Shown here: piece by piece, positions 1 through 64,000 of the stretch
How the letters are laid out: the number at the start of each line of letters is the position of its first letter
Position numbering within the stretch: position 1 is the first letter of the stretch
Virus record (IMG/VR): IMGVR_UViG_3300042890_003772
Span: 307-64,306 of that record
Origin: a virus
Direction: 5' to 3' (one strand)
DNA: 64,000 bases
Position numbers and translations under genes: made by a program
Notes under the pieces: model-generated
The model's input: the letters and a program-made list of their open reading frames with translations, nothing else
Databases searched by the model: none
Told to the model about the DNA's origin: nothing

Positions 1-345
1 GTACAATTCACACACATACGCAAATGCTTCAATTTGCATTACAAATTCGTCTGTTTCAATCCAGTTATTAAATTCTGGATGATACAGTTTAAAATACTCA
101 ATTAACGATTGTTTAACTGCGGCAAAATCAAACGACGCAAAATTAATAAATTTACTTGCTTGGTAGATTTTGTCCCAAGATTCTGCTTTTGAAAGTGTAA
201 TGGCCATAGAGTTATCTGATGCTCGGACTAATTATAATATTTATTTGAATGCGCGTTAGCGGTTCCTGTGTAACTTTACTTATTTAGCGGTTTTAATAGC
301 TAGATGTTAAGTTATATAAATATTGTTTTGTACTGGAGCATAACG

Positions 346-816
346 ATGATAAACAAAGAATCAATAGATTTAATTAAATTCTATGAAAGTTGCGAGCTTG
401 AAGCGTATGAATGTGCAACTTCAAAGTCACTACCACCTGGGAAAAAGTTTTGGACTATTGGGTGGGGTAACACTTTTTACGCAGATGGACGCGCTGTCCA
501 CGCGACTGATAAAATTACACAAGCAGAAGCAGATAAACTTTTTGAAGATGTGCTTAAAACATTTGAAGATAAAGTATTAAAAGCGGTACAAGTACCTCTT
601 ACTGAAAATCAATTAGGTGCGTTAACCAGTTTTGCGTATAATTGTGGTATTGGTAACTTGAACGCGTCAACACTACTTAAAAAAGTAAACGCTAAAGATT
701 ATGCGGCTGCAGCTAAAGAGTTTCACAAGTGGAATAAATCAAACGGCAAAGTGCTAAAAGGTTTAGTTGCACGACGTGAAAAAGAATCACAATTATTTGA
801 ACATGTAGGTAGCTAA
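346..816 (+). CDS. Endolysin, phage lysozyme family (GH24-like)
   Basis: Translation has the ...TIGWGNT... core and the phage_lysozyme-like layout. GGAG lies 9 nt upstream of ATG 346 and TATAAATA at 315-322. The ORF track start at 304 is an upstream extension. Confidence 0.75.
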   Translation: MINKESIDLIKFYESCELEAYECATSKSLPPGKKFWTIGWGNTFYADGRAVHATDKITQAEADKLFEDVLKTFEDKVLKAVQVPLTENQLGALTSFAYNCGIGNLNASTLLKKVNAKDYAAAAKEFHKWNKSNGKVLKGLVARREKESQLFEHVGS

Positions 817-818
817 GC

Positions 819-1112
819 ATGAGTACACCATATGCTGTCAAAAATTATGCAGGTACAGTTGTAATTCCGAGTATAGCTGATAAGACAGGTAAAGATACTA
901 GTACCAGCTTATCGTTTTTTGGTAGACAATATCCAGATTACGGTCGGGAATTAAACACAAATGTATTGCATCTAATGGAACATTTTGCATCATCATCTGC
1001 CCCAACGAAGCCAGTTGTGGGGCAGCTATTTTATAATTCTGAAAAAAAGAATATGATGATTTGCACTAGCGCAGGCGTAACACCTGTTTGGGCTACACTT
1101 GCGCAAGCATAG
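819..1112 (+). CDS. Hypothetical protein
   Basis: 97-aa ORF coupled to the lysozyme stop (TAAGCATG). Confidence 0.45.
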   Translation: MSTPYAVKNYAGTVVIPSIADKTGKDTSTSLSFFGRQYPDYGRELNTNVLHLMEHFASSSAPTKPVVGQLFYNSEKKNMMICTSAGVTPVWATLAQA

Positions 1113-1556
1113 TTAATCCCACAGATGAGTAAAATATTTTGCAAATAAGCGCGCTCCGTTATCAAAGCGTGCTTTATTTGCAATATAGTCGTCATCATGA
1201 TCCCACATCATTGCATAGTTACTAAACACGTATATAATTTCATCAATTATATACGTCCAGCCTTCAATTTCATCTAAACCATTTGAATCTTTAGTATCAA
1301 ATGATGGAGGATATCCGTTGATACCTTCATCTTTAAATTTAATCATAACTGCTGCAATGATAGTAGCTAGTGTATCATCAGCATTCCATGTATCCCATTT
1401 ATCAACTTTAATATAGTTGATACGGTCCCACTCAATAAGTTTAAGCCATTTTAAACCGTTATGTATTTGATGGTTTAACTCATTTGAAATACCAAGCTTT
1501 TCAAAAAAGTCATAAAATGGTCTATGCTTTGACCAGTTCCCGGTATATATTTTCAT
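1113..1556 (-). CDS. Hypothetical protein
   Basis: 147-aa ORF. Its start overlaps the stop of the upstream minus-strand ORF. Confidence 0.5.
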   Translation of the reverse strand: MKIYTGNWSKHRPFYDFFEKLGISNELNHQIHNGLKWLKLIEWDRINYIKVDKWDTWNADDTLATIIAAVMIKFKDEGINGYPPSFDTKDSNGLDEIEGWTYIIDEIIYVFSNYAMMWDHDDDYIANKARFDNGARLFAKYFTHLWD

Positions 1557-1771
1557 TATTCTGCCCTAATTATATGGTATTGTTTCTCGTTAACGATAAC
1601 ATTATATCCAATTTCACCACATTGAGCTATTAAGAACTCAACAAACTGATCAAAGTATCGGTTAGTTACTACTTGTTTAACATCAGACTCACTAACAGTA
1701 ACACCCACGGGCGAGACTACTAATAGCTTTAAATAGGAGCTTAGCAATTTATAAAAGTTTGGTTTATTCAT
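1556..1771 (-). CDS. Hypothetical protein
   Basis: 71-aa ORF (MNKPNFYK...). Confidence 0.45.
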   Translation of the reverse strand: MNKPNFYKLLSSYLKLLVVSPVGVTVSESDVKQVVTNRYFDQFVEFLIAQCGEIGYNVIVNEKQYHIIRAE

Positions 1772-1924
1772 GATACCTCATCCTCGTGAACTACCTCAAT
1801 TATGTTCCATAAATTATTTTCATTCATTGCATTATGTAAACACATAGCATTAATTGCTTCATCGTAGTTATGAAATGGGATACTGTTATCATCTTTATCT
1901 ACTAGCATATACATAATATTGTCC
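1768..1924 (-). CDS. Hypothetical small protein (52 aa)
   Basis: Translated by hand: MYMLVDKDDNSIPFHNYDEAINAMCLHNAMNENNLWNIIEVVHEDEVS. Its stop overlaps the next start (ATGA). It is not in the ORF track because it is under 60 aa. Confidence 0.3.
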
Positions 1925-1934
1925 TATATTTGTT

Positions 1935-2177
1935 TTAAATGTTTGCACCACATATAGTGCAGATATGATCTTCTACTTGCTCGTGATCGCATGCATCTTG
2001 CAATCTATGCAGAGCCTGAACTCTAAGGTTTTTGGTCTGGATATATTTATCATATAATATTTTTGATTGATCTTGATACTTAACCGCTAATTCATATGCA
2101 GCTAAGTATTCATCTAATAAGATTACGGTGGATAGTTCAAGTTCTGCAAATTCGTTTTTAAGTGATGTTAACGACAT
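1935..2177 (-). CDS. Hypothetical protein with a C-terminal Cys/His cluster
   Basis: 80 aa ending ...CDHEQVEDHICTICGANI. Confidence 0.45.
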   Translation of the reverse strand: MSLTSLKNEFAELELSTVILLDEYLAAYELAVKYQDQSKILYDKYIQTKNLRVQALHRLQDACDHEQVEDHICTICGANI

Positions 2178-2249
2178 ATGTTGTCTCCTAATTTAGATGC
2201 TACATGATTGATATAAATATACGATTTACACTACAAATGAATAGTTGCC

Positions 2250-3266
2250 ATGAAATTATATGAATTATTTGAAGCTGAAGAATCTTCAGCACCTAAAACA
2301 AAACGATCAGCGTATGAGCAGTTGCTACCGTATAAGAATGATGCTGCTGTTTATATTAGTATGTCAAAAAACAGTAAGCCACCGATTAGCACTAAGTCAA
2401 CCGACGCTCCAGCCGGAATATATGCTTACCCGCTAAAGTCAACTTGGGCTAAGTATAATGTTGAGCAAAATCAAAACTTTGACAATTATCCGTATGCAAA
2501 CAACCACCCATATATTCATATCATAAAATTTCCACACGAAATCTTAGCTACTGATAGATATAGAAACTTAGAAAACGATATTAATGTTTTAAAAAATAGA
2601 TACTCACATTTAGTTAATCTAGATAAAGAACTTGAGCGCATTGCATACAAACAACCATTTGAAGCGTTCTGGCAATTAACAAAATACATTGCTAAAGAGT
2701 TAAGTCCTGAAAGATATCAACAACAATGGGCTAAAATTCTACTTGCTTTAAATTATAGTGGGTTTGCAGACTCTAATGAACTAATTCACGATGGTGAGCA
2801 AGTACAAGTACTGCTACTAAACAAAGACAAACTAGTTGTTCTAGATACTATTTTCAATAATGATTTTACGAAACGTAAATCAGAGTTACTGAGCATTTAC
2901 AACATTGATGCTCTTGAAGAAGCATTAGATGATAAAACTAAAAAAGTGAGTGTTATTTTAAGATCAATATCTGGTGAGTTATGTCAGAAACTTCAACGGT
3001 TGTTAGAATCAAAAGCTGCAGATCGCTCATTGTATGAATTCTTACACGGTCGTAGCGATACAGATGTTAAATTGTTATTGTTAGTATGGCTTAACGGTGT
3101 AGTAGATTTTAATAATGTCCGTACAAATCTTGCCACGTATCAGCAATCTGCGTTAAATGATAGCCCAGTAAGCTTGTTTGATTATGCTAAGCGCAACGTT
3201 AAGTTCCCATGGGTTCACGATACGCTTATTCACAATCTTGAATTATTCAAGTCAAAAGCTGGCTAG
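2250..3266 (+). CDS. Hypothetical protein with an N-terminal CTS-like signature (MKLYELFEAEE)
   Basis: 338-aa ORF with TATAAATA at 2212-2219. Its N-terminus resembles T4 internal-protein and Alt leaders. Confidence 0.55.
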   Translation: MKLYELFEAEESSAPKTKRSAYEQLLPYKNDAAVYISMSKNSKPPISTKSTDAPAGIYAYPLKSTWAKYNVEQNQNFDNYPYANNHPYIHIIKFPHEILATDRYRNLENDINVLKNRYSHLVNLDKELERIAYKQPFEAFWQLTKYIAKELSPERYQQQWAKILLALNYSGFADSNELIHDGEQVQVLLLNKDKLVVLDTIFNNDFTKRKSELLSIYNIDALEEALDDKTKKVSVILRSISGELCQKLQRLLESKAADRSLYEFLHGRSDTDVKLLLLVWLNGVVDFNNVRTNLATYQQSALNDSPVSLFDYAKRNVKFPWVHDTLIHNLELFKSKAG

Positions 3267-4025
3267 TTATTCCATACTAGCTGCGTTAATAAAATACAAA
3301 TGGGATGAAATATATTTTTCATCCCATACCGAATAAATTTCACTTAGCTTATCAGCAAGCTCTTTAAGTACTACATGGGTATGATGAAAGTTAACTGTTG
3401 CTATTCGATTATTTGCAAACGCGGTACCTATATGGCTTACTACATCATTATCGCGAATTGAAAAATGATTAATCCATGGTAGCTGTATCATAACATTAGA
3501 TGGTAATGTTTGATCTATATTCAATGTATCATCCAACATCTCATTATTAACAACGAGCTGCACATTGTATTGCTGGTTACCAGTAAAGGTAACAGATAAT
3601 TTATCACTATCTGCTAGTTTCCATATAAGCGTAATATTACCATCAATAGATGCCATTAACGGTATTGAAAATAACGAGTATGTTTGTACAAAAGTATATG
3701 CATCATCAATAACTGTAGGTGCAAGCTTATTAGCTAATCTACTATCTGTTTCTTCTATCCAAGTAATTAATTCAGACACAATGTTAGTAGCCATAACATT
3801 AAATTGAGCTTTTACACGGTAAGGTGTATCACAATGTGTACATGTAATTACCTTATTAGCCTCTAATAGACCAGCTAATACATCAATGGGTGTCTGTTCA
3901 AAGCGTTCGTATTCAGCAAGTACGCAATCACCACCTTTAGATTGTATCTGGTTACCTGTACCACATTTAGGGCAGTGCAGCGTTGTAGTATCAAACATAC
4001 CCATATCAAAATGTCTCCAATTCAT
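3267..4025 (-). CDS. Zinc-ribbon protein (CPKCG...CTHCD)
   Basis: 252 aa with two CxxC pairs near the N-terminus. Translationally coupled to the downstream nucleotidyltransferase gene. Confidence 0.5.
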   Translation of the reverse strand: MNWRHFDMGMFDTTTLHCPKCGTGNQIQSKGGDCVLAEYERFEQTPIDVLAGLLEANKVITCTHCDTPYRVKAQFNVMATNIVSELITWIEETDSRLANKLAPTVIDDAYTFVQTYSLFSIPLMASIDGNITLIWKLADSDKLSVTFTGNQQYNVQLVVNNEMLDDTLNIDQTLPSNVMIQLPWINHFSIRDNDVVSHIGTAFANNRIATVNFHHTHVVLKELADKLSEIYSVWDEKYISSHLYFINAASME

Positions 4026-4957
4026 TACAATGTCTTTTTTACAATATCAAGATGTATGGTCTCAATAACCGTATTCCAAAATTCACGATCTACGTCTTGC
4101 GGTAGTGTAGATTCATCTGATAACGCTAATGTTTCTTTAGTGATTCGTTCAATTTCTGGTTCGACCTCCGTCAAAAAATCTAGCTCACCAGCTTTAACCT
4201 TTATCAGAAAATCTGTTTCATCTAGTGGATATTCAAAGTAACCTTTAGTAAAGATGTCTCGAGCTTGATACCCGGCACGTAAGCAGTGCGACACAGCTTT
4301 CCAATCAACTCCAAGATTTTCTTTTGCTAATTTAGAACGCTCTCCATAATTTGCATAAATTTTTTCAAGCGTATCTAGCATATACTTAATTTTTAGATTG
4401 TCTTGAAACTTGCTACCAGCAAATTCATAGTATCTGTTACCTTTGTAGTCGATCCACTTTCCAAAGTCATTTATTGGAAAGTACATATCTTCAACAACTA
4501 AGTTAGCGTCGTGGTTTTTAAGGTAGTCAATGAGTTTTTCTAACTCACCAACCCGTGAGCCTTTAATGCCATATTTAGCTGCTTGTTTACGTACGTATCC
4601 AATATATGACTTCATTGATTTTGTATAAAATCGATGGCGATTACTCACAAGAAAATCCCAGATATCACTGGTGACAATACGTTTATCTACACCACCATGC
4701 AACATATCAAGTGCAACCGTTTCACCTTTACACGCAAGATCAATAAAGTAACTTAATGAGTAAAATGTACGATCAATATCATCTTTAGTATTTTTACCAG
4801 AATGATTGCTGGTGCTCTTGTCGACGTGATAGCTTGCTTTACCTAATAAAATTTCACTAGCGGTAGGTAAAACTATACCTTTATAATCCTTATCGGAGTT
4901 AGGTGTGTCTAAATCGTACAAGTGACTACCGAACAATGTTTCAACTATAATATTCAT
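4025..4957 (-). CDS. Predicted nucleotidyltransferase (pol-beta superfamily)
   Basis: The N-terminus FGSHLYDLDTPNSDKDYKGIV fits the G[GS]-x9-SDxD minimal nucleotidyltransferase motif, as in the PF10127-type family. Confidence 0.5.
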   Translation of the reverse strand: MNIIVETLFGSHLYDLDTPNSDKDYKGIVLPTASEILLGKASYHVDKSTSNHSGKNTKDDIDRTFYSLSYFIDLACKGETVALDMLHGGVDKRIVTSDIWDFLVSNRHRFYTKSMKSYIGYVRKQAAKYGIKGSRVGELEKLIDYLKNHDANLVVEDMYFPINDFGKWIDYKGNRYYEFAGSKFQDNLKIKYMLDTLEKIYANYGERSKLAKENLGVDWKAVSHCLRAGYQARDIFTKGYFEYPLDETDFLIKVKAGELDFLTEVEPEIERITKETLALSDESTLPQDVDREFWNTVIETIHLDIVKKTL

Positions 4958-5166
4958 TTACTGTTCCTAAAGATTTCATCAAACTTAAAGTCTAACGCTT
5001 GTTGCATACGAGCAGTACTTTTAGATGGGGTGTCACGTGCAACGCTTTCTGCGTGACACATACTGCGATCGGACATAATTTGTTTAAGTTCTAGTTCTGA
5101 TATCATAGCAGATCTACTAATTTTACTATTTAAGTTTTGGTCGTTAACTACCATAGTATTCACCAT
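4954..5166 (-). CDS. Hypothetical protein
   Basis: 70-aa ORF inside an overlapping minus-strand operon. Confidence 0.4.
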   Translation of the reverse strand: MVNTMVVNDQNLNSKISRSAMISELELKQIMSDRSMCHAESVARDTPSKSTARMQQALDFKFDEIFRNSK

Positions 5167-5391
5167 TTAAAAAATAACGTTTGCATAACGTAAGAACATT
5201 TTATTTACATCTTCACGAAACTTACGAGTAATTGCAGCATTTTTGTTTATTTGTAACTGTGTAGCAAATATACCGCATTGATCGCACTCACTAAAATACG
5301 ACGGTAGCTCTTTAACTACACCTCTATGTTCAAAAATCTCTAGATCTTCAAACGATACCGCGGTATCATCTCCGCATATACTACAAAGCAT
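5167..5391 (-). CDS. Small C4 zinc-ribbon protein
   Basis: MLCSICGDD...CDQCG. Confidence 0.45.
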   Translation of the reverse strand: MLCSICGDDTAVSFEDLEIFEHRGVVKELPSYFSECDQCGIFATQLQINKNAAITRKFREDVNKMFLRYANVIF

Positions 5392-5448
5392 TCTAAACCT
5401 CTTTATAATTGATTTAAAATACTATTGTAGTATATTTTAACATAAAAA

Positions 5449-6570
5449 TCAAATGGTATCTGCACTAAATTCAATATTTAGTACGTACTTTTTAAAGTAA
5501 TCAATATAGTTAACTTCTTTATGCCTAAATGCAGCAATCATTAAATGAAACAATGGATTATCTTTATGCTTTAAGCAAAAATCTTTAACTTCTAATCCAC
5601 CATCAATTACTACTGTAGCATCAACTGCAAGTGTAAGATCTCGTAATAAGTTAACCGCGCGGGTTTCAATAGCTTCTACTTTATTAAACAGTTCTGTATC
5701 ACCAATGCTGACACAATAAGCTTTAAAATCGTCTACTTTTTCATCTGCAACCATTTCCGCGATATTACGTTCAGTTGTAAATGTGCAGTTATGATGTAGT
5801 AAGTCGTACCAAGCACATTTCCATTTATATCGCTCACCTGCACTTGTTTCAAAAACATAGCCTTCAAAATTTTCAGCTGAGGCTAGCACATCTTTTAATT
5901 TTCCTAACCAATTTACATCATTAGTATCAACTGAAAATCTATCTACTAGGTTGATAGTACGAAATAATTTATTACATAGCTCAAGAAGCTCACTATAAGT
6001 CCAATACCTACCAGTAATATTCTCACGTACAGCTAATAATGTTAGCTTTACTTCATCGTATTTTAATACAATACGATTACTAGGTGCGGTATATTCAAAA
6101 ATTGGAGTAGCTTTAATTTCTTGAGTTAATAGATACTCACTTAATCGATATTCAGGAGACTCATCATTAAATATAGCGTTTACGTTCTGACTAATTTCAT
6201 TATCAAAACTCTTTTTAGTTTTAAAAACAATCTTATCATTAATGCGTACAGGTGAAATCATTGACCCATCACGCTTATCATAAGTTGATTGAATATCATT
6301 CCAGTCAATAACTTCTTCTTTTGTTTCAGGACGCTCGTTTACATTAAAGAATTTATGAAATGTTCTCGATGCAACATTACCTTCTGCGTCAAATGTGATA
6401 CCTCTACATTCACGAGCCCACTCTGCGTCTTCACCAGCAAATGTATCTCGATCTTGAAACATATAGCTAATTACTGTACAACCATTTTCATGTCTAACTA
6501 CGTTAATTTCAGACTTATCGCTGATATGTGGTAGTAAGTCGTTGATATTATTAATAATTGGAAAAGTCAT
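5449..6570 (-). CDS. rnlA: RNA ligase 1 (T4 gp63 / Rnl1 family)
   Basis: ECRGITFDAEGNV...HKFFNVNERP...DGSMISP...KIVFKTKKS is collinear with the T4 Rnl1 motifs ECRGIMFE...EKFFNLNENP...DGSLVST...EILFKSKGS. Confidence 0.8.
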   Translation of the reverse strand: MTFPIINNINDLLPHISDKSEINVVRHENGCTVISYMFQDRDTFAGEDAEWARECRGITFDAEGNVASRTFHKFFNVNERPETKEEVIDWNDIQSTYDKRDGSMISPVRINDKIVFKTKKSFDNEISQNVNAIFNDESPEYRLSEYLLTQEIKATPIFEYTAPSNRIVLKYDEVKLTLLAVRENITGRYWTYSELLELCNKLFRTINLVDRFSVDTNDVNWLGKLKDVLASAENFEGYVFETSAGERYKWKCAWYDLLHHNCTFTTERNIAEMVADEKVDDFKAYCVSIGDTELFNKVEAIETRAVNLLRDLTLAVDATVVIDGGLEVKDFCLKHKDNPLFHLMIAAFRHKEVNYIDYFKKYVLNIEFSADTI

Positions 6571-6609
6571 TTATGCACCTTTTGATTTAATTGATTGCTT
6601 TAAAATAAT

Positions 6610-6638
6610 ATTATAGTACAATTATAGTGTTAAGTCAA
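6610..6638 (-). promoter_or_regulatory. Consensus sigma70-type early promoter, TTGACT-N17-TATAAT
   Basis: The reverse complement reads ttaacTTGACTtaacactataattgtacTATAATattatttta, which would drive rnlA. Confidence 0.6.
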
Positions 6639-6946
6639 GTTAAATATTGTACTCTGCGATAATTCTTACGAACGTTACCTACCGTGTTCCACATGATAAG
6701 TCTTTTTGTCTCAAATACGACACATTGATGGTATAAATCATCTAAGTTATATTCAATACAGATGCACCCGTCCTCAGTAGTACAGGTACGTGTGATAGAT
6801 GCGTCTGTATACCGATCAAGCCATTGCAGTGCTCTAGCTCTCAGCGATTCATCATATAAATTAGTTAGATTATTAATATCGTCAATGTGTTGTTGCATTT
6901 GTATTCCCTTCAAATAACCTATATTCAATGCGAGATATTCCTTCAT
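6635..6946 (-). CDS. Hypothetical protein
   Basis: 103-aa ORF. Its 5' end overlaps the 3' end of the upstream kinase gene, and the true start may be the internal Met near 6898. Confidence 0.35.
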   Translation of the reverse strand: MKEYLALNIGYLKGIQMQQHIDDINNLTNLYDESLRARALQWLDRYTDASITRTCTTEDGCICIEYNLDDLYHQCVVFETKRLIMWNTVGNVRKNYRRVQYLT

Positions 6947-8003
6947 TATACATAGGTAGTGTAAACGATTTCATCATATGTAAGTATACATCATCACTTA
7001 TAGATTTACCAGCTTGACTTCTAATTTCATTGCGCCGTGCAAGTTCTGACATACCAGTTAAAAATAGTATGCACTCAACTCTATAATGTTTACCAAACTG
7101 ACCAATCCAACGACGTCTTGATTTTTTGCTCAAATTAGTCATATCGACAACTACGTTTGCATTAGTTGATTTAGCGGACTGAACTACTCTAGCAATTTCA
7201 TCATCGATAGCGGTTTTAACTTGCTTATCATTAGCTTGTAAGTGAAACGCTTCATTGTATGTAATGTTCATACGAGCTGCAATAGCTTCAAGCACGTTAT
7301 CTCTGGAGATAACAATTGTATCTGCAGGTAACGTTTCAACGTATGAAGATTTACCGCTACCAGGTAGACCACATAGTATAGTTAATCTATTTTTAGTAAT
7401 ATTAATATCAGGTTTATCAACTAACCGATCAACAATTGTTTTTGTGCGGTTAACTATTAATTCACCTAATTTAGTTCGAGCATCAGCACCTTTTGCAAAT
7501 CTACCGAGTGTGTCGCATCGAGTAATTCGACTAACATACGATAAAAACGTACGTTCACCTTCAAATATATTAAGAGCTTTTTCATCTAGCACAATGTCAT
7601 TATCTTCAATTAATACTAAATCAAATAGTAAACTGTGACCAGCTATAGTACGCAGAGTCATTATTTTATCTTCTGTTGACATATCTGTTCTATTTAATAT
7701 ATCAATCGCTAAAAACATGCTAATCGATTCATGTTGTACAAATCTAGCACGTGTTTTTTCTGGAATCTCGATACGAGCTGATGGTTTGCCGATATCATGT
7801 AGCAATGCAGCCCATTGTACAATATCATCTTCATTATATAATTCAGCTATTTTAGCCACCATAAGTGTATGAGTACTCACACGACCTTCTAGGTGATACG
7901 GGTTTAATGTAGTTGCATTAAAATGGTGATTACTGTTCTCCATATCACTCCACAATTTAGGGAATTCTATTTGCAACCACTCTACTTTTTGATTTGTGTC
8001 CAT
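6882..8003 (-). CDS. Bifunctional HD-domain phosphohydrolase / P-loop polynucleotide 5'-kinase (RNA end-healing enzyme)
   Basis: The N-terminal half has HD motifs (H...LLHDIGK). The C-terminal half has a Walker A motif (GLPGSGKSS) and a kinase-like region. It sits next to rnlA. The ATG at 8003 is preferred over the GTG at 8015. Confidence 0.6.
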   Translation of the reverse strand: MDTNQKVEWLQIEFPKLWSDMENSNHHFNATTLNPYHLEGRVSTHTLMVAKIAELYNEDDIVQWAALLHDIGKPSARIEIPEKTRARFVQHESISMFLAIDILNRTDMSTEDKIMTLRTIAGHSLLFDLVLIEDNDIVLDEKALNIFEGERTFLSYVSRITRCDTLGRFAKGADARTKLGELIVNRTKTIVDRLVDKPDINITKNRLTILCGLPGSGKSSYVETLPADTIVISRDNVLEAIAARMNITYNEAFHLQANDKQVKTAIDDEIARVVQSAKSTNANVVVDMTNLSKKSRRRWIGQFGKHYRVECILFLTGMSELARRNEIRSQAGKSISDDVYLHMMKSFTLPMYNEGISRIEYRLFEGNTNATTH

Positions 8004-8029
8004 AATAATCACCACGATAAAAAAATAAT

Positions 8030-8058
8030 ATTATAGTACACCTGCAATTATAAATCAA
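8030..8058 (-). promoter_or_regulatory. Sigma70-type early promoter, TTGATT-N17-TATAAT
   Basis: The reverse complement reads TTGATTtataattgcaggtgtacTATAATattattttt. It shares a 19-nt core with the rnlA promoter. Confidence 0.55.
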
Positions 8059-8121
8059 GTTATACGTGCATGTTATATGGAATAAATATATAATATACAC
8101 CTTAGATTTATGGAGCTATGT

Positions 8122-8376
8122 ATGCAATACGCTTTTAAGCACACAGTAACTGCTGTAAAATGGAATGGTAATAACTATCAAGCCATTTATGATATGACGG
8201 CTCAATTTAATTTAGAAAACACTCTTATATATGATGGTTCAAAATCATTATATGTAGGTGAAGAAGAGGCTGCGTTAGGTGAATACGTAGTTGTATGGCC
8301 TACTGTACCTGGTACTATTCAATCTGTGCTATACGACGAAGCATCATTTGAACATCAATTTGGAAAACTTCATTAA
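8122..8376 (+). CDS. Hypothetical protein
   Basis: ORF with GGAG 6 nt upstream of ATG 8122. Confidence 0.4.
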   Translation: MQYAFKHTVTAVKWNGNNYQAIYDMTAQFNLENTLIYDGSKSLYVGEEEAALGEYVVVWPTVPGTIQSVLYDEASFEHQFGKLH

Positions 8377-9101
8377 TATTTTCCATACCAATCAACTGGA
8401 GGAGTCTGCCCGCGTATAATATATTTACGTTCTGCAGATTTTAGACTATCAACCTGCTGCAAGCCAATAGGATTACGTATTGGACTAGTAAAGAATTGTA
8501 CTATAGCAGGCATTACAGTCGCCACCTCCTCATCTACACCTAGTATTTGCAACGGATAGTGTGCATTATTAAACACTTTTTGCATCTTTTCAATCGTTCT
8601 AGGTTTTGATTCGTGCGTATCTTTAATATACTCTGGTGGCACAAAGCGTCTACGTGATTCAGCCCGAGTTAATGATCGCTCTAATTCAGATTCTTTATAT
8701 AACATCATTACATCATAACCGTATTGACGTAGTCTACGCATACGCACGATAGTGCTATGAACATTAGATGCGGTAGTGTCAATAATAACTGGTAGCATAC
8801 TGGTTAGGTATAACTCAAGTTGTGATGACATTAACTCTTTAGTTCTATTTTGAATTGATACTGCTCCTGGAGCCTCAACTTCAGCGCTTGTACTAATAGG
8901 TACATCATGCTTCTTGCTCAAGTATTCATAAAATTTATCGTAATCTAATACGCGTGGTTTAATGCTATGTGATACAGTTAGTTCTTGAATAATATCTTTC
9001 ACGATTGTGCTTTTTCCACTAGCAGGAATACCACCTAAGAATAAGCACTTAAAAATACCTTTGTCGTAGATTCCTTCTGATAATATGTCATGCAATTTCA
9101 T
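8373..9101 (-). CDS. P-loop kinase-like protein with an N-terminal CTS-like signature (MKLHDILSEG)
   Basis: Walker A motif GGIPASGKST. Translationally coupled to the upstream ADP-ribosyltransferase gene (ATGA). Confidence 0.5.
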   Translation of the reverse strand: MKLHDILSEGIYDKGIFKCLFLGGIPASGKSTIVKDIIQELTVSHSIKPRVLDYDKFYEYLSKKHDVPISTSAEVEAPGAVSIQNRTKELMSSQLELYLTSMLPVIIDTTASNVHSTIVRMRRLRQYGYDVMMLYKESELERSLTRAESRRRFVPPEYIKDTHESKPRTIEKMQKVFNNAHYPLQILGVDEEVATVMPAIVQFFTSPIRNPIGLQQVDSLKSAERKYIIRGQTPPVDWYGKY

Positions 9102-9691
9102 GAAAGTGCCTCTTCTAAATGATCAAACCATAAGTCCATTGTGACCACGTAACAGTTATTAGCAATCATAACTTCACTACCATCTTCTAATGCTGCGTGG
9201 AGGTTCTTAGATATATATGTTGAAAGATATTGATCTAATTTTTGATAGAATTGTTGATCATATTTTTTTGCTGGATCTGCATCTTTACTAGATTCAAGCT
9301 TTGACACTGTATCGTACAAATCACCTACTTGAGGGCTCCACAAGTACTTTAATGGTCCAATAGGAAACAACACATATGCTTCACCATAAACTTCTGCAAC
9401 TTCCCAATCAGAGGTTGCAAAGATCGCATTACGGAATGGTAACCCAGCATGCTTAGTAAAGTAATCGTTAATATAATTATGAATCGTTATATTAGTATCT
9501 TTAGGACTTCTACTATCTAGTGATGGATGAATAACGGTCATTGGTGGTATATTGCTATCTTGTATTCCTCGAGATAATGGCACCCCAACGTTATTATACT
9601 CCGCAATAATTGGAGCACAATCACGTTTTAATATTGCTACAATTTCATCGATGCTATGATTATCATTATTAAGAATTTCATTTAGTTTCAT
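9098..9691 (-). CDS. ADP-ribosyltransferase, ModA/ModB/Alt-like, paralog 3
   Basis: The R (PLSRG), STS (IFATSDWE) and E (GSEVMIAN) motifs match T4 ModA (PLWRG, VVSASYD, EQEVMIP). N-terminus MKLNEIL. Confidence 0.55.
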   Translation of the reverse strand: MKLNEILNNDNHSIDEIVAILKRDCAPIIAEYNNVGVPLSRGIQDSNIPPMTVIHPSLDSRSPKDTNITIHNYINDYFTKHAGLPFRNAIFATSDWEVAEVYGEAYVLFPIGPLKYLWSPQVGDLYDTVSKLESSKDADPAKKYDQQFYQKLDQYLSTYISKNLHAALEDGSEVMIANNCYVVTMDLWFDHLEEALS

Positions 9692-10326
9692 TTTATTAAC
9701 TCCTGAACTACTTTTCCATAATCATAGATACTAACCATATAGCAATCATTTGCAAACATTATTTCGTGATCACTGGCAGTAGCTGCAAGTAAATCTTTAT
9801 TTGTATAGGTATTAATATATTGATTGAGTTTATCAAGCAGCAGCTTATTGTTGTAGTCACTAGCAGGTAAAGTACTGTCTAAACGATCCTCATCTGGATC
9901 AAACGCTGTACCATCTCCCAAGTTAGCAATTGTAGTGTCAACAACAGCAAACAGATCTTCTATATTAGGGCTCCAGATGAAATTTAATTCACCTACTGGG
10001 AACACTACGCTGACGGAACCATATCCAGCTGCACGTGGTTGATTACCTGTGGCAAATATTCCATTACGTAACGGAAAATGAAATTTTGTTTGAAACTCTT
10101 GATTTAAAAACTTATGTATTAATCTAGGCGTATCTAATGGAGTTCTATCTAATCTAGGTTTAATTAAGTTAATATGACCTGGATAGGCTTTACCGCTATT
10201 ACTACCTCTAAACAAGCAATCACCGTTATTTTGCTTTAGTATTTCAATATACGGTCCGCAATGCTGCTTAATAGTTTCAACAATATGTGATAAATCAGTT
10301 GCATCTATAACTTCATGTAATCTCAC
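9688..10326 (-). CDS. ADP-ribosyltransferase, ModA/ModB/Alt-like, paralog 2
   Basis: CLFRG, IFATGN and DHEIMFAN motifs. Paralogous to its two neighbours. Confidence 0.55.
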   Translation of the reverse strand: MRLHEVIDATDLSHIVETIKQHCGPYIEILKQNNGDCLFRGSNSGKAYPGHINLIKPRLDRTPLDTPRLIHKFLNQEFQTKFHFPLRNGIFATGNQPRAAGYGSVSVVFPVGELNFIWSPNIEDLFAVVDTTIANLGDGTAFDPDEDRLDSTLPASDYNNKLLLDKLNQYINTYTNKDLLAATASDHEIMFANDCYMVSIYDYGKVVQELIK

Positions 10327-10895
10327 GACATCACCGCATCTTTAATCATACCATAATTTTGAATCATAATACACTTATTGTTAAGCATAACTTCATGACC
10401 TGTTTGTATAGCTTTATCCAATTCATTATTTTGATACGCATCAGCTATGCTAGCAACAGCATTTATTAATGATTGTTTAGAGCTTTCAAGTGTCTCAAAG
10501 TCAAAGGTTTTATCCAATTGAACATATAAATCACTAATTTGTTTGCTCCAAATATAGTGCAATTCGCCAATTGGAAACACCGCATAAACCGGTCCGTAAT
10601 ACCGTGCATCATCATAACTGCTAGATGCAAAAACGCCATTGCGATATGGAAAACCAAATGCACGCTTGAACGATTGATTTAGTGCATCGTGTAGCACTCG
10701 AGGGGTATCAACCGGAACTCTATTTAAGTTAGGTTCTATTACATTAAAACCTTCAACGTTGGTAAATCTACTACCTTTATATCCACGAAATAATGGAGCA
10801 CCGTCAGTATGCTTTAATACTTCAATATAAGGAGCACATAACTGCTTTAATTTAGCAATATCTACATCTGGAACTGCGATTTCGTATAATTTCAT
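10323..10895 (-). CDS. ADP-ribosyltransferase, ModA/ModB/Alt-like, paralog 1
   Basis: PLFRG, VFASSSYD and GHEVMLNN motifs. N-terminus MKLYEI. Confidence 0.55.
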   Translation of the reverse strand: MKLYEIAVPDVDIAKLKQLCAPYIEVLKHTDGAPLFRGYKGSRFTNVEGFNVIEPNLNRVPVDTPRVLHDALNQSFKRAFGFPYRNGVFASSSYDDARYYGPVYAVFPIGELHYIWSKQISDLYVQLDKTFDFETLESSKQSLINAVASIADAYQNNELDKAIQTGHEVMLNNKCIMIQNYGMIKDAVMS

Positions 10896-10922
10896 TACTG
10901 TAAACTCTAAGGTATAATTGAT

Positions 10923-10930
10923 TATTTATG
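10923..10930 (-). promoter_or_regulatory. Late-promoter-like box CATAAATA (minus strand)
   Basis: Lies 26 nt upstream of the paralog 1 ATG at 10895. Confidence 0.4.
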
Positions 10931-11513
10931 CACTGAATTCTAAATTAAAGTCCATATTTTTAGTAACATTTAATTCAATGTACATTAACATCATTGCAAC
11001 ATTTAACGTGTTAGTATTTGGTATTTTAGTTGACTTAATTTTTAATAATTGAACGCGTGGATCATACGCAATAATTGTTTTAAGTTCATCTTCAACCTGA
11101 ATCACTACTTCATCATCTAACGGCTCAAACAATAATTCAGGAATAATGGATCCAAACCCAGGCATCATTACTCGACTACCTTTTATTGTATTAATATGAT
11201 TTAGTATATTTCGTTCAACTAGACTAACATCAGTAAGGGTAAATGTATTATTACCGGGATTTTCAATATTATAATTTGCTGATATAGGTGATGTTAGTCC
11301 TTGCGTATTAGTAGCTGGAAACACACCTTTTTTAATTGTACCTGAATTAAAATCGATAGTAGAAAAACCTCTATATAGTGTACCGTTATAATTAAGGTTA
11401 TTAGTACCATTCAATATACTAGTTGATTTGGTATTAGTACCTTTTACTGTTGGTGTCGCTATAAGCGATGAAAGATCGATACCCAGTGTGTTAACTGTTT
11501 GCCGTTGTGCCAT
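10926..11513 (-). CDS. gp25: Baseplate wedge protein, gp25/GPW family
   Basis: IKGSRVMMPGFGSIIPELLFEPLDDEV...YDPRV matches the T4 gp25 motif KGSRPFDPEFGCDLSDQLFE...YEPRI. Confidence 0.7.
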   Translation of the reverse strand: MAQRQTVNTLGIDLSSLIATPTVKGTNTKSTSILNGTNNLNYNGTLYRGFSTIDFNSGTIKKGVFPATNTQGLTSPISANYNIENPGNNTFTLTDVSLVERNILNHINTIKGSRVMMPGFGSIIPELLFEPLDDEVVIQVEDELKTIIAYDPRVQLLKIKSTKIPNTNTLNVAMMLMYIELNVTKNMDFNLEFSA

Positions 11514-14500
11514 TACCTACTCCAATACTTATTTCTAGTTTTATGAGTCCGTCCAATTTCAGCCTCATTATTTGTATATTTCTGAGTCATGTCGGTATTA
11601 GATTTATTATCTGACCTAATCCATGGTTCGTGTTTTGGTATTCTCAATGGATATGCGGCTATTAATGCAGCTGATGATGATGCAGCTCTAGGTCCATTCA
11701 TTTTTGTTAATATCGCTGCCCTATCTTGATCAGGTATTTTATCTAACAAGCTCATCATTGTTTCGTTTGGCATACTCATTAAGAAGTTATTAAGCTCCTC
11801 ATCTGGGATACGTGCAAGATCAGCTCCCAATAATTCAGGTGACATATTTGAGAATACATCAATTAAATCAGCAAGTGGTGCACGATTAATTAAATCAGTA
11901 AAATCATTAATTGGTATATCTTTCAACATACTACCAACATCATCTGGCTCCATACCATTTAGTAGTGATGTTACGTCTTTATCATTAAAGTCGGATAATA
12001 CTCCAGTTGCATCAGGACCACTTAACGTTGGAAGCACCGCACTCATTTGCGTAACTTCATCATTTGTCATACTATTTAGCGCTTCAGTTGCATCCATACT
12101 TGCAGCAGATGTAAATACTGCAACTTTATCCTTGTCACTTAAACTTGTTAAAAATTTAGATACTTGTGGTAGTACAACACCGGTATCTGGCACCATGGTT
12201 AGCAGTTGACCGCGTTGATCTGGTGACATTTGCTCCATAAGATTATTGACATCTTCAGGTGGTAAATCAGCAATTTTTGCGCCAATATCTGCACCAGTCA
12301 TGCTATTTGAAAAGGTGCTTTGAAAATTCCCGGGAATAATTTTTGATGTATCAAATCGTTGAACATCGGTACTATCTACGGTTAATTTGTCGGTCGGTAT
12401 ATACGACATTGCTTCACCTAATGCGGATGGCTCCATATTAGCCAGTACACTATTAATCTCGTCTGGTGATCTAGTTGCTAAAATTCTACCAAAATTAGGA
12501 TACTTAAGCGCGTTATCAGGAGTAACAGTGTTTTGATCTACTGCAACCCCGTTTGCATCTACAGTAGATTTTTCTGTATTTGCACGTGCAATTAACTCGC
12601 CTGCGAGCGCAGGATGTAAATTACATACCGTATTAGGATCTATTTTTTCTAATAATGCTGCTAATTTATCTGACTGCATATTTGATAACATGTCACCTAA
12701 TTTAGCACTTTGCATATCGTTTAATATGTTAGTATCTGGTATATTATCTACCACATCGTTAATTTGATCCGATGGAATTTTTGATAATATATTACCTAAT
12801 TGAGGTGACGGTAATTGAGATAAAATACCATCTAAGTCTTCTGGTGGTAATGATTGCATTATACCGCCAGCTGCAGCTCCACTAATCTTATCTAGAATAC
12901 CAGGTAGCATATCAGCTGGTATATTTGATGATACTTGCCCAAACATATCTGCACCAACACTACTAAGCAGATTACTAACAACCTCATCTGACATTTCTGA
13001 TAACGCACGACCAAGATCTTCACTAGGCATATTTGCCATAGTGTCGCTAATACTATCACTTGAAATAGATCCCAATACCTGAGCTAGTTGTGCAGATGTT
13101 AGGTTAGAAGCAGCACTATCACCTGACGTATCACTTGAAACTGGTGTTACAGTTGGATCAACTAAAACTCCATCGACTAATACCGGTGTAACGTCTGCAC
13201 CAGTTGAACCAACTGAGCCTGCAACACCTAGAGCTGCTTTAGTCTTACTTGCTACAGCTTGTGGTGCTACTATACCACTGGTTGCACTAATAGCGGCACT
13301 ACCTAGTATTATTGAACCACTTCTAATAGTTAGTGATGATTTATTAGTAATGTTAAATTTAGTTGTAACCGCATCAAGTGTATTGCCACTTAATACTAGA
13401 TTATTTGTACCGGTAACTGTTGTGCGTTTACCTTCAGCTTTTAACGCTGTAGTACCTTTAAGGTTAAGCACCTTACCTTGAATGTAGCAGTTTGATTTTG
13501 CAATAGTAGTTATCTTATCGCTAGTAGTGTTAATTTCTTTAGTGCTACGTAAGTTAGTTTTTTGTGAACGTACATAATAATTTGTTTTTGCAGTAGAGGT
13601 TATAACGTCGCTACTGTTACTGATGACATGATTAGATGATAGTACGATATCATGATTAGCATTCATGTGTATATCTTCTGCGTGCATTCTAATAGACTGC
13701 TTTGCATTTAAATTAATATCTGCATCAGAATTAATAGATATTGATTGGCTAGCGTAGATATCAATAGATCCATCTTGATCAAGTTCAATCCAGTTATTAC
13801 CTTCAGCTGTGTTAATGTATATTCTTTCATTAGTATCATCAATTATAATATTATGTCCACAAGAAGATCTAATACGTATTCTACAATTATCAGCACTATC
13901 ATCCATTGACCATGAATGAAAGCCTGGTGTAGTCATTGAATATATCTGACTATCGTAGTTGTCACCATTGGCGGTAAATTTACGATCTGGATTAATTCTA
14001 GATCGTTTATATCCAGACGTGGTATCAGCAACTTGTGATTCTGTATACTTGTTTTTTATATATTGATCACTTAATCCAGTTACCCCTGGATCTGTAACAC
14101 GTGATACGTATTCAGGACGATTAGTATCTGTGCCAAACGCTTTTGTTATGTTAGTTGATAATGGTTGAATAGGTTTTTCGGTAGATGATAGTGGGCCAGA
14201 ATATTTACCATCTTTATCTTTAATATGTCTACCATGAGGCATAGTATGTTCCATGAATCTTGGAGGCATACATCCAAAGAAGACTCTGCTAGTTGGATCA
14301 CCATTTAAGCACATAATAACAGCTTCAGAACCGACTTTTGGTAGTGCCCACATGCCATACGATGTAGATCCTTCCGTTACAGAATCATCTGGACCTCTAT
14401 TAATATTTGTAGATATCATTCCACCAAATGGAGTAATATAGTTGCACCACGGTAAGTTTTCGTATGGCGTACCTGGTAAGTCTCCGTATGCCTGACAATA

Positions 14501-14599
14501 TACTTTTATTCTACCTCGACCTTGCGGGTCGTTAGTATCTACTATTAACCCAGTAGATACCACTGTATATGGATTTACGTTTTGATTTGGACCGTACAT
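11513..14599 (-). CDS. gp5: Baseplate central spike, gp5-like (OB fold plus beta-helix) with a C-terminal helical-repeat extension
   Basis: The N-terminus DTNDPQGRGRIKVY...LPWC is a gp5/VgrG-type OB fold. It is followed by a beta-helix rich in Ser, Thr and Asn. The C-terminal third is about 25 degenerate LxxMxPxDL repeats. Confidence 0.6.
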   Translation of the reverse strand: MYGPNQNVNPYTVVSTGLIVDTNDPQGRGRIKVYCQAYGDLPGTPYENLPWCNYITPFGGMISTNINRGPDDSVTEGSTSYGMWALPKVGSEAVIMCLNGDPTSRVFFGCMPPRFMEHTMPHGRHIKDKDGKYSGPLSSTEKPIQPLSTNITKAFGTDTNRPEYVSRVTDPGVTGLSDQYIKNKYTESQVADTTSGYKRSRINPDRKFTANGDNYDSQIYSMTTPGFHSWSMDDSADNCRIRIRSSCGHNIIIDDTNERIYINTAEGNNWIELDQDGSIDIYASQSISINSDADINLNAKQSIRMHAEDIHMNANHDIVLSSNHVISNSSDVITSTAKTNYYVRSQKTNLRSTKEINTTSDKITTIAKSNCYIQGKVLNLKGTTALKAEGKRTTVTGTNNLVLSGNTLDAVTTKFNITNKSSLTIRSGSIILGSAAISATSGIVAPQAVASKTKAALGVAGSVGSTGADVTPVLVDGVLVDPTVTPVSSDTSGDSAASNLTSAQLAQVLGSISSDSISDTMANMPSEDLGRALSEMSDEVVSNLLSSVGADMFGQVSSNIPADMLPGILDKISGAAAGGIMQSLPPEDLDGILSQLPSPQLGNILSKIPSDQINDVVDNIPDTNILNDMQSAKLGDMLSNMQSDKLAALLEKIDPNTVCNLHPALAGELIARANTEKSTVDANGVAVDQNTVTPDNALKYPNFGRILATRSPDEINSVLANMEPSALGEAMSYIPTDKLTVDSTDVQRFDTSKIIPGNFQSTFSNSMTGADIGAKIADLPPEDVNNLMEQMSPDQRGQLLTMVPDTGVVLPQVSKFLTSLSDKDKVAVFTSAASMDATEALNSMTNDEVTQMSAVLPTLSGPDATGVLSDFNDKDVTSLLNGMEPDDVGSMLKDIPINDFTDLINRAPLADLIDVFSNMSPELLGADLARIPDEELNNFLMSMPNETMMSLLDKIPDQDRAAILTKMNGPRAASSSAALIAAYPLRIPKHEPWIRSDNKSNTDMTQKYTNNEAEIGRTHKTRNKYWSR

Positions 14600-14625
14600 T
14601 ACTTACCCTTATTAATTAGTGTAGC

Positions 14626-15141
14626 TTACCATTTACTACAAATATTGTTAAATTTTCGATAATCGTACACGTATGGTGTATCGCATACCATATAAAATTT
14701 AATATACTGTAAGTTACCAATTTTTACAGTATCATGATAATGAATAAAATTTGGTGCGCTAGGAAATATTAGTAGCTCACCCATATTTGGTGCATGTTTA
14801 AACTTAAACGTCTTAAATATTAATTCGCCACCATACACATCAGTAGATATATCAAATGGTGTTGTATTGTTGTATGTGCTGATAGGTATGTATCCAGTAA
14901 AATCGTATTTGTTTATACGGGTCCATTTTCTATTAAAATATACACTATTATCACAAATTGGCCGTACGATTACATCACCAAAATTTGCAGGTACTAATTC
15001 AGCTATTTTGACATTATAATACTTTTCAACAACAGCAATCACGCTATTAGCTTTATGAGTGGTGAATTCCAACACATTATCAGATTGACATTTTAGTGGT
15101 GGTATAAAACCGTCTATTAAGATGATAGGAGGGCTAAGCAC
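14626..15141 (-). CDS. Hypothetical protein (possible baseplate component)
   Basis: 171-aa ORF directly upstream of the spike gene. Confidence 0.4.
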   Translation of the reverse strand: MLSPPIILIDGFIPPLKCQSDNVLEFTTHKANSVIAVVEKYYNVKIAELVPANFGDVIVRPICDNSVYFNRKWTRINKYDFTGYIPISTYNNTTPFDISTDVYGGELIFKTFKFKHAPNMGELLIFPSAPNFIHYHDTVKIGNLQYIKFYMVCDTPYVYDYRKFNNICSKW

Positions 15142-15785
15142 TGTGATATTAAGCCTTCAAGTTTAGGGTCGATTGTGCTATTAGTATGTTTTAACAAATT
15201 TACACCAGCTAAGAAGTCATCTAATCCAGTACGATCGTTAAGATTAACTTGAACATTTTTAATAACTTCATTACCTAATTTGCAAGTAACTGTTATTACT
15301 GGACGTTCTTCAACACCATTATCTGCGGTTTCAATTTGTTGATGACCAGATAAATTAAATTTGTATTTTGAATTACCGTATTCAAACTCAACCGTACTAT
15401 CAGTTAATTTAATGTTTTTTGCATTTAAGCTGCAGCATGCAGCACCGGTATCAACTTTACTTTTAATTGGTTGATTGTTATTTAATCCCATAATAGTTAT
15501 ATCAACGTGCTGCCCAATCGTCGACTCTAATATTATTGTTTTACTAAGGGTATATGCATTATCTATAAAATTAGAGACACCACAAACATATTGCCCTTGA
15601 TATTCATAGATATGAAACACTGGAATATTATTTGAGATATCATCTAATGATGGGCAATGCGTGTATAACAGGGTTGCATCTTCACATGTAACAGTTTGAG
15701 TAAATGGCCAGGTAGTGCTAAATGTTTCTAGTAATTTATCTGTTTCTTGTGGTATGTTATTTTCCGATAAAATCAAGGTGGTCAT
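15117..15785 (-). CDS. Hypothetical protein (possible baseplate component)
   Basis: 222-aa ORF overlapping the next ORF in an operon. Confidence 0.4.
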   Translation of the reverse strand: MTTLILSENNIPQETDKLLETFSTTWPFTQTVTCEDATLLYTHCPSLDDISNNIPVFHIYEYQGQYVCGVSNFIDNAYTLSKTIILESTIGQHVDITIMGLNNNQPIKSKVDTGAACCSLNAKNIKLTDSTVEFEYGNSKYKFNLSGHQQIETADNGVEERPVITVTCKLGNEVIKNVQVNLNDRTGLDDFLAGVNLLKHTNSTIDPKLEGLISQCLALLSS

Positions 15786-15801
15786 AGCTATCTCTTAGTT
15801 T

Positions 15802-15809
15802 TATAAATA
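15802..15809 (+). promoter_or_regulatory. Late promoter box TATAAATA
   Basis: Exact T4 late consensus 42 nt upstream of ATG 15851. Confidence 0.45.
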
Positions 15810-15850
15810 TAATCATATTTATTAGTTGTATCTCCGGAGTGTATAGCATA

Positions 15851-16906
15851 ATGAGACTGACAGATTATTTAAATGAAAGCGGTGACGCTGCGATCTCTGG
15901 TGGAGATATCGCTGGATTTCGTGCGCCAATGTTTTCAAAACCAATAACACGTAAGCGTAAGAAAAAGTACAAGTTGACAGAAGATAAAAAAGTTAATGAT
16001 TTTAGTAGTGTTGATGTAGTATCAAAATTACAAGGTGCAGAAAAAGCAAATGAGCTTAAACAAGATTCTGTAGCGTATGGTATAGAAGATGCTGATGGTA
16101 ATATTACAAAAGTATATGTTAGCAAAGAGCAAGATGGTGAGTTTAAACAAGCGTTAAGTAAGATATTACAAGATGAAGATCACGTTGATGTTAACGAAAT
16201 TTTATTTAACTTAAGAAACTCTTTTGATATCTTATATGTTGAGTGGCCAAAGCTACCAGAAGATGAAGAAGTTGATAATGTGCTTGATACCAAAAAAGAT
16301 GGTGATAAACCTGAGGGTGATGTTCCACCAGAGGGAGCAGAAGGTGAACTACCTGCTGAGCTACCACCGGCAGCACCTGCTGTAGATGATTCAAGCATAC
16401 TACTTAAAGTTATTGATATGTTAAAAGCGGATGCTGATTCAAAAACGGCTGAAGCAAAAGCAAAGACAGCTCAAGCTGAAGCTGAGCAAGCAAAGTTAAC
16501 TATTCAATTAACTAACACTAAAGTTAAAAATGAAGAAGATATGCTTCGTGCTGAAGAGCACTTTAAGAAGCAAGCTGAAGAAAAGAAAGAAGCGGATAGA
16601 TTGGCTAAATTAGCGAAATACCGTAATGAAGTAACTAATACTCCAACCTATGAAGGTGTTATGAATTTTAACGATATTATGAATGAAGATATTACAGCTA
16701 ATGTAAATGCAATTCAAACCAAAATTGCTGCAATATCTGTACAAAAAGCTCGTGCAAGTAAATTATATGATGATCAGATTCGTAGATTACAGCAGCAATT
16801 AGCTATGATTAATAAGCAAGCAACTGCTCGTGGAGCTGCTCAACCTGCACAGCAAACACAACCAGAACAACAACCTGCACAACAAGGTCAACAACCTACC
16901 GTGTAA
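15851..16906 (+). CDS. Coiled-coil protein with a Lys-rich N-terminus and a Gln/Pro-rich C-terminus
   Basis: ORF with GGAG at 15836-15839. Its 3' end overlaps the convergent 1236-aa gene by 11 nt. Confidence 0.5.
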   Translation: MRLTDYLNESGDAAISGGDIAGFRAPMFSKPITRKRKKKYKLTEDKKVNDFSSVDVVSKLQGAEKANELKQDSVAYGIEDADGNITKVYVSKEQDGEFKQALSKILQDEDHVDVNEILFNLRNSFDILYVEWPKLPEDEEVDNVLDTKKDGDKPEGDVPPEGAEGELPAELPPAAPAVDDSSILLKVIDMLKADADSKTAEAKAKTAQAEAEQAKLTIQLTNTKVKNEEDMLRAEEHFKKQAEEKKEADRLAKLAKYRNEVTNTPTYEGVMNFNDIMNEDITANVNAIQTKIAAISVQKARASKLYDDQIRRLQQQLAMINKQATARGAAQPAQQTQPEQQPAQQGQQPTV

Positions 16907-19900
16907 CGTTTGGTTGCGGTGTTATAACGGGCACTGGAGTTAGGTTAGATTGTGATTTAACCCAGTTGCTCATCACCTCTAGTAACGCTGCATTTGAAGC
17001 AGCTGTATTTGTAACATCACCTGGAACGCTACCAAGGAATGTTAGTAATTGTTTACCGACATCAGCAATTGTAGCTGATATTTCATTACTTAATGATTCT
17101 GTAATTTGAGTCGATGGTAGTTTTTTAGGTTCATCAGGTGTAATTTGAACCGCAGTTTGTTTATTAGCATCAGCAGCTGGTTTTGCAGTACCTTCAGATT
17201 TATCATCATCTGAAAAGTACTTATAAGCCTCGTATCCAGCATAACCTACTGCCGCAGCTCCAAGTGCACCAAGCACTACCGGTGATGACACTGCCCCAGC
17301 AACCATAGTACCTATACCGGCAATAGCTTCACCCGCCATAGTTAACATACCCGCACCTTCTATCGCAGTTGCTGCAGTTCCGGCTGCTCTAGCTAACCCA
17401 ACACCTTTTTGTAACGCACCACCGCCTAACACTAGTGCCGCTACTGCAGTTGCAACAGCGCCAGCTAACCCATCAAATAGCGATGAAATGTGATTTAACG
17501 TATCAGCTAGAGTTTTTTCAGCTTCAAGATATGCAGGCTCTTGTGCTTTTTGTAGCGCTTCACCTTGTGCTTTGACCTCCTCAATACTTGCACCATTTTT
17601 CATACGATTAAGTGCAGATTCTTGTTCTAATTGTTGACTTGCTGGTACTTCAATTGTCTTTTTTAGTGCATCTGATAGTTTTGCTTCGCTCTGCTGTGCA
17701 ATAGTATTAACACCTGAGAACTGCATAGATAAGCTTTTTTTCTCTTCAGGTGTAGCAGCACCTTTAATTTTTTCTGTTTGTGCCTGTTTAATATCATTCT
17801 GAAACTTTGCAATTTGTGTTCCAGTTTCAGCTACTAATTTATTCTGCTCTTCTGTACGTGCACTAGCATCAATCATTAATGCATCGTTGTATGCATTCAT
17901 TTTGTCTGTAGATAACCCGTAGTCGGCTGCTGATACACCTACTTGTTGACCAGCTTGAGATAGTGTGGCCACAAAATTAGTTATGCCGCCAACATCACCT
18001 AAAATCTCATCCGGTGAAAGCCCTTCACCTACTGTTAGCACTGCTTTAGCAAACTCTTCAGTAGCTTCCTTTGACATACCTAATGCAGCTGCAAACTCTA
18101 CCTGTTTTTGAATTTGCATTACTCTTGCGGCACGATCTGCAGAATTCATTTTTTGTAATGTGCTTCTAAATGCTGCATCTTTAGATATGTTCATAGTCAT
18201 ATCTGTCATTTCTTGAGTACTTAATCCAACAACCGTTGACATTTGCTTCATGCTATGTTGCATATCAGCAATCTGATCAGTAGTTAATCCAGTTATTTGT
18301 GATAATTGCTTAAATGCTAACTGATTTTTTGCTATAACCTGTGGATCGGTACCGTACACGCGCTCATATTGATCATGAGTTGCTTGCATTTGTTGCGTTA
18401 TAGCTCCAACACCTTCATTCACCCACGCGGTTTTATAATCGCTAAACACCTTCATGAAATCAGCTTCACCGAGGTCTAGTTTAGTTGCGTTAGTTGATCC
18501 GGTAGCGGTACGATCTAGCTGTATGTTGTTGCTTACAAACGCATCGTATTCTGTAGATGTAAACTTATTAACATCTTTTGCAAAACCGTATACCGCTTTT
18601 ACCATATTACCAACAGCACCAAGCACTTCTTTTGCAATAGCGCCACCACCACCTGCTGTTTCTACCGCACCGCGAACATCTCTACCTGATATTGATCCAT
18701 TATTGCGTTTAATAGCAGCTAACTCAGCAAGCATTTTACCAGTAGCTGTATTACTACTACGCAGGGTTGCTAGTGCCTTACCTTGACCTTTGTTGTAGCC
18801 CTCTAAATCTACCGCAGTTCGGGAAAACGCATCCGATAGCTGCGCTTGTGACTCTGTTAACTTATTAGTTACAGAATCAGCAACTTTAACATCAATCCCG
18901 GTGGCTACTTTAGCTTGAATATCTGCCAAAGCATCAAGCATTGCGGAATCAGTAATGCCTGAATCTTTTCCACTTTTGATTAGATTTTGTAATAGTTTGG
19001 TGTCTTCTTTGCCTAATATTTGATTAGTGCTCAACAACTTTTCAGTTAATTGAGCCATATACTGATTATAATCACCAATATATTTTAATTGCTCATATGA
19101 CTTTAGCTCATCTGCTTGATTATTAGAGCCAACTAGCGCTTCACGCACTAATGCAACAACAGTGTTTTGTAACTCTACTTCTGACCCATCAGCAAAAGTT
19201 TTAGCAGCCTCTGATAGTACTCTTGCACCATTAGCTTCAAATGCACTAATAGATTGCGCTGCATAGTTTTCAACTGCAGTTAATACACTAACATGATCTC
19301 TTCCAAGCTGTGATGCAGTGGCTGCTACCGCCTCATTTAATATATCAGCGTGAACTTGTGAAAAACTATTTTTAATATCAGTTACAAACCCAACTTGTGC
19401 TGCTAGTAGATTTTTTACAGCATCTTCCGTTATACTGGTGTTAACATTAACGCTACTAACCCCAGTCATTGCATTAGTTAACTGATCATTAACTTTTATT
19501 AACTCTTCAAACCACTTACCCTGTACCTTTGCGGTACCATCAGCATTCCTACCAACTCTCAATAACTCAGTAAGTGCATCGAATACCGCTGTGTTCTCAC
19601 CACTCGCATCTTGCTTATCTATTATGCCACTGGTAGATTGTAGCTTAGTTAAAAATGCTGTTTTAGCTTGCTCTAGTTTAGCACCATCTAAAGTTTTAGT
19701 TAATTCCTGTAATTCATCTTGAAACTGTCCACCGTACGGCCCAAGACTACTTAGTAATGCAGCGTAATCTTCCTGATACGTTTGAATCTCTGTTAATGCA
19801 TTACCCACTGTACTAGTGTTAACAGTCATCGAGCTTAATGCAGTATTAAGTGTTAGTAAACGATCAACTACACTTTGAGTACCGGTAGCTAATGCCGTAA

Positions 19901-20606
19901 CGGTAGCATCTATAGCAGTAATATTCGCAGGATCAACACTAACGTCGTTATTTTCGCGTACCGCTTTAGCTAGGTTTTCTCTAACATGATGAAATTCTGT
20001 AGTTGTTTCTCCAATTGCGGTTCCGGCGTTCACAAACGCTTGTACAATTGACATGTTAGCTCGGGTAATATTATTACCGCTCAGACCCATTGCAGTATTA
20101 AACTCTGCAAATGCTTTTTGATATTGTTGCGCATCTACAACACTACCAAACTGTTTAAACTGATCGTTTACCGCATTAGCGGTATTATCAGTAATTGATT
20201 TCCACGATGATGATATTTTTGCGTTAGATCTGGTAAGTGCACTAACAGTGTGAGATACATAATTATTAACAGAATTAGCACCGGTGTTATACGCATCTGT
20301 TATTGTTTTAATCGACTCTTGTTGACGTTTTTCAGCTTCAATTGATCTATTAAGCGTCTTAAGCTGTTCACCTAGGAGTGCATTAGCGGTTTTAGATGAC
20401 TTAGTAGCAGTTTCAATAGCGCTCTTAAACGCACCTAACTGATCTGCCGCAGCTTTTGATTTATTACCTAGGTTAACGGTATTTTGACCTTGGTTATTCT
20501 GAGCTTCAGAAATAGTACGTACCGATTTAGCAAAATCGCTTGCTGCACCGGAGATATCATATATTATTCGTTGAAGTCTAAGAACCTCATTATTATCCAA
20601 AGCCAT
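16896..20606 (-). CDS. Putative tail tape measure protein (1236 aa)
   Basis: Long alpha-helical protein rich in Ala, Gln and Thr. It has a C-proximal glycine-zipper hydrophobic segment (AGTAATAIEGAGMLTMAGEAIAGIGTMVAGAV...) typical of tape measure proteins. Confidence 0.45.
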   Translation of the reverse strand: MALDNNEVLRLQRIIYDISGAASDFAKSVRTISEAQNNQGQNTVNLGNKSKAAADQLGAFKSAIETATKSSKTANALLGEQLKTLNRSIEAEKRQQESIKTITDAYNTGANSVNNYVSHTVSALTRSNAKISSSWKSITDNTANAVNDQFKQFGSVVDAQQYQKAFAEFNTAMGLSGNNITRANMSIVQAFVNAGTAIGETTTEFHHVRENLAKAVRENNDVSVDPANITAIDATVTALATGTQSVVDRLLTLNTALSSMTVNTSTVGNALTEIQTYQEDYAALLSSLGPYGGQFQDELQELTKTLDGAKLEQAKTAFLTKLQSTSGIIDKQDASGENTAVFDALTELLRVGRNADGTAKVQGKWFEELIKVNDQLTNAMTGVSSVNVNTSITEDAVKNLLAAQVGFVTDIKNSFSQVHADILNEAVAATASQLGRDHVSVLTAVENYAAQSISAFEANGARVLSEAAKTFADGSEVELQNTVVALVREALVGSNNQADELKSYEQLKYIGDYNQYMAQLTEKLLSTNQILGKEDTKLLQNLIKSGKDSGITDSAMLDALADIQAKVATGIDVKVADSVTNKLTESQAQLSDAFSRTAVDLEGYNKGQGKALATLRSSNTATGKMLAELAAIKRNNGSISGRDVRGAVETAGGGGAIAKEVLGAVGNMVKAVYGFAKDVNKFTSTEYDAFVSNNIQLDRTATGSTNATKLDLGEADFMKVFSDYKTAWVNEGVGAITQQMQATHDQYERVYGTDPQVIAKNQLAFKQLSQITGLTTDQIADMQHSMKQMSTVVGLSTQEMTDMTMNISKDAAFRSTLQKMNSADRAARVMQIQKQVEFAAALGMSKEATEEFAKAVLTVGEGLSPDEILGDVGGITNFVATLSQAGQQVGVSAADYGLSTDKMNAYNDALMIDASARTEEQNKLVAETGTQIAKFQNDIKQAQTEKIKGAATPEEKKSLSMQFSGVNTIAQQSEAKLSDALKKTIEVPASQQLEQESALNRMKNGASIEEVKAQGEALQKAQEPAYLEAEKTLADTLNHISSLFDGLAGAVATAVAALVLGGGALQKGVGLARAAGTAATAIEGAGMLTMAGEAIAGIGTMVAGAVSSPVVLGALGAAAVGYAGYEAYKYFSDDDKSEGTAKPAADANKQTAVQITPDEPKKLPSTQITESLSNEISATIADVGKQLLTFLGSVPGDVTNTAASNAALLEVMSNWVKSQSNLTPVPVITPQPNVTR

Positions 20607-20642
20607 TATTCTTTCACCTGTAAATTAAAACAATTTGTATAA

Positions 20643-20650
20643 TATTTATC
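20643..20650 (-). promoter_or_regulatory. Late-promoter-like GATAAATA (minus strand)
   Basis: Lies 37 nt upstream of ATG 20606. Confidence 0.4.
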
Positions 20651-20665
20651 TATGCTTGCTAAATA

Positions 20666-20673
20666 CATAAATA
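20666..20673 (+). promoter_or_regulatory. Late-promoter-like CATAAATA
   Basis: Lies 43 nt upstream of ATG 20716 and is divergent from the box at 20643. Confidence 0.4.
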
Positions 20674-20715
20674 TATGTTAAACTTGATTTAAATTACAAT
20701 TTGGAGTATTACTCA

Positions 20716-21096
20716 ATGACCGAAAGAAAAGAAATGCTTAAAAGCATGTTGGATGCAATCATCGCTGAAGATGAGGAATTGGCGGAACAATATTTCCACG
20801 ATTATGCAACTGCTAAAATGCGTGAATTAGTTGCTGAAGTTAAAGCAGAAGATGATGAAATGTCTGATGAAGATGATGAAATGTCAGACGAAGATGGTGA
20901 AATGTCGGATGAAATGTCAGATGAAGATGATGAAATGTCAGATGAAGATGACGAAGAAGATGACGAAGACTATGATGACGAAGAAGATGACGAAGAATCT
21001 GATGAAGAAGATGAAATGTCAGACGAAGATGAAGATGAAGATGAAGATGAAGATGAGCTTGATGCAGAAGATGAAGATTACGAAGAAACAAAGTAA
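20716..21096 (+). CDS. Highly acidic D/E-repeat protein
   Basis: Repeats of DEDDEMS/DEDGEMS and poly-DE. GGAG at 20703-20706. The TTG at 20701 is rejected as the start. Confidence 0.55.
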   Translation: MTERKEMLKSMLDAIIAEDEELAEQYFHDYATAKMRELVAEVKAEDDEMSDEDDEMSDEDGEMSDEMSDEDDEMSDEDDEEDDEDYDDEEDDEESDEEDEMSDEDEDEDEDEDELDAEDEDYEETK

Positions 21097-21111
21097 TCTC
21101 AAGCTCTAAAG

Positions 21112-21141
21112 AAAAAGCGGATAAAATATCCGCTTTTTTTA
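21112..21141. terminator. Bidirectional rho-independent terminator
   Basis: agcggata-aaa-tatccgct followed by T7, lying between convergent genes. Confidence 0.7.
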
Positions 21142-21148
21142 TGTCTAA

Positions 21149-21784
21149 TTAACCAAGTTTATATTCTTGTCTTAACCATTTTTTAACTTCAGCAACTAAG
21201 TATTTTTGTGCTGATTGATCTTCGCGAACTGATTCTGCTAATGACATAACAATGCGACCAGTTTTACTTGATTCTAATGACTCATATATTGAGGATGGGT
21301 ATGCACTTGAGCAACTTGGTGTCGATACGATATCAATAGTAATTAAGTTAAATCCACTAACGATACCACTTTCGTTAACATCACCAGCACCACGGCTACT
21401 AACACCCATTTTAACGCCACTTTCAGTGATCAACACTTTAGCAATTTGACCCATTGGAGTACCTAAGATTTTTGCTTTACCAAAAACCTGATTACCTTCA
21501 AGTCTAAGATCAGTAATTACGTGACTGATACGATCACTAGAAACAACTAATGAATTTGGGTGATCTAATTCACCAAAAATACCACCATCGTTTTTAATTG
21601 ATTCGTTTAATTTATGTACGGCTGCTTGCATTTCTGCAATTGGATATATACGACCGTTTCTATTACGGACTTCTGACTCCATAAAGCAACCACTCAAGAA
21701 TAAGTTCTTACCATCGGTAGAAGCTTCTTGAATTAGGTTGCCTTGCTCGTAAGATAAGGTTTCTACTAATAGTTCTGTTTTCAT
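21149..21784 (-). CDS. gp21: Prohead core protease, T4 gp21 family
   Basis: GELDHPNS, GKAKILGTPMGQI and GVSSRGAGDV match T4 gp21 GEFNHPDS, GKAKLTDNPMGNI and GVSSRALGSL. Confidence 0.8.
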   Translation of the reverse strand: MKTELLVETLSYEQGNLIQEASTDGKNLFLSGCFMESEVRNRNGRIYPIAEMQAAVHKLNESIKNDGGIFGELDHPNSLVVSSDRISHVITDLRLEGNQVFGKAKILGTPMGQIAKVLITESGVKMGVSSRGAGDVNESGIVSGFNLITIDIVSTPSCSSAYPSSIYESLESSKTGRIVMSLAESVREDQSAQKYLVAEVKKWLRQEYKLG

Positions 21785-21896
21785 TGCTTGATTACACCTA
21801 AATATTAAATTATTATAATATTTATAGCTAATAGTTCTGTTTTCATTGCTTGATTACACCTAAATATTAAATTATTATAATATTTATAGCTAATAG
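21767..21896 (-). repeat. Tandem 62-bp duplication carrying a late promoter box and the first codons of gp21
   Basis: ctaatagttctgttttcattgcttgattacacctaaatattaaattattataatatttatag occurs twice in a row. The minus strand reads TATAAATA at 21819-21826 and at 21881-21888. Confidence 0.85.
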
Positions 21897-21899
21897 CAC

Positions 21900-21907
21900 G
21901 ATAAATA
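21900..21907 (+). promoter_or_regulatory. Late-promoter-like GATAAATA
   Basis: Lies 34 nt upstream of ATG 21941. Confidence 0.4.
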
Positions 21908-21940
21908 AAGGTAATCAAATTTTTTTAATAGGTATGTAAT

Positions 21941-23116
21941 ATGGAACTTAATAGAATGTTACAGTTGGCCGGATTAGTTTCTGAGAGCCACGATAAGGTA
22001 GCAGAATTACCAGCTAGTGTAACTATGCTGCCAGAAAAAACAACGTTAACAGAGACTGATAAATCATCTGAATATAGTCGCTGGTTGCAATTAGCTGGAT
22101 TAGTATCTGAAAATGAGTTAGATGAGTATGCGGTTGATAATTGGCTGCTACTTGAGGGTCCAAATGAGGAGTACGCAATTGCTAATTTGGCAACACAGAT
22201 CAAAGCTGCTTATCTGGAGGATGGTGGTGCAGAAGATAAAAGTGTAAAAGAAATTGTTAAGTACATTACAGATACAACTAATGTTGGACCCAACGTTACT
22301 GCTACTGTTAATAATCCATATTTTAAATGGATTATCTCGAGATTCATAGGTACAAAAAAAGCGCCTAGAGATTTGCATATAGGGGATTTAACGACTCTTC
22401 AAACCAATCTAAAGAAGTTTGACGATAAAGCAATACGGGCTGCATTAAAGAAAGGTGGTGTAAATACTGACCTTAATAATCACACATATGCAACATTTCA
22501 AAAAGATATTGTTCCTAAATTAGACGATGCCAACAAAACAAAATTAGATAATGAACAAAAAGCTAAGGTTTACGCCGCGGGTCAAAAGCATGTTATTTAT
22601 CAAAATGTTATGGGGAAGGACGGTAAACCTGTTAAAGATGAATACGGTCATGTAATACATAATATGACTGCTATTGAAGCTGAACATACAGCTGAATCAG
22701 GTATTACTAATATCGTTGGGTCACCATCGACTAACGATACATTTCATGCATTTACAGTGAATAATAAATTTGCTTCAATGTATTTTGGTGGTGTGTTGCT
22801 TAATGATTATTATCCCAAAGCAGCTGTTGGTTGGTGTACAGGCTTACTGGGACATTCTGAAAAAGCACCTCATGTTGAACGTACACAGTTTGATACTTAC
22901 CATGGTGAAGGTAAAGGTAAGATTTATATTATCTTTACTAAACTTAAAGGTATGAAACGTCGTTTTCAATTACATATGGAAAAAGATCAATTCATGCAAG
23001 AGGATAATACTGCGATACCTAAAGAAGATATTGCTGAATTGAGTAAAATTCCAGAGTACACTGAGTTTTTGAATTTCTTAATTAAAAAATACTACCACGT
23101 ACCGGAATCAAAATAA
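21941..23116 (+). CDS. Hypothetical protein with a duplicated N-terminal motif (MLQLAGLVSE / WLQLAGLVSE)
   Basis: 391-aa ORF. Confidence 0.5.
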   Translation: MELNRMLQLAGLVSESHDKVAELPASVTMLPEKTTLTETDKSSEYSRWLQLAGLVSENELDEYAVDNWLLLEGPNEEYAIANLATQIKAAYLEDGGAEDKSVKEIVKYITDTTNVGPNVTATVNNPYFKWIISRFIGTKKAPRDLHIGDLTTLQTNLKKFDDKAIRAALKKGGVNTDLNNHTYATFQKDIVPKLDDANKTKLDNEQKAKVYAAGQKHVIYQNVMGKDGKPVKDEYGHVIHNMTAIEAEHTAESGITNIVGSPSTNDTFHAFTVNNKFASMYFGGVLLNDYYPKAAVGWCTGLLGHSEKAPHVERTQFDTYHGEGKGKIYIIFTKLKGMKRRFQLHMEKDQFMQEDNTAIPKEDIAELSKIPEYTEFLNFLIKKYYHVPESK

Positions 23117-23592
23117 TGTTATTAAACGAGATATTAAAAGATCGTGATATCCCGACTGTGCATTGGATGAATATGGGCCCAGCTCATATGGGTATGTTTG
23201 CTGTTAATCGCAATCAGTACGCTATTCAAATGATTAAAGTAGAAGAAGGTAATCCAATACATGAAGCTATCCCGGATCAAGCGCTAACGGATAACACCTT
23301 CTTTTTCTCGTTTGCTGCAATAGTAAATGGAATGCCAGTAGATACCGACACAGGTAAACATGAGGCGTTAGCGGTATTCAGTACCATTATGCAAACATTA
23401 GTTAAGTTTGTATATGATAATAAAGTAGATACGCTGTATTTTGGTTGCGCTACTGATCATGCAAAACTAAAAAGTTTGTATCAACGAATTATTACTAGAT
23501 ATTCAAACGAGCATAATTGGCAAACAGTTGCAACAACCACTGTGAATTATATGGGTGGCAATAAATTTGTATGGGTTGTAGCTAAACAATAA
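23116..23592 (+). CDS. Hypothetical protein with an N-terminal CTS-like signature (MLLNEILKD)
   Basis: 158 aa, coupled to the upstream gene by TAATG. Confidence 0.5.
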   Translation: MLLNEILKDRDIPTVHWMNMGPAHMGMFAVNRNQYAIQMIKVEEGNPIHEAIPDQALTDNTFFFSFAAIVNGMPVDTDTGKHEALAVFSTIMQTLVKFVYDNKVDTLYFGCATDHAKLKSLYQRIITRYSNEHNWQTVATTTVNYMGGNKFVWVVAKQ

Positions 23593-23625
23593 GTTCCAAC
23601 ATAACTATAATAATTAGATTTGAAA

Positions 23626-23661
23626 CTAAAAAGCGGAGTATCATACTCCGCTTTCTTTTTA
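23626..23661. terminator. Bidirectional rho-independent terminator
   Basis: agcggagta-tca-tactccgct followed by a T-run. Confidence 0.7.
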
Positions 23662-24009
23662 TTCTTTATGCGATAACATTTCTTGATATGTTATTGGTTG
23701 AAAATTTGTATACAATTCTAACCGATCACTGGTATTTAATTCCTGACCAATACACCAAAATTTTAAAATATATTTAAAATGTTTTAGAATGTAATATATT
23801 ACCATATCCCGGTGATCAGGCGATATGTTAGCAGAGTTGTGCACTATTCGATATTCTGATATTGAAAATGCAATATATTTGTCAAGTTCTATCAAATTAG
23901 GATAATACTTAACGTTACCTGATTCACTTCTAGTTTGTAGTTGAAATACTCCATCAAACCCAGTATCATCTGAATGCAAATGCACTACATCGAATGAGAT
24001 ACTATCCAT
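23659..24009 (-). CDS. Hypothetical protein
   Basis: 116-aa ORF. Confidence 0.4.
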   Translation of the reverse strand: MDSISFDVVHLHSDDTGFDGVFQLQTRSESGNVKYYPNLIELDKYIAFSISEYRIVHNSANISPDHRDMVIYYILKHFKYILKFWCIGQELNTSDRLELYTNFQPITYQEMLSHKE

Positions 24010-24062
24010 GTCTCCCTCCTGAAAACAATAAGTTACTCAGGTATTTACTACTTTACATGCAC

Positions 24063-25367
24063 CTATAGCTCTAATTCTTGCAACTCTTTTCTGTACATTT
24101 TAATACAATTTGTCTTTACTAACACAGCAATATCTTTTTCTGTTTTTTCGATTGTTTTATCTAACTTGCTAATATCATCTTTAGTTAAATTATATAATCG
24201 AATATCCAATAAGCTGGTAATATCAATAAATCCATGTTCAGTTAATAAGTCTTCTAGCTCTTTTTTACTCTTACTTGAAAACAATTTACTGTTTTCAATA
24301 TACCACATAATAAATCTACGCTTCTCTGTATACCAGGTTAAATCCGCATTTAATAATTCTAATAATTTTAATCTGCGATCTTCATACTTATCTAATCTAA
24401 ACGCAACAAAGTAATCGATAATATCCTGAACCGACTTGAACACTTTAATATGACCTTCTTCAGTCCATGCAGTTAAGTTCTGAGTGTCTTTACCAATTAA
24501 CTTAAACTTAGTTAGAATCTCTTCATGTGATAATTGCGTTGTAGTTCTTGGAACATTTATATAAAAATCAAATGAAGCCTCAGTAGACTTATCTTCACTA
24601 TCTTTAATAAGCCCCGCATCCTGCATTTTTATTAAATGAGCCTTATAATCATCTTGATACAAGCCGATTGGTAATTCTGTAATTCTAATTGTTGTAGTGT
24701 TTACTAATTCATACACACCAGTGTTGATAATTTGCTCACCATTAGTACTAACAGTACCTTTAAATCCATTATACCAAGGTAATATACGTTCAGGTACTTC
24801 ACCAGATAATAAAGCTAATATGTTATCACGTAGATCTATAGGATTATGTTTTAATATATGAGTTGCGTATCCTGTACCCATACCTCTTGAACCGTTTATT
24901 AATATATTAGGTAGTATAGGTAAATAAAAATCTGGTTCAATTGGTTGTCCATCAGAATCTAAATGATTTAATATAATATCATCTTCTTTTTTAAATATCT
25001 TTCTAAAGCTATCCGTAAACTCGGTAAAGATATATCTTGGTGCTGATGCATCGCTAGATAATCTACTACCAAACTGACCATTAGGTTTAAAATAATTTAA
25101 GTTATTACTACCAGCATAGTTTTGTGCAAGCCCAATAATAGTTTCATTTAAACTAGCTTCACCGTGATGATAATCAGATATTTGAGATATAAAACCTGAC
25201 ACTTGAGCCACTTTAATTTCACCTGCATTTTCACCACGCTTGATCATTCCAAATATACATTTCCGTTGAGAAGGTTTAAACCCATCTATTACTGATGGAA
25301 TTGATCGTACACAATCAGCAATACTGTATTGCTTAAATTCGTTATCAAAGAAATGTTTAATCTTCAT
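24063..25367 (-). CDS. gp52: DNA topoisomerase II medium subunit (T4 gp52-like, GyrA N-terminal-like)
   Basis: IDGFKPSQRK, YHHGE, GQFGSR and RYIF motifs, as in T4 gp52. Confidence 0.8.
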   Translation of the reverse strand: MKIKHFFDNEFKQYSIADCVRSIPSVIDGFKPSQRKCIFGMIKRGENAGEIKVAQVSGFISQISDYHHGEASLNETIIGLAQNYAGSNNLNYFKPNGQFGSRLSSDASAPRYIFTEFTDSFRKIFKKEDDIILNHLDSDGQPIEPDFYLPILPNILINGSRGMGTGYATHILKHNPIDLRDNILALLSGEVPERILPWYNGFKGTVSTNGEQIINTGVYELVNTTTIRITELPIGLYQDDYKAHLIKMQDAGLIKDSEDKSTEASFDFYINVPRTTTQLSHEEILTKFKLIGKDTQNLTAWTEEGHIKVFKSVQDIIDYFVAFRLDKYEDRRLKLLELLNADLTWYTEKRRFIMWYIENSKLFSSKSKKELEDLLTEHGFIDITSLLDIRLYNLTKDDISKLDKTIEKTEKDIAVLVKTNCIKMYRKELQELEL

Positions 25368-25608
25368 TAGTGCACCCAGCGGTTTGTAAAAAATTAATTA
25401 ATCTATTATATTGGTTAAGTTCAAGATATGAGATATGATTATCCTGTGGATCTACAATATTATCTAATGAGGCATATCTTAATGTGGCTCCAGACCGAAA
25501 TGTTATCTTAACTAACTCATCTTGTATCCGATATGAGCGGACATGTTCTGCCAATATTCTAACCGGGTTAGTAGTAATATTATATTGCCGACCAGTAAAA
25601 CGTATCAT
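25357..25608 (-). CDS. Hypothetical small protein between the topoisomerase subunit genes
   Basis: 83-aa ORF that overlaps gp52 by 11 nt. Confidence 0.35.
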   Translation of the reverse strand: MIRFTGRQYNITTNPVRILAEHVRSYRIQDELVKITFRSGATLRYASLDNIVDPQDNHISYLELNQYNRLINFLQTAGCTNED

Positions 25609-27488
25609 TAATCATCTCCGCTTAGAATATTCAACCAGTTTTTACGTTCACCAGTTTTACCAACATCTTTACTAAACGCTAGCTTGATTGATGCAACATC
25701 ATGCTCATCTTCAATCTCATACTTAACTAGATTATTTTCAGAGTTAGCAAGATAACCTTTAAAGTCTGCTGCAGTACTGGTACCTAAACCTTTAAAATAC
25801 TTTGATGTAAACTTCTTGGTGTTTTTAGCTTTCCATTTATGAAAATCTTGTTCGTCGTAAAACTCAATTATATCTTTACCACAAGTAACTTTGATTAAGG
25901 GTGTTTTGAATCTATGAATAACATTAAGCGTAAACAATTCAGGCCAAAATGTATGAATCATGTTAATTAATAGCCCTGATATATGCGTACCATCTAGATC
26001 CTGATCGGTTAAGAAGCAGATTTTACCGTAACGTAATTGCTTAACATCTGTTACTTTTTCACCTAATTTTAAACCAGTTATAGTTAAGATGTTCTTAAAC
26101 TCTTCGTTTTCCATTAATTTTTTAGCAGTGGTGTTACCAACATTTAGCGGCTTACCTTTTAATGGAAACACCCCATGTATTTGAGGATCTCTAGCACTAC
26201 CAATAGCTTTTGCAGCTGAATCACCTTCTGTGATGAATACGATACACTTACTTCGATCTTTCTTTTCAACAGCATCAATAAGTTTAATAATTCGACTTGG
26301 ATCTAACTTATCAGATGTTTTATTTAATTTTCGTAACTCAGCTTGTAAATTAGCGTTTTCTTTTGCTTGAACCCAATCTAGAATGCTTTGAACTATTTCG
26401 GATTTAATAATTTTACCGATAAACTTATCTGTTACTTCAAAGGTGGTACCAAAATTTTTAACTTCAGTAATTAAATCTTCTTTTGTTTGACTAGAGTATC
26501 GAGGTCGAATAATATTACAGTTAATAAACAAGTTTAAATGATTCTTAATTTCACCAGGCCTAACTTGTACTTTGTGCTTTTTAAGAATATATTCTCTTAA
26601 TTTATTAGTTATTTGATCTGCAATATAACTTACATGCATACCACCAGTTATTGTTTCATTATTATTTACAAATGAAACATGACTAAACCCACCTTCAGAC
26701 TTACTAACTCCAACCTGCCACTTGTTATTCTCATCGTAGAGGTAGTCCTCAGTGTACATTCGTATGTAACCCTCAAAAGACCCAACGCTAACAAGTGAAT
26801 TATTTAAATATATCTTCAGGTGTGGATTACACCCGGCCACATCGTAGACACGCTTACAAAGCTTTTTATAGTTACCATCAGATAAACCTTCTAGATTAAA
26901 TTTTGCATAATCTGGATCAAATGTAATTTTAGTCATTCGATCTTTTGATTTTTTAATAATAGGTTCGGACCTAGCTCGGCTATTATCTGTATGATATTGA
27001 TTAAACGAGTTTTTACCATCGCACGTATGCACATGAAATGACTTACTAAAGATAGCTGTTAAGGCCGCACCTTCACCGTTTTGACCATTTAACTCAGTGT
27101 CTTCAGAGTCATCAAAATTACTACCAGATCTCAATTCAAATATCATTTCTGGAATATACTGATTATGTTCAGAATGTTTAACAATAACAATACCTCCGTT
27201 ATCATAAACTGATATAGCTCCAGTTTCTTGACTTATATCAACCTTAATAGTATCAACATGCGCACCTTCTGGCGTCTTAGCAAAATCAACTGAATTACAC
27301 AATACCTCATCAAAGATCTTAATTAACGCAGGCGTCCATGTAATCTGTTCTTTTACAAACTTATTATCTTCAATTACATATGTGTCAGCTGTATGTGCAG
27401 AAATGCTACCCACGTATCTACCAGGTCGTAATAATACATGAGATATTTCATCTAGTTTTTGATATTTTTGTTCAATGTGTTTTGTCAT
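25608..27488 (-). CDS. gp39: DNA topoisomerase II large subunit, fused gp39/gp60 type (GyrB-like ATPase plus Toprim)
   Basis: LRPGRYVGS and a GHKL ATPase with a Toprim region. The real start is MTKHIEQ at 27488, and the in-frame extension up to 27665 is rejected. Confidence 0.75.
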   Translation of the reverse strand: MTKHIEQKYQKLDEISHVLLRPGRYVGSISAHTADTYVIEDNKFVKEQITWTPALIKIFDEVLCNSVDFAKTPEGAHVDTIKVDISQETGAISVYDNGGIVIVKHSEHNQYIPEMIFELRSGSNFDDSEDTELNGQNGEGAALTAIFSKSFHVHTCDGKNSFNQYHTDNSRARSEPIIKKSKDRMTKITFDPDYAKFNLEGLSDGNYKKLCKRVYDVAGCNPHLKIYLNNSLVSVGSFEGYIRMYTEDYLYDENNKWQVGVSKSEGGFSHVSFVNNNETITGGMHVSYIADQITNKLREYILKKHKVQVRPGEIKNHLNLFINCNIIRPRYSSQTKEDLITEVKNFGTTFEVTDKFIGKIIKSEIVQSILDWVQAKENANLQAELRKLNKTSDKLDPSRIIKLIDAVEKKDRSKCIVFITEGDSAAKAIGSARDPQIHGVFPLKGKPLNVGNTTAKKLMENEEFKNILTITGLKLGEKVTDVKQLRYGKICFLTDQDLDGTHISGLLINMIHTFWPELFTLNVIHRFKTPLIKVTCGKDIIEFYDEQDFHKWKAKNTKKFTSKYFKGLGTSTAADFKGYLANSENNLVKYEIEDEHDVASIKLAFSKDVGKTGERKNWLNILSGDD

Positions 27489-27610
27489 GTATAATATCTT
27501 TAAGTTGAAAATGATTCTATTTAGCTTCGAGTGGCGCGTAGTATAGACAATTGGGATTGAAAAATCTACTACATAAATACAATATTGTTTTACATTTTTG
27601 AGATTTATAT

Positions 27611-28090
27611 ATGCTGAACCTATACTTCTATCATACAGCTCCAAAATCATTGCTACATCATCCAATTACAAGAAACGCAGGTAATATATATGACAATATC
27701 CCGCGGGAAATGATGACACACCACGAAGCTCTTGAGTTTATTAAGTCATTAAATGCTAATGAGCCCAACGACTGGCGATTGCCAACTGTGAGTGAAATGA
27801 AATCGCTACTAGCTGAAGCCGTTAGTCCCGGAACCCAAATGAACTACCGCATGCCAAATATCGACATATACTGGACTAGTGAAGCCGGTGAAGTGAGTGG
27901 TGTGCATGTAGTAATACCGTTTGATGATGGTGGTGGTGCAGAAGAAGGTGATCTTGAGGGGTTCTTTGAGTGGGCGGACATTGACGACCTTACCGACGTA
28001 GAGGTCGTAAGTGAAGAGGATGAAGCATACGTATACCCCGTACGAGGTAAACTTGAACCGTTCATTCCCGTAAGTCAACGCAATCAATAA
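27611..28090 (+). CDS. Hypothetical protein with a DUF1566/Lcl-like motif (WRLPTVSEMKSLL) and an acidic tail
   Basis: 159-aa ORF. Confidence 0.4.
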   Translation: MLNLYFYHTAPKSLLHHPITRNAGNIYDNIPREMMTHHEALEFIKSLNANEPNDWRLPTVSEMKSLLAEAVSPGTQMNYRMPNIDIYWTSEAGEVSGVHVVIPFDDGGGAEEGDLEGFFEWADIDDLTDVEVVSEEDEAYVYPVRGKLEPFIPVSQRNQ

Positions 28091-28228
28091 CGAGTGATAT
28101 ATGAAGGTGGTACTTTAGTACACGAAAAAAACTCCTATAAAAACATACAGTTACTTGATATTTTACACCAGTGAAGTTATTATAGATATATAATGCACAT
28201 CTTTTATTATTTGGACCTTTCGATTTCC

Positions 28229-28236
28229 TATAAATA
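28229..28236 (+). promoter_or_regulatory. Late promoter box TATAAATA
   Basis: Lies 32 nt upstream of ATG 28268. Confidence 0.45.
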
Positions 28237-28267
28237 GGTGATTATTGTATCGATTATGGTGATGTAT

Positions 28268-28891
28268 ATGTTGTTATCAGAGTTGTTGTTAGAGACGCCC
28301 CAGTTAATTGATCCGATAGGTAATATTGGAGTTAATAATGACACCACTAATAGCTTATTGTATCGTCAATTACGCAAGAAATTCAGTAAGTTAGTGCATT
28401 CTCTAACTGATGATATATCTATTGTACGTATTGAGAATCCAAGTGGTGAGGAGTTTGATTTTGAATACATTGGATTTGATGATCAAGATAAGCGTATTGG
28501 TATGGTGTCGCGAGTAGTAGTTACTAAGGATAAAGTGCTCGGGCCATATGTATATCAATCATTTATCTGGGTTAGTGATGATTATAAAAAGCAGTTTAAA
28601 TCATGGCCTAAAAAGATAGTGTTTGAATATTTGATTCCTCGTTACAAAACAATTACCTCTGATATACTCCACACTCCAATGGGTATGAAGTTCTGGGCGC
28701 AATTAATTAGTCATGCGCTATCAAAAGGTTTACACGCGTATTATTACAATGCAGCTGGTAAACAAATTGTTAAAATTCAATCCACTAATCATTTGTCCGA
28801 ATTGCAGAAACAGTATAATATATGGGAACATGGACATACAGGTACTGATAAGCTGGTGGTTATATCATCAAAGGTATATAACGAATCATAG
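28268..28891 (+). CDS. Hypothetical protein with an N-terminal CTS-like signature (MLLSELLLE)
   Basis: The internal Met with GGTGA upstream is preferred over the ORF track start at 28238. Confidence 0.45.
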   Translation: MLLSELLLETPQLIDPIGNIGVNNDTTNSLLYRQLRKKFSKLVHSLTDDISIVRIENPSGEEFDFEYIGFDDQDKRIGMVSRVVVTKDKVLGPYVYQSFIWVSDDYKKQFKSWPKKIVFEYLIPRYKTITSDILHTPMGMKFWAQLISHALSKGLHAYYYNAAGKQIVKIQSTNHLSELQKQYNIWEHGHTGTDKLVVISSKVYNES

Positions 28892-28943
28892 CTGGAAAAA
28901 TGTGGTATAATATGATACAATTAAATTTTGTATCGAGGAATAT

Positions 28944-29381
28944 ATGTCTGAAAAATTGGATGTATTTGAAGTATTAAATAATATTAATGCTAAGAACTAC
29001 AATTATTTAAGCTCACTAGATGATGAGCTTAAGAAGCAATTTACACCGTATGTTGTGCATAATTGGATCAGTAGTACTACTGATCCATTGCAAATGATAT
29101 TACTACAGCGATTTGTTAACTGTAGATACTTTGAGTTATCAAATCATCCTGAGTTAATTTATAAGTTATTTTGTGTATCAGCTACTAGTCGTAATATGCG
29201 ATATAACTGGATTTATAAGAAGTCTGCAAAGACTGATGCGGTTGATATTATTGCAAGGTATTTAAATTGTTCAAAAAAAGAAGCGCGATTGCACGAGCGG
29301 TTTTTTAATGTAGAAGATATTAATGAAATGATTAACGATCTAGGATATCAGCCAGCGGAAGTTAAGAAGTTAAAAATATAA
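28944..29381 (+). CDS. Hypothetical protein
   Basis: 145-aa ORF. Confidence 0.45.
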   Translation: MSEKLDVFEVLNNINAKNYNYLSSLDDELKKQFTPYVVHNWISSTTDPLQMILLQRFVNCRYFELSNHPELIYKLFCVSATSRNMRYNWIYKKSAKTDAVDIIARYLNCSKKEARLHERFFNVEDINEMINDLGYQPAEVKKLKI

Positions 29382-29384
29382 ATA
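29377..29384 (+). promoter_or_regulatory. Late promoter box TATAAATA
   Basis: Overlaps the stop of the upstream gene and lies 33 nt upstream of ATG 29417. Confidence 0.45.
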
Positions 29385-29416
29385 CCTTATTTCTAAAAGA
29401 TATAAGGTTTAATATA

Positions 29417-31195
29417 ATGTTACTTAATGAAATTGCTACTGATATTGCTCGGGATGAAGAGAACGATATTAATACGCACACATTTAATAGTGCTGCATCA
29501 GAAAAATTAGCATCAGGTACTAAGCAAATTAGAATTGATATGACTCCAGATGATGAGGATGAATTCGAGGCTCGTACCGAAATGGTAAAAAATAGTGTTT
29601 CAAATTTTAGTGGCTTACCAGCTCACGAACGTGCTACATTAGAGTTAAGTGCAAGACCACCAGAATATGTAACTGCGATATATGCATATACATTGAAAAA
29701 AAATCCAGGTACAGTTGATGATACTTTAAAGGTTATGCGTATCATGTCTGCAGTTAAGAACAGAAATTCTAAAGAAGTGATGCCTAAAGAAGAGGTTCAA
29801 GCTTATTTGGATGCAAGTGTAGAACGTATTTTAAAGCTTACAGGTAAGTATAGTCAAAGCATGAGTAAGTACGGTAAAAATAAGCGAGCAAATGACGAAG
29901 GTGATCGAATGCATCAAATTTACCGTCAATTTTTAGCTCCATACTTTACTGGTAAGTTTAATAAGAATAGTGTTATTGTACCGCTAGGTTCAACCTCTGG
30001 ATTAGTAGGTGAGTTTGCAGAGGCTTTGAGTAAAAAAATACACGTAGATCTTGATGTAGTATCAGGCGCATTTATTAAAAATCATTATCCTAAACTAGAT
30101 TGGTATAATAAGGGTACTAAGGATTCACTAGACCGTAAGGTATTGCGCACACCTAAGTCATACACAGATGAGTTAGAGCGCAACCCGTCAATGATCGCGG
30201 ATCCAACTGTGCAAGAATGGGTTAGAAAGCTATCAACAGCTAGATCACAGCTCGCTGCTGCTATAAAAGCAAAAGCGCCAGTAGGTGAGCAAAAACCATT
30301 AAAGGAACATGTAAATTTATGTCTTAAAAATTTAAGTCAATCATTAACGCATTACATCACGGCATCTCAAGCAGCGGTAAGTGCTACACTTAAGGAGATT
30401 GTTGCGTGCCGTAAAAGATATGCATCGCTTGAAGCGTGTGTTAAATCTACAGAATACAAAAAATTGCGCGCAAAATTTAAACAAGAAGTTGCTGTAATTA
30501 GAGCAATTACGTTACCTACATACGACGTAGGTCATTTTAATGATATTAAACAAGAGCTACATACCGTATCAACTTATATTGCTGCACAGGATAGTGTTGC
30601 TGATGATATCGATGAGATTGTACAGAATGTAAATGCAATGATAGCAGCCAGAGTAAATGATGCCCCATTACAGTTGCAGAATAGAATTGATAGTAATCGC
30701 GCTAAGTTTATTAGCAGTGTATCAAAATTAATTGATAAAGCTGTTAATGAACCATTTAAAGTTCATAATTATTATGCAAACCGAGATGTAAATAACGGTA
30801 AGGCGTTAAGTGCATATATGGTGTTACATGATAAGTTGTATGATAAACTTGACGGTAAAAATATTATCTTAGTTGATGATAATATCGGAACTGGTGCTAC
30901 TGTAATTGATGCTGTAAAATCAATTTATTATGCTGGAATATCTCCACGTAATATTATTGTTATGGCACCACATTATCTCGAAAGCGGTGATAAAGAAGAG
31001 GGTACCGATAGTAGGGCAATTGCAGCTGCAAAACGTGCGTATAATACCAGAGAAGCTGAAAATACAACAGTATTGCGTCAACCAGTAAGTTCAGCTGATG
31101 TTAAAAAGCATTTGAGCAACTTAGATCAGGTGAATAAGTTAAGAAACATTAACAAAGCTGGTGCAGAAAGACTCAAGAGTAAATTAGGTCAATAA
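29417..31195 (+). CDS. Phosphoribosyltransferase-domain protein with a long N-terminal helical region and a CTS-like N-terminus (MLLNEIATD)
   Basis: The C-proximal GKNIILVDDNIGTGATVIDAV is a type I PRTase or PRPP-binding motif. Confidence 0.5.
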   Translation: MLLNEIATDIARDEENDINTHTFNSAASEKLASGTKQIRIDMTPDDEDEFEARTEMVKNSVSNFSGLPAHERATLELSARPPEYVTAIYAYTLKKNPGTVDDTLKVMRIMSAVKNRNSKEVMPKEEVQAYLDASVERILKLTGKYSQSMSKYGKNKRANDEGDRMHQIYRQFLAPYFTGKFNKNSVIVPLGSTSGLVGEFAEALSKKIHVDLDVVSGAFIKNHYPKLDWYNKGTKDSLDRKVLRTPKSYTDELERNPSMIADPTVQEWVRKLSTARSQLAAAIKAKAPVGEQKPLKEHVNLCLKNLSQSLTHYITASQAAVSATLKEIVACRKRYASLEACVKSTEYKKLRAKFKQEVAVIRAITLPTYDVGHFNDIKQELHTVSTYIAAQDSVADDIDEIVQNVNAMIAARVNDAPLQLQNRIDSNRAKFISSVSKLIDKAVNEPFKVHNYYANRDVNNGKALSAYMVLHDKLYDKLDGKNIILVDDNIGTGATVIDAVKSIYYAGISPRNIIVMAPHYLESGDKEEGTDSRAIAAAKRAYNTREAENTTVLRQPVSSADVKKHLSNLDQVNKLRNINKAGAERLKSKLGQ

Positions 31196-31261
31196 TGCAC
31201 TGGATTTAAATCGTTAAATATGTGATAATATAATCTCAATATTAATTAAAGAGATTAAATA

Positions 31262-31444
31262 ATGCTAAAACTTTATTTTAAGGTACTTGGGGTTATAGTA
31301 CTCTTCGGTCTACAGATAGCAGTAGCGCTACCATATTACTTTTCATCATCAAATTGGTATGACTTCACTACTGGTTGGTTTATTGTGTTAGTAGCTGATC
31401 CGGTGATTGTCTGGTATTTGATAGCCAAAGCAAACTGGAAATAA
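31262..31444 (+). CDS. Small membrane protein (2 TM)
   Basis: 60 aa, hydrophobic. Confidence 0.4.
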   Translation: MLKLYFKVLGVIVLFGLQIAVALPYYFSSSNWYDFTTGWFIVLVADPVIVWYLIAKANWK

Positions 31445-31445
31445 T

Positions 31446-31577
31446 ATGGATTTAATTATAAGTCTATTAGTTGCAATAGAGGTCTCAACTCTTTTGTTTT
31501 TTATATTTGCATTAGTGCCATTATCGGTACTGTATGCATGCACATTGCTCATCGTCAAAATTCGAGATAAATTATGA
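31446..31577 (+). CDS. Small membrane peptide (43 aa)
   Basis: MDLIISLLVAIEVSTLLFFIFALVPLSVLYACTLLIVKIRDKL. Its stop overlaps the next start (ATGA). Confidence 0.3.
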   Translation: MDLIISLLVAIEVSTLLFFIFALVPLSVLYACTLLIVKIRDKL

Positions 31578-32434
31578 AAAAAATATTACTTACAGTAGCT
31601 GTTGCAATGGCTGTTGCAACACTATCTGGTTGTTCAAATGTAAATGTGGGTGAAGTGGGGATCAAGGTTCACCTACTAGGTGGTGATAAAGGTGTTGATT
31701 CTGAGCAACTGGGTCCAGGACGTTATTGGATTGGTATGAATGAACAGTTATATACATTTCCAACGTTTATGCAAAACTATACTTGGGCTAAATCACACAA
31801 TGAAGGTCGTGCGGAAGATGAATCTATTACGTTTCAAACTAAAGAAGGATTATCTGTAAACGCTGATATTGGGATTACATACACTCTTCAACCAGATAAG
31901 ATTCCATTATTATTTCAAAAGTACCGCAAAGGTATTACTGAAATCACCGATATTTACTTACGTAATCTAGTTCGTGATGCTATTAATACAGAATCGTCTA
32001 CTAAACCAATTGAATCAGTATACGGTGAAGGTAAAGCGGAATTAATCAAAGCTGCTGAAGTTAGAGTACGTACCGAGATTGAACAGTACGGTATTCACTT
32101 AGATCACTTATCATGGGTCGGTAATATCAGACTACCAGAAACTGTAACTAACGCAATTGATGCTAAGATTTCAGCATCGCAAGTTGCAATCACACGGCAA
32201 AACGAAATCGAAACCGCTAAAGCTGAAGCACAGAAAGCGATTGCAATTGCAGAAGGTGAAGCTAATGCAAGATTGTTAGTGGCTGAAGCGGAAGCAAAAG
32301 CCATTCGCTTAAAAGGTGAAGCGGTTAAGAATAACCCAGGTGTGGCGGAATTAAACGCTATTGAGAAATGGAACGGGGTATTACCTGTAACCATGTTGCC
32401 AAACAGTTCTGTACCGATGATTGGTATTAAATAG
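31574..32434 (+). CDS. SPFH/Band-7 (stomatin/HflKC-like) domain lipoprotein
   Basis: Lipobox LSGC at residues 17-20. SPFH-like core and a C-terminal Ala/Glu-rich coiled coil (AEAEAKAIRLKGEA). Confidence 0.55.
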   Translation: MKKILLTVAVAMAVATLSGCSNVNVGEVGIKVHLLGGDKGVDSEQLGPGRYWIGMNEQLYTFPTFMQNYTWAKSHNEGRAEDESITFQTKEGLSVNADIGITYTLQPDKIPLLFQKYRKGITEITDIYLRNLVRDAINTESSTKPIESVYGEGKAELIKAAEVRVRTEIEQYGIHLDHLSWVGNIRLPETVTNAIDAKISASQVAITRQNEIETAKAEAQKAIAIAEGEANARLLVAEAEAKAIRLKGEAVKNNPGVAELNAIEKWNGVLPVTMLPNSSVPMIGIK

Positions 32435-32512
32435 CTTGATATTTACATCTAGTTGTACTATAATACCAATTGTTGTAAGAGGTAATTATTTTCACTAACT
32501 AAATAAATCATA

Positions 32513-33181
32513 ATGTTCTATGAATGTCAATTTTGTAATAAGCTTTTTAAGAGAGAAGCAGCTTTCATTAAGCATTACTGTAATGAAAGACGTAAGCATG
32601 ATGAACTTACTAACATAAACGGTCAAATAGGTTTCTTCTTATACGAACGCTGGGTGTTGATAAGACACAGTAGAACAGTTGATATAGAAGACTTTAAAGC
32701 GTCTAGATTTTTTAATGCATTTGTAAAGTTTGCAAAATATTATAAGTCAATTAAAGGTTTAGCAGATATTGATCAATTTTTACGGTTAATGATATCAAAA
32801 AATATTCAACCAAGTAACTGGGTAACTGATAGAGTTATTAGTTATTATTTGGATGTAGTTGATACCGCTCCACCGATACATAAGATTAACGAAACGTGTA
32901 AATATATTATAAAGCTGTCTGAGGCGTATGATTGCTCAACCAGTGAGATATATAAACATATTGATTTTTATGTAATGATAGATTTTATAAAGATGCATAA
33001 GTTATCACCATGGATATTACTACATAGTAGAAAGTTTATTGTATGGGTTAGGCATTTAGATGATGAGCAGCAATTAATAATTGATGCAGTAGTAGATAGT
33101 AGTAAGTGGAAGCACACATTTAGTGCTGATAGGAAGCATACTATATTAGCAAAACGTTGTTGTGAAGAATTAGATATATAA
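32513..33181 (+). CDS. Hypothetical protein with an N-terminal zinc-finger-like CxxC...HxxC
   Basis: MFYECQFCNKLF...HYCNE. Confidence 0.4.
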   Translation: MFYECQFCNKLFKREAAFIKHYCNERRKHDELTNINGQIGFFLYERWVLIRHSRTVDIEDFKASRFFNAFVKFAKYYKSIKGLADIDQFLRLMISKNIQPSNWVTDRVISYYLDVVDTAPPIHKINETCKYIIKLSEAYDCSTSEIYKHIDFYVMIDFIKMHKLSPWILLHSRKFIVWVRHLDDEQQLIIDAVVDSSKWKHTFSADRKHTILAKRCCEELDI

Positions 33182-33210
33182 AATATTCTCGTGAATTTAG
33201 GAGTAGTAGA

Positions 33211-33474
33211 ATGAGTGCAGAATTAGATACATCTGTGATACCAGAAGGGTTTTATTGTTACCGAACAGGTACTGATGGTGAGCCAGTTGTTTGTCCGTAC
33301 TGGAGTTTAAGTAGTGAACACCCTGAGCAGAGTAATGGTTTTTGCGCATTTTTAAATATTGGTGACTGGATGGAAAACGGATCCTGGTTATTATGGGATC
33401 AAATAAAAGAATGCGATGTTAATAACAATATAGAGTATAATTTAACTGGCATAGATGAATTAGATGTACTATAA
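33211..33474 (+). CDS. Hypothetical protein
   Basis: 87-aa ORF. Confidence 0.4.
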   Translation: MSAELDTSVIPEGFYCYRTGTDGEPVVCPYWSLSSEHPEQSNGFCAFLNIGDWMENGSWLLWDQIKECDVNNNIEYNLTGIDELDVL

Positions 33475-33495
33475 TAATAATGTAGGAGACATTAA

Positions 33496-33831
33496 ATGAA
33501 AACAGCAAAAGAACGAAACGATAGTACCGTATATTCAATAAATAAAAAATTATCTTTTTTTGAACAACATTGCAATCAAGTTGATCACTTGTTAAATATG
33601 CGAGAAAATAACGGTGTATTTAATACAACATTAGTATATACTCACTCAAACGATTTTGTAAAACCGGATAGATATGATGTTATCTTTTTACCGTCTTCGC
33701 AGATTCAATCTAGTATTATTGATGATACAATTGTGTGGTTAATTGGATTAGGATACGAAGCAGTAAAGCAAACATTTACTAGTTCAAGCGGTAACGTATA
33801 TGTATCGGTATACGTTAACTGGGCCTTATAA
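33496..33831 (+). CDS. Hypothetical protein
   Basis: 111-aa ORF. Confidence 0.4.
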   Translation: MKTAKERNDSTVYSINKKLSFFEQHCNQVDHLLNMRENNGVFNTTLVYTHSNDFVKPDRYDVIFLPSSQIQSSIIDDTIVWLIGLGYEAVKQTFTSSSGNVYVSVYVNWAL

Positions 33832-33847
33832 TATTAGGAGTAAAAAA

Positions 33848-34036
33848 ATGCATAGTAGAATTACAGTAATTGAAAAGACAACCGAACATGATTTAAATAA
33901 AGAGCTTGTTGATTTTGCTCAGACCCATACTGTAATTGATACTTACTCATATAAATTTGACGAGACCAGGTTCTTCGTCGCAACACTAGCATCAAAACAA
34001 ATGTACCCGTCAACTGTAGACTTATTGGTGAATTAA
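33848..34036 (+). CDS. Hypothetical small protein
   Basis: AGGAG at 33836-33840 precedes ATG 33848. Confidence 0.35.
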   Translation: MHSRITVIEKTTEHDLNKELVDFAQTHTVIDTYSYKFDETRFFVATLASKQMYPSTVDLLVN

Positions 34037-34702
34037 TTGAAAATCGTAGTTTTAACCGGCGCAGGGATTAGCGCAGAATCAGGCATTAGCACATTCCGTG
34101 ATACCGAAGGATTGTGGGAGAGCAATAATATTGAAGAAGTCGCCTCACCTAATGGCTGGGCAGAAAATCCCGATTTAGTAAATAATTTTTATAATCAACG
34201 TAGAGCGCAGCTACAAACAGTTGAGCCAAATGCTGCACATATAGCATTAGTAGAGCTTGCAAAAAAACATGATGTGCATATTATTACTCAAAATGTTGAC
34301 GATCTACATGAACGAGCTGGATCTCAAAACATCCTGCATTTACATGGTGAGTTATTAAAAGTGCGTGATGAGGTTACAGGTGAAGTGTATTATCATCCTG
34401 GAGACTTAGATTATACAGAATTAAGTCCAAATGGAAACACATTACGTCCGCATATTGTTTGGTTTTATGAGATGGTACCATTAATTACTGATGCTCAACA
34501 ACTGGTAGCGCAAGCAGAACATTTAATTATCATAGGTACTAGTTTGCAGATATATCCAGCGGCAGGATTGATTGATTATGCACCAACTGGTTGCCCGGTT
34601 ACGGTAATTGATACAATTGACCCAGCAGCACAATATGAGTATACATTTATCAATGGTCCAGCTTCATCAAGAGTTCCAGCGTTTGTACAAACATTAATCT
34701 AA
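34037..34702 (+). CDS. cobB-like: Sir2-family NAD-dependent deacylase, CobB-like, lacking the zinc-binding cysteines
   Basis: VVLTGAGISAESGISTFRDTEGLWE, NVDDLHERAG, HLHGELLKVR and IGTSLQIYPAAG are near-collinear with E. coli CobB. CobB CxxC...CxxC positions are replaced by DE..G and NGN. TTG start with GGTGA upstream. Confidence 0.75.
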   Translation: MKIVVLTGAGISAESGISTFRDTEGLWESNNIEEVASPNGWAENPDLVNNFYNQRRAQLQTVEPNAAHIALVELAKKHDVHIITQNVDDLHERAGSQNILHLHGELLKVRDEVTGEVYYHPGDLDYTELSPNGNTLRPHIVWFYEMVPLITDAQQLVAQAEHLIIIGTSLQIYPAAGLIDYAPTGCPVTVIDTIDPAAQYEYTFINGPASSRVPAFVQTLI

Positions 34703-34711
34703 ATAATAATT

Positions 34712-34752
34712 AAAAAAACAGCGATAGTGCTTAGGTGCTATCGCTGTTTTTG
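34712..34752. terminator. Bidirectional rho-independent terminator
   Basis: acagcgatag...ctatcgctgt followed by a T-run. Confidence 0.7.
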
Positions 34753-35055
34753 TTTGTGCTTTTTTATTTTTCGCTCTAACGCATTAATTTGGTTAACGTA
34801 TACTTTATTAACTGCAACTAACTCCTCTAATCTATAAACATAATTAAGTTCAATACTATGAACTTTATTATCGTAATCAGCTACAACCTCAATATCATCC
34901 ATCCCTAATCTAACAACCTGCTTATGTAATTCCGCAAGCTGGTTATTCATCCAAAATATCGTGCAAAACCCCAAACGGATAATAATCACTTTATTTCTGC
35001 GAACAGATATTTTTTGTATATTAGGTGTGTTTAGCTCAAATTCTACTAAAAACAT
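34738..35055 (-). CDS. Hypothetical protein
   Basis: 105-aa ORF. Confidence 0.4.
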   Translation of the reverse strand: MFLVEFELNTPNIQKISVRRNKVIIIRLGFCTIFWMNNQLAELHKQVVRLGMDDIEVVADYDNKVHSIELNYVYRLEELVAVNKVYVNQINALERKIKKHKQKQR

Positions 35056-35106
35056 ATAAAATCACCACTAAATTTAATTATTTAAGTGAAACGAGTAACA
35101 GTCTAG

Positions 35107-35114
35107 TATAAATA
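35107..35114 (+). promoter_or_regulatory. Late promoter TATAAATA upstream of the scaffold gene
   Basis: Exact box 55 nt upstream of ATG 35169. Confidence 0.5.
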
Positions 35115-35168
35115 TAAGTTAATTGGGTGAATCCCAAAAACCAATTTTATACTAGGAGTATTTTTACA

Positions 35169-36086
35169 ATGAATGAGATTCTTGAAAAATTGCTTAACTC
35201 AGAAATTCTGAACGATGAAAGCAAAAAAGAATTAGAAGAAGCATTTAAAACTACTTTAGATGAAGCGGTCGCAGTTGCGGTTGCTGAAGCCAAAGAAGAA
35301 ACAAGTGCCCAAACTAAGATCGAATTACATGAACAATTTGCTCAACAAAAAGAATTGTTAATAGATGCTGTTGAATCTAAAGTTAATGACTTTTTGTTGC
35401 AAGAAATGGCTACATTGAAAGCTGATATCAAATCTTTCCGTGACCTTGAAGCAGAAAAAGCAATTGAAATTGCTAAAGAAAAAACCAAACTTGGCGAACG
35501 TCTTGCAAAAGACATGACTAAATTAGTTAACAAACTAGACACATTCTTAGAGATGAGAATTACTTCTGAGTTTGATGTATTAAAAGAAGACATTCTTGAA
35601 GCTAAAAAACTAGAATTTGGTAAAAAAATCTTTGAAGCATTTTTACCTGAATATAGAAAATATTTTGTTGATCCCAATGAAACGGAAGCTGCGCTTAACG
35701 AAGCCAAGATCAAAATTGACAAGCTTAGCTCTAAATACAAAAATGTTAAAAAAGAAAAAGAAGCGTTATATCGTAAAGTGAAGCTGGAAGGGGTGTTATC
35801 ACCATTAACTGGTAGACACCGTGATCTAATGGAATCGATTTTATCTAGCGTAGGGACAGAAAAACTTGAAGATGCATATAAATTATACATCAATAAAGTT
35901 CTTAAAGAATCTACTGATAAGCCGACTAAAGTGATTAAGGAATCGGCAGCGCCTGCACAAGAAGCACCGGTTACAGAAACCGTTGTAATTACAGGTGACG
36001 ATGAAACTCATGTTGTTACTGAAGCTGTTGTTGATGATTTAGCAGATACGAAGTCGTATTTTATGAAATTAGCCGGAATCGTTTGA
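35169..36086 (+). CDS. gp22: Prohead core scaffold protein, gp22-like
   Basis: Glu/Lys-rich coiled coil immediately upstream of the gp23-like gene, with N-terminus MNEILEKLLNSEILNDE. AGGAG lies 10 nt upstream. Confidence 0.65.
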   Translation: MNEILEKLLNSEILNDESKKELEEAFKTTLDEAVAVAVAEAKEETSAQTKIELHEQFAQQKELLIDAVESKVNDFLLQEMATLKADIKSFRDLEAEKAIEIAKEKTKLGERLAKDMTKLVNKLDTFLEMRITSEFDVLKEDILEAKKLEFGKKIFEAFLPEYRKYFVDPNETEAALNEAKIKIDKLSSKYKNVKKEKEALYRKVKLEGVLSPLTGRHRDLMESILSSVGTEKLEDAYKLYINKVLKESTDKPTKVIKESAAPAQEAPVTETVVITGDDETHVVTEAVVDDLADTKSYFMKLAGIV

Positions 36087-36093
36087 TTCGCAA

Positions 36094-36101
36094 CATAAAT
36101 A
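36094..36101 (+). promoter_or_regulatory. Late-promoter-like CATAAATA upstream of the major capsid gene
   Basis: Lies 37 nt upstream of ATG 36138. Confidence 0.4.
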
Positions 36102-36137
36102 CATTTAATTTAAAAATTTTATTGGAGTTGTTACATA

Positions 36138-37499
36138 ATGAAAGAGTTATTAGAAAATTGGAGTGAAGTTAAATCAGCACTTTTGACTGGTTTATCTGAA
36201 AATAAACGCAAAATGGTTGCACCATTATTAGAAAACCAAAGAAGCCAAATGATCATGGAATCAGCTTCAACAGGTTCTACAGATGGTTCAGCAATCGCTG
36301 GTTTCCGTAAAATTATGATCCCGATGATTCGTCGTGTGATTCCTAATGCTATCGCAACAGAAATCGTTGGTGTTCAACCAATGACTGGTCCTGTTGGCCA
36401 AGTATATTCAATGCGTTATTTGTACAAAGAAGCTGTTACTAACCCAACAATCAATTCATCTTACGATCCAACAGGCGCTAACGCATCTGCAAGTATCGTA
36501 GCGAATTCAGAAGCATTTGGTAACGTTAACGCTTTACGTCGTTTCTATTCTGGTCAAGTTAACACATCTACAGTTGTTGGTTCAACTGGTACTGACGTAT
36601 TAGCTGGTGCTGCAATTGGCGCAACTGGTGCAACTGGTCAAGGCTGGGGTTCAGCATTAGACGCAGCTTCTGGTCCTAACGCAGGTGGTCATGGTTCTTA
36701 CTTAGAGGGCAATGGCGGCCGTAAAATGGGCTTAGAAATCGTGTCTCAAGCTGTTGAAGCTAAATCACGTAAATTACAAGCTAGCTGGACCATTGAAGCA
36801 ATGCAAGATTTGCAAAACCAACATGGTTTAGATATTGAAAACGAAATGACACAAGCTATGTCTGCTGAAATCGTTCAAGAAATTGACAACGAAATCATCA
36901 CTGACTTGATCTCATTAGCTGGTACAACTGCAGCTTATGATGGTTCAGTTCCTGTTGCAGCTGGCTTCTACAAACCAACATTCGTTGGTGATCGTTTAGC
37001 TAACTTAGGTGTTCAAATTAACGTTGTAGCAAACGAGATTGCACGCAAAACTCGTCGCGCAGCTGGTAATTTCATCGTATGTAGCCCAATGATTGTTTCT
37101 ACATTACAAGCAGCATCTAAATCAGTATTTGCTCCTGCTGTAGAAGGTTCATTCGTAGGTCCAAACAACACTAAATTAGTTGGTACTTTAAATGGTAACA
37201 TTAAAGTTTACAGCTACTTGTGGAACCAATCACAAGCTACTGAAATTTCTGGTACAGGTAACGATGTTATCTTAATCGGTTATAAAGGTGGTAATGGTGA
37301 AACTGATTCAGGTTACTTCTACGCTCCTTATATTCCTTTGATGAGCAGCGGTATTGTTGTTAACCCAACAACTTTCCAACCTGTAATTAGCTTGATGACA
37401 CGTTATGGTAAAGCAACATTTACCGATACAACAACATCGTTGGGCAACACAGCTGACTACTATGGTAAAATTGTTGTTTCTAGCTTAAGCTTGTTATAA
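36138..37499 (+). CDS. gp23: Major capsid protein, T4 gp23 family
   Basis: IPMIRRVIPNAIATEIVGVQPMTGPVGQVYSMRY matches T4 gp23 MGMVRRAIPNLIAFDICGVQPMNSPTGQVFALR. Confidence 0.85.
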   Translation: MKELLENWSEVKSALLTGLSENKRKMVAPLLENQRSQMIMESASTGSTDGSAIAGFRKIMIPMIRRVIPNAIATEIVGVQPMTGPVGQVYSMRYLYKEAVTNPTINSSYDPTGANASASIVANSEAFGNVNALRRFYSGQVNTSTVVGSTGTDVLAGAAIGATGATGQGWGSALDAASGPNAGGHGSYLEGNGGRKMGLEIVSQAVEAKSRKLQASWTIEAMQDLQNQHGLDIENEMTQAMSAEIVQEIDNEIITDLISLAGTTAAYDGSVPVAAGFYKPTFVGDRLANLGVQINVVANEIARKTRRAAGNFIVCSPMIVSTLQAASKSVFAPAVEGSFVGPNNTKLVGTLNGNIKVYSYLWNQSQATEISGTGNDVILIGYKGGNGETDSGYFYAPYIPLMSSGIVVNPTTFQPVISLMTRYGKATFTDTTTSLGNTADYYGKIVVSSLSLL

Positions 37500-37526
37500 G
37501 CTAAACTGCTCCTAGTAGTTTAATTA

Positions 37527-37560
37527 AAGAACCTGCTGATAACCTCAGCAGGTTTTTTAT
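37527..37560 (+). terminator. Rho-independent terminator after the major capsid gene
   Basis: acctgctga-taacc-tcagcaggt followed by T6. Confidence 0.75.
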
Positions 37561-37682
37561 TGTTTATTATACCGTGCAAATTTAATGGAGATGCGGGGGT
37601 AAATTAAAAGTAATACAATCACATTGGTATACACTAGACGTAGGAGCTCCTAAATATCTACTATATGTCTGAGTGAATAATA

Positions 37683-38204
37683 ATGAACTTTACACAATTT
37701 TTAATCGAGTCCGAAATATCCGGACTAAAAGAACTTAAATTAAAGCGATATAAAGGTATTGTTGGGAAACCAATGATGGAATATGTCTACTTTCATCGAA
37801 ACTATATTAATAAATTTCCGCAATGGCAAGTTAATATTGTTGAGAAGATGAGCAAACTACCAGAAGACTTTAAATTTAATACTATCCGATATAATACTAA
37901 AACTAATGTAGTTACTTTTATTAACTCGCCAGATTTTGATACTGCTGATGAGCCAATAAGCGGTGATAATTATACTGTAGATAATGACGGTAATCTTAAG
38001 TTTTACAAACAACCAGCTAATCCAACAGTATGGCACAATAAATGGTTGTGGGTTATGGATGATTATCCAGGATTTGACGTCACGCAAGCAAAAGAACGTA
38101 GTGTGTTTTGGAATAAACACTTACCTAATGAACCAGGGATTAAAAAACGTATTGGTAGCTCTACGTTTTGGAATAGCTTAGATTTTAATAAGACAAGAGA
38201 TTAA
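37683..38204 (+). CDS. Hypothetical protein
   Basis: 173-aa ORF. Confidence 0.45.
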   Translation: MNFTQFLIESEISGLKELKLKRYKGIVGKPMMEYVYFHRNYINKFPQWQVNIVEKMSKLPEDFKFNTIRYNTKTNVVTFINSPDFDTADEPISGDNYTVDNDGNLKFYKQPANPTVWHNKWLWVMDDYPGFDVTQAKERSVFWNKHLPNEPGIKKRIGSSTFWNSLDFNKTRD

Positions 38205-38205
38205 T

Positions 38206-38787
38206 ATGAAATTTTTAAGACAATTATTAAAAGAAGATTTATGGCAGCACGATAATATTAATCAAACATTTGATAGCGCTGAAACTTCACTAAATCAAAT
38301 TCCAAGCACATTTAAAGTCGTTAATGGAATGAACGGATGGGTGCCAGGCACCATAAATGCTGATATCGGTGGCGGTAAAGAATTTTCAGTAGATGGAGCA
38401 GTAACGCATAAGTTTACCGTTGCATTAAAATCGGTAGGTGTAACTAACATAGTTTACGACCCATTTAATAGAACTACTGCACATAACACCGCTGCAGCTC
38501 AAACAATAAGAGATGGTAAGGCTGATACAGCAACTGTTAACAATGTGTTAAACGTTATTCAAGAACCTACTATTAGAGCTCGTGTTATTATGCAAGCGCA
38601 CAATGCTGTTAAAGATGGTGGCACAGCTTACTTTTTAATCTATCAAGGTGATAAATCTGGTCAAGGTAGAGATACCAAAAAAGGTAGATGGCAAAACAAT
38701 ATGGCTGCTAATGAATATGTAGGTGAAGTTAGTAGATTCTTTAGTCATGTTACCAAAAAAGGTAATTTAATTATAGGGCGTAAGTAA
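38206..38787 (+). CDS. Hypothetical protein (N-terminus MKFLRQLLKEDLW)
   Basis: 193-aa ORF. Confidence 0.45.
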   Translation: MKFLRQLLKEDLWQHDNINQTFDSAETSLNQIPSTFKVVNGMNGWVPGTINADIGGGKEFSVDGAVTHKFTVALKSVGVTNIVYDPFNRTTAHNTAAAQTIRDGKADTATVNNVLNVIQEPTIRARVIMQAHNAVKDGGTAYFLIYQGDKSGQGRDTKKGRWQNNMAANEYVGEVSRFFSHVTKKGNLIIGRK

Positions 38788-39174
38788 ATGTTATTAAATG
38801 AAATATTTGGATACGCAGGATCATTTGTAATTGTAAACGGTTATACATTTGATGAATCACCGCATGCAAAGTTAAGATATAACGAGCGTATTAAATCATA
38901 TAATATTAAATTGAGCGATATTGAAAATATGTTCAAGCAACTTATAAGACGTGTTGAACGTTTAGATAAAAATGATGTATCTACTAAGAATATATTCTTA
39001 TATTCTAAATCACTTATGTTACCGATCGTGCTGCAACGGATAGGAAATAAAGAGTTTATAATTAAAACATATTTGTTTATCGGTACAGATAAGAAAACAA
39101 AAAATGCACCACCTGATACCGCAAATATTGTATTAGAGCATTACGGTGAGTTGAGTTATATGGAAGTAGCATAA
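38788..39174 (+). CDS. Hypothetical protein with an N-terminal CTS-like signature (MLLNEIFGY)
   Basis: 128-aa ORF. Confidence 0.45.
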   Translation: MLLNEIFGYAGSFVIVNGYTFDESPHAKLRYNERIKSYNIKLSDIENMFKQLIRRVERLDKNDVSTKNIFLYSKSLMLPIVLQRIGNKEFIIKTYLFIGTDKKTKNAPPDTANIVLEHYGELSYMEVA

Positions 39175-39219
39175 AAAGATCGTTAGTAATCAACTAATAG
39201 TTTATAGTCCTACGTGTTC

Positions 39220-39227
39220 GATAAATA
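39220..39227 (+). promoter_or_regulatory. Late-promoter-like CGATAAATA upstream of the giant fibre gene
   Basis: The same TTCGATAAATA context recurs at 51878 and 57870. Confidence 0.4.
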
Positions 39228-39288
39228 CGGATTAATTAAACATAATTAGATGTTGATTCCAGGTTTAAATGTATAGAGGATATAATAA

Positions 39289-42200
39289 ATGTTAGCAGAT
39301 GGTTTACAGTTCCTAGAAGGGTCGGTCAATACTAATCTTGTTTTGCCCGCCTTGTCAGAAAGCGGTAGAAATGCATTAGTTAATGTTAATGTTGGTGAAG
39401 TAGTATTTCAGACGACCGGTCAAAAAGGTATTTACGTCTATAATGGTACTAGCTGGCAATATGGGCTATCTATCGCATTAGATAGCACAAATCCAACTAC
39501 ATTATTTGGATATGGAATTACAGATGCAGTTCGTGCAAATGCCGCCATTACCGCAGGTACTGGAACTAAAATCACATATGATAATAAGGGGCTTGTAACA
39601 GGGTCTACTACATTAGACATTAGTGATATTCCAAACCTACCAACCTCTAAATTAACTGGACAAATAACTATAGGTCAATTACCTGACCTAGGATCAACTG
39701 CAAGCACATATGTAAAAGTATATGTTGATGCAACAGGTCGTGTAGTTGGTGGTGAAACTACTGCCACATTAGCTACATTAGGTATTACTGATGCAATTCA
39801 AGCTAATACCGCAATTACAGCCGGTACCGGCACAAAAATAACTTACGATTCAAAAGGTTTAGTAATATCATCTGATGTATTAACCGCGTTAGATATACCA
39901 GATATAGAGACCAGTAAATTACTAGGTAGAATTACACCGGAACAATTACCATTGCTCGGTGATTCTGTTGCTGGGTACAGCAGTGTATCGATAGATGCAA
40001 CTGGTCGTGTGGTTGGAGGTAGTAATCCAACTACATTAGGTGGCTATGGTATTATCGATGCTGTGTTAGCTAATTCACAGATTGTAGGTAGCACAGGCAC
40101 TAAAATTACCTATGATTACAAAGGGTTAGTTACATCATCAACGCAGTTAATTGCGAGTGATATTCCATCGTTAGATGCAAGTAAAATTACCACGGGTAGA
40201 TTTTCAGCTAATTTCTTACCATTTATTGAGACATTAACACCTGGTACGTATACTAAAGTAACTGTTGATAGTACTGGTCGAGTAATTGCATGTGAAACAC
40301 CTACTACTATAGATGAGTATGGTATTACTGATGCAATGCGAGCTAATCCCGCAATTACACCAGGTACTGGTACAAAAATTACATATGATGCGCAAGGGTT
40401 AATCACAGATGCTGCAGTCTTAGCACCAACCGATATTCCAAGCTTACCAGCATCAAAAATTGTATCAGGGGTATTAAGTTCAAGTTTATTGCCAAACTCA
40501 GGTGTAACAGCTGGTGATTACTACAAAGTAACTGCAGATATACATGGTCGTATCACGGCAGGTGCTAGTACATTAGATATATCTGATATTACCGACTTAT
40601 CTACGGTATTAGCAAGTAAAGCTACTCCTGCAAACATCACTGACGCTATTGATGCAGTGTATGGTGGTGTAGGTGTACCTGGAAACACACTTAAAAAGAT
40701 TTACGATATTGCAGTTGCTAGCAACCACGAGATAACAGTCGCTGATACAAATGCAAGAATTGGAACATACGTTTCATCATTACCTACCAACATCTTTGTT
40801 GTTAACGATGGTGACGGTGAATGGGCGTTATATAAAGCGTTAGCAACCGGCCTAGCCACTAACAATAACGTTATAAAATTATCAGATCCTAGTATATTAA
40901 ACACCGCGAATGGTTATATACCTGAAGATCGTACAAATAAAGATACTGATCCAACATTAGCAGCTAATAGTGATATTAAATATCCATCACAAAAAGCAAT
41001 AAAAGCGTATGCCGATACAAAGGTACCTAAAAATGCGTTAATTACAGCTGGTACAGGAGCAAAGCTTACCTACAATCAATTTGGTTTGGTAACCGGAACT
41101 GGTACATTACTAGCTAGTGATATTCCAAACCTGGATGCAAGTAAAATTACATCCGGTATCTTACCAACATCAGTATTACCCACCTCAGGTGCTAACCCAT
41201 CACTATCATACGTAAAAGTAAACGTTGATACATATGGCCGGGTAATATCTGGATCAACAGAGTTAGCAGCAGGTAATATACCGTCATTAGATGCAAGTAA
41301 AATTACATCTGGTAAATTACTAGTTAGTGTAATGCCAAACTTAGGTACACCTGTATCAACGTACACCAAGGTACGTATTGATAGTACTGGTCGTGTGGTA
41401 TCTGGCTCAAATCCAACAGCACTCGCTGATTACGGAATAACAGACGCTGTTACAGCTAACCCAACCATTGCAGCTGGCGCTGGGATTAAGATAAGTTATG
41501 ATAGTAAAGGGTTAGTTACAGGCTCAACATCATTAGTAGCCAACGATATTCCAAACATATCCGCTGCAAAAATTACCTCAGGTGTTTTAAATAGCTCCGT
41601 ATTACCTACATCAGGTATTGCTGAAGGTAATTATAAATCAGTTACCGTAGATTCACATGGTCGAGTAATATCTGGTACAAACACATTAACATTTGATGAT
41701 GTATCTGGATTAACATCTGCGATTACAAACGCAGCATCTAATGCAAGTGTATCAACAGCAATTAATACAGCAATTTCTAACTTACGAGCTGATGTACCTT
41801 CTCAAGGAAGTACATTAAAAGGCTTGTACGACATGGTGCTGGCGAGCAACCATGAGCTTAACGCTGCAACAGTTGTAGCTAGAGATGCATTAGAAATTGT
41901 ATCGTTACCAACTAACGTATTTGTATTAGACGATGGTGACGGGCAATGGGCGTTATATAAAGCATTATATTCAGACTCACAGTTTAACGATTACCTCATT
42001 ACGCATCCAACAGCTGTTGCTAGCGATAGATATGTAAAGGTATCTGATCAAACATCATTGAACGCATCACTGGGTACATCTACTGAGGTTAAAACTAATA
42101 AATCAACAAATATTGAGCTACTTGATGGATTGTCAGCAAGTAACGTTAAATATCCAACACAGCTTGCAGTAAAAACATACGTTGATAACCAAATACAAAC

Positions 42201-45200
42201 AGTTGCAACTGTAGTTGCCGATTCATTAACAGATATTATTACAACATCTGCACTACCAGAAGGTGCTGATTTAGCTCTTAATAAATTAGTATTAGATAAT
42301 GATCCAAGATTATCTGGTAATAGTGCACCGATGTCTCATCAACATCCAATATCAGATATTATTGATTTAGCTACAATACTTGACGGTAAAGTTAACGCAA
42401 TCAGTATACCAGCTGGTAGCGGTCCATATATTACATATAATAATCAAGGTGTTGTAACTGCATCTAGACAACTAACCTCATTAGACCTACCGTTAGTCCC
42501 AGTAAATAAAATTGACGGTGTATTAACATCAAGTCAGTTACCAACTAATACTGTATATACTGATGTTAGCGGTACGATTGCAGTTAGTAAATTACCAAGT
42601 ACTGTTTTGTTATCAACAAACCTACCTGGTGATATAGTAACAACTAGTACTGGTGGTGTAATTGCTCAAGCTAAGTTACCAACTACATTAGTATACGTTG
42701 ATGGAACTGGTAAAATACCTGAAAGCTTAATACCGGCATCGTCTCAAGTATCGTTAATTGATACCATTACAGTTGCCGATTTAATTGAATTAAACGCTAA
42801 CACAACCGCGGTAGTTGGTACAATCGCAATTGTTGTTGATACTAGCGAAACATATGTACAAACAACCAATGGTTGGACCAAATTAAATGTACCGTCAGGA
42901 ACTGTATCATCTATTAATGGTCGCTCAGGTGTAATTAGTAAAATACTACCAGCTGATATCGATGGAGATTTTGTAAACTCTATTAATGGCCGTACTGGTA
43001 TAATCGATAAAATTCATACATCAGATTTAGATGGTAATTTTATTGAATCTATTAATGGTAAATCTGGGGTTATTAGTAAAATTGAACCAGCAGATATTAC
43101 TGGGTTATTTGATGATACATTAGCTACAGTAACATTATTAGCTGGGGTGTTACCAGAATTTACCGGTGATGTGTATTCAGAGATTGGTACAAACGTTTTA
43201 ACTTTAAATGATGTTCCAGGATTAGATACAGAAGTATTCTACTCATCAATTAAAGTTAACAGCAAAGGTATTGTTGTTGAAGGTAGTGAGGTTGGTAACG
43301 GTGGTTCAATAATATCATTTGAACAAACTGATGCACGATACGTACTTAAATCATACTTAGGACTAAAAGATACTGCTGGTGGTGTTGCTGGACTAAACAG
43401 TTCAGGTGTATTACCGCTAACTGTATTGCCAGCATTCACTGGAGACCTTACATCACCAGCTGGTTCAAATGTATTAACATTAAAAACTATTGCTGGTTTA
43501 AACAGTACTAATACATTCTCATCTGTTACTGTAAACCGTAAAGGTTTAGTAACTGGTGGTTCAACTCAAATTGTATATAATAAAGCACAAGCCGACGCAT
43601 TATTCTTATCTATTAATGACGCTGGTGCAAAAAATACAGCTAATGGATATGTCGGATTAAACGCTGATGCGGTGATGTATGCAGCTCAATTACCTGGGTT
43701 TGTTGGTGATGTAACTGCACCAATTGGATCACGTACATTAACATTGAATACTATACCAGGTGTTACACCTGGTGCAAGTTACTCTACTGTTGTTGTAAAT
43801 AGTAAAGGTATTGTAACATCAGGTACATTAGCTTCAACAGCTGCGGGTGATATTGCTGCAACATATGTAACAAAAGTATCATTAGGTAATAGAAACGCAG
43901 CGAACGGATACCTAGGATTAAATTCAAGTGCAAAAATAGACTCACAATACTTACCGTTATTATTCTTAAACAATAGATTTATTGTAAACACAATAGCTGA
44001 ACGTAATGCAATCACAGATGCACATATGGGTGATATTGCTATCGTTAATGGTTCGGTAGGTAAATGTTATATCTTAAATGCAGCAACCTCTGCTAATCCT
44101 GATAATTGGGTAGAATTGGTAACATCTAATAACGTTTACCAAGTAAACGGTAAAGCTGGTCTAGTAGAACTAGTATTAAGTGATATTAATGGTACACTTG
44201 ATATCAGTAAACTACCTATTCGTACTGCTGGTGATGTAATTACCGATCCAACAACGCGTGAATTAAGATTAAAAGATGTTGGTGTTAACGCACTAGCTAG
44301 TGGAGCAACTGCAACATATAAATCGGTAACTGTTAACAGTAAAGGTTTAGTAACGGGTGGATCAAATCCAACTACATTAGCCGGATACGGCATTACTGAC
44401 GCAATTAGTACACGTAGATTACCACTGCACGATGATGGTGAGGCACCATTCTTGACACTAGGTTTCGAAGGTACCATCGACCCAACCATGGTACAGAGTG
44501 ATATATTCACTGTAGACGAATTACCGGTTGATGGAGTAATTAACAAATTATATAGAATAGTTGGCACTAATAAGTCATACGTTTGGGACGGTACTGCATT
44601 TGTACAAATGACTACAACTGATGCAAGCTTGCTAAATGTTGGGACATTACCTGCAGCGAGATTACCAGCATTTACTGGTGATGCAACTGTACCGCTTGGT
44701 ACGAGTGCAATAACCTTAGCTAATACTGGTGTAACAGCTGGAACATACACACAGCTAACTGTTGATACTAAAGGTCGAGTAATATCAGCTACACAAGCAC
44801 CACCACCAGACGCATATACTAGATCACAAGCGGATGCAAAATATGTAACGCAAACATCGTTAGGTCTTAGAAATACCGCAAACGGGTACGTTGGGTTAGA
44901 TAGTAGCAATAAAATTGATTCCAACTTATTGCCATCGATATCAATAAGTGATATTTTCCCGGTAAACACATTAGCTGAACGTGATGCATTAACTACAACA
45001 CATATTGGTGATATGGCAGTTGTAGGTGGTGAGGTTAACGTTAACTATATCTTATCTGGTGTTAATCCTCGTGTGTGGACACCAATGGCTAACCCAATGG
45101 GTGGAGTCGTTGCAGTTAACGGTTCAACTGGATCAATAACATTAACGTTAGATAACATTTCTGGATCACTACAAAACTCCGCACTACCAGCGTTTGTCGG

Positions 45201-48200
45201 GGATATTACATCTGTAGCTGGATCTAATACGCTAACAATTGATAAAATTCGTGGAATAACAGTTGATGCAGATTTTAATGCAACTACATTACCTACAGAT
45301 GGATATTCATTAACGTATATGGCGAGTAGCGGTAAAGCTACTTGGAGACCAACCGGTACAGATGCAACTAACTTAATAACTGGTATTTTACCTGTTGGTA
45401 GATTACCTGCATTAACAGGTGACATCACAACGGTGGTGGGACACAATGTTGCAACAGTTGGTAAATTAAACGGTATTACATTAGATACCGGGTTTACTAC
45501 CGTTACACCACCAACTAATGGTTACGTGTTAACATATGCATCAGTTGGATCAAAAGCTACTTGGAAAGCATTAGATGCAAGTAAAGTTACTGTTGGTACG
45601 TTACCAGTAGCAAGACTACCGGCGTTAACAGGTACAGATGTAACAGCTGATGCTGGAACGGGGGTATTAAAGTTATCAACAACTGGTGTTGCTGCAGGCA
45701 CATATACTTCAGTTACAGTTAACACTAAAGGTCGAGTTACAGCTGGAACGGTAATACCAATCGTAGACGCATATTCAAAACTTGTATCTGATAACAAATA
45801 TGTTGCAAAATCAGTATTAGGTAACAGAAATACTGCTAATGGTTATGTTGGGTTAAATAGTGATAACAAAATGAACGTAGTTCATTTACCCGCTATTACC
45901 ATGAATATTATATTTGCTGTAGCTACATTAGCGCAAAGAGATGCACTAACAACTCAGCATATCGGTGATGTTGCTATTGTTGGTGGTACAGTTAATCGCA
46001 CATACATCTTATCAGCTGTTTCACCTAAAGTTTGGATTGAATTGCTGAACCCATTAGGTGGAGTATTATCACTCAATGGAGCTACAGGTGTTGTAAACTT
46101 AACACTAGATAATATTGAAGGTACATTACACTCAGGTGCATTACCAGCATTTACTGGCGATGTAACGTCAATGGCTGGTGATAATGTACTAGAATTAGCT
46201 GCAACTGGAACAGCTGGTACATACTATAAAGTTACTACTGATGTTAAAGGACGTGTAACATCAGGTGCAACAACACTTGCTGTTAGTGACTTACCAGAGC
46301 TACCATGGAGCAAAGTATCAGTCGATATGCCAACAACCTTGACTGGGTTTGGCATCACTGATGCGATTAATACATCAAGACTGCAAGCTGGTGATAATGG
46401 TGAAGATAAACTAGCTACCGTTGGTAGTAATGGTGCAATTGCTCCTAGTTTACTACCAGCGTTTACTGGTGATGATATTACATCAGCAGTTGGTTCGAGC
46501 GTATTAGCGTTAACCGAAACAGGTGTAACTGCAGGTACTTATACTGCAGTTACAGTAGATGTTAAAGGTCGTGTAACATCCGGCTCGTATGCTCCACCAC
46601 CAGATGCATATACAAAAACGGAAACTGACGGTAAGTATGTACTTAAAACAACTCTAGGTACAAGAAATGCTGCAAATGGCTGGGTTGGGTTAGATAGCAA
46701 TAGTAAAATTAGCGCAAGTTTATTGCCATCACTTGCTATTAACTCAATATATCCAGTTACCACAATAATAGCTCGTGACGCATTAACTACTACACATTTA
46801 GGTGATGTTGCGATTGTTGGTGGATCGGTAAATGTTAACTATATGTTAACATCGGTAACTCCAACAAGAGTATGGACACCAATTTCAAATCCATTAGGTA
46901 GTGTAACTTCCATCAATGGTTCAACAGGTGTAGTTACATTAGACCTATCAAATATAACTGGGACATTACGCCTCGACTCATTGCCAACATTTACTGGTGA
47001 TGTATCGCTATTACCTGAAACAAGCATACTTAAAGTTTTAAGCTTGAATGGTATAGTATTAGATACTACACATAATGAAGCTGTACTGCCAAACAACGGT
47101 AATGTATTAACTTACTCGTCAGCTGATAGTAAAGCTATGTGGCAGTCATTAAGTGCAAATCATATAGCTACAGGTACGTTATCTGCATCTGTAATGCCTG
47201 CATTTAATGGTGATGCCATTTCAACAACAGGTAACGCAAACCTAACAGTTGTTGCTTTAAACGGTATAGCATTAGATCGTGAATTTGATCCTTTCTCGCA
47301 CCCAACTAATAATCATGTACTTTCATATGATACTGCTGGAGTTAAAGCTACATGGAAAGCGTTAAGTGCGAGTAATATATTAACTGGTACATTGCCAGCT
47401 GGTAGATTACCGGAACTTATAGGTGATGTTACTTCAAACGCTGGATCTAATACATTACTATTAACTGATACTGGTGTTGTTGCAGGTACTTACAGTAGTG
47501 TAACCGTAGATACAAAAGGTCGAGTCGTATCAGGTACAGCTGTACCCAACACTGATGCATATTCAAAAATTGTCTCAGATAACAAATATGTTGCAAAAGT
47601 AACATTAGGTGGTCGTAATGAGATTAACGGATTCGTTGGATTAAATAGTGAACGTAAAATTGATGCTGTATATTTACCAGATATCACATTAAACGACATC
47701 GCTGTTGTATCAACCATAGTTGAACGAGATGCACTAACTACTAATCATATCGGTGATATCGCAATAGTTGGTGGTTCTGTTAATAAAACATTTATTTTAT
47801 CATCTACTTCACCACGCACATGGACAGAGTTAGTAAATCCATTAGGCGGAGTAACATCGTTAAATGGTCAAACAGGCAATGTAAATTTAACGTTAAGTAA
47901 TATTAACGGTATATTAGATACATCAGCATTACCAATGTTTACAGGTGATGTTACTTCACTTGAAGGTAGTAACGTATTAACTTTAGCAACTACTGGTGCA
48001 GCCGGTACCTATTATAAAGTAACTACAGATACAAAAGGTAGAGTAACAGCCGGTGTAGCCGCATTAGTTAGCAGTGATATCCCACCACTTAGCTGGAGTA
48101 AGGTTGTATATGGTAGACCGACAACACTAAGTGGCTACGGTATTACCAACGCAATTACTTCTGATAGATTACCGGTAGGTGATGATGGTGTTAGTAAGAT

Positions 48201-49674
48201 AGTAGTATTAGGAAATAACGGTAAGATCGATGAGGCTTTATTGCCATCACTTGCCATATCTGATACATTTACGTTCTTTGACACTGGTGCTACTAAAGAC
48301 AGTATTACAATAGAAGGTAGCCCTGCGCTATATGCGCAACGTGGTGATATTGCTATCGTAGGCGGTATTGTAAATTCTACATACATATTAACAACCAACA
48401 CCCCTGGTAATATAACTGATTGGGTGCAGTTAAGAACTGGATCTGGCGTTACATCTGTTAACGGACAAACTGGTACAGTTGTGTTGGATTACAATGCAAT
48501 TGATAGTGTATCTAGTAGCTTCGTAACACCTGGATCATATAGCAGCGTAACAGTTAACGCACATGGTCGAATTACTGGTGTAAACGGTACACGTTATGCA
48601 GCACTTAATAGTTCTAACGTAATTAGTGGATCTGCAGTACCCGCATTTACTGGTGGTGATGTAATATCGGAAGGTGGAACATTAGTATTATCTTTAGCGG
48701 ATAGTGGTGTTACAGCTGGTACCTACAATATGGTTACAGTTGATGCTAAAGGTCGTATTACTGAGGGTACACTAACTACCGTATTAGATGACACCGGAGT
48801 AACCCCAGGTACATATAAATCAGTAACGGTAGATATTAAAGGTCGAGTAACTGGTGCAACTAACCCAACCACATTAGCTGGCTATGGGATTACCGATGGG
48901 TTTACACCTAATGATGCAACGTGGGACATGTTCTCAACGACAGGTGAAGCTACCACAGTTCCCGGTGGAGAGCCCGTAATTATAGGGGGTGTAAGTAGTG
49001 TTAATGGTAAGATCGGTACAGTTGCATTAGTAAAAGGTGATCTAGGGTTAGGAAATGTAAATAATACTACCGACGCAGCTAAACCAATATCTACCGCAAC
49101 ACAAGCAGCATTAGATACCAAACAAGCGGTGCTAGTAAGTGGTACTAATATTAAAACCATTAACGGTGTATCGATTATTGGAAGTGGTGATGTTACTATT
49201 AGTGGTAGCGGTGAAGTTGGAACTACTACGGGGACTGGAACAACCACCGTATTAAGTATATCACCTGTATTAGTAACACCAGATATTGGAACTCCATCAG
49301 CTGGGAACTTAACAAATTGTACAGTTGATGGTACTAACGGTGTTGGATTTATAAATGTACCACAGCTTAGCAAATCTGTGTCATACACATGCGTATTGTC
49401 AGATGCGGGCAAACACATTTATCACCCAACAAGTGATTTAAATACGCGTACATATACTATTCCATCAAATATGTTAGTACCGTATCCAATTGGTACTGCA
49501 ATACAATTTGTTAATATGTCACCAAACGCAATCAACATCGCAATCGATACTGATACGATGTATCTATCAGGACCTGGAACAACTGGTACACGTATCTTAG
49601 CATTATATGGTACAGCTACTGCACTAAAAGTAACTGATACAACTTGGATTATTTCAGGCACAGGATTAACCTGA
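39289..49674 (+). CDS. Giant tail fibre protein (3461 aa), proximal long-tail-fibre-like, with hierarchical internal repeats
   Basis: About 17 copies of Y-x-x-V-T-V-D-x-x-G-R-V, 7-8 copies of a 90-aa GTGTKITYDxKGLV unit, and 5 super-repeats of about 0.9 kb. The C-terminal 120 aa is shared with the next fibre gene. Confidence 0.7.
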   Translation: MLADGLQFLEGSVNTNLVLPALSESGRNALVNVNVGEVVFQTTGQKGIYVYNGTSWQYGLSIALDSTNPTTLFGYGITDAVRANAAITAGTGTKITYDNKGLVTGSTTLDISDIPNLPTSKLTGQITIGQLPDLGSTASTYVKVYVDATGRVVGGETTATLATLGITDAIQANTAITAGTGTKITYDSKGLVISSDVLTALDIPDIETSKLLGRITPEQLPLLGDSVAGYSSVSIDATGRVVGGSNPTTLGGYGIIDAVLANSQIVGSTGTKITYDYKGLVTSSTQLIASDIPSLDASKITTGRFSANFLPFIETLTPGTYTKVTVDSTGRVIACETPTTIDEYGITDAMRANPAITPGTGTKITYDAQGLITDAAVLAPTDIPSLPASKIVSGVLSSSLLPNSGVTAGDYYKVTADIHGRITAGASTLDISDITDLSTVLASKATPANITDAIDAVYGGVGVPGNTLKKIYDIAVASNHEITVADTNARIGTYVSSLPTNIFVVNDGDGEWALYKALATGLATNNNVIKLSDPSILNTANGYIPEDRTNKDTDPTLAANSDIKYPSQKAIKAYADTKVPKNALITAGTGAKLTYNQFGLVTGTGTLLASDIPNLDASKITSGILPTSVLPTSGANPSLSYVKVNVDTYGRVISGSTELAAGNIPSLDASKITSGKLLVSVMPNLGTPVSTYTKVRIDSTGRVVSGSNPTALADYGITDAVTANPTIAAGAGIKISYDSKGLVTGSTSLVANDIPNISAAKITSGVLNSSVLPTSGIAEGNYKSVTVDSHGRVISGTNTLTFDDVSGLTSAITNAASNASVSTAINTAISNLRADVPSQGSTLKGLYDMVLASNHELNAATVVARDALEIVSLPTNVFVLDDGDGQWALYKALYSDSQFNDYLITHPTAVASDRYVKVSDQTSLNASLGTSTEVKTNKSTNIELLDGLSASNVKYPTQLAVKTYVDNQIQTVATVVADSLTDIITTSALPEGADLALNKLVLDNDPRLSGNSAPMSHQHPISDIIDLATILDGKVNAISIPAGSGPYITYNNQGVVTASRQLTSLDLPLVPVNKIDGVLTSSQLPTNTVYTDVSGTIAVSKLPSTVLLSTNLPGDIVTTSTGGVIAQAKLPTTLVYVDGTGKIPESLIPASSQVSLIDTITVADLIELNANTTAVVGTIAIVVDTSETYVQTTNGWTKLNVPSGTVSSINGRSGVISKILPADIDGDFVNSINGRTGIIDKIHTSDLDGNFIESINGKSGVISKIEPADITGLFDDTLATVTLLAGVLPEFTGDVYSEIGTNVLTLNDVPGLDTEVFYSSIKVNSKGIVVEGSEVGNGGSIISFEQTDARYVLKSYLGLKDTAGGVAGLNSSGVLPLTVLPAFTGDLTSPAGSNVLTLKTIAGLNSTNTFSSVTVNRKGLVTGGSTQIVYNKAQADALFLSINDAGAKNTANGYVGLNADAVMYAAQLPGFVGDVTAPIGSRTLTLNTIPGVTPGASYSTVVVNSKGIVTSGTLASTAAGDIAATYVTKVSLGNRNAANGYLGLNSSAKIDSQYLPLLFLNNRFIVNTIAERNAITDAHMGDIAIVNGSVGKCYILNAATSANPDNWVELVTSNNVYQVNGKAGLVELVLSDINGTLDISKLPIRTAGDVITDPTTRELRLKDVGVNALASGATATYKSVTVNSKGLVTGGSNPTTLAGYGITDAISTRRLPLHDDGEAPFLTLGFEGTIDPTMVQSDIFTVDELPVDGVINKLYRIVGTNKSYVWDGTAFVQMTTTDASLLNVGTLPAARLPAFTGDATVPLGTSAITLANTGVTAGTYTQLTVDTKGRVISATQAPPPDAYTRSQADAKYVTQTSLGLRNTANGYVGLDSSNKIDSNLLPSISISDIFPVNTLAERDALTTTHIGDMAVVGGEVNVNYILSGVNPRVWTPMANPMGGVVAVNGSTGSITLTLDNISGSLQNSALPAFVGDITSVAGSNTLTIDKIRGITVDADFNATTLPTDGYSLTYMASSGKATWRPTGTDATNLITGILPVGRLPALTGDITTVVGHNVATVGKLNGITLDTGFTTVTPPTNGYVLTYASVGSKATWKALDASKVTVGTLPVARLPALTGTDVTADAGTGVLKLSTTGVAAGTYTSVTVNTKGRVTAGTVIPIVDAYSKLVSDNKYVAKSVLGNRNTANGYVGLNSDNKMNVVHLPAITMNIIFAVATLAQRDALTTQHIGDVAIVGGTVNRTYILSAVSPKVWIELLNPLGGVLSLNGATGVVNLTLDNIEGTLHSGALPAFTGDVTSMAGDNVLELAATGTAGTYYKVTTDVKGRVTSGATTLAVSDLPELPWSKVSVDMPTTLTGFGITDAINTSRLQAGDNGEDKLATVGSNGAIAPSLLPAFTGDDITSAVGSSVLALTETGVTAGTYTAVTVDVKGRVTSGSYAPPPDAYTKTETDGKYVLKTTLGTRNAANGWVGLDSNSKISASLLPSLAINSIYPVTTIIARDALTTTHLGDVAIVGGSVNVNYMLTSVTPTRVWTPISNPLGSVTSINGSTGVVTLDLSNITGTLRLDSLPTFTGDVSLLPETSILKVLSLNGIVLDTTHNEAVLPNNGNVLTYSSADSKAMWQSLSANHIATGTLSASVMPAFNGDAISTTGNANLTVVALNGIALDREFDPFSHPTNNHVLSYDTAGVKATWKALSASNILTGTLPAGRLPELIGDVTSNAGSNTLLLTDTGVVAGTYSSVTVDTKGRVVSGTAVPNTDAYSKIVSDNKYVAKVTLGGRNEINGFVGLNSERKIDAVYLPDITLNDIAVVSTIVERDALTTNHIGDIAIVGGSVNKTFILSSTSPRTWTELVNPLGGVTSLNGQTGNVNLTLSNINGILDTSALPMFTGDVTSLEGSNVLTLATTGAAGTYYKVTTDTKGRVTAGVAALVSSDIPPLSWSKVVYGRPTTLSGYGITNAITSDRLPVGDDGVSKIVVLGNNGKIDEALLPSLAISDTFTFFDTGATKDSITIEGSPALYAQRGDIAIVGGIVNSTYILTTNTPGNITDWVQLRTGSGVTSVNGQTGTVVLDYNAIDSVSSSFVTPGSYSSVTVNAHGRITGVNGTRYAALNSSNVISGSAVPAFTGGDVISEGGTLVLSLADSGVTAGTYNMVTVDAKGRITEGTLTTVLDDTGVTPGTYKSVTVDIKGRVTGATNPTTLAGYGITDGFTPNDATWDMFSTTGEATTVPGGEPVIIGGVSSVNGKIGTVALVKGDLGLGNVNNTTDAAKPISTATQAALDTKQAVLVSGTNIKTINGVSIIGSGDVTISGSGEVGTTTGTGTTTVLSISPVLVTPDIGTPSAGNLTNCTVDGTNGVGFINVPQLSKSVSYTCVLSDAGKHIYHPTSDLNTRTYTIPSNMLVPYPIGTAIQFVNMSPNAINIAIDTDTMYLSGPGTTGTRILALYGTATALKVTDTTWIISGTGLT

Positions 49675-49689
49675 TAAGTGATGGGCTCC

Positions 49690-49722
49690 ACAGCTATTAC
49701 TGTGGAGCCCCTTAATTATAGT
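49690..49722 (+). terminator. Stem-loop terminator after the giant fibre gene
   Basis: gggctccacag-ctatta-ctgtggagccc, with a weak T-tract after it. Confidence 0.5.
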
Positions 49723-49766
49723 GAGATCAGTTAACTAATCATTACATAAATATGGTGTTTGTAATT

Positions 49767-49774
49767 TATAAATA
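49767..49774 (+). promoter_or_regulatory. Late promoter TATAAATA
   Basis: Lies 59 nt upstream of ATG 49833. Confidence 0.45.
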
Positions 49775-49832
49775 AGCTTATGTGAATTAGTGCAGTCATT
49801 ACAATATTGATATTAAAGGGTTTAAATAGTTC

Positions 49833-50996
49833 ATGCCAACGATAACTAATAACACAACAGCCAATTACGCGATACCGCTACCAGCAAGCACCAATAGGAT
49901 TGTTGACGATATTCCTAGAATGATTAGTGCATTAACTACTATCGATACATTACTAGCTACTAAAGCTACAGTTGGTGATAATAACGTAGAGTTAGACGTT
50001 AACGGTCACTTATCAATGACTGTGATGCCGGGATTTACAGGAGATGTGGAAGCTGCACCTGGGACATCAATACTAACATTATCGGTAATATCAACACCTG
50101 GAACGTATAAATCTGTTACTGTGGACGCCACTGGTCGTGTGGTAAGCGGCACAAATCCAAACACGATAGATAGTTATGGTATCATAGACGCAGTCAAAAC
50201 AAATACACTGGGTGCTCATGGTGGTGTTGCAACATTAAATATGTATGGAGTATTAACTGCAGATCAATCACCTGCATACACCGGTGGGGAAGTTGTTTCA
50301 TCTGCAGGGTCACTTGAGTTATCGCTACTACCGAGTGGTGTATCAGTAGGTACTTATAATCAAGTAACAGTTGATGCTAAGGGCCGCGTTACAGCAGCTA
50401 CAAACACAGCAGGTCAAGCAAACGGTGTAGCTACATTAAATAGTGGAAGTTTATTATCGACTGCTCAAATGCCTGCGTTTACTGGAGATGTTACATCTAT
50501 CGCTGGTAGCTTAGCATTATCGTTAGCGGACAATGGTGTAGCTGCTGGTACGTATACAACAGTTACTGTTGATAGTAAGGGTCGTGTAACATCAGGTGCA
50601 AATACTGCATATATTCAATCAGGTGGAACTTTAACTAATTGTACAATTGATGGTACAAATCCCGTCGGATATTTAAATATTCCTCAAAATAAAAAAAATG
50701 AAGCATATGTATTAACATTGAGTGATGCAGGTAAACATATATTTCATGAATCAACGGATTTAACAGCTCGTACATATACAATACCAGCTAACAGCTCAGT
50801 ACCGTATCCAATCGGAACCGCATTAGGATTTATCAATATGTCACCAAATGTAGTTAATATTGTAATTAATACTGACACTATGTATCTTGCAGGATCAGGT
50901 TTAACTGGGCCTAGAGTGTTAGCTTTATACGGTACCGCTACTGCAATAAAGATGACAGACACTACGTGGATTATATCTGGTGTAGGGTTAACATAA
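49833..50996 (+). CDS. Tail fibre protein paralog A (387 aa)
   Basis: N-terminal anchor motif NYAIPLPASTNRIVDDIPRMISALTTID. VTVDxxGRV repeats. The C-terminal 120 aa is about 75% identical to the C-terminus of the giant fibre. Confidence 0.65.
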   Translation: MPTITNNTTANYAIPLPASTNRIVDDIPRMISALTTIDTLLATKATVGDNNVELDVNGHLSMTVMPGFTGDVEAAPGTSILTLSVISTPGTYKSVTVDATGRVVSGTNPNTIDSYGIIDAVKTNTLGAHGGVATLNMYGVLTADQSPAYTGGEVVSSAGSLELSLLPSGVSVGTYNQVTVDAKGRVTAATNTAGQANGVATLNSGSLLSTAQMPAFTGDVTSIAGSLALSLADNGVAAGTYTTVTVDSKGRVTSGANTAYIQSGGTLTNCTIDGTNPVGYLNIPQNKKNEAYVLTLSDAGKHIFHESTDLTARTYTIPANSSVPYPIGTALGFINMSPNVVNIVINTDTMYLAGSGLTGPRVLALYGTATAIKMTDTTWIISGVGLT

Positions 50997-51826
50997 TGAG
51001 TGGCTCATTTCAAATGGCAGTAAACAGCTTTACTGTTGCGACAAACGTGGGTCAAGCAATATATATAACTCCAGGTACATATCTGTGGACTGCACCATTA
51101 GGTGTAAGCAGCGTATCAGTAGTAGCCATTGGTGGAGGTGGAGCTGGTGGATACGGCAACTCGTATGGTGGCGGTGGAGCAGGTGGGAACTTACGGTACA
51201 CTAATAATATACCTGTAAGTCCTGGAACTAGCTACACTGTAGTAGTAGGTGCCGGTGGAACAACCACATTAACTAATGGTACTGCAGGTGGTAGTAGCTC
51301 ATTTGGCTTCAGTGTGGTCGCTGCAGGTGGTCGAGGTGGTGGTAGTATTGCAGGTACACCTGTAACTACTGGTAATATTGGTAGTGGTGGTAATGGTGGA
51401 ACCGGTGGTGTTGTAGATGGCGGTGGCGGTGGAGCAGGTGGTTACGCAGGAACTGGTGGTAATGGTGGAAGTAACGCTAGTGTGCAACCTACGGCTGGTA
51501 TAGGCGGCGGTGGGGGTGGCGGTGGATCTGGTAGTGGTGGAGCAGGTGGTGGTGGTGTAGGATTATACGGACAGAGTACAAATGGTGCAGCCGGTGTAAC
51601 TAAAGCCCTACTAATTGATGGTATAGTACAAGGTGGAGGTGGATCAGGTGGATCTGGTGGAGCAACTAAAACCTTTGGTATCGATCAAATAGGTGCAGTT
51701 GGTGGTTTACGAGGTGGTGGAGGTGGTGGTGGATATACAGGAGGTGCAGGTGGAGCTGGCGGTGTACGTATAGTGTGGCCCGGTACTACAAGACAATTCC
51801 CGTCAACATTTACGGTGGATGTTTAA
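50996..51826 (+). CDS. Glycine-rich protein, possibly a gp38-like adhesin
   Basis: TPGTYLWTAPLGVSSVSVVAIGGGGAGG followed by many poly-Gly motifs. Coupled by TAATG to the preceding fibre gene. Confidence 0.5.
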   Translation: MSGSFQMAVNSFTVATNVGQAIYITPGTYLWTAPLGVSSVSVVAIGGGGAGGYGNSYGGGGAGGNLRYTNNIPVSPGTSYTVVVGAGGTTTLTNGTAGGSSSFGFSVVAAGGRGGGSIAGTPVTTGNIGSGGNGGTGGVVDGGGGGAGGYAGTGGNGGSNASVQPTAGIGGGGGGGGSGSGGAGGGGVGLYGQSTNGAAGVTKALLIDGIVQGGGGSGGSGGATKTFGIDQIGAVGGLRGGGGGGGYTGGAGGAGGVRIVWPGTTRQFPSTFTVDV

Positions 51827-51924
51827 CATTATTATCAAGTTTTACACTATCATTCACGTAATTTAAATTAATAATTATACGATAAATAGTACACACAAGT
51901 AAGTTTAATAATACTAAGGTTATC

Positions 51925-53082
51925 ATGACGGTTACTGTAACAAATAATATTACACCTAATTATGCAATAGCATTACCATCCTTATCAAATAGGGTGGTTG
52001 ATGATGTTCCAAGATTAATTAGCGCTGTAAGCACTATTGATACAGTACTATCATTAAAATTAGATGCTAGCACAGTAGGTGCAATTAACGGAGTAGCATC
52101 ATTAGGTGATGATGGTAGACTATCCACCACTCAGCTCCCCGCGTTTATTGGCGATGTTACTTCTACAACAGGTTCAAATACCTTAAATCTATCCACAACC
52201 GGTGTAACTGCAGGTACATATAATTCAGTTACAGTAGACACAAAAGGTCGAGTAACAGCAGGATCCGTATCACCGGTGCTACCGGACCAATCAGGTCAAA
52301 CTGGTAAGTATTTAACCACAAACGGTGTAGACGCATCATGGAATAACGTTACAAGCGGTGTAATTCCAACTATCATACAGTATTCAAATTATACTGCAGC
52401 TGCAAATGATCTAGTTCGGTGTAACACTGCAACCGGTGCATTCAATATAATTTTTCCACTGAATCCAGTGGATGGTACAATAATTGGAGTTGTAGATGTA
52501 GGTAATACATTTGGTATTAATCATTTAACTATAGTACCGGTAGGAGGTACAATTGAAAATGATTCATCATATATATTAGATATTAATGGCACATATGCAT
52601 CATTTATATATAATACATATAATACTAATTGGCGTATATTAGAAACACCTATTGAGTTTAGCGTTAGTACAGTGCCAACTTGGAACCAAAACACTACAGG
52701 TACTGCTGCAGGGTTAAGTGTAACATTAGCAGTAGATAGTGGCGGTACAGGTGTAAAAACAATACCTACAGGTAGTGTGTTACTAGGAAATGGAGCATCC
52801 GCAGTTCAAACAGTAGCACCAGGTGCAAGTGGTAATGTATTAGTGAGTAACGGTGCAACTTGGACCAGTGGGGCAGCTCCATCATCTATACCTACACAGA
52901 CAGGTAATGATGGTAAATTTTTAACTACTGATGGTACGGTACCATCTTGGCAATCGGTGGCGGGTACACCAACATTGGCAACATTTTATTGGAATGCAGA
53001 CGAACTTATGGTAAATCATTTTGATCCATTATTAGTACCATCAATCGTAGATGGTGAATTTATTTTGGTGTATAACGGATGA
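51925..53082 (+). CDS. Tail fibre protein paralog B (385 aa)
   Basis: N-terminal NYAIALPSLSNRVVDDVPRLISAVSTID. GKYLTTNG..SW motifs and a C-proximal LVRCNT...DINGTYASFIY..NWRIL module. CGATAAATA at 51881. Confidence 0.6.
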   Translation: MTVTVTNNITPNYAIALPSLSNRVVDDVPRLISAVSTIDTVLSLKLDASTVGAINGVASLGDDGRLSTTQLPAFIGDVTSTTGSNTLNLSTTGVTAGTYNSVTVDTKGRVTAGSVSPVLPDQSGQTGKYLTTNGVDASWNNVTSGVIPTIIQYSNYTAAANDLVRCNTATGAFNIIFPLNPVDGTIIGVVDVGNTFGINHLTIVPVGGTIENDSSYILDINGTYASFIYNTYNTNWRILETPIEFSVSTVPTWNQNTTGTAAGLSVTLAVDSGGTGVKTIPTGSVLLGNGASAVQTVAPGASGNVLVSNGATWTSGAAPSSIPTQTGNDGKFLTTDGTVPSWQSVAGTPTLATFYWNADELMVNHFDPLLVPSIVDGEFILVYNG

Positions 53083-53579
53083 CAATAACAAATTTAGGGC
53101 GAATAGGTTTCGTAATACAAGGTACCTTTGTGCAAGGTACTACGTATAAACGATTAGATGTAGTTAGATACGGTAATGCTACATATACTTGCAATGTAAC
53201 TACAACTACACAAACACCTGGGGTTGGAACTGATTGGCAGCTGTACGCCTTAGATGGTGGTACAGGTGTAACACCGATAAGGATGAACTTTTACGGTAAT
53301 TTATTTGTACAAACTGGACAGGTGAGATGGTATCCTCAAAATTCTTGCAGTATAAACCAAGTATTCGCTACATTAGGTGTTTCAATTACAAGTAGCATAA
53401 TTGCAGTTATACGAAAGAATGAAACACAGATACTAACCGTGACAATTCCCGCCAATACTTATAAGTCAACTATTCAGACCGGGCTTACAATACCTATGAC
53501 TACTAGTGATTACTTAACAGTTGATATTACACAAGCTTCTGGCGGAAGCAATTTAACTATAACTATAGGATACACCTAA
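53079..53579 (+). CDS. Hypothetical fibre-associated protein
   Basis: 166 aa, coupled by ATGA. Confidence 0.45.
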   Translation: MTITNLGRIGFVIQGTFVQGTTYKRLDVVRYGNATYTCNVTTTTQTPGVGTDWQLYALDGGTGVTPIRMNFYGNLFVQTGQVRWYPQNSCSINQVFATLGVSITSSIIAVIRKNETQILTVTIPANTYKSTIQTGLTIPMTTSDYLTVDITQASGGSNLTITIGYT

Positions 53580-55597
53580 TGGCAATTACCCCTACCGCGC
53601 TTGGCACCAGGTCGATTCAAATAACCACATCTGGTACTAATAATACACAAGCTGATTTCTTTTTAAAAGTCAAAAATGCTATGATAGGTACCTCACCTGT
53701 TATGACAACAGGTTGGACGCTATTTGACGAATTTGCTACAGGTCATCAATATACTCAAGTTTTTAGAGCAATAAATGCTGACGCAGCCACCTATAAATTA
53801 ATTATATTACGGTATAATATACTAGCTAATGAAATTTATACGACTACTGCTGAATCGTGGAACGCCACTACCCATGTAGCTACAAATGAGGCGTATACAT
53901 ATTTTGAATGTGCACCAATAAGCTATATGCTTAATAATTGTGATCTTATTATTTTTATTTCACCAAGGTACTGTATTTTATTTTCTTATATTAATAATGA
54001 GCCTGGGCTTTGGGCGGGCGTTGTTGAAATGGCCCGTGAAGATTCTAATGATACTAGCGCCAACAATTATCCCTGCTGGGGGTGGACAAGTTCTACACTT
54101 CCGCTATTAGGGTGTGATGATGTAGCTCATAGACCTGGTGGTAGCAATGCTGATGATTTTTTAATTTCATTACCTAGAACAAGAACTGGACTCACAGGTG
54201 CTGCAGCTGCGAGAAACTTTAGTGCAGTATATGATGTAGTGGCGCATCCAACATTCCAAGCTACTACCAGTACATTTTTATACCACATTGGTAGCGTTAA
54301 TAATAAATTTGCTACAAATGCATGGAACTCTGCAGGTAAGCTTGCAATGCCAATAAGACCAATTTACAACTATGATCAAGTTACCATTTGTAACTATGGT
54401 ACTATATTTGGTCTCAAAATCTGCCCGACTATTGGCATTGCAATGAACAAGGTAGCCCTGACAATAGATGCCGATGGTAACTATTCGAGTGCAGGTACTT
54501 CGAATGATCATTGGGTTTTAAATCATAATTGGAAAGCTTCAACGAATGTAGCGTCATCCTGGTGGGGTAATACGAGTATTACTAAGACTGCAATAAATGT
54601 GGGAGGAGTGCAATCCAGAGCAATGGTGAGCACTGGCAGTGCTTATTATATAACATGTAGTGATAATACTTTGAGAAAAGTAGATATTGCAAGTCAAGTT
54701 GTAACTATTGTGGTCCCCGTAAACAGTATACAATATTATGGAGATCTTAGATTTGATAATGAACGATATATATACTTTGGTCATGGTTCAGGTGTCGGGC
54801 GGTTAGACACGTGGGACGATACGTATGTGTTAGTTACTTGGAACCAAAGCGCTGTTAATAGAATAGGGTTGTCTAGTACACACGTATGGATTTGCCCACA
54901 AAGCGCTAATGCGACTCAGAGTGTATCTAGATTTTTAAGATCAGCAACATTCGATAGTACTACTGTTAATGCAGGTAATGTTTCTGTAGTTATTGTAGAG
55001 AATGTACTTTATAGTGCAATTGAGTGTACTGTTGACGGTGATGCAATTCTAATTCAACAAACATCTAGTACGGCTGGTAGTGCTAGAACAGTTAAAATTA
55101 CAGCAGCAGGTGTAGTATCAGTGCTTAATCAATTTACTGCAAGTGTTGCATTTGGAGCATCCTCAATAATACCGCTTAGTGCTCAATGTTGGGTAATACA
55201 CATTCAAGTATCATCTAGTACTACACACGCCTTTACATTCAACCCTAGAACTATGACGCAAATAGGCACCACTTCTACGTCAAACATTTCACATGCAATA
55301 ACAAGTGGGCAGGGCAGAAATGGGTGGGCAAGAATTGGAGGAATGATAATCTCTATGGTAATGCCAACAGATGCTGGTTCTGCCGTGATTATGAGATTAG
55401 GAACTACAATGGTCACTAATGTTGTGACTCGTGGTACGTTAACCGCTACAACTGGACCCTCAACATATACGATGATGTGGTCAGATGGTACAAAAATAAT
55501 ATTAAGTTCTAGCTCAGGAATTATAATTTATTCTAATATTAACGGGCCGTATCCACAAACAGGTACGACTCTTGGTCAAGCTTTGATACCGTCATGA
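53579..55597 (+). CDS. Hypothetical large fibre or baseplate-associated protein (672 aa)
   Basis: Coupled by TAATG. No recognisable motifs. Confidence 0.45.
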   Translation: MAITPTALGTRSIQITTSGTNNTQADFFLKVKNAMIGTSPVMTTGWTLFDEFATGHQYTQVFRAINADAATYKLIILRYNILANEIYTTTAESWNATTHVATNEAYTYFECAPISYMLNNCDLIIFISPRYCILFSYINNEPGLWAGVVEMAREDSNDTSANNYPCWGWTSSTLPLLGCDDVAHRPGGSNADDFLISLPRTRTGLTGAAAARNFSAVYDVVAHPTFQATTSTFLYHIGSVNNKFATNAWNSAGKLAMPIRPIYNYDQVTICNYGTIFGLKICPTIGIAMNKVALTIDADGNYSSAGTSNDHWVLNHNWKASTNVASSWWGNTSITKTAINVGGVQSRAMVSTGSAYYITCSDNTLRKVDIASQVVTIVVPVNSIQYYGDLRFDNERYIYFGHGSGVGRLDTWDDTYVLVTWNQSAVNRIGLSSTHVWICPQSANATQSVSRFLRSATFDSTTVNAGNVSVVIVENVLYSAIECTVDGDAILIQQTSSTAGSARTVKITAAGVVSVLNQFTASVAFGASSIIPLSAQCWVIHIQVSSSTTHAFTFNPRTMTQIGTTSTSNISHAITSGQGRNGWARIGGMIISMVMPTDAGSAVIMRLGTTMVTNVVTRGTLTATTGPSTYTMMWSDGTKIILSSSSGIIIYSNINGPYPQTGTTLGQALIPS

Positions 55598-55782
55598 TAA
55601 CTATTACAAAATTAGCAACAGTAATGGTAGGTGCAAAAAGTATGAAACCTGCAATGTCAGGAAATACCAACAACACACCATTTAAGGTATTCACCATATT
55701 TAAAGCTGCATACAGTAATATTACAGGTAAAGGTGCAGGCACAAAAGCACCTGGCCAATTATTGCAGCGGTTTTGGAGTTAA
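55594..55782 (+). CDS. Small protein, paralog 1 with a duplicated N-terminus
   Basis: Shares an identical 61-nt, 20-aa start (MITITKLATVMVGAKSMKPA) with the next gene. Confidence 0.4.
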   Translation: MITITKLATVMVGAKSMKPAMSGNTNNTPFKVFTIFKAAYSNITGKGAGTKAPGQLLQRFWS

Positions 55783-55783
55783 T

Positions 55784-56179
55784 ATGATAACTATTACAAA
55801 ATTAGCAACAGTAATGGTAGGTGCAAAAAGTATGAAACCTGCAAATACCGGTACAAGTTTATTGAACGTATTTAAGCCGGTAACATACTTTAAAGGTATT
55901 GCTTCAATAGTAGGTAAATCAGCTACTGTTAGCAAAACACACTGTACAACTAGCAGCCTTAAGCTATTAGTTTTTAAGTCGCCAGTATATTTTAAAGCTA
56001 CAACTACACAATCAGGTAGTGGGGTGTTAATAATTAAATCTTTTGCGGTTGTATCTATACTGCGCTACATAGGATTTAAATCACCTGGGTATTTTATTGC
56101 TAGTTTTTCTAATATAGGTAATGCAAGCGGTAAACCTATCCCACAACTACCATCAACACAATCTTGGACGTCTTTATGA
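55784..56179 (+). CDS. Small protein, paralog 2 with a duplicated N-terminus
   Basis: GGAG precedes ATG 55784. The ORF track start at 55733 is rejected. Confidence 0.45.
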   Translation: MITITKLATVMVGAKSMKPANTGTSLLNVFKPVTYFKGIASIVGKSATVSKTHCTTSSLKLLVFKSPVYFKATTTQSGSGVLIIKSFAVVSILRYIGFKSPGYFIASFSNIGNASGKPIPQLPSTQSWTSL

Positions 56180-56427
56180 ATTTAAGAAATTATTTATCAT
56201 CAGCAACATTGTTTTACACTGATATTACAAGAGAACAGATTGATGAATTAGCAGTAACTCATTGGTTTACTATATTAGACGATATTATATATGTTGGTAC
56301 CAACGAACCAATCGAAGGGTTTACAGAATTATTTCCAGAGCCATTACCAGTTGACGAACCGGTAACTGAAGCTATAGTAGATCCAGTTGTTGAACCAGTA
56401 GTAGAACCTGCAGTAACTGTAAAATAA
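56176..56427 (+). CDS. Hypothetical protein with a PVxEP-repeat tail
   Basis: Coupled by ATGA. The C-terminus reads PVDEPVTEAIVDPVVEPVVEPAV. Confidence 0.4.
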   Translation: MNLRNYLSSATLFYTDITREQIDELAVTHWFTILDDIIYVGTNEPIEGFTELFPEPLPVDEPVTEAIVDPVVEPVVEPAVTVK

Positions 56428-56439
56428 GGTATATAGTTA

Positions 56440-57849
56440 ATGGCAAAGAGATTATCATTTACACTTACAGGTAACACCGATCAACCTCGTGCACCCGATA
56501 CACAGATATTAAATCAAGATACTACGGGAACTGCAACTAATGCCATTAATATAGTCGGTGGTAAAACTGGGTGTATTCTATACCAAGAATACACCCACAC
56601 TACCACTATGCTTGCTCCGGGTAATACTAATCAAATTTTATCAATTGATAAAAACGGTTTACCGGTGTGGGTAGATAACACCGCTACTAATATGGTAGGC
56701 GGTAAAGCTGGTCAAGTATTGTATCAATCAAATCCGAATATTACTACAACTACTAATACTGGAAAACCAGGGCAAGCATTAATACTAGATAAAAACTCTA
56801 TTCCCACTTGGACCGATATTATATCTAATGCAACCCTTAATGTAGCCGGCGGTAAAGCTGGTCAAGTATTATATCAATCTGGCTCGACAACTACATCATT
56901 TACCAACAGCGGCACTCCGGGTCAAATACTAGGATTAAATAAATTTGGCATACCTGACTGGACAGATTTAAATACCACCGCAAGCAATATCATAGGTGGT
57001 AAAGCGGGTCAAGTATTATATCAATCAGGTCCAAATACAACCACCACCACATTATCTGGTATACCTGGACAAGCATTACTGTTAAATATTAATGGTGTTC
57101 CAGAGTGGTCTGATATATCCACAGCAAATATTACATCATCTAATAATACATCATCAACTAGTGGTGGTACAGCAACGGGTGTTTTTGCATTAAAAGCAAA
57201 CACCACTGGTGTTGGAAATGCCGCATATGGGTACAATTCATTAAAATCAAATACAACCGGTAGTAGCAATTCTAGCTATGGATACAATTCATTAAAATCC
57301 AACGCAGCGGGTGATAGTAATACAGCTTTTGGGAGCTCTACACTACAATCAAACACTAATGGTAGTAATAATACCGCTATAGGTAAACAAGCGCTACAAG
57401 ATAGCACCGGATCAGGTAATATAGCTATTAACCCATGTGATTCAAAAAGTGCATACACTCCAATATTTAACCCAACTACTGAAGATGATCGATTATGTCT
57501 TGGATCATATAATATAACTAATGCTTACGTAAGTGTACCGTGGACTACCAAAGCAGATATACGAGATCAAGTAAATATTGAAGACCTACCATATGGGTTA
57601 GATTTTATAGCTAAATTAAAACCAACTCAATATCAATTTACGAGTAACAGAGAATCTACCACTCCGGTTGGGATAATCAGGTACGGCTTCTCTGCACAAG
57701 ATGTATTAGAAATTGATGATAGTGCACATATAATAGACAATGAAGATCCAAATAATTTAAAAATAAATGAATCAAGTTTGATTGCAATATTAGTTAAAGC
57801 TATTCAAGAACTACAAGCAGAAGTTAATCTATTAAAAAACAATAGTTAA
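56440..57849 (+). CDS. Tail fibre protein with a C-terminal intramolecular-chaperone (peptidase S74-like) domain
   Basis: About five 40-aa GGKAGQVLYQS...PGQAL..W repeats, then NTxGxxNTAxG repeats, then GLDFIAKLKPTQYQF...YGFSAQDVLEI...ELQAEVNLL, as in T5 pb1-type and endosialidase chaperone domains. Confidence 0.6.
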   Translation: MAKRLSFTLTGNTDQPRAPDTQILNQDTTGTATNAINIVGGKTGCILYQEYTHTTTMLAPGNTNQILSIDKNGLPVWVDNTATNMVGGKAGQVLYQSNPNITTTTNTGKPGQALILDKNSIPTWTDIISNATLNVAGGKAGQVLYQSGSTTTSFTNSGTPGQILGLNKFGIPDWTDLNTTASNIIGGKAGQVLYQSGPNTTTTTLSGIPGQALLLNINGVPEWSDISTANITSSNNTSSTSGGTATGVFALKANTTGVGNAAYGYNSLKSNTTGSSNSSYGYNSLKSNAAGDSNTAFGSSTLQSNTNGSNNTAIGKQALQDSTGSGNIAINPCDSKSAYTPIFNPTTEDDRLCLGSYNITNAYVSVPWTTKADIRDQVNIEDLPYGLDFIAKLKPTQYQFTSNRESTTPVGIIRYGFSAQDVLEIDDSAHIIDNEDPNNLKINESSLIAILVKAIQELQAEVNLLKNNS

Positions 57850-57872
57850 GCTCAACAATGATGTAGTTATTC

Positions 57873-57880
57873 GATAAATA
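57873..57880 (+). promoter_or_regulatory. Late-promoter-like CGATAAATA
   Basis: Lies 29 nt upstream of ATG 57909. Confidence 0.4.
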
Positions 57881-57908
57881 CAGCTAGACAAATAAATTTG
57901 GGTACCGC

Positions 57909-58715
57909 ATGCCTACTGTAATTGACAATAAGACCTCAAACTACGCTATACCGCTACCCGCGGTATCAAATCGATTAGTAGATGATATCGCTAGACTTTC
58001 TAGTGCATTGTTTACTATTGATCTTGTTTTAGCGTTAAAGCAGGATCAATCTACTGCAGGTGCAATTAACGGGATAGCTACATTAGATAATAACGGCCGC
58101 TTAACAGCTACGCAATTACCTGCATTATCAGGAGATGTAACACTAAACGCCGGATCCACTGCATTAACACTATCAAACACTGGGGTCTCCGCAGGGACGT
58201 ACAGCTCTGTTACTGTTGATACTAAAGGTCGTGTAACATCGGGGACAACGGTGTCTTCATCGACTCTCCAACCTACCGGAATTATAACAACAAATTATAC
58301 TGCATCTGTATACCAGCTTATCAAAGCAAGTACTGTTGATGGTATTATTACTATTATATTGCCGTCTACTCCGATAGACGGTGCAATGATATGTATTGTT
58401 GATGTTGGAAATCATTGTGGATTTAATGCAGTAACGATTCAATCCGGTGCAGGTGATACGATTAATTTTACATCATCGCAGGTATTAAATAATAATGGTA
58501 TGTGCATTACATATGTGTACATAGCCACTTCTGCCAATTGGCAGATATATAGCACCTCATTAGCAACTAGCGGTTCGACAAGTGGGTTTAATGGAGTTGA
58601 AACAAGATTAGATGGGGGAGCTCCATACATGGATGCAAGTACAACGATTATAATTGATGGCGGATCACCGATTACGATATTAGGTGTTCAAGATATTGAT
58701 GGAGGTAGTGAATAA
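57909..58715 (+). CDS. Tail fibre protein paralog C (268 aa)
   Basis: N-terminal NYAIPLPAVSNRLVDDIARLSSALFTID. A VTVDTKGRV motif and a C-terminal module. Confidence 0.6.
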   Translation: MPTVIDNKTSNYAIPLPAVSNRLVDDIARLSSALFTIDLVLALKQDQSTAGAINGIATLDNNGRLTATQLPALSGDVTLNAGSTALTLSNTGVSAGTYSSVTVDTKGRVTSGTTVSSSTLQPTGIITTNYTASVYQLIKASTVDGIITIILPSTPIDGAMICIVDVGNHCGFNAVTIQSGAGDTINFTSSQVLNNNGMCITYVYIATSANWQIYSTSLATSGSTSGFNGVETRLDGGAPYMDASTTIIIDGGSPITILGVQDIDGGSE

Positions 58716-60412
58716 TGACAACGAGAATACAATTTAGACGCGGATTAGCGTCAAATTGGGCGATAACAAATCCTACATTATATCAAGGTGAATTAGGGCT
58801 TGAGTTAGATACTAATAATATAAAGATAGGTGATGGGGTAGCTGCCTGGAACTCGTTGAATTATAGTAAATTTTTACCTGTACAAACAAATAACAGTGGT
58901 AAATATTTAACTACTAATGGTACAGATGCATCGTGGGCATCAACCACTGGAACTGGCACATTAGTTCTATCAACATCTCCAACATTAGTAACACCTATAC
59001 TAGGAACACCCACATCTGGTGATTTAACTAATTGTACTAATGCGGTCGGATATGGGTTAAAATCAGCTACAACAATAGTGAGTGTAAGTGCCGCAACAGC
59101 ACCATCTGCAGGTCAAGTATTAGTCGCCACCAATTCAACGACAGCACAATGGCAAACACCTGCAGTATCGTTACCTACTCAGACTGAAAACAGTGGTAAG
59201 TACTTAACAACAGATGGATCGAGTGCATCATGGGCATCTACCACCGGTACGGGAACATTAGTTTTAAATATATCACCAACTATTGACGCGCCAAGAATCA
59301 CTACAACTGTACTAGTTGGACCAAGTACTGCAGCAAACCTAACACGCTTTCCAAACGCTGTAGCTGTTGTATCTAGTACGGTAGCTGGTATACAACATAA
59401 TGAATCACATAATATTGGATTAATTGCGGAGGGAACTGCAAATGCTGCTGATTCTACTATTTACGGTATCGGTGTTTATGGGGTTGGTTATACTAACGCT
59501 GGAACTCGTTCTGGAGGAATAGTTGGTGAAGGACATGTATCAAACACTACAGATGGTGGTAGTGCGATAGGTGTACGGGGATACTCAAACGATACTCATG
59601 CAGGTGGTATGAATATCGGGCTATATGCTGATGCTGGTGGTAGTGCGGTTAATAATTACGCGTTATACATGAACAGTGGTGATATTACTAATATTGCCGC
59701 ACAAACATGGAATTTAGGTGGGAACCTAACATTTAGTGGAGCCTTTACAGTAGCAGTACCAACATTGAGCTTAACTAATGCATTAAGTGTTGCGAGTGGT
59801 GGGACTGGTACAAGCTCATTAGCGCTTAATAATATTTTATTAGGTAATGGTACTAACGCTGTGCAAGCGGTACCACCGGGCACATCTGGTAATATATTAA
59901 CCAGTAACGGTAACACGTGGGTTAGCGCTACACCCACTGCAACATTACCGTTGCAAACCGGTAATGCTGGTAGGTTTTTAGCTACTGATGGAACTGGAAC
60001 ATCATGGCAAGCTGTATCTAGTGGTATGGCACCAACACCAATAATGACAGCAGACTATACAGCGGTTACAAATGATTTAGTGCGTTGCAATACAACTAGT
60101 TCTTCGTTTAATGTTACATTACCTTCTGCTCCAATTGACGGAGCATTTGTAGGTATTATAGATATAAATAATACATTCAGTACAAATAATCTCACGGTGC
60201 TGCCAGGTGTAGGTAAGACGGTTGAAGGTAATAGCACATACATATTAGACATAAATGGTGCGTATATTGCGTTTATATACTCCACCACATCTACTGATTG
60301 GCATTTAATGTGTATACCACCTGCAACAGCACCTGCAACAGCTGTTACAAGTGGTGGTAGCTCTTCATCATCAGTGGGTTTTGAAGCAAATTTCATGCTA
60401 ATGGGAGCATAA
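58715..60412 (+). CDS. Tail fibre protein (565 aa)
   Basis: Repeated GKYLTTxG..SW and GNILTSNGNTWVS motifs. C-terminal LVRCNT...DINGAYIAFIY..DWHLM module. Confidence 0.6.
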   Translation: MTTRIQFRRGLASNWAITNPTLYQGELGLELDTNNIKIGDGVAAWNSLNYSKFLPVQTNNSGKYLTTNGTDASWASTTGTGTLVLSTSPTLVTPILGTPTSGDLTNCTNAVGYGLKSATTIVSVSAATAPSAGQVLVATNSTTAQWQTPAVSLPTQTENSGKYLTTDGSSASWASTTGTGTLVLNISPTIDAPRITTTVLVGPSTAANLTRFPNAVAVVSSTVAGIQHNESHNIGLIAEGTANAADSTIYGIGVYGVGYTNAGTRSGGIVGEGHVSNTTDGGSAIGVRGYSNDTHAGGMNIGLYADAGGSAVNNYALYMNSGDITNIAAQTWNLGGNLTFSGAFTVAVPTLSLTNALSVASGGTGTSSLALNNILLGNGTNAVQAVPPGTSGNILTSNGNTWVSATPTATLPLQTGNAGRFLATDGTGTSWQAVSSGMAPTPIMTADYTAVTNDLVRCNTTSSSFNVTLPSAPIDGAFVGIIDINNTFSTNNLTVLPGVGKTVEGNSTYILDINGAYIAFIYSTTSTDWHLMCIPPATAPATAVTSGGSSSSSVGFEANFMLMGA

Positions 60413-60413
60413 C

Positions 60414-60740
60414 GTGGCAACATCGTACAAAGTTTTGGGTCAATTAAATCCAACTGCAACGACTATGACTAATCTATACACTGTACCAGGTGCAACATCA
60501 GCCGTGTGTAGCACGTTATCAGTTGCTAATCTTGGACCATCTACAACTTTTAGAATCGCTGTTAGACCTGTAGGTGCAGCATTAGTTAATCAACATTATA
60601 TTGCATATGATACACCAGTAAATCAATACGACACTGTGTTTTTAACGATTGGTGTAACTCTTGCAGCAACTGATATTATTTCAGTGTACGCGGGCACAGC
60701 AACTGTAGCATTTAGCTTGTTCGGGTCGGAGATAGCATAA
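60414..60740 (+). CDS. Hypothetical small protein (GTG start)
   Basis: GGGAG lies 5 nt upstream of GTG 60414. Confidence 0.35.
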   Translation: MATSYKVLGQLNPTATTMTNLYTVPGATSAVCSTLSVANLGPSTTFRIAVRPVGAALVNQHYIAYDTPVNQYDTVFLTIGVTLAATDIISVYAGTATVAFSLFGSEIA

Positions 60741-62701
60741 TGTCTGCTATTAATATGAAAGCTAAAACAATGGCAACTAAGGCTATGAATTTAGCTGCAC
60801 AGCGAGTTAATTCAACTAGAAATCCACTACCTTACACAAGACCAACTGAATGGATGACACTTCCCACTGTACTTGCCACAGACCAAAAATTTGTTGGATT
60901 GCACATGGTTACAGTTGACAGTTGTTTTTGTGCTTTATCTGCATCTGGTGCATATACAGTTGATTGGGGTGATGGTTTAACAGAAAACTTCGCTGCTGGC
61001 GTTACGGCTTATCATCAATATAATTACAATACACTAACAACAACCAGCACATCAAATGCAACTGTAACATCGTTTGGGTATAAACAAGCAATTGTAACTG
61101 TTACTCCACAGGCTGGTAATAACTTAGCCGCATTAAATCTCAATGTAAAACATAATCAAACTGGATTACAAGCGTATAGTTCGGGATTTGTTGATATTGC
61201 TATTGCTAGTCCTTATTTGGTTGATTGTTTTATTGGAAGTTCGGATAGAGCTGGAACGCAAGCAATAACAATGCAAGACTTGGAAATAGTAAACATTGTT
61301 AAATCTGCAGTATTGGATTTTAGTTATTGCTTGCTCGGGTGTTCTTCTCTACAATCAGTTATTGCTATTGACACTTCTGCTTGTATTACTGCTACAAATA
61401 TGTTCGGTAGTTGCTCTGGCTTGCAAACAGTTCCTTTGTTTAATCTAGCAGCTTGTACTACTGCTTCTGGTATGTTCAGTAGTTGCTCTGGCTTGCAAAC
61501 AGTTCCTTTGTTTAATCTAGCAGCTTGTACTTTTACTGCAAGTATGTTCACTAATTGCTATAGCCTACAAACAGTACCTTTGTTTAATTTAAGTGCATTA
61601 ACTAATGCTTCAAATATGTTTAGTAATTGCTATAGCCTACAAACAGTACCTTTGTTTAATCTAGCAGCTTGTACTAATACTTCAAATATGTTCATTAATT
61701 GCCTTAGTCTGCAAACAGTTCCTTTGTTTAATTTAAGTGCATTAACTAATGCTACAAGTATGTTCAGTAGTTGCCGTAGCTTACAAACAGTTCCTTTGTT
61801 TAATTTAAGTGCAGTAACTAATGCTACTAGTATGTTCATTAATTGCCTTAGTCTGCAAACAGTTCCTTTGTTTAATTTAAGTGCATTAACTAATGCTACA
61901 AGTATGTTCAGTAGTTGCCGTAGCTTACAAACAGTTCCTTTGTTTAATTTAAGTGCAGTAACTAATGCTACAAGTATGTTCCAGAGTTGCTCTGGCTTGC
62001 AAACAGTACCTTTGTTTAATCTAGCAGCTTGTACTAATGCTACAAGTATGTTCAGTAGTTGCTCTGGCTTACAAACAGTTCCTTTGTTTAATTTAAGTGC
62101 AGTAACTAATGCTACAAGTATGTTCATTAATTGCCTTAGTCTGCAAACAGTTCCTTTGTTTAATTTAAGTGCATTAACTAATGCTACAAGTATGTTCAGT
62201 AGTTGCCGTAGCTTACAAACAGTTCCTTTGTTTAATTTAAGTGCATTAACTAATGCTACAAGTATGTTCACTAGTTGCCTTAGTCTGCAAACAGTTCCTT
62301 TGTTTAATTTAAGTGCAGTAACTAATGCTACAAGTATGTTCAATAGTTGCTCTGGCTTACAAACAGTTCCTTTGTTTAATTTAAGTGCAGTAACTAATGC
62401 TACAAGTATGTTCAATAATTGCCTTAGTCTGCAAACAGTTCCTTTGTTTAATCTAGCAGCTTGTACTACTACTACAAGTATGTTCAGTAGTTGCTATAGC
62501 CTAGTAAAAGCAACATGCACAGGAACTAAAGTATCAATTGATTATACCAACTGCAAACTATCAGCAACCCAACTAAATGATATATACACTAACTTAGCAT
62601 CAGGTGTAGTGAGCCAAACAATAACGGTAACCGGTAACTGGGGGTCCGCTACATCCACAACATCAATAGCCACAGCAAAAGGCTGGACTGTAACAGGGTA
62701 A
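60740..62701 (+). CDS. Repeat protein: 16 tandem 24-aa units (MFxxCxxLQTVPLFNLSAxTNATS), LRR-like/DUF285-like beta-solenoid; putative receptor-binding or decoration protein
   Basis: A 72-bp period from about 61330 to 62510, with units nearly identical at the DNA level. Confidence 0.65.
   Translation: MSAINMKAKTMATKAMNLAAQRVNSTRNPLPYTRPTEWMTLPTVLATDQKFVGLHMVTVDSCFCALSASGAYTVDWGDGLTENFAAGVTAYHQYNYNTLTTTSTSNATVTSFGYKQAIVTVTPQAGNNLAALNLNVKHNQTGLQAYSSGFVDIAIASPYLVDCFIGSSDRAGTQAITMQDLEIVNIVKSAVLDFSYCLLGCSSLQSVIAIDTSACITATNMFGSCSGLQTVPLFNLAACTTASGMFSSCSGLQTVPLFNLAACTFTASMFTNCYSLQTVPLFNLSALTNASNMFSNCYSLQTVPLFNLAACTNTSNMFINCLSLQTVPLFNLSALTNATSMFSSCRSLQTVPLFNLSAVTNATSMFINCLSLQTVPLFNLSALTNATSMFSSCRSLQTVPLFNLSAVTNATSMFQSCSGLQTVPLFNLAACTNATSMFSSCSGLQTVPLFNLSAVTNATSMFINCLSLQTVPLFNLSALTNATSMFSSCRSLQTVPLFNLSALTNATSMFTSCLSLQTVPLFNLSAVTNATSMFNSCSGLQTVPLFNLSAVTNATSMFNNCLSLQTVPLFNLAACTTTTSMFSSCYSLVKATCTGTKVSIDYTNCKLSATQLNDIYTNLASGVVSQTITVTGNWGSATSTTSIATAKGWTVTG
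61330..62510 (+). repeat. Tandem array of 72-bp near-identical repeats (16 copies) inside the CDS
   Basis: Direct reading: ...atgttcagtagttgc(c/t)(c/g)t(a/g)gc(t/c)t(a/g)caaacagttcctttgtttaatttaagtgca(g/t)taactaatgctacaagt... reiterated. Confidence 0.9.
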
Positions 62702-62705
62702 TGAT

Positions 62706-62915
62706 ATGAGTTTTTTTAGAATAGATAATGATAATTTACATGAGGCTCCTAATTTTGTGTACGCACCTGATTATGAATTATCCATAGATGAAAAGGATAC
62801 TTATACATATCCAACTGAAGGTGGCTGGTATTGGTTTGATACTATAGCAGAAGCAAGAGAGTTTTTTAATATACCAGAGCCCATCATTGATGAAGGATTA
62901 GTAAATGACGAATAG
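62706..62915 (+). CDS. Hypothetical small acidic protein
   Basis: 69-aa ORF. Confidence 0.35.
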   Translation: MSFFRIDNDNLHEAPNFVYAPDYELSIDEKDTYTYPTEGGWYWFDTIAEAREFFNIPEPIIDEGLVNDE

Positions 62916-63789
62916 ATTATCATCGGCTCTACAAGTTGTTACACCGGGAACAACTGGTAATGTATTAACTAGTAATGGATCAACATGGGTAAGTGCAACC
63001 CCTGCTGTATCACTACCAACTCAAACAAGCAATACAGGTAAATACTTAACAACTGATGGTACAGTTGCAGCATGGGCGACTATATCGAGTGGATTGACAT
63101 CAACTCCGGTACAAACATCAGCTTATACAGCTGCAGTATATGAGTTAGTACGTACCAATACAACATCTGGGTCATTTACAGTTACATTACCTGCATCACC
63201 AATTGATGGTGCTCAAATTGGTGTTATCGATATAGCTAAAACATTTGGATCGTATCCATTAACATTAGCGCCAGGGGTTGGTGCAACTATTGAAGGTGAT
63301 AGTACTGCAATGTTATTAGATATTAATGGTGCTTATGTTGCGTTTGTATATACGGCATCCCTAACAAATTGGCGGTTATTATCTATACCATTTGGAGGTA
63401 ATGGTGTGATTAGTAACGGTGGCTTAGTACCAACTACTGTTAAAATTGCAAATTATTCTACATCCAGTAATGAGTTAGTTAGATGTAATACATCAGGTGG
63501 AGCGTTTAGCGTGACTATGCCTGCAGCTCCATTAGATGGTGCAATCATTGGATTTGTTGATATAAATAACACATTTGCAACCAACAATTTAACAATCTTA
63601 CCAGCTGGTAAAACAATTGAGGGAGACGCAACCTCATATGTACTAGATATAAGTGGAGTGTATGTGTCGTTTATATATACATCAACAACAGGTAATTGGC
63701 GGTTATTAGAAACGCCAACAATATCGTTATCATCATCTACCACATCGATTGGTAAATCGATAGCAATGTCCATCGCCTTTGGGGGGTAA
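62905..63789 (+). CDS. Tail fibre protein with two copies of the C-terminal LVRxNT...NWRLL module
   Basis: GNVLTSNGSTWVSATPAVSLPTQTSNTGKYLTTDG motif. The module repeats at about 63143-63386 and 63473-63713. Confidence 0.6.
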   Translation: MTNRLSSALQVVTPGTTGNVLTSNGSTWVSATPAVSLPTQTSNTGKYLTTDGTVAAWATISSGLTSTPVQTSAYTAAVYELVRTNTTSGSFTVTLPASPIDGAQIGVIDIAKTFGSYPLTLAPGVGATIEGDSTAMLLDINGAYVAFVYTASLTNWRLLSIPFGGNGVISNGGLVPTTVKIANYSTSSNELVRCNTSGGAFSVTMPAAPLDGAIIGFVDINNTFATNNLTILPAGKTIEGDATSYVLDISGVYVSFIYTSTTGNWRLLETPTISLSSSTTSIGKSIAMSIAFGG

Positions 63790-63792
63790 TAT

Positions 63793-64000
63793 ATGGCAAA
63801 TCCAAATATAATAAACATTACAGCAATGTATGGTAAGACTACATATCTAACACCCGCGGTTACAACTGCGGTCGTATTATTGACAAACCCCAGTGGTAGC
63901 GGTAAAGTATATAAAGTAAATCAAATCTTAGCAGCTAACATAGACGGTACAAATAGTATTAACGCCACTATATCAAATTATAGTAACGGTGCAGTAGCTC
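63793..64000 (+). CDS. Hypothetical protein, 5' partial in this window (runs past the end)
   Basis: ATG at 63793 (MANPNIINITAMYGKTTYL...) with no stop before 64000. Confidence 0.4.
   Translation, partial: MANPNIINITAMYGKTTYLTPAVTTAVVLLTNPSGSGKVYKVNQILAANIDGTNSINATISNYSNGAVA

Follow-up and report, generated by a model that had tools for sequence, protein, structure and literature searches.

The central-spike gene and its neighbors lie on the minus strand of the window, the 64,000-nucleotide stretch of viral DNA analyzed here (Table 1). The gene encodes the central spike of the baseplate of an uncultured jumbo myovirus of the XacN1 group. Its N-terminal OB fold matches Pfam Phage_base_V (PF04717) at E = 1.3e-8 with 35.5 bits, above the gathering cutoff of 23.8. 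Residues 15 to 375 match PHROG 13211, annotated as "baseplate hub subunit and tail lysozyme." Both matches bear out the gp5-like identity proposed in an initial annotation and place the protein among spikes of the gp5/VgrG type. The major capsid protein shares 62% identity with its XacN1 counterpart, and tblastn reached the hub/spike genes of XacN1 (36% identity), RsoM2USA, Xoo-sp13, and PA5oct over spike residues 3 to 420 only. A nucleotide search with the 11-kb region gave no match among cultured phages. IMG/VR contig UViG_3300044984_002789 holds a copy of the spike that is identical at 1026 of 1028 positions, and the PF04717-plus-PF03448 architecture is common to 17 clusters of full-length metagenomic homologues with 31 to 92% identity.

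Table 1. Features of the spike locus, with nucleotide coordinates in the window
Feature	Residues (aa)	Coordinates	Strand	Basis or remark
Baseplate wedge gene, gp25/gpW-like		10926..11513	-	PHROG 261 and 43, "baseplate wedge subunit"
Central-spike gene, whole		11513..14599	-	ORF listing; 1028 codons plus stop
Conserved basic end-piece (HEPW tail module)	969-1028 (core 981-1028)	11516..11695	-	Alignment, relatives
Helical array, whole	~496-968	11696..13114	-	About 470 residues
Array block C	769-968	11696..12295	-	17 short helices; best MgtE_N match; MgtE_N slices of 45.6 and 51 bits
Irregular middle of array	674-768	12296..12580	-	Small beta-hairpin, few helices; interrupts array
Array block A	496-673	12581..13114	-	16 short helices, 11 contiguous 12-residue units; MgtE_N slices of 44 and 30 bits
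Flexible linker, Ser/Thr/Val/Gly-rich	~451-495	13115..13249	-	pLDDT; composition of aa 451-515
Beta-helix needle	~231-450	13250..13909	-	AF2 strands; VgrG profile match
N-terminal OB-fold domain and conserved connector	1-230	13910..14599	-	Pfam Phage_base_V; PHROG 13211
Two conserved upstream genes		14626..15785	-	The two genes below
171-aa protein, no assigned function		14626..15141	-	Upstream of spike
222-aa retropepsin-like aspartic protease		15117..15785	-	Pfam Zn_protease/RimB-like, 32.9 bits against a cutoff of 27

The gp25-like gene lies directly downstream of the spike gene, and its start overlaps the spike stop codon. Its orthologues match Pfam GPW_gp25, and a gp25/gpW-like gene adjoins the spike in the same order in all relatives examined, as expected of a baseplate module. 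On the upstream side, the retropepsin-like protease also gave NCBIfam RloA-like matches below cutoffs. Together with the gene for the 171-aa protein, it also precedes spikes with a fused end-piece in L007 and on the P0007 contig; the pair was not detected beside the XacN1 or L005 spike.

Beyond the OB fold, AF2 predicted strands over residues 249 to 437, and a profile of the spike family matched the beta-helix of the VgrG structure 8gra at 2.9e-7. The same region gave weak matches to DUF2345, DUF3540, and T6SS_TssI, with DUF2345 and TssI below their cutoffs. The spike is predicted to be trimeric. The linker that follows has pLDDT values below 50 over residues 434 to 501 and measures about 12 to 65 aa across homologues. 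Over residues 451 to 515 it is the least constrained segment of the protein, with a dN/dS of 0.125 (0.021 for the OB-fold segment and 0.039 for the beta-helix). The insertion of a lysozyme between OB fold and beta-helix that marks the T4 gp5 subtype is absent, and Pfam at E ≤ 1 yielded no lysozyme, SLT, or peptidase family in the whole spike protein, in agreement with the absence of a lysozyme motif noted initially. Homologues of the SLT and M23 enzymes of XacN1 were likewise found nowhere in the 64-kb window.

The array is a folded, acidic alpha-solenoid

The initial annotation had recognized a repeat array at 11840-13050 (residues 517 to 920). Its location was correct; its ends were not, and the array is longer (Table 1). 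All four peptides that were cited as examples are present (residues 521 to 536, 580 to 597, 638 to 655, and 943 to 967), the last of them beyond the end coordinate given at the time. The array had also been called C-terminal. It is instead an internal insertion, and the conserved tail of 45 to 55 aa that comes after it had been overlooked.

The degenerate short repeats described at first are supported by a 12-residue period. Autocorrelation of hydrophobic residues over residues 496 to 968 gave z scores of 11.1, 8.7, and 7.6 at lags of 12, 24, and 36 (relative to 1000 shuffles), and the N-terminal half of the spike gave no such signal. The 12-residue units gave an HMM too weak to set the repeat boundaries, and a position matrix was used together with shuffles and autocorrelation. 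The matrix found 19 units, 18 of them inside the array, compared with 0.5 ± 0.7 in 500 shuffles, a count that is somewhat circular because the matrix was trained on these units. Their consensus is [MLI]-[PS]-[SP]-[DE]-x-L-G-x-[VIL]-L-S-x. The earlier figure of about 25 repeats thus depends on definition: 19 clear 12-mers or 37 helices can be counted. AF2 places strands at residues 675 to 690 and 748 to 768 in the irregular middle, where pLDDT is lower (57 to 71). Outside the repeat units, conservation within the array is highest at P735, P756, F763, and M767, followed by D771 (alignment A1). Conservation across the family is otherwise low, with few invariant columns, and array length differs between lineages (936 to 1154 aa for the whole array-bearing spike).

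Purifying selection acts on the array, which has a dN/dS of 0.045 relative to a 92%-identical homologue (dS of about 1.2). Recent repeat expansion was ruled out as its source because the spike ORF contains no DNA-level tandem repeat other than a trivial 9-nt one, and no other ORF of the window carries such an array. Composition is biased to Leu, Asp, Ser, Ala, Asn, and Pro. Residues 516 to 975 have a pI of 4.05, with 68 Asp/Glu against 27 Lys/Arg and a net charge of about -41, and each 50-residue window between residues 451 and 950 carries a net negative charge. Acidic residues fall mainly at repeat positions 4 and 5 (the helix N-cap, P-x-D/E); the acidity need not be functional, since much of it stems from this motif.

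Pfam assigns the repeats to MgtE_N (PF03448) in six stretches (E = 3.1e-34; 118 bits against a cutoff of 25.9), the best at residues 883 to 969. When five slices of 125 aa were searched separately, they scored 44, 30, 25, 45.6, and 51 bits, four of the five above the gathering cutoff. FliG_C reached 26.0 bits (cutoff of 23.3), but beneath a stronger MgtE_N match; FliG_M, at 17.1 bits, stayed below its cutoff of 25, and FliG_N had no match in the spike. Against the PDB, the family profile reached MgtE N domains at 7e-5 to 1e-3 (2oux, 2yvy, and 2yvx at 7e-5 to 7e-4) and FliG structures at about 7e-3. The family profile was required for this, because the array as a single sequence gave only a chance match to PDB sequences (HIV p24, E of 0.38). 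The Pfam and profile results together sustain the MgtE_N/FliG-type classification first proposed. No PHROG family matched the array.

In the full-length AF2 model, residues 500 to 968 have pLDDT values of 70 to 92 and form 37 helices of 4 to 11 residues. The array is therefore not disordered: low-complexity matches and a disordered model, named at the outset as the outcome that would speak against the repeats, did not appear. A separate model of residues 771 to 975 is all-helical with a mean pLDDT of 89. In a fold search with this 205-aa submodel, the MgtE cytoplasmic domains 8gpv and 2oux were the top PDB matches with a probability of 1.0; the match is local only (E of 1e-3 to 4e-3, TM of 0.25 to 0.30, rmsd of 8 to 10 Å), and designed armadillo proteins and Pumilio score nearly as high. 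With the full-length model, the search was uninformative, returning only generic ARM/HEAT solenoids at an rmsd of about 20 Å. These results show that the array is a folded, acidic alpha-solenoid domain under selection.

The resemblance to known MgtE_N proteins stops at the domain. Like the MgtE N domain (2yvx, 2oux, and 8gpv), which supplies the above-cutoff Pfam match and the best fold matches, the array is modeled as an acidic superhelix of short helices, but it has about 37 helices where MgtE has about 10, and the global superposition is poor, with a TM of about 0.3. A Mg2+ transporter of the MgtE type was rejected: TIGR00400 scored 56.6 bits against a cutoff of 232.75 with only model positions 25 to 110 matched, Pfam found neither a CBS nor an MgtE transmembrane domain, and no 19-residue window of the spike exceeds a mean Kyte-Doolittle score of 1.44. 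A FliG rotor protein was rejected as well, since the spike lacks the FliG_N/FliG_M/FliG_C architecture and its matches to FliG domains and structures are weak. The MotE/FlgY/FlbB group (COG3334) shares the Pfam domain, which there serves as a head that binds proteins within the periplasm, the compartment that a phage spike tip also reaches; those E-ring proteins have 170 to 260 aa with a signal peptide or transmembrane segment, a long helix, and one C-terminal head (PMC13023049), none of which is found in the spike. Here the array, with its ~37 helices as opposed to one head, is internal to a 1028-aa virion protein with an OB-fold N terminus. MgtE_N-type repeats also occur in signal-peptide proteins (P0059) or in extracytoplasmic regions. 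The automatic JGI names of the homologues, "Mg/Co/Ni transporter MgtE" and "flagellar motility protein MotE," are wrong and arise at the domain level.

The array was inserted once, ahead of a separable end-piece

The spike ends in a basic module of 45 to 55 aa with the near-invariant signature RIPxHEPWxR...RNxYWxR, which we call HEPW. The pattern in full is A..YPLRIPKHEPWIRS...Y....IG....RNKYWSR, and the invariant residues are R986, P988, H990, E991, P992, W993, R995, R1022, N1023, and W1026. No Pfam, PHROG, or NCBIfam family covers it; Pfam found no PAAR motif in the tail of the window spike, and the free homologue P0112 had no NCBIfam or PHROG match. Precomputed Pfam assignments of free homologues are empty in all but one, and the motif is present in no other ORF of the window. 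In the AF2 monomer model, the end-piece has pLDDT values below 50.

Protein-profile searches with HEPW returned small free proteins only, and it was pattern scans of IMG/VR that revealed the full range of architectures. The end-piece is fused to about 60 short spikes of 390 to 604 aa (up to 670 aa among relatives overall), ends about 10 array-bearing spikes, and forms a free gene of 107 to 123 aa in at least 14 cases, with free genes down to 83 aa also seen. Where the flanks were long enough to judge, the free gene lay between a spike ORF and a gp25 ORF in 13 of 13 cases. The order spike, tail module, gp25 was kept in every locus examined. In XacN1, ORF322 consists of an M23 domain, a Pro-rich linker, and the HEPW end-piece, and Xoo-sp13 matches likewise. 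The end-piece is thus a separable module, always either the spike's own C terminus or the product of the next gene. The IMG/VR scans found no cargo types next to HEPW besides M23 and the MgtE_N array. One apparent free "array plus tail" gene, P0049, proved to be a spike truncated at a contig end. The shortest spikes, L017 (390 aa) and L036 (412 aa), have 10 to 15 residues from the end of the beta-helix to the end-piece. Many other short spikes have linkers of 35 to 55 aa at this point, long enough to let the end-piece reach back to the baseplate instead.

In a neighbor-joining tree of 293 N-terminal columns, the array-bearing spikes (about 20 metagenomic proteins) form one clade nested among the short fused-tail spikes. 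Since relatives share the end-piece in other arrangements, the array is an insertion of single origin between beta-helix and end-piece: it entered, once, the linker of an ancestral spike made of beta-helix, linker, and end-piece.

The closest cultured relatives, XacN1, Xoo-sp13, CM1, and RAS14 (36 to 38% identical in the spike N terminus and 61 to 62% in the capsid protein), share the HEPW module and the order of spike, HEPW-module gene, and gp25. Their equivalent positions carry peptidoglycan hydrolases: XacN1 ORF321 has an SLT_3 lytic transglycosylase after the beta-helix, and an M23 peptidase precedes HEPW in the separate ORF322 protein. In the window, by contrast, both hydrolases are missing from the locus and from the full 64 kb, and HEPW is fused to the spike through the MgtE_N array. 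The initial description of the array as standing "instead of a lysozyme" is therefore apt in a comparative sense only. Passengers near the spike end vary from none through SLT_3, M23 on the end-piece protein, and the MgtE_N array.

T4 gp5, whose structures are weak PDB matches to a short homologue of the spike, shares with it an OB fold at the N terminus, a trimeric beta-helix needle after the fold, and the role of a baseplate hub component. It differs in holding its lysozyme between OB fold and beta-helix; the extra domain of the window spike is helical, nonenzymatic, and placed after the beta-helix. In T4, the spike tip bears a cap formed by a separate PAAR protein, gp5.4. Downstream of the window spike, the corresponding position is taken by the HEPW module, which is unrelated to gp5.4.

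Placement and possible roles of the solenoid

On balance, we lean toward a spike whose once-inserted solenoid loops out near the tip of the needle as a predicted noncatalytic binding platform. The end-piece would lie at the far end of the beta-helix or close to it, a placement suggested by linker lengths only, because the shortest spikes leave just 10 to 15 residues ahead of it. With the end-piece at the tip, three solenoid copies would loop out around the needle and, upon tail contraction, may enter the outer membrane and periplasm. In MotE, FlgY, and FlbB, ARM-like PF03448 heads bind TPR partners in the periplasm (PMC13023049), and by analogy the solenoid is a putative noncatalytic binding platform, for which a host envelope protein or another virion protein would be a candidate partner. 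The two roles proposed initially, an adaptor for other baseplate proteins or a periplasmic interaction domain, would both be compatible with these data. Among phages, the solenoid could be regarded as the equivalent of the passenger domains that "evolved" VgrG and PAAR tip proteins carry. Those systems may be comparable in that a passenger lies beyond the beta-helix or tip on flexible linkers, varies among lineages, and can be enzymatic or not; they differ in that the window encodes a phage virion rather than a T6SS and that its end-piece is not a PAAR domain. A further possible analogy is with the apex domains of P2 gpV and phi92 gp138, small conserved elements at the distal end of the beta-helix. 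The invariant H990 beside E991, in three copies if the spike is a trimer, invites the conjecture of a metal site. HEPW differs from those apex domains in being attached by a flexible linker and in its ability to be a separate protein, and no sequence or structural similarity to them was found.

A more specific proposal, which we hold only tentatively, is that HEPW is a hitherto unrecognized non-PAAR spike-tip module of XacN1-type jumbo phages, beside a cargo slot that is empty or filled by a hydrolase or the solenoid, and that the solenoid is an injected periplasmic effector or adaptor. The term "cargo slot" generalizes from just two documented kinds of cargo beside the end-piece. Under this proposal, the solenoid might dock on host envelope proteins as the heads of MotE, FlgY, and FlbB do on TPR scaffolds, and the phage would have its own version of the cargo loading known from T6SS VgrG/PAAR proteins.

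Several other readings were weighed against the looped-out platform. The end-piece could dock on the hub, gp25, or the wedge at the spike base. The solenoid would then follow the needle back and serve as a scaffold, a classical role of alpha-solenoids, or as the adaptor for other baseplate proteins that was first proposed. The 35- to 55-aa linkers of short spikes are rich in Pro, Ala, and Ser and, if extended, would be roughly as long as their beta-helix, and we estimate that a solenoid of 37 helices and a beta-helix of 200 residues have about the same length. Such a path is difficult for the shortest spikes, with their 10 to 15 residues before the end-piece. The end-piece gene always abuts gp25, but this adjacency is no argument for contact because it follows from the universal order spike, gp25, gp6, which corresponds to V-W-J in phage P2. 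We consider this arrangement unlikely.

Alternatively, three solenoids might form a rod that lengthens the needle, with the end-piece as its cap, and so spans a thicker envelope. The lineage-dependent array length and the scarcity of invariant columns would be expected of such a spacer, but a disordered linker of 12 to 65 aa would decouple a rigid rod from the needle. The array is, moreover, strongly constrained among close relatives (dN/dS of 0.045), and its conserved non-repeat motif at residues 735 to 771 suggests a specific site; mechanical extension is improbable.

The low pI, the excess of Asp/Glu, the unbroken negative charge, and the homology to the MgtE N domain would also suit a binder of divalent cations, in which the array takes up Mg2+ or Ca2+ and might strip the cations that bridge LPS or sense them as a trigger. 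This is quite doubtful: the N-cap placement of the acidic residues suggests a structural role, and the Mg2+ sites of MgtE are formed jointly with CBS domains, which neither Pfam nor NCBIfam finds in the spike.

There is still less to recommend an effector that mimics host proteins, with an array acquired from a FliG, MotE, or MgtE gene of the host and directed at their partners, such as flagellar TPR scaffolds. Membership in the same domain family and the binding of periplasmic TPR proteins by MotE, FlgY, and FlbB heads (PMC13023049) would fit, yet the array is not close to any bacterial FliG, MgtE, or MotE. An exhaustive search of 1.84 billion representative proteins gave 51 matches at E ≤ 1e-3, the best of those outside spikes being unrelated multirepeat proteins with 20 to 34% identity, and the FliG_M and TIGR00400 scores fall below their cutoffs. 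The biased composition and the missing PHROG family might suggest that the array is acidic filler, of low complexity or disordered, or else an artifact of assembly or gene calling. This reading is refuted by the pLDDT of 70 to 92, the four of five slices above the Pfam cutoff, the dN/dS of 0.045, and the recurrence of the same continuous ORF across numerous independent contigs and samples.

Descriptions of the central spike in contractile phages usually portray a needle, which in some cases bears a cell wall hydrolase and in others does not. We found no relevant literature on MgtE with phage, spike, or baseplate, nor on PAAR with jumbo phage and central spike. The array clade carries a large predicted noncatalytic protein-binding solenoid where related phages put a hydrolase, and public names that make these virion proteins an Mg/Co/Ni transporter MgtE or a flagellar motility protein MotE need correction. 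Comparison across the group reveals a small conserved module that acts as a portable attachment point beside the spike, whether fused, free, or joined to an M23 peptidase. If the end-piece does mark the tip and a slot for cargo, phage spikes would diversify their passengers as T6SS spikes do, and these modules would be candidate handles for engineering phage or tailocin delivery into the periplasm.

The spike and its phage

The repeat region described in the initial annotation (11840-13050) corresponds to residues 517 to 920 of a 1028-aa spike protein, in which all four of the quoted peptides were found. The N-terminal third of this protein is a gp5/VgrG-type spike: Pfam Phage_base_V (OB fold) scored 35.5 bits (cutoff, 23.8), and PHROG 13211 ("baseplate hub subunit and tail lysozyme") aligned with residues 15 to 375. 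The β-helix spans residues ~231 to 450, with strands predicted by AF2 at residues 249 to 437, and the family profile matched the β-helix of VgrG structure 8gra (2.9e-7). These results bear out the proposed gp5-like spike with OB fold and β-helix. Residues 1 to 473 also showed a weak lag-8 hydrophobic periodicity (z = 2.6), far below the lag-12 signal of the repeat array, and consistent with an octapeptide-type β-helix repeat as in T4 gp5.

In translated searches, cultured phages matched only the first ~380 to 420 spike residues (XacN1 [36%], RsoM2USA, Xoo-sp13, PA5oct, Atu_ph07, and other jumbo phages). Other window genes encode a T4-type major head protein (62% identical to its XacN1 counterpart), a prohead protease like gp21, and subunits of topoisomerase II. 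Taken with the spike, these matches make the phage an uncultured jumbo myovirus related to the XacN1 group. A near-identical spike (1026/1028 residues) is carried on another IMG/VR contig.

Coordinates of the spike gene, genes near it, and other features (window positions unless a locus is named)
Feature	Coordinates	Strand	Size	Remark
Spike ORF	11513..14599	-	1028 aa	contains the annotated repeat region
Spike residues 1-473	13250..14599	-		lag-8 periodicity
gp25/gpW-like gene	10926..11513			directly downstream of spike; PHROG
171-aa protein gene	14626..15141	-	171 aa	function unassigned; just upstream of spike
Aspartic protease gene	15117..15785	-		retropepsin-like; just upstream of spike
Three tandem paralogous ORFs	9098..10895	-	197, 212, 190 aa	after gp25
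RNA-repair-like cluster	5449..9101	-
Giant ORF	39289..49674	+	3461 aa
XacN1 ORF322	L001:8730-9569	+		gene after XacN1 spike

The repeat array

Residues 496 to 968 show a 12-residue hydrophobic periodicity (z = 11.1, 8.7, and 7.6 at lags 12, 24, and 36 by autocorrelation against shuffles); the same autocorrelation gave no comparable periodicity in the N-terminal half of the spike. A 12-mer matrix identified 19 repeat units (0.5 expected) with the consensus [MLI]-[PS]-[SP]-[DE]-x-L-G-x-[VIL]-L-S-x, and no DNA-level tandem repeat was found in the region. The proposed kinship with MgtE_N and FliG repeats held: Pfam MgtE_N matched the array in six stretches (3.1e-34, 118 bits), with FliG_C and FliG_M weaker; each of five separate 125-aa slices matched MgtE_N independently; and the family profile matched MgtE crystal structures in their N domains (7e-5 to 1e-3) as well as FliG (about 7e-3).

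AF2, run with a 16-sequence alignment, predicted 37 short helices over residues 500 to 968 (pLDDT, 70 to 92), the series being broken by an irregular stretch at residues 674 to 768. A submodel of residues 771 to 975 (mean pLDDT, 89) best matched the MgtE cytoplasmic domains 8gpv and 2oux in the PDB, with local superposition only (TM, about 0.3) and with designed armadillo and Pumilio repeats nearly as good. Low-complexity matches only and a disordered model would have refuted the initial annotation; instead, MgtE_N was matched and the model is folded, which rules out a low-complexity or disordered array. Residues 516 to 975 are strongly acidic (pI 4.05; 68 Asp/Glu versus 27 Lys/Arg). In a comparison with a homologue of 92% identity, in which synonymous sites approached saturation, dN/dS was similar in the array (0.045) and β-helix (0.039) and well above these in the linker (0.125). 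The array is a folded, constrained α-solenoid tethered at both ends, by a 12- to 65-aa flexible linker to the β-helix end and by a few residues to the C-terminal end-piece.

Other identities were rejected. An MgtE transporter is excluded by TIGR00400 (56.6; cutoff, 232.75), of which only the N-domain part matches, and by the absence of CBS and transmembrane domains; FliG architecture is absent, with FliG_M below its cutoff, and the architecture is wrong for a MotE/FlgY-type E-ring protein. The JGI homologue names "Mg/Co/Ni transporter MgtE" and "flagellar motility protein MotE" are domain-level misnamings.

The array is rare. Exhaustive HMMER searching of 1.84 billion representative proteins gave 51 matches at E ≤ 1e-3, the nonspike matches being unrelated multirepeat proteins (20 to 34% identity); the viral models in BFVD gave one at the same threshold, and no other window ORF carries the array. 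MgtE_N-type "LPxxxLxxxL" repeats are found in tandem in unrelated proteins too (P0057, P0059, P0050, and P0053), carriers including a signal-peptide protein, a planctomycete cytochrome c domain protein, and a eukaryote-like SH3/sorbin protein. The repeat is reused widely for building solenoids and is not limited to Mg2+ transport or flagella.

The end-piece and the history of the array

The last ~45 residues of the spike (A..YPLRIPKHEPWIRS...Y....IG....RNKYWSR) make up the HEPW end-piece and are the best-conserved part of the C-terminal half among 15 aligned full-length homologues, and no model in Pfam, PHROG, or NCBIfam covers them. Since this end-piece follows the array, the array is an insertion and not the C-terminal appendage first described. 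The end-piece also closes array-less short spikes (570 to 670 aa in the protein search, 390 to 604 aa in IMG/VR) and stands as a free gene of 83 to 123 aa, directly between the spike and gp25 ORFs in all 13 loci with enough flank; the spike ORFs beside it are 523 to 914 aa, often with SLT_3. By fusion-fission reasoning, its occurrence both fused and as a separate gene links its function to that of the spike. In XacN1, ORF322, annotated "M23 family peptidase," encodes an M23 domain joined by a Pro-rich linker to the same end-piece (…LAVWTNRMPMHEPWPR…ERNPFWRR), which suggests that the peptidase is a spike-associated, virion-borne enzyme and not a lysis enzyme. Xoo-sp13, CM1, and RAS14 match as well.

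In relatives, the positions equivalent to the array hold cell wall hydrolases: SLT_3 on the spike, as after the β-helix of XacN1 ORF321, and M23 on the end-piece protein. The 64-kb window has no SLT or M23 homologue, and Pfam results on the spike reject a T4-type tail lysozyme, in agreement with the reported lack of a lysozyme motif. One related contig has a separate T4-type lysozyme gene.

In a neighbor-joining tree of the N-terminal domain, array-bearing spikes (now 936 to 1154 aa) form one clade nested among fused-tail short spikes, with spikes that have a separate end-piece gene (XacN1 and L005) as sister group. The simplest history is that an MgtE_N-type array entered, once, the linker of a spike built as β-helix, linker, and end-piece, and later diversified. 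A subgroup of homologues (P0005 to P0009, P0011, and P0016) has an extra ~190-aa Gly/Ala/Leu/Met-rich insertion inside the array (columns ~1008 to 1215 of the full-length alignment, A1), absent from the window spike; moderately hydrophobic (mean Kyte-Doolittle up to 1.8 over 19 residues), it resembles glycine-zipper or tape-measure-like membrane-active segments.

The protease (Zn_protease/RimB-like, 32.9 bits in Pfam; NCBIfam RloA-like matches below cutoff) and 171-aa genes also precede fused-tail spikes in L007 and the P0007 contig, and phmmer found no such pair beside the XacN1 or L005 spikes, a small sample of three loci versus two. The protease might process the multimodule spike at its linkers. 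The three paralogues all begin MKL/MRL..EI; the 190-aa protein matches two PHROGs of unknown function (11975 and 15932), and the 197-aa protein has no Pfam match. In most relatives (L005, L006, L007, and the P0007 contig), gp25 is followed not by this trio but by a ~1000-aa DUF8360 baseplate protein, indicating that the baseplate module is rearranged in the window phage and L002. The giant ORF has no Pfam domain at E ≤ 1e-3; giant ORFs of 2774 to 3209 aa adjoin the baseplate genes of L005 to L007. The RNA-repair-like cluster includes a T4 RnlA-type RNA ligase (PHROG 562, 1.9e-64) along with two ORFs resembling P-loop kinases that match polynucleotide kinase and ATPase PHROGs, the second with an orthologue that has Zeta_toxin/AAA_33 Pfam matches.

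A proposed role for the array

The end-piece most likely sits at the distal spike tip, because the shortest spikes leave just 10 to 15 residues between the last β-helix turn and the end-piece. The P2 gpV spike has an apex site, and the invariant H990, beside E991 and present thrice in a trimer, could form a similar one. In that arrangement, the three solenoids would loop out around the tip of the needle, entering the outer membrane and periplasm when the tail contracts.

ARM-like MgtE_N domains are protein-binding modules; those of the flagellar E-ring proteins MotE, FlgY, and FlbB are periplasmic and bind TPR partners (PMC13023049). The best reading, and probably the right one, is that the spike tip bears the array as a noncatalytic binding platform. 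Rival readings would have it fold back as an adaptor within the baseplate, lengthen the needle as a rigid element, bind cations, or act as a host-mimic effector. A binding platform on a phage spike would be akin to the passenger domains that evolved VgrG or PAAR proteins carry in type VI secretion.

Full-text literature searches found no paper in which a phage spike or baseplate was connected with MgtE-type domains: the central spike is of a known kind, the passenger is previously unreported, and the modular end-piece had gone unnoticed. Function here is only what we infer; the spike architecture itself is unusual and testable.

Follow-up and report, generated by a model that had tools for sequence, protein, structure and literature searches.

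The window analysed here, a stretch of 64,000 nucleotides of viral DNA, carries a gene encoding a stand-alone 221-aa sirtuin core. Its open reading frame was confirmed in the ORF listing; the TTG start codon immediately follows TAA, the stop codon of the ORF before it. We consider the start sound, as orthologues on related contigs share this position, where L001, L004, and L010 have TTG and L005 and L017 have ATG. The sirtuin gene is surrounded by small ORFs of unknown function and closes a co-directional run of five genes, the order of which is kept in related contigs (L001, L004, L005, L010–L020). Upstream of this run lies the best sigma-70-like promoter match of the region, a call based on a consensus match only in a region not enriched in promoter-like sites. 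An intrinsic-terminator-like hairpin sits between the sirtuin gene and a convergent ORF on the minus strand (34738-35055). The positions of these features, of the motifs within the protein, and of a set of RNA-repair genes elsewhere in the window are given in table 1.

Table 1. Features of the window, with positions counted from its first nucleotide
Feature	Position	Strand	Description
RNA-repair module	4025-9101	-	RlaP, Rnl1-like ligase, HD+kinase, second kinase
RlaP	4025-4957	-	
T4 Rnl1-like RNA ligase	5449-6570	-	
HD+kinase protein	6882-8015	-	
Second kinase	8373-9101	-	
Sigma-70-like promoter match	32436-32464	+	TTGATA-17-TATAAT, 11/12, best in region
Five-gene co-directional run		+	zf222 32513-33181, 33211-33474, 33496-33831, 33800-34036, sirtuin last
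Sirtuin gene	34037-34702	+	221 aa, TTG start, stop codon included
Rossmann NAD-binding glycine motif and start of cofactor-binding loop (F20, R21)	34058-34099	+	Residues 8-21, GAGISAESGISTFR
Class III Tyr/Arg pair, YNQR	34190-34201	+	Residues 52-55; equivalent to E. coli Y92/R95
Nicotinamide-ribose / C-pocket motif, QNVDD	34289-34303	+	Residues 85-89; Q85, N86, and D88 invariant
Catalytic histidine H103 (E. coli H147)	34343-34345	+	HLHGEL motif invariant
Zinc-less beta-ribbon module replacing the zinc ribbon	34346-34459	+	Residues 104-141, 0 Cys
D111 in place of first zinc Cys	34367-34369	+	14/14 of phage clade
S130 in place of second-pair Cys	34424-34426	+	14/14 of phage clade
FYE, substrate-binding "FGE" loop, Gly to Tyr	34463-34471	+	Residues 143-145
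GTSLQIYPAAG, NAD-ribose binding and acyl-lysine tunnel wall	34535-34567	+	Residues 167-177
Intrinsic-terminator-like hairpin	34714-34751	+	17-bp stem then T run; 12 nt past sirtuin stop

An initial annotation of this DNA had described the product as a CobB-like protein nearly collinear with the bacterial enzyme, and our comparisons bear this out. Escherichia coli CobB (PDB 1s5p) is matched over residues 2-220 with an E value of 6e-53, 46% identity, and just three small indels. All the motifs quoted in that annotation are found in the translation, namely GAGISAESGISTFR...GLWE (residues 8-28), QNVDDLHERAG (85-95), HLHGELLKVR (101-110), KVRDEVTGEV (108-117), LSPNGNTLRPH (129-139), and IGTSLQIYPAAG (166-177). 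The protein also matches PHROG 2162 ("Sir2") and spans positions 1-180 of the 180 in the Pfam SIR2 profile (PF02146, E = 3.5e-39, 135 bits against a cutoff of 24); as sequence matches, these motif and profile hits are far above chance. In the PDB search CobB was followed by Sir2Af1 and SIRT5 (1e-35 to 1e-37), Sirt4 (1e-12), and SIRT1-3 (~1e-7), a ranking that identifies the protein as a class III sirtuin. All seven NCBIfam CobB equivalog models (NF001755, NF040867, and others) scored below their cutoffs, the best reaching 215.9 against 318, and the protein is therefore not a strict CobB orthologue.

The AlphaFold2 (AF2) model of the protein has a mean pLDDT of 92.7 and a pTM of 0.90, and this predicted structure contains the two-domain sirtuin fold. 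Its best Foldseek matches are CobB structures (TM 0.92 and rmsd 2.2 A to 6rxm over 227 columns), with TM values of 0.88-0.89 to SIRT5 and Af1. The only weak block comprises residues 21-30 (pLDDT 63) in the cofactor-binding loop, where low confidence is explained by the flexibility expected of this loop.

The catalytic, NAD-binding, and acyl-pocket residues are conserved. Across 70 homologues and the phage clade described below, G8, A9, G10, S12, E14, S15, G16, T19, F20, R21, Y52, R55, Q85, N86, D88, H103, G167, T168, S169, and P174 are invariant, as is A175 in the 70-homologue alignment, and the H103-G104 dipeptide (HG) does not vary in the alignments. Y52 and R55, which were mapped onto the E. 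coli pair by offset through engineered CobB variants (A76, I131, V162), are present in 14 of 14 phage-clade sequences and in all 108 bacterial homologues. The equivalent Tyr/Arg pair of SIRT5 and CobB recognizes acidic acyl groups. Both tunnel motifs, GTSLQIYPAAG and RPHIVWF, agree with the bacterial consensus. The FGE loop of sirtuins staples the substrate peptide, and its central position, residue 144, is glycine in 107 of 108 bacterial homologues and Y, F, H, S, or T in the phage clade; the tyrosine found here suggests a shifted peptide preference.

The initial annotation also stated that the cysteines of the zinc ribbon have been replaced. With cysteine counts as a proxy for zinc binding, this is confirmed: residues 104-141 contain none, and the single cysteine of the whole protein is C186. 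Two histidines lie in the segment, H120, which varies among orthologues, and H139, which is conserved in zinc-containing CobBs too. Given this histidine pattern and the lack of cysteines, no alignment restores a Cys/His tetrad. The AF2 model places strands at residues 104-111, 117-119, and 135-140, with a block pLDDT of 95-97 across residues 100-140, and as modelled the zinc-less ribbon is a three-stranded sheet that supports itself. Former cysteine positions are taken by D111 and S130, which probably hydrogen-bond.

A sirtuin without the zinc site was held by the same annotation to be unusual, and this part is not supported: almost all bacterial and viral sequences closest to the protein share the loss, which was published in 2016 for KVP40-like phages. 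No CxxC...CxxC pattern occurs among the 120 closest 90%-cluster sequences, the bacterial members of which typically read KVRS...GDLCEKGSQLRPH with no or one cysteine. From a set of 50%-identity representatives of 1.84 billion proteins we took the best 150, of which a regular expression parsed 122 and left 28, many of them below full sirtuin length; 94 of the 122 have 0-2 cysteines and 28 have at least three. Among homologues on IMG/VR viral contigs, 55 of 58 parseable sequences have 0-2 cysteines, and four cysteines were found in none of the 77 that could be parsed from the best 80 homologues in GTDB species genomes. The latter are mostly from Bacteroidota, and their sources include Flavobacterium, Myroides, Tenacibaculum, Chitinophaga, Parabacteroides, Marinobacter, Kushneria, and many Bacteroidota MAGs. 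Four phage sirtuins, from a T5-like phage, an rV5-like phage, the KVP40-like phage phi-pp2, and a 462-kb uncultured phage, likewise have no cysteine in the segment. Relatives with canonical CxxC...CxxC pairs exist at greater distance (e.g., P0152).

In a neighbor-joining tree, built roughly from distances and carrying no support values, the protein belongs to a phage clade of 16 members, all with 0-1 cysteines, nested among more than 100 zinc-less sequences. The loss is thus older than the phage gene, being common to the nearest bacterial relatives. Moreover, the structural Cys4 zinc feature of sirtuins is missing both from the window protein and from most of its nearest relatives, so it does not define the subfamily to which the protein belongs. 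Judged by its sequences, this zinc-free subfamily is encoded on the chromosomes of Bacteroidota and some Proteobacteria and occurs commonly in phages; no close relative from it is among the top PDB sequence or fold matches. Skliros et al. reported that the zinc ligand site is absent from Sir2/CobB of phages phiSt2, phiGrn1, and KVP40, and suggested salt bridges in place of zinc (Skliros et al. 2016, PMC5107563). Apart from that Vibrio-phage paper, the only description of a zinc-free bacterial sirtuin that we found in the literature is an in silico note on acetic acid bacteria (PMC11820453). Reviews state simply that sirtuins hold a Cys4 zinc, and zinc is not discussed in the Sir2La preprint.

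The phage has a major capsid protein of the Gp23 type that shares 62% identity with its counterpart in jumbo Xanthomonas phage XacN1. By this protein the phage lies near XacN1, the closest cultured relative of its lineage, and Stenotrophomonas phage CM1. A megablast search of the 3-kb sirtuin region against the INPHARED phages returned no matches. Sirtuin orthologues with 60-92% identity were identified in metagenomic contigs that have the same gene order, that is, topoisomerase II, a 592-aa PRTase-like protein, SPFH, a 222-aa C2H2-finger protein, small ORFs, sirtuin, scaffold, and Gp23, the SPFH gene being missing from the locus in some relatives. The dN/dS of the sirtuin is 0.11 against the L010 orthologue and 0.08 against that of L001, with equal constraint in residues 104-141. 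The gene is under purifying selection, and we conclude from these ratios that it is functional.

Acquisition from a bacterial host, as put forward in the initial annotation, is plausible, since the protein is 55-65% identical to chromosomal sirtuins of Bacteroidota, Marinobacter, and Vitreoscilla and is nested there in the rough neighbor-joining tree. Like the Bacteroidota-type sirtuins, it comprises about 220-235 aa with no extra domains, has no CxxC pairs, and carries GAGxSAESG, YNxRR, QNVDDLHERAG, HLHGEL, RPxIVWF, and GTSLxVYPAAG. In contrast, the Bacteroidota-type proteins have S111, usually C130, and G144, whereas the phage clade has D111, S130, and G207 (each in 14/14) and a non-glycine residue 144; E. 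coli CobB has Cys155 at the first of these positions. The Bacteroidota-type genes are chromosomal and of housekeeping type, the present one phage-borne. The two other groups of genes named in the annotation are less secure. Its PRTase-domain protein (29417-31195) has a sub-threshold match only, and what it calls three ADP-ribosyltransferases probably corresponds to three paralogues in tandem at 9098-10895, which carry a possible R-S-E motif. These paralogues belong to PHROGs of unknown function and have no PDB sequence match at E<=1, and an AF2 run on their 3-sequence alignment gave an unusable model (pLDDT 40).

A member of the zinc-free subfamily has been studied biochemically. Porphyromonas gingivalis CobB (PGN_0004) deacetylates RprY in vitro only with NAD+ (PMC6032018). 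We recovered the PGN_0004 gene from a metagenome contig (L170) by means of the cloning primer published for it; both PGN_0004 qPCR primers match this contig as well, as does the reverse cloning primer with one mismatch. The encoded protein has one cysteine in the segment, no CxxC, and 52% full-length identity to the window protein, so a zinc-less member of the subfamily is a working deacetylase. We found no measured activity of any phage sirtuin in the literature.

We therefore favor, with a probability of about 70%, the reading that the window encodes an active class III lysine deacylase of the zinc-free subfamily that was acquired from bacteria after the zinc had been lost. A jumbo myovirus lineage would have taken the sirtuin from bacteria once the Cys4 site was already gone. 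Purifying selection would since have kept it in these phages, at a constant locus flanked by topoisomerase II genes on one side and head genes on the other. NAD+ is predicted to bind in the Rossmann cleft at G8-A-G-x-S12, Q85/N86/D88, and G167-T-S169, and acyl-lysine to enter a tunnel of A36, V87, V117, I140/V141, F143, and I172-Y173-P174. The acyl oxygen would then attack C1' as nicotinamide leaves, with H103 as the putative general base, giving free lysine and 2'-O-acyl-ADP-ribose. Y52 and R55 predict succinyl- or malonyl-lysine as substrates besides acetyl-lysine, and the biological role may be to deacylate host or phage proteins in the course of infection. Against this reading stand the sub-cutoff scores with the CobB equivalogs, the tyrosine at the near-universal glycine of position 144, which possibly indicates another substrate, and the RNA-repair module in the window, which fits the RNA-repair proposal for phage sirtuins (PMC9503650).

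The initial annotation had instead suggested that loss of the zinc may mark a shift to NADase or ADP-ribosyltransferase activity, through which the enzyme would hydrolyze NAD+ or ADP-ribosylate proteins and so alter host NAD+ pools or counter Sir2-based defence. A zinc module is generally missing from defence-type SIR2 NADases, and in the window protein both the zinc cysteines and the substrate-loop glycine are gone; the three paralogues with their possible R-S-E motif and the PRTase-like protein indicate that NAD or ADP-ribose biology may matter to this phage. However, hundreds of chromosomal bacterial homologues are also zinc-less, so that the loss is not tied to phage biology, and the zinc-less PGN_0004 deacetylates. 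We considered SirTM as a precedent tying zinc loss to ADP-ribosyltransferase activity and rejected it, since SirTM, the one ADP-ribosylating class of sirtuins that is well characterized, keeps the zinc domain and has the catalytic His replaced by Gln, in an operon with a macrodomain protein, GcvH-L, and LplA2 (PMC4518038). The window protein shares with SirTM the sirtuin fold and NAD+ use, but has H103-G104 at the place of the QG hallmark and retains the entire acyl-lysine tunnel, and the Pfam and PHROG scans of its immediate neighbors detected no macrodomain, GcvH-L, or LplA2. None of the PADLOC defence SIR2 models matched it, the best hit (13.6 bits) being noise from an unrelated candidate model, and depletion of NAD+ would be expected to hurt phage replication. 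The suggested shift thus finds no support in the zinc loss, and we regard it as improbable. Still further from our expectation is a passenger gene in decay or without catalytic function, one that was captured from a host, has lost its structural metal, and is now drifting. The lost structural site, the TTG start codon, and the position among small ORFs of unknown function would suit such a gene, but a dN/dS of 0.08-0.11 with the zinc-less module equally constrained, orthologues kept at the same locus down to ~60% identity, the invariance of all catalytic residues, and the confident AF2 model make it very improbable indeed.

Iyer, Burroughs, Anantharaman, and Aravind proposed a role in RNA repair for most phage sirtuins (Iyer et al. 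2022, PMC9503650). In their model NAD+ drives the ADP-ribosylation and removal of the 2'-phosphate at RNA breaks in the manner of KptA/Tpt1, and the sirtuin would counter the anticodon nucleases of the host jointly with the RNA ligase, kinase, and phosphoesterases of the phage. The window does encode RlaP, an Rnl1-like ligase, an HD+kinase protein, and a second kinase, but this module lies 26-30 kb from the sirtuin. In two related contigs (L005, L017) an RlaP orthologue with 56% identity is directly downstream of the sirtuin and a Metallophos phosphoesterase is nearby, with a NADAR gene in L005 only; against this, no RNA-repair gene occurs within 5-10 kb of the sirtuin in L001, L004, or L010-L014. 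Scans with Pfam and PHROG revealed no macro, Nudix, 2H, RNA ligase, or NAD-salvage domains in the immediate neighbors of the window sirtuin. The Tyr/Arg pair might in principle bind phosphate, which is speculation, but the protein keeps the canonical acyl-lysine tunnel of housekeeping bacterial CobBs (QNVDD, HGEL, GTSLQIYPAAG), whereas the T5-like and rV5-like sirtuins behind the proposal have diverged (TNVDDL, HGYL, GCSNQVINF) and are 30-32% identical to it. The model of Iyer et al. is itself a proposal only, and for the window sirtuin we consider RNA repair unlikely. There is also a small chance that D111, S130, G207, and the non-glycine residue 144 of the phage clade mark a CobB-type enzyme retargeted to a new substrate or reaction. 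Such a target could be, for example, 2'-phosphorylated RNA, together with the phage RlaP, RNA ligase, and kinase, or a host defence or metabolic protein.

Comparison with characterized and proposed systems places the deacylase reading in context. E. coli CobB (PDB 1S5P, 6RXJ) shares with the window protein the catalytic His, the Tyr/Arg pair, and the tunnel residues, but its zinc module is three residues longer and contains Cys155, Cys174, and Cys176/177, its motifs are QNIDN and FGE rather than QNVDD and FYE, and its long isoform has an N-terminal extension. E. coli CobB itself does not have two CxxC pairs but a degenerate site, KVRCSQSG...DKCHCCQF, of which Cys155 and Cys174 are the annotated zinc ligands (PMC10965786). 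The sirtuins of the KVP40-like (schizoT4) Vibrio phages phiSt2, phiGrn1, and phi-pp2 resemble that of the window in being phage-encoded, derived from class III, devoid of zinc ligands, and located near the gene for the topoisomerase II large subunit. They are ~40% identical to it and differ in a diverged core (ANVSDL, FFNEG, GSTLEINP) where the window protein has the bacterial consensus; a deacetylase role has already been proposed for them (PMC5107563).

The sirtuins of T5-like, rV5-like, and Rak2-like phages (PHROG 2162) are also phage-encoded and zinc-less and retain the catalytic His and YNKRR, but have TNVDDL, HGYL, and GCSNQVINF with insertions and are genomically linked to RNA-repair genes (PMC9503650). 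At 30-37% identity they are far more distant from the window protein than the bacterial CobB-type enzymes (55-65%), and neither identity nor core motifs place it in the T5, rV5, or jumbo-phage sirtuin clade. Defence-associated SIR2 NADases such as ThsA, DSR, SIR2-HerA, and Avs5 contain an NAD+-consuming Rossmann domain without a zinc ribbon. They are multidomain and remotely related, in contrast to the stand-alone, canonical deacylase-type core described here.

As a gene in a phage genome the finding is an ordinary one, since over 1000 of the phage genomes on deposit carry Sir2/CobB genes and the missing zinc site has been noted before. The textbook Cys4 zinc rule nevertheless fails for a very large class III subfamily that includes the Bacteroidota-type and most phage sirtuins. 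Because the zinc-less subfamily is so widespread, annotation that equates loss of the cysteines with loss or change of function misleads. The phage clade stands near active bacterial enzymes and is predicted to fold confidently, and this would make it a tractable system for deciding between lysine deacylation and RNA repair. If the retargeting considered above were true, it would give a phage sirtuin its first assigned function.

The gene for a 222-aa protein whose N terminus carries a C2H2-like zinc finger lies 5' of the sirtuin gene in all clade loci examined that have enough upstream DNA. The protein is also present in 88 jumbo-phage records, among them XacN1 (the closest cultured relative), RsoM2USA, PA5oct, and Rak2-like phages, and its gene is therefore a core gene of the lineage rather than a partner of the sirtuin. 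The SPFH/Band 7 protein encoded further upstream is 90–93% identical to its counterparts in the related phage contigs L004 and L011–L014, as opposed to just 60–68% for the products of the flanking genes (C2H2 protein, sirtuin, scaffold, and the major capsid protein Gp23). This difference suggests either recent exchange of the SPFH/Band 7 gene or unusually strong constraint on it. The topoisomerase II genes (24063–27665) are ~6 kb away from the sirtuin gene. In KVP40-like phages, the Sir2/CobB gene is found directly 5' of gp39, which encodes the large subunit of topoisomerase II (Vibrio phage phi-pp2, L007 4076–6690). The closeness in both may echo a shared gene position or be due to chance.

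Within the sirtuin itself, the FGE loop that binds the substrate has Tyr in place of its Gly. A residue other than Gly occupies this position in 17 of 58 viral-contig homologues, 5 of 77 genome homologues, and 1 of the 108 top bacterial matches, counts that come from phylogenetically non-independent samples.

Features of the window, with positions and strand
Feature	Position	Strand	Database match
RlaP nucleotidyltransferase	4025–4957	-	
RNA ligase, T4 Rnl1-like	5449–6570	-	
HD phosphohydrolase + AAA_33 kinase	6882–8015	-	
Kinase, zeta-toxin/AAA_33-type	8373–9101	-	
Three tandem paralogues (197/212/190 aa)	9098–10895	-	PHROG 11975/15932 (unknown function)
592-aa protein, PRTase-like C-terminal segment (residues about 444–528)	29417–31195	+	
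SPFH/Band 7 protein	31574–32434	+	
222-aa C2H2-like protein	32513–33181	+	PHROG 11058 (unknown function)
Sirtuin FGE loop (residues 143–145), Gly to Tyr	34463–34471	+	
3461-aa ORF, many internal repeats	39289–49674	+	Tail-fibre and virion-structural PHROGs
565-aa protein, Mtd_N (major tropism determinant N-terminal) domain	within 58715–62701	+	
108-aa ORF	60414–60740	+	
653-aa protein, five DUF285 repeats	within 58715–62701	+	

The three tandem paralogues, which share 37% mutual identity, are probably the three ADP-ribosyltransferases named in the initial annotation. Their common, conserved motifs LFRG, RNGIFATS, and HEVM could correspond to the R-S-E triad of ADP-ribosyltransferases. A sequence search of the PDB with these proteins returned no match, and the AlphaFold2 (AF2) model was too poor for use (pLDDT 40). 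The 592-aa PRTase-like protein scored about 23 bits against Pfam, under the cutoff, and its top PADLOC match, at 30.6 bits (E=5e-8), was the PRTase effector of type III-A retrons; it is kept in related phages although divergent (24–29% identity).

A four-gene RNA-repair cluster occupies 4025–9101 on the minus strand, and in two of the related contigs (L005 and L017) the RlaP orthologue is directly 3' of the sirtuin gene.

Thirteen stretches of the 3461-aa ORF match phrog_5181, and its counterpart in the related contig L001 is 3476 aa long. Further downstream (58715–62701, plus strand), the Mtd_N protein, the 108-aa ORF, and the DUF285 protein follow one another in that order, the 565-aa and 653-aa products being possible receptor-binding proteins.

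What the first reader, a model, noticed from the sequence alone, without database searches (positions are those of the whole stretch)
39289..49674. 3461-aa fibre with three nested levels of internal repetition
Level 1: about 17 copies of Y-x-x-V-T-V-D-x-K-G-R-V-T-x-G. Level 2: a 90-aa unit, AITAGTGTKITYD.KGLVT...DIP.L..SKI, repeated 7-8 times from about 39.5 to 41.7 kb. Level 3: a super-repeat of roughly 0.83-0.98 kb (five copies, about 43.6-48.4 kb). Each super-repeat contains RN.ANGYVGL.S..KID...LP, then ERDALTT.HIGD.AIVGG.VN..YIL, then NPLGGV.S.NG.TG.V.L.L.NI.G.L....LP.FTGDV, then the VTVD.KGRV unit. The length and regularity suggest a very long segmented fibre whose length could change by recombination between super-repeats.
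Basis: seen in the sequence. Interest (0 to 1): 0.55.

Follow-up and report, generated by a model that had tools for sequence, protein, structure and literature searches.

The report
Giant modular phage tail fibre
This gene encodes a 3461-residue fibre protein of an uncultivated giant phage, built from a small set of repeated modules; related phages carry the same fibre in versions from about 500 to 5700 residues, so it is a large but otherwise ordinary tail fibre that grew by duplicating blocks.

Summary
Window 39289-49674 (+) is one 3461-aa ORF. The Y-x-x-V-T-V-D-x-K-G-R-V motif occurs 20 times, against 0.007 in shuffles. There are 7-8 copies of a ~90-aa unit and five super-repeats of 279-326 aa (pairwise BLASTP E 1e-13 to 1e-112). 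The levels are only partly nested, and there are further ones: type A and B super-repeats alternate as a 598-aa (1.79-kb) double unit, and a 23-aa unit occurs three times.

It is most likely a homotrimeric tail fibre of a jumbo phage with a T4-type capsid. It matches phrog_7389 (tail fiber) at E 1e-85, and fibre genes lie downstream. The E module models as a small knob resembling collagen XV/XVIII trimerization domains. The C-terminal β-domain resembles phage fibre and tailspike domains.

Proteins sharing its N-terminus are 504, 689, about 2230, 2822, 3236 and 5730 aa long. The ~2230-aa versions lack one 1250-aa block, whose two ends lie in a shared motif. A tree of the repeats gives ((SR2,SR4),(SR3,SR5)), the pattern of a tandem duplication. 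So length has changed in super-repeat units over evolutionary time. However, the copies are only about 60% identical in DNA, with exact matches of at most 21 nt, so rapid switching is unlikely.

Verdict: new member of a known kind, moderate interest.

The parts
39289..49674 (+). Complete fibre gene, 3461 codons plus stop. A Shine-Dalgarno-like AGAGGA lies 8 nt upstream of the ATG.
   Evidence: The identical protein is found on other contigs.
39289..39483 (+). N-terminal adaptor, aa 1-65 (MLADGLQFLEGS..GEVVFQTTGQKGIYVYNGTSW). It is conserved among fibres of very different length. Presumed virion-attachment end (inferred).
   Evidence: 41-76% identity in the 9-sequence N-terminus alignment, 90% to P0284 over aa 1-100; lengths and sources. 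hhalign against the E module is weak (E 1e-3, probability 22%).
39484..40578 (+). First G-K-V array: four tandem ~90-aa units, aa 66-430.
40645..41028 (+). H insert, copy 1, aa 453-580 (LKKIYD..LPTNIFVVNDGDGEWALYKA..KYPSQKAIKAYAD).
   Evidence: (D18, D19). Copy 1 versus copy 2: 45% aa identity.
41029..41688 (+). Second G-K-V array, aa 581-800 (K K V G K V).
41770..42288 (+). H insert, copy 2, aa 828-1000.
42289..43143 (+). Mixed linker region, aa 1001-1285. It holds an HxH motif (MSHQHP), one degenerate K module, one E module (aa 1158) and three 23-aa INGxxG repeats (nt 42909-43097).
   Evidence: (D17). The relative P0284 has one 23-aa unit where this protein has three. Pfam Collagen_trimer hit at aa ~1174-1200, E 0.015, below cut-off.
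43144..43848 (+). F-V-R array, aa 1286-1520, period about 90 aa.
43849..44826 (+). Super-repeat 1 (R-E-N-V-G + F-V), aa 1521-1846. This copy is orthologous to the single full copy in the ~2230-aa relatives.
44827..45783 (+). Super-repeat 2, type A (R-E-N-F-F-F-V), aa 1847-2165.
45784..46620 (+). Super-repeat 3, type B (R-E-N-F-V-G-F-V), aa 2166-2444. Residues 2160-2345 were modelled.
46621..47571 (+). Super-repeat 4, type A, aa 2445-2761.
47572..48186 (+). Super-repeat 5, type B, truncated (R-E-N-F-V-G), aa 2762-2966.
44437..48186 (+). Block of about 1250 aa (aa ~1717-2966) that is absent from the ~2230-aa relatives L008, L009 and P0290. It is bounded on both sides by the motif PTTLxGYGITxAI..RLPxxDDG.
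48343..48918 (+). Partial unit E-N-V followed by F-V-V-G, aa 3019-3210. It is colinear with the distal shaft of L008 and L009.
48961..49296 (+). Distal linker, aa 3225-3336 (SVNGKIGTV.., GLGNVNNTTDAAKPIS.., TINGVSIIGSGDV.., SPVLVTPDIGTPSAGNLTNC). Low-confidence part of the model.
   Evidence: (phrog_5207, 8780, 16348)
49297..49671 (+). C-terminal tip cassette, aa 3337-3461. The last ~105 aa form a confident β-domain.
49683..49710 (+). 11-bp GC-rich hairpin 9 nt after the stop codon (terminator-like, but the T-run is weak).
49833..50996 (+). Next gene, a 387-aa short fibre (modules F-V-G-V-F-V). It carries the same tip domain (nt 50619-50993, 68.8% aa identity to the giant fibre's tip).
   Evidence: D6

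Best explanation
The gene encodes a very long, probably homotrimeric receptor-seeking tail fibre of an uncultivated jumbo myovirus with a T4-type capsid.

The fibre is a concatenation of about eight short module types. The extended shaft modules are F (LPAFTGDV..), V (YxxVTVDxKGRV), G (PTTLxGYGITDA), K (GTGTKITYDxKGLV) and N (NPLGGVxSxNGxTG). They are interrupted at regular intervals by small compact knobs: E (ERDALTTxHIGDxAIVGG..YIL..W) and the larger H insert.

Inferred working model:
- The conserved N-terminal ~65 aa fix the fibre to the virion.
- The knobs act as local trimerization and registration points along the shaft.
- The exchangeable C-terminal β-domain is the distal tip.

Fibre length is set simply by how many modules the gene contains. 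It has changed in evolution by in-frame gain or loss of whole blocks. The clearest case is a tandem duplication of a 598-aa (1.79-kb) A-B double super-repeat. Together with its flanks this accounts for about 1250 aa that the ~2230-aa relatives lack. Smaller changes include the 23-aa unit (3 copies here, 1 in the closest relative) and gain or loss of the tip cassette.

Using published rise values for related β-structured fibres (0.38 Å/aa from Bd2133, PMC10769870; about 0.54 Å/aa for T4 gp34, from memory), the fibre would be roughly 130-190 nm long, and the extra block would contribute roughly 50-70 nm.

Shown: the repeats, the module grammar, the length series among relatives, the block junctions, the duplication topology, the low DNA identity of the copies, and the fold similarities of two modelled domains.
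Inferred: the trimeric state, attachment to the tail, the role of the knobs, the physical length, and the recombination mechanism.
For: Phage and fibre context:
- The major capsid protein at 36138..37499 matches phrog_138 and Pfam Gp23. Its nearest relatives are the jumbo phages XacN1, CM1, RAS14 and Xoo-sp13 at about 61% identity.
- Downstream, 49833..63789 holds about ten fibre-like genes, with hits to phrog_7389, phrog_972, phrog_863 and Pfam Mtd_N.
- The fibre itself matches phrog_7389 'tail fiber protein' at E 1.3e-85, phrog_5181 at 1.7e-111, and minor tail or tail protein families.
- The 5730-aa relative P0282 is followed by an Mtd_N protein, a Laminin_G_3 protein and a Phage_tail_APC chaperone.

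Modules:
- The same modules recur in different orders in 400-1000-aa proteins that their sources name 'phage-related tail fiber protein', and in Bdellovibrio fibre proteins.
- A profile of the R-E-N unit finds 12389 cluster representatives at E<=1e-3.

Structure:
- AF2 model of aa 2160-2345: mean pLDDT 80.8, with the E module at pLDDT about 84-93.

Length evolution:
- Lengths of proteins with the same N-terminus: 504, 689, 2225-2234, 2822, 3236, 3461 and 5730 aa.
- L008 and L009 are colinear with aa 1-1698, then jump to aa 2950. The junction lies in a shared motif.
- Neighbour-joining tree of the repeat cores: SR1 is orthologous across four phages. SR2-5 form ((SR2,SR4),(SR3,SR5)), and each copy pairs with its P0284 counterpart.
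- Copies within a protein are more alike (54% and 48%) than copies between proteins (43%).

Precedent: phage EfV12-phi1 gained varying numbers of 1.8-kb in-frame tandem duplications in a 6.6-kb tail-fibre gene during coevolution with its host (PMC6365445).
Against: - There is no direct evidence that the protein is in the virion, that it is trimeric, or that it sits on the tail rather than on the head or neck.
- The gene lies only 1.8 kb downstream of the capsid gene, and the baseplate hub gene is about 25 kb away on the other strand.
- No Pfam family reaches threshold on the protein. The only sequence match to a solved structure is marginal: monocin FtbO, E 0.04.
- The tip's best structural neighbours include domains that dock other proteins (the N-terminal part of CBA120 TSP4, a gp9-type baseplate protein). 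It may therefore not be a receptor binder.
- The direction of the 1250-aa difference (gain here or loss in relatives) rests on an unbootstrapped neighbour-joining tree of about 135 residues.
Confidence: 0.72

Rival explanations
1. It is a virion fibre but not a tail fibre: a head or neck fibre, whisker or sheath 'hair', as seen on some jumbo phages. It would serve for reversible first contact or for keeping particles apart, rather than for triggering the baseplate.
For: - The gene follows the capsid gene after three small ORFs. This order is kept in L001, L010, L011 and L015.
- The baseplate hub gene is far away on the other strand.
Against: - In L008 the orthologue is not next to a capsid gene. 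It sits behind homologues of the window's fibre genes 51925, 53079 and 53579.
- The best family matches are tail fibre and tail protein families.
- The P0282 cluster contains a tail-fibre assembly chaperone.
- Gene order in jumbo phages is a weak guide to where a protein sits in the virion.
Confidence: 0.15
2. It is the trunk of a branched fibre complex. The giant protein would be a scaffold, and its C-terminal domain and periodic knobs would dock the shorter fibre proteins encoded downstream, as in the branched tailspike complexes of CBA120-like and RaK2-like phages.
For: - About ten further fibre-like genes follow.
- The tip is unusually conserved, 63-72% identical across more than 1800 proteins. 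That degree of conservation fits a protein-protein interface.
Against: - The same domain sits at the extreme C-terminus of many small (170-410 aa) proteins on 1-65-kb contigs, and of the neighbouring 387-aa fibre. This is the position expected of a distal tip.
- The closest orthologue, P0284, lacks the domain altogether.
- No interaction data exist.
Confidence: 0.15
3. The repeats are an active length-switching device. Frequent homologous recombination between super-repeats in present-day populations would produce fibres of different length (the strong form of the first reader's idea).
For: Length differences fall in whole-block units among relatives. There is experimental precedent in EfV12-phi1.
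Against: - Copies share at most 21 nt of exact identity and 58-62% nt identity.
- Identical codons at identical residues are 50-60%, against 46% expected at saturation.
- Tandem Repeats Finder finds no array.
- The exact 3461-aa sequence recurs on several contigs.
- P0284, 62% identical, keeps the same five super-repeats.
Confidence: 0.07
4. It is an assembly artefact: repeats wrongly joined or expanded by a metagenome assembler.
For: Short-read contigs from three runs stop just upstream of the gene (L003, L005) or within the 128-aa ORF before it (L004).
Against: - The identical protein occurs on at least 3 contig blocks of 20-200 kb.
- The orthologue P0284 has the same architecture at 62% identity.
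- The repeats are too diverged (about 60% nt) to confuse an assembler.
- The reading frame is open for 10.4 kb.
Confidence: 0.02

Closest known systems
Long tail fibres of T4-like and jumbo myoviruses (T4 gp34/gp37 type; 'long tail fiber proximal subunit' of Klebsiella phage KP1, PDB 9f4a)
   Same: - Long β-structured fibre built from short repeated motifs, encoded by a phage with a T4-type capsid.
- An HxH motif is present, as in gp37 (sequence observation; the gp37 comparison is from memory).
- Neighbouring genes hit phrog_972 'tail fiber protein proximal subunit'.
   Different: - No detectable sequence homology between the fibre itself and gp34 or gp37 families.
- It is a single 3461-aa chain instead of a four-protein fibre.
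- The module set is different (R-E-N super-repeat), and the protein is about 2.7 times as long as gp34.
Mosaic adhesive trimer (MAT) fibres of Bdellovibrio bacteriovorus (PMC10769870)
   Same: - Shared shaft modules. Bdellovibrio and Pseudobdellovibrionaceae proteins are hit at E 1.6e-30 to 3e-11 and contain K, F, V and G modules.
- Same design: a trimeric β-prism shaft with interchangeable tip domains, with or without an S74 chaperone.
- The relatives L008 and L009 end in an S74-chaperone-like sequence by motif (seen, not scanned with Pfam), whereas this fibre does not. This mirrors the S74 / non-S74 split of MATs.
   Different: - MATs are bacterial proteins of about 600-1100 aa; this is phage-encoded and 3461 aa.
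- The R-E-N super-repeat is not detected in the Bdellovibrio hits examined (P0008, P0025, P0037).
Small Mtd_N / 'hyaluronate lyase N-terminal domain' prophage fibre proteins (PF18454-containing, 250-340 aa)
   Different: - They have one copy against 5-7 here.
- PF18454 itself is not detected in this protein, though it is in the neighbouring gene 58715..60412.
- No sign of a diversity-generating retroelement partner repeat in the window.
Tail fibre of Enterococcus phage EfV12-phi1, with experimentally evolved 1.8-kb tandem duplications (PMC6365445)
   Same: An in-frame tandem duplication of about 1.8 kb inside a long tail-fibre gene lengthens the shaft upstream of the tip. The A-B double unit here is 1.79 kb.
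   Different: There the duplications are recent, identical and variable in number within populations. Here the copies are old (53% aa, 60% nt identity) and fixed. No sequence relationship was tested.
Monocin side-fibre rod protein FtbO (PDB 9j1l; PMC11830787)
   Same: It is the only solved structure with any sequence match, to the N module GVTSxNGxTGxV. FtbO is a trimeric rod that coordinates iron through His pairs. The fibre has one HxH motif.
   Different: The match is marginal (E 0.04, 13.7 bits). FtbO is 146-159 aa.

Membership tests
Phage tail fibre proteins (general) | Encoded in a phage genome within or next to the virion/tail-fibre gene cluster | tested here: met
   Capsid gene upstream. 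About ten fibre-like genes downstream. Relatives' clusters include a Phage_tail_APC chaperone.
Phage tail fibre proteins (general) | Sequence homology to families annotated as tail fibre | tested here: met
   phrog_7389 'tail fiber protein' E 1.3e-85; phrog_8780 and phrog_26941 (tail). Homologues are named 'phage-related tail fiber protein' by JGI.
Phage tail fibre proteins (general) | Homotrimeric, elongated β-structure | not testable with these tools
Phage tail fibre proteins (general) | Conserved virion-proximal end and variable distal end | tested here: met
   The N-terminal ~60 aa are 41-76% identical across the aligned orthologues and 90% identical to P0284 over aa 1-100. The C-termini differ: a β-domain here, an S74-chaperone-like end in L008/L009, none in P0284, another type in L013.
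Phage tail fibre proteins (general) | Physical presence on the tail or baseplate | not testable with these tools
   Needs virion proteomics or EM.
T4 gp34/gp37 long tail fibre family | Sequence homology to gp34, gp36 or gp37 | tested here: not met
   No Pfam hit and no PHROG hit to these families for this protein. phrog_972 hits only the neighbouring genes.
Bdellovibrio MAT superfamily | Bacterial surface fibre with a β-prism shaft and mosaic tip, with or without an S74 chaperone | tested here: inconclusive
   Shaft modules are shared. But the protein is phage-encoded, has no Peptidase_S74, and its R-E-N unit is not found in the Bdellovibrio hits examined. It works like a MAT but is not filed as one.
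Mtd_N (PF18454) fibre N-terminal domain | Match to PF18454 above the gathering score | tested here: not met
   No hit on the whole protein or on aa 1-90 at E<=1. hhalign of the N-terminus against the E module is weak (E 1e-3, probability 22%).
Collagen XV/XVIII-type trimerization domain (PF20010) | Fold and sequence match to the multiplexin trimerization domain | tested here: inconclusive
Diversity-generating retroelement target (Mtd-like) | A near-identical template repeat elsewhere, plus a reverse transcriptase | tested here: not met
   No near-identical (>85%) partner of at least 60 nt for any part of the gene in the 64-kb window. No reverse transcriptase among the ORFs scanned. The rest of the genome was not seen.

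The most novel reading that the evidence does not exclude
The fibre may be a length-tunable 'ruler' whose periodic E knobs are autonomous trimerization nodes. These would let a shaft of almost any length (504 to 5730 aa in this family) fold in register without a C-terminal chaperone. In addition, the phage may deliberately display the same tip domain at two very different reaches: on the 387-aa fibre and on the 3461-aa fibre encoded side by side. That would amount to a two-range search for one receptor, for example through a thick capsule, sheath or S-layer.
Probability: 0.2. Interest if true: 0.6.

Novelty: new member of a known kind. Interest (0 to 1): 0.38.

Why it matters
- It gives a clean natural series showing how phage fibres change length. 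The same adaptor and module vocabulary span a tenfold length range, and one 1.79-kb double unit was caught as a fixed tandem duplication. That is the same kind of event seen in real time in an Enterococcus phage experiment.
- The module grammar, and the collagen-like trimerization knob if confirmed, could be useful for engineering fibres of chosen length.
- The R-E-N unit has over 12000 cluster representatives. Only a weak PF26696 (PTL_trimer) hit is on record for these giant fibres, in a Pfam release newer than the copy searched here, so these modules look poorly covered and merit family definitions.
- None of this changes the general picture of tail fibres.

Tried and rejected
- megablast of the gene against 50,697 phage records: no match.
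- tblastn of the distal half: only short motif-level hits.
- Pfam on the whole protein and on ten fragments: nothing above threshold.
- Sequence search of the PDB: only a marginal FtbO hit.
- Full-length search of the 5.8-billion-protein set: timed out.
- Self-BLAST of the whole protein returns only the identity hit, so the dot-plot had to be made from 120-aa chunks.
- Metagenome scan with the N-terminus: only one extra, distant locus.
- Synteny with XacN1: no giant fibre after its capsid gene.
- hhalign of the N-terminal adaptor against the E module: weak, left open.
- Literature searches for giant repeated fibres in jumbo phages and for PTL_trimer found nothing specific.
- Assembly artefact: considered and rejected.
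- Diversity-generating retroelement target: considered and rejected.
- Not used: the third fold search.
Full report
**1. The observation**

Window 39289..49674 (+) is a single ATG-initiated ORF of 3461 codons.

Level 1. The motif, written as [YF]xx[VLI]x[VIAT][DN]xxG[RLI][VI], occurs 20 times. In 1000 shuffles of the protein the mean is 0.007.

Level 2. The ~90-aa unit is a triplet of modules that I call G (PTTLxGYGITDA), K (GTGTKITYDxKGLV..DIPxLxxSKI) and V (YxxVxVDxxGRV). Four units are tandem at aa 66-430. About 2.5 more lie at aa 581-800, and a degenerate K module at aa 1039. Pairwise identities are 43-63%, E 1e-12 to 1e-35.

Level 3. Five super-repeats are anchored by RNxANGY at aa 1535, 1861, 2180, 2459 and 2776, that is 978, 957, 837 and 951 nt apart. 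Pairwise E-values run from 4e-13 to 8e-112. A chunked self dot-plot is densely periodic.

Four corrections apply:
- The levels are only partly nested. V is a component of both larger units, but these lie in different thirds of the protein.
- The super-repeats alternate between type A (SR2, SR4: R-E-N-F-F-F-V) and type B (SR3, SR5: R-E-N-F-V-G-F-V). They form a 598-aa double unit whose two copies are 53% identical.
- There are further repeats: 3 x 23 aa, an F-V-R array, and two copies of a 130-170-aa insert H.
- At the DNA level the repeats are weak. Tandem Repeats Finder reports nothing relevant. Codon-aligned identity is 58-62%, and the longest exact match between super-repeats is 21 nt.

**2. 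It is not an artefact**

The identical 3461-aa protein is on record on at least three contig blocks, including a JGI/NCBI sample. A 62.6%-identical, colinear orthologue (P0284, 3236 aa) has the same module order and the same gene neighbourhood.

**3. Context**

The window belongs to a phage with a T4-type major capsid protein (36138..37499; phrog_138, Pfam Gp23). Its nearest isolates are the jumbo phages XacN1, CM1, RAS14 and Xoo-sp13, at about 61% identity. There is no nucleotide-level match to any of 50,697 phage records.

Downstream of the fibre, 49833..63789 holds about ten genes with tail-fibre family hits. Several contain the same F-V modules. The baseplate hub gene is about 25 kb away on the other strand. 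XacN1 has no giant gene at the corresponding place.

**4. What the protein is made of**

I built HMMs of eight modules from the protein's own copies. With them the protein reads:

adaptor - (GKV)x4 - H - KKV - GKV - H - K E N - FV FV R V - [RENVG FV] - [RENFFFV] - [RENFVGFV] - [RENFFFV] - [RENFVG] - ENV R FV V G - linker - tip.

The same modules occur in other orders in 400-1000-aa proteins that their sources call phage-related tail fibre proteins, and in Bdellovibrio fibre proteins. The Bdellovibrio proteins belong to the published 'mosaic adhesive trimer' class of intertwined trimeric β-prisms with interchangeable tips (PMC10769870).

A profile of the R-E-N-F-V unit finds 1121 proteins at E<=1e-8 in the indexed search. 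Most are 250-340-aa proteins carrying Mtd_N. In the exhaustive search it finds 12389 cluster representatives at E<=1e-3. PHROGs gives phrog_5181 (E 1.7e-111) and phrog_7389 'tail fiber protein' (E 1.3e-85). Pfam gives nothing above threshold.

**5. Structure**

A sub-threshold Pfam Collagen_trimer hit on another E copy agrees with this. I therefore read E as a local trimerization node. That is an inference from fold similarity, not a demonstration.

This tip is a mobile cassette:
- 1866 proteins match it, the best at 63-72% identity, nearly all 170-410 aa long.
- It is absent from P0284.
- A 68.8%-identical copy ends the neighbouring 387-aa fibre gene (nt 50619-50993).

**6. Length variation among relatives**

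Searching with the N-terminal 83 aa, and then with the R-E-N profile, gave proteins with the same adaptor (41-76% identity in the nine-sequence alignment, 90% to P0284). Their lengths are:
- 504 aa (L014);
- 689 aa (L012);
- 2225-2234 aa (P0290, L008, L009);
- 2822 aa (L013, which is the same place as L001, with eight R-E-N units);
- 3236 aa (P0284);
- 5730 aa (P0282, 46 matched stretches).

L008 and L009 are colinear with aa 1-1698 of the window protein and then continue at aa 2950. The window protein therefore carries about 1250 aa (nt ~44437-48186) that they lack. The left flank of the junction matches aa ~1660-1716 and the right flank aa ~2966-3035. The crossover lies inside the motif PTTLxGYGITxAI..RLPxxDDG, which occurs at aa 1691-1716, 2345-2370 and 2941-2966.

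A neighbour-joining tree of 33 R-E-N cores gives three results (no bootstrap):
- SR1 of the window protein, P0284, L008 and L009 fall in one orthologous clade.
- SR2-SR5 fall in a separate clade with the topology ((SR2,SR4),(SR3,SR5)).
- Each of these copies pairs with its P0284 counterpart.

This is the signature of a tandem duplication of an A-B pair before the two phages split.

Compared with P0284, the window protein has two extra 23-aa units (3 against 1), one extra 49-aa stretch, and the tip. Length has thus changed at every level of the repeat hierarchy, always in frame and at module boundaries.

An experimental precedent exists. Phage EfV12-phi1 acquired variable numbers of 1.8-kb in-frame tandem duplications in its 6.6-kb tail-fibre gene while coevolving with its host (PMC6365445).

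**7. How fast**

The copies are old. Identity is 53% in protein and 60% in DNA. Identical codons at identical residues are 50-60%, against 46% expected at saturation, and exact matches are at most 21 nt. P0284 has kept the same five units despite 38% sequence divergence. So the repeats are a record of past block duplications, not good substrates for frequent homologous recombination today.

**8. Most likely function and mechanism**

It is a homotrimeric tail fibre. It would be held to the virion by the conserved N-terminal adaptor. The shaft is a chain of β-structured modules, kept in register by periodic trimerization knobs, and it ends in an exchangeable tip.

Published and remembered rise values are 0.38 Å/aa for Bd2133 and about 0.54 Å/aa for T4 gp34 (from memory). 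They put the length at about 130-190 nm, with the extra block contributing about 50-70 nm.

The adjacent short fibre with the same tip suggests that one specificity is presented at two reaches. This is speculative.

Rivals:
- A head, neck or sheath fibre. The gene is near the capsid gene, and there are capsid-spike and head-fibre structural neighbours. However, in L008 the gene sits among fibre genes.
- The trunk of a branched fibre complex whose tip docks other fibres. This rests on the TSP4-like fold.
- An active length switch. This is unlikely, see section 7.

**9. Novelty**

It is a large, well-organised example of a known kind of protein. Even longer relatives exist in public data: 5730 aa in a related phage, and 3-5.6-kaa proteins with signal-peptide-like N-termini that reuse the R and N modules, a few also E. 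The size is therefore not unique.

Three things are mildly new:
- the explicit module grammar;
- the collagen-like knob repeated along the shaft;
- a clean comparative demonstration of length change by block duplication.

Interest is moderate.

Noticed in passing
window 11513..14599 (-): A 1028-aa protein combines a Phage_base_V (gp5/VgrG-type OB) domain near the N-terminus with three MgtE_N repeats (E 3e-34) and a FliG_C-like stretch near the C-terminus. This is an unusual fusion for a baseplate hub or spike protein.
   Followed up: no
window 34037..34702 (+): A 221-aa SIR2-family protein (E 3.5e-39) lies about 1.4 kb upstream of the capsid gene, with two ORFs between. It is conserved at the same place in related contigs.
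   Followed up: partly
window 61315..62622 (+), inside gene 60740..62701: About 18 tandem copies of a 72-nt (24-aa) unit at 62-84% DNA identity, in a DUF285 (BspA-type repeat) protein of the fibre cluster. This is a much more regular DNA repeat array than anything in the giant fibre.
   Followed up: no
window 55594..55654 and 55784..55844: A perfect 61-nt direct repeat, 190 nt apart. It starts at the stop codon of gene 53579..55597 and recurs inside ORF 55733..56179. Unexplained.
   Followed up: no
window 21766..21889: A perfect tandem duplication of a 62-nt AT-rich segment, straddling the 5' end of the minus-strand ORF 21149..21784 and the intergenic space before 21941..23116. Possibly a duplicated promoter region.
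   Followed up: no
window 49833..60412: In the closest related phage (L015) the giant fibre is followed at once by homologues of window genes 60414..60740 and 60740..62701. So about 10.6 kb of additional fibre genes appear to be inserted here.
   Followed up: partly
L016 4389..5903 and 6001..23193: A related phage encodes two adjacent fibres with the same N-terminal adaptor, 504 aa and 5730 aa long. They are followed by an Mtd_N protein, a Laminin_G_3 protein and a Phage_tail_APC chaperone.
   Followed up: partly
window ~42436..42453 (fibre aa ~1050-1055); L001 fibre, many copies: An HxH motif (MSHQHP) sits inside a GNDxRLxxxxxPxxHxH-type element. It recalls the iron-binding His pairs of monocin FtbO and of T4 gp37 (from memory). 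There is one copy here and several in the L001/L013 fibre.
   Followed up: no
proteins P0287, P0291, P0298, P0297, P0310 (not in the window): Proteins of 3-5.6 kaa with signal-peptide-like N-termini reuse the R and N modules (some also E) in long regular arrays such as (R-N-N)n. The modules are therefore shared with proteins that do not look phage-encoded.
   Followed up: no
window 20801..21050: A highly acidic repeat (DEMSDED-type, 21-33-nt period) inside ORF 20701..21096.
   Followed up: no

Follow-up and report, generated by a model that had tools for sequence, protein, structure and literature searches.

What do the protein blocks that recur from gene to gene in a phage fibre cluster do, and which parts of the fibres meet the host? 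The 64,000-nt stretch of virus DNA analysed here (the window) raises both questions. By its sequence it reads as DNA of an uncultured jumbo myovirus in the T4 superfamily and includes that phage's tail-fibre genes for host adsorption, a cluster put together from a few reusable building blocks. The capsid protein, 62% identical to that of XacN1, is closest to the XacN1/RaK2-like lineage, and a gp5-like hub, a topoisomerase II and a gp63-like RNA ligase are encoded upstream of the fibre cluster. Host-range loci of this type are already known. Two of the blocks, however, have no previous description; they include a widespread fibre-tip domain, apparently the holder of a separately encoded, exchangeable adhesin. 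We put at about 60% the probability of the explanation that fits the whole best: a fibre cluster made from a module kit, in which the XD1 module is the swap junction and exchangeable proteins of the g50996 type plug into the tip.

The four modules that the original prediction listed as shared are real. All-against-all BLASTP with composition-based statistics aligned every one of them, with E values from 1e-14 to 1e-65. The N-terminal anchor common to g49833, g51925 and g57909 shows 61 to 63% identity over about 46 aa, and the C-terminal block of g39289 recurs in g49833 (48% identity over 310 aa, E 5e-65; 86/125 = 69% between the two tip copies that form the last 125 aa). The beta-hairpin motifs GN(V/I)LTSNG..W and GK(Y/F)LTT(D/N)G...W were found in g51925, g58715 and g62905, and an HMM placed the five copies of the remaining module at the genes named, although its length is about 97 aa and not 80. 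T, G, S and N abound in the cluster proteins, as would be expected if the modules were a compositional artefact of Thr/Gly/Asn-rich fibre sequence. That explanation is refuted by alignments that persist under composition correction and by HMM matches with defined boundaries (i-E 1e-29 to 1e-71); moreover, folds were recovered independently and the same blocks are kept in hundreds of other contigs, leaving it a negligible probability. Since module copies within the genome share only 60 to 84% identity at the DNA level, the duplications that produced them are old. A six-frame HMM scan of the 64-kb window revealed no further anchor, XD1 or tip copies.

The cluster, with all features on the plus strand, would form four units, each with a late-promoter-like motif at its head, and three of them with the anchor in common. 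Unit 1 would be the giant fibre gene g39289 (39289..49674; 3461 aa), 62 nt downstream of the motif CGATAAATA at 39219..39227. Its product has its own N-terminus, many shaft units (15 TVDxKGRV-type and 9 YGITDA-type motifs by regular expression) and, at the end, tip copy 1 (aa 3337-3461, 49297..49671; tip HMM i-E 1e-66); the homologue in the relative L010 has 3479 aa. A terminator-like hairpin with an 11-bp stem and 8 GC pairs lies just 3' of the gene (49683..49710). Unit 2 would comprise g49833 (49833..50996; 387 aa), preceded by a T4-late-type TATAAATA motif (49767..49774), and g50996 (50996..51826), which encodes a Gly-rich protein of 276 aa. The g49833 product, of which an identical copy carries the JGI label 'phage-related tail fiber protein', consists of the N-anchor (aa 1-46), three shaft units and tip copy 2 (aa 263-387, nt 50619-50993). 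For the gene after it, the open reading frame list of the window gives a start at 50966, but gene calls on identical contigs make the ATG at 50996, overlapping the g49833 stop, the likelier one.

Unit 3 would begin with a CGATAAATA motif (51880..51888) and g51925 (51925..53082; 385 aa), composed of N-anchor, shaft unit, hairpin, XD1 (aa 149-245, nt 52369-52659) and hairpin shaft. It would continue with g53079 and g53579 (53079..55597; 166 and 672 aa) and possibly with g56440 (56440..57849; 469 aa), a fibre in which the hairpin G..GQ.L...G.P.W occurs as four repeats. Unit 4, headed by another CGATAAATA motif (57872..57880), would start with g57909 (57909..58715; 268 aa; N-anchor, shaft unit and XD1 at aa 123-220, nt 58275-58568) and g58715 (58715..60412; 565 aa; Mtd_N N-terminal domain, hairpins, central domain and XD1 at aa 441-538, nt 60035-60328). 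These would be followed by g60414 and g60740 (60414..62701; 108 and 653 aa), by g62905 (62905..63789; 294 aa), in which two hairpin motifs precede two XD1 copies (aa 67-165 and 177-274, nt 63103-63399 and 63433-63726), and by a gene that the window end truncates, leaving its 5' part (63793..64000). There are four copies of CGATAAATA in the window versus 1.07 expected, three of which head the fibre genes g39289, g51925 and g57909, and TATAAATA is not enriched across the window. The promoter-like motif is short.

The anchor always lies within residues 1-55, in proteins that are unrelated in the rest of their sequence, and among the three genes that carry it here it aligns, together with the first shaft unit, at E = 1e-24 to 3e-57. 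Its profile matched 88 of 1.84 billion cluster-representative proteins at E <= 0.001, always beginning within the first 14 residues except in two weak repeat matches. These proteins range from 72 to 1803 aa, and the bodies of the ten inspected are unrelated. In a low-confidence AlphaFold2 model, residues 19-46 form a helix, so that the anchor is probably a peptide followed by a helix. It would head the proximal subunit of three different fibres and presumably plug them into one kind of socket, on a baseplate or hub protein. The shaft would be built of TVDxKGRV/YGITDA repeat units and G..L...G..W beta-hairpins; the structure model of g49833 is poor (pLDDT 53).

XD1 is the module for which both fold and exchange were observed. 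The HMM finds exactly five copies in the window, of about 97 aa each (i-E 1e-29 to 5e-46), and the profile matches residues 100-212 of CBA120 TSP4-N (E 6e-13) and residues 98-356 of T4 gp34 (E 6.5e-5), with a pLDDT of 86 for the AlphaFold2 model. It is a beta-sandwich of the type of T4 gp9, the gp34 N-terminus and CBA120 TSP4, and would serve as a trimer node. In T4 gp9, gp10, the gp34 N-terminus and TSP4-N, XD1 is N-terminal and proximal, whereas in the window it also stands in the middle or at the C-terminus of short fibre proteins; these proteins reach no Pfam family in the comparison, PF07880 included. Direct evidence of module exchange comes from three close metagenomic relatives. L010 and L012 align collinearly with the window (77 to 83% nucleotide identity) as far as 52658 and 52649, respectively, where collinearity ends together with the XD1 of g51925, and different genes lie beyond; in L012 the alignment picks up again at 62939, a 10.3-kb indel. 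In L098 the break falls within the g58715 XD1, and what follows is a copy of the first g62905 XD1, 99% identical over 287 nt against a background of 86%. The product is a fused gene of 864 aa, and the g60414/g60740 cassette of the window sits between the two parts joined in it. Module trees are likewise incongruent, g51925 and g57909 being 63% identical in the anchor and 39% in XD1. Since the XD1 coding sequence is a recombination site in relatives, it acts as a junction for swaps of downstream cassettes. T-even mosaic fibre genes likewise have conserved blocks that flank variable cassettes and coincide with breakpoints between relatives, and the glycine-rich motifs of gp37/gp38 are their conserved recombination linkers (PMC12032242). 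Here, unlike those linkers, the junction is an entire folded domain (about 290 nt) that recurs in several of the clustered genes, so recombination can remove or join entire genes, the indel and the fusion above being examples.

The 125-aa tip has no match in Pfam or PDB but is widespread, with 568 relatives in IMG/VR and 1816 metagenomic homologues of about 70% identity that end proteins of 212 to 672 aa. In 79/79 evaluable viral contigs, its gene adjoins one whose product starts MSGALQAVFQNQRSF; the second gene begins at -1 to +4 nt, and in its product the peptide MSG(A/I)(L/Q)QAVFQNQRSF precedes a body that varies. The pair in the window is g49833 and g50996, the latter with the N-terminus MSGSFQMAVNSF and a Gly_rich_2 match (Pfam E 2.5e-8). 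Of the 69 downstream proteins scanned, 32 have a Gly_rich_2 body, 25 an Lcl_C body and 4 an fn3 body. Lcl_C (formerly DUF1566) has a C-type-lectin fold and is among the diversified target proteins of DGR surveys, a class described there as ligand-binding. Divergence of the tip follows that of the N-peptide (Mantel r 0.64, p <= 0.0005), in contrast to body type (r 0.03). The tip/N-peptide correlation may stem from tight physical linkage of adjacent coding segments rather than from binding.

By analogy with gp37-gp38 of T2 and S16, we infer a socket function for the tip: it would seat the conserved 15-aa N-terminal peptide of an exchangeable distal protein, here the putative adhesin g50996. No separate partner gene accompanies g39289, so the product of the single gene g50996 would be carried by the 3461-aa fibre and the 387-aa fibre alike. 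In T2, S16 and PP01, gp38 attaches by a conserved N-terminal segment and binds the receptor by a variable, glycine-rich body (PMC12032242), and its gene directly follows the fibre gene, as g50996 follows g49833; the constant peptide and variable body of the 79 loci resemble this design. In contrast to gp37-gp38, the tip is compact, the putative attachment element has only about 15 aa, the bodies come from at least three unrelated families, and the system is found in jumbo myoviruses as well as in 37-55-kb phage contigs. No sequence similarity of g50996 itself to gp38, or to any solved structure, was detected.

The same gene pair could be read the other way, with the tip as the receptor-binding domain, conserved because it meets a conserved surface structure, and the downstream gene as a chaperone of the Tfa or T4 gp38 kind that only folds it. 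Tfa genes typically sit directly 3' of the fibre gene, as g50996 does, g50996 weakly matches phrog_863, 'tail fiber assembly' (E 2e-7), and a low-confidence tip model matches the XD1/StcE/CpaA fold, which binds glycans in the StcE and CpaA proteases. However, a chaperone for a near-invariant client has no obvious need of interchangeable bodies behind a constant N-peptide; body type is uncoupled from tip sequence, Lcl_C, one of the body families, is known from DGR-diversified targets described as ligand-binding, and a tip shared at about 70% identity by a 3461-aa jumbo fibre and 37-55-kb contigs is more easily understood as a structural interface than as a host-specific binder. We therefore regard this reading as rather unlikely. 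The occurrence of the same tip in g39289, in g49833 and in the fibre genes of those smaller contigs, which lie among structural and lysis genes (adaptor, endolysin), also bears on whether some proteins, notably g39289, are head or neck fibres ('hairs' or whiskers) with generic fibre parts as modules. g39289 does lie three small genes 3' of the major capsid gene, but it shares its tip with these fibres and most annotated homologues are tail fibres, which makes a head or neck location very unlikely.

A branched complex of the Ackermannviridae, G7C or RaK2 type, with fibres hanging from one another by N-anchor plugs in XD1 sockets, is an unlikely arrangement. It draws on the sequence and fold homology to the N-terminal assembly region of TSP4, on three proteins with the same type of N-terminal module alongside five XD1 modules, and on fibres of RaK2 and related jumbo phages, described as branched (PMC10253068). 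Ackermannviridae TSP1-4, G7C gp63.1/gp66 and Alcyoneusvirus RaK2 also share with this locus a clustering of many fibre or spike genes, conserved N-terminal assembly modules, swappable distal parts and documented exchange between relatives (PMC8825819). However, partners are bound in TSP4 by XD2 and XD3, as they are by these jellyrolls in T4 gp10, and XD1 is called a spacer, whose binding to a trimeric partner on the threefold axis the authors argue to be impossible (PMC8825819); the XD1 modules here can thus not be assumed to be docking sites. XD2/XD3-like jellyrolls, the defining docking domains of such complexes, were looked for in the window proteins and not found, nor were depolymerase or tailspike beta-helix domains detected there. 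The anchor belongs to a different family without annotated relatives, and there is no sign of anchor/XD1 co-variation.

Under the favoured module-kit reading, the recurring blocks have the look of parts for assembly (for attachment, shaft, node and docking) rather than of receptor binders. The original prediction of a host-range mosaic thus stands as far as a mosaic fibre locus with modules exchanged among relatives is concerned, but not for the recurring modules as determinants of specificity; several alternative fibres on one virion are plausible, given four units with promoter-like motifs at their heads, three of them with one anchor. Host contact is probably made by the variable parts, that is, by unshared segments and separately encoded proteins. 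Probable candidates are the Gly-rich g50996, g53079/g53579, the tip of g56440, the central domain of g58715, the g60740 repeats and the 129-aa proteins. g53079 and g53579 are probably distal components; the pair is kept 3' of anchor proteins in relatives, with 36 to 38% identity and the same gene order in L002 and L100, and g53079 has weak matches to CBM_5_12 and tail-fibre PHROGs. g56440 ends in a Peptidase_S74 intramolecular chaperone domain (PF13884, E 1.4e-7) and matches phrog_4636, tail spike; the Mtd_N domain of g58715 is N-terminal (Pfam E 6.6e-13). g60740 contains 15 tandem 24-aa DUF285 repeats (Pfam E 1e-45), seen in the DNA as 72-nt tandem repeats. The cut gene at 63793 is a homologue of the 129-aa protein (MANPNII...), which in relatives is encoded 3' of fibre genes ending in XD1-XD1, and is 61 to 71% identical to L012_4153, L002_11144, L010_13227 and L010_17449. 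The homologue of g57909 in L098 is 94% identical.

We found that every block named in the original prediction, which had read the fibre genes as a mosaic of shuffled modules, is alignable in a composition-corrected all-against-all BLASTP comparison, with block boundaries placed by HMMs built from homologues. A common N-terminal anchor is present in three copies of about 46 aa (61-63% identical), and a 125-aa C-terminal block, the tip, ends both the 3461-aa giant fibre g39289 (genes are named by their start coordinates) and the 387-aa fibre g49833, the two copies being 69% identical to each other. The recurring module, called XD1 here, has five copies of about 97 aa by HMM, one each in g51925, g57909, and g58715 and two in g62905, and the short motifs GNVLTSNG..W and GKYLTTDG...W sit where they had been placed. 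No additional block copies were found elsewhere in the 64-kb window. DNA identity between copies is only 60-84%, so paralogy within this genome is old, and recent duplication was rejected as its source. Of the proposed mosaic host-range locus, the mosaic and exchangeable character stands, on a comparison with relatives that is new to that reading; the shared modules appear to form a constant assembly kit and not to determine specificity, and several fibres may coexist on one virion. Since mosaic fibre loci and multi-fibre virions are already well known, the general idea is not new, and the kind of system is known.

The XD1 module can be tied to a solved structure. A profile of g62905 homologues matches crystal structures of the CBA120 TSP4 N-terminal region (7rfv/7rej, residues 100-212, E = 6e-13), mainly on the XD1 stretch, as well as the N-terminal part of T4 gp34 (9x3r, residues 98-356, E = 6.5e-5). 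The similarity to the XD1 region of the solved member is significant. AlphaFold modelled g62905 well (pLDDT 86), and both the fold and the structural neighbours (gp9, CpaA, and StcE) are the same, in line with the neighbour list published for the TSP4 XD1 domain (PMC8825819). In TSP4 and T4 gp10, partners are bound by XD2 and XD3, and XD1 is a spacer (PMC8825819); for this reason we speak of a trimer node and make no claim of a socket. The general searches run here recognised no separate domain resembling XD2 or XD3, the beta-jellyrolls that take up the N-termini of partner fibres in branched receptor-binding complexes of the CBA120 / G7C type. Pfam at E ≤ 0.01 gave nothing for g51925, g57909, or g62905 and Mtd_N alone for g58715, with PF07880 unmatched; one distant homologue, P0093, does carry PF07880, the T4 gp9/10-like family. 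Each of the two short motifs is a beta-hairpin in the g62905 model (strands 20-23/28-31 and 46-50/55-59), and as modelled they are shaft elements.

Comparing three close relatives (L010, L012, and L098) with the window at the protein and DNA levels, we saw module exchange in all of them, as had been predicted. Collinearity with the window, at 77-83% nucleotide identity, extends to window position 52658 for L010 and 52649 for L012, stopping where the XD1 of g51925 ends, at 52659. Past the breakpoint the gene content of L010 differs, with a second XD1 and then a 131-aa protein, a protein with fn3/Laminin_G, and a 770-aa fibre; L012 resumes only at 62939, lacking 10.3 kb of the window. L098 is collinear over 56698-60279 at 86% and breaks inside the XD1 of g58715; its next 287 nt match the first XD1 of g62905 at 99% identity, so that a single 864-aa gene takes the place of g58715, g60414, g60740, and g62905. 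Module histories within the window disagree as well: g51925 and g57909 share 63% identity in the anchor and first shaft unit and 39% in XD1, and when the XD1 of g51925 is compared with the copies in g58715 and g62905, neither of which has the anchor, identity is 49-55%. Breakpoints at XD1 together with discordant module histories indicate that XD1 serves as a structural unit and also as the site of cassette swapping. This is direct comparative evidence that relatives recombined at a folded domain repeated over several genes, leaving a fused gene in one case and 10 kb gained or lost in another.

Several other observations touch these genes. The start of g62905 (62905) falls in the middle of a shaft motif (..GNG..A.Q.V.PG..GN.L.SNG) that is internal in g58715 and g51925, and homologues in L012 (383 aa) and L098 (the fused 864-aa protein) have extra N-terminal parts; g62905 may be the 3' part of a once longer gene that has gained a start. 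Within g60740 (61315-62622), a 24-aa DUF285 repeat with the pattern LQTVPLFNLSA.TNATSMF..C.S, 72 nt long in the DNA, is found in tandem at least 15 times, the copies being 62-84% identical among themselves, and the product of g60740 is probably a leucine-rich-repeat-like surface binder; the cassette is missing where L098 has its fused gene. An 872-aa metagenomic protein, P0246, joins the N-terminal anchor, shaft units, XD1, and a central domain (AGIQHNESHNIGLIAEG...) near-identical to that of g58715, beyond which its C-terminus differs, a module combination not found in the window.

Sequence searches with the tip gave no Pfam or PDB match. It nevertheless recurs behind N-terminal parts of any length in 1816 database proteins, whose final ~125 aa are typically about 70% identical to it, and a scan of IMG/VR with the tip alignment gave 568 relatives. 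Among the best 80 of these 568 loci, 79 had enough downstream sequence for gene-pair analysis, and in all 79 the next gene starts -1 to +4 nt from the stop of the tip gene and its product begins M-S-G-[AI]-[LQ]-Q-A-V-F-Q-N-Q-R-S-F. Past these ~15 residues, here the N-peptide, the downstream proteins split into unrelated bodies: of 69 scanned, 32 have Gly_rich_2, 25 Lcl_C (formerly DUF1566), and 4 fn3, the others being without assignment. DUF1566 turns up in DGR surveys among diversified target proteins, and it is these proteins that the surveys describe as ligand-binding. In this phage, the start of g50996, encoding a 276-aa Gly-rich protein, overlaps the stop of g49833, and its product begins MSGSFQMAVNSF... 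and continues with a Gly_rich_2 body. The giant fibre g39289 carries the tip and is followed by no partner gene, as is also the case in L010. In the 50-52 kb bin, which includes 50966-51826, GC content is 0.43, up from ~0.35-0.39 in the surrounding sequence; the GGN codons for Gly in the Gly-rich gene account for this, not a foreign insertion.

From these sequences we propose that the tip would act as a socket and the N-peptide as its plug, that host binding would fall to the downstream body, as the part that can be exchanged, and that both g39289 and g49833 would use g50996. We give a probability of roughly 0.4 to the reading that the 125-aa tip and 15-aa MSGALQAVFQNQRSF peptide make up a plug-and-socket, widespread but undescribed, that mounts interchangeable, separately encoded adhesins (Gly-rich, Lcl_C-type, and fn3), with one adhesin gene serving two fibres of very different lengths here. 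Divergence of the tip goes with that of the N-peptide (Mantel r = 0.64, p ≤ 0.0005), and body type is uncorrelated with either the tip (r = 0.03) or the N-peptide (r = 0.05); the tip-N-peptide correlation could be explained by adjacency alone. A weak match to phrog_863 leaves room for another role of g50996, that of a chaperone. The closest known analogue of the tip and g50996 is gp37-gp38 of T2/S16-type phages (PMC12032242), in which the adhesin gene likewise lies directly 3' of the distal fibre gene, as g50996 does behind g49833, and a conserved N-terminal attachment segment precedes a variable body. A phmmer search of g50996 against all PDB gave only spurious low-complexity matches and no homology to gp38, a polyglycine-II sandwich adhesin, and the resemblance is therefore one of functional analogy only. 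The C-terminal intramolecular chaperone (Peptidase_S74) of endosialidase-type fibres is found in g56440 only (residues 373-427 match PF13884, E = 1.4e-7, 32.1 bits versus a cut-off of 22).

Users of the plug-and-socket arrangement would range from a jumbo myovirus whose fibre is 3461 aa long to metagenomic phage contigs of 37-55 kb. In three such contigs (L014, L015, and L017), a tip gene and its MSG-peptide partner sit amid structural and lysis genes such as those for an SU10-type adaptor and endolysins, and close by, directly before the pair or two genes after it, is a gene for a DUF5856 protein; the same tip therefore serves phages very unlike the jumbo phage. The tip is a very common yet unannotated block, paired in 79/79 loci with a downstream gene of constant N-peptide and swappable, putatively ligand-binding body. 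If the pairing reflects docking, it offers a simple rule to locate the real specificity determinant in many uncultured phages and a minimal tag for host-range engineering: the body of the downstream gene could reveal host specificity for hundreds of uncultured phages, and the 15-aa peptide alone could suffice for adhesin transplant.

The N-terminal anchor, an unannotated family heading three fibres of this phage, has no meaningful Pfam or PDB match by sequence. Its profile gave 88 matches at E ≤ 0.001 among 1.84 billion representative proteins, beginning within the first 14 residues except in two weak repeat hits. The proteins that bear it range from 72 to 1803 aa, and the ten inspected have unrelated bodies, a pattern characteristic of modules for N-terminal attachment. 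The anchor model is poor overall, with a helix predicted at residues 19-46. Both the anchor family and the tip/N-peptide pairing appear undescribed and worth following up.

The window is part of the genome of an uncultured jumbo myovirus in the T4 superfamily, of the XacN1 / RaK2-like lineage. Its T4-type capsid protein (36138-37499) is nearest that lineage, with 62% identity to Xanthomonas phage XacN1 and ~46% to GAP32/CBB-type (RaK2-like) phages, and T4-like core genes upstream of the fibre cluster encode a gp5-like hub, both topoisomerase II subunits, and a gp63-like RNA ligase. The 15-kb fibre cluster has no nucleotide match among GenBank phages by megablast, and XacN1, the nearest cultured relative by capsid, has no comparable cluster beside its capsid gene; tail-fibre homologues are reportedly absent from it (PMC5852040). 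No tRNAs were found in the window. Several metagenomes hold contigs identical or near-identical to it.

From 39289 to the window end, all sizeable genes lie on the + strand, and we read the cluster as four fibre units, three with proximal subunits sharing one anchor. CGATAAATA has 4 copies in the window versus 1.07 expected, an enrichment that rests on only these 4 sites, and three of them lie 29-62 nt upstream of g39289, g51925, and g57909. TATAAATA is present upstream of g49833; as a general late promoter it was rejected, not being enriched (11 found versus 15.5 expected in the window), and only its pre-gene placement is suggestive. A strong terminator-like hairpin follows g39289. Gene order behind anchor proteins is kept in relatives: L100 has an anchor protein, then a g53079-type and a g53579-type protein, and in L098 the homologues of g57909 and g58715 follow each other with overlapping stop and start. 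A 129-aa protein comes after fibre genes ending in XD1-XD1. The fourth CGATAAATA copy (21899-21907) is 42 nt upstream of a + strand ORF (21941-23116) without a PHROG match and could point to a further late gene, away from the fibre cluster.

Small ORFs also occur between the fibre genes. Just after g53579, an exact 61-nt direct repeat (55594-55654 and 55784-55844, 190 nt apart) opens two basic, K/S/T-rich ORFs of 62 and 131 aa that have the same first 20 residues (MITITKLATVMVGAKSMKPA) and diverge beyond them (103/190 nt identical); in relatives, other small basic ORFs take this place (181 aa in L002 and 141 aa in L100). The 203-nt "gap" before g62905 is occupied by an ORF of ~66 aa (62706-62904, MSFFRIDNDNLHEAPNFVYAPDYELS...GGWYWFD...) that resembles, by eye, 137-147-aa proteins in the fibre clusters of relatives (L002_12826, L003_12750, and L098_4039).
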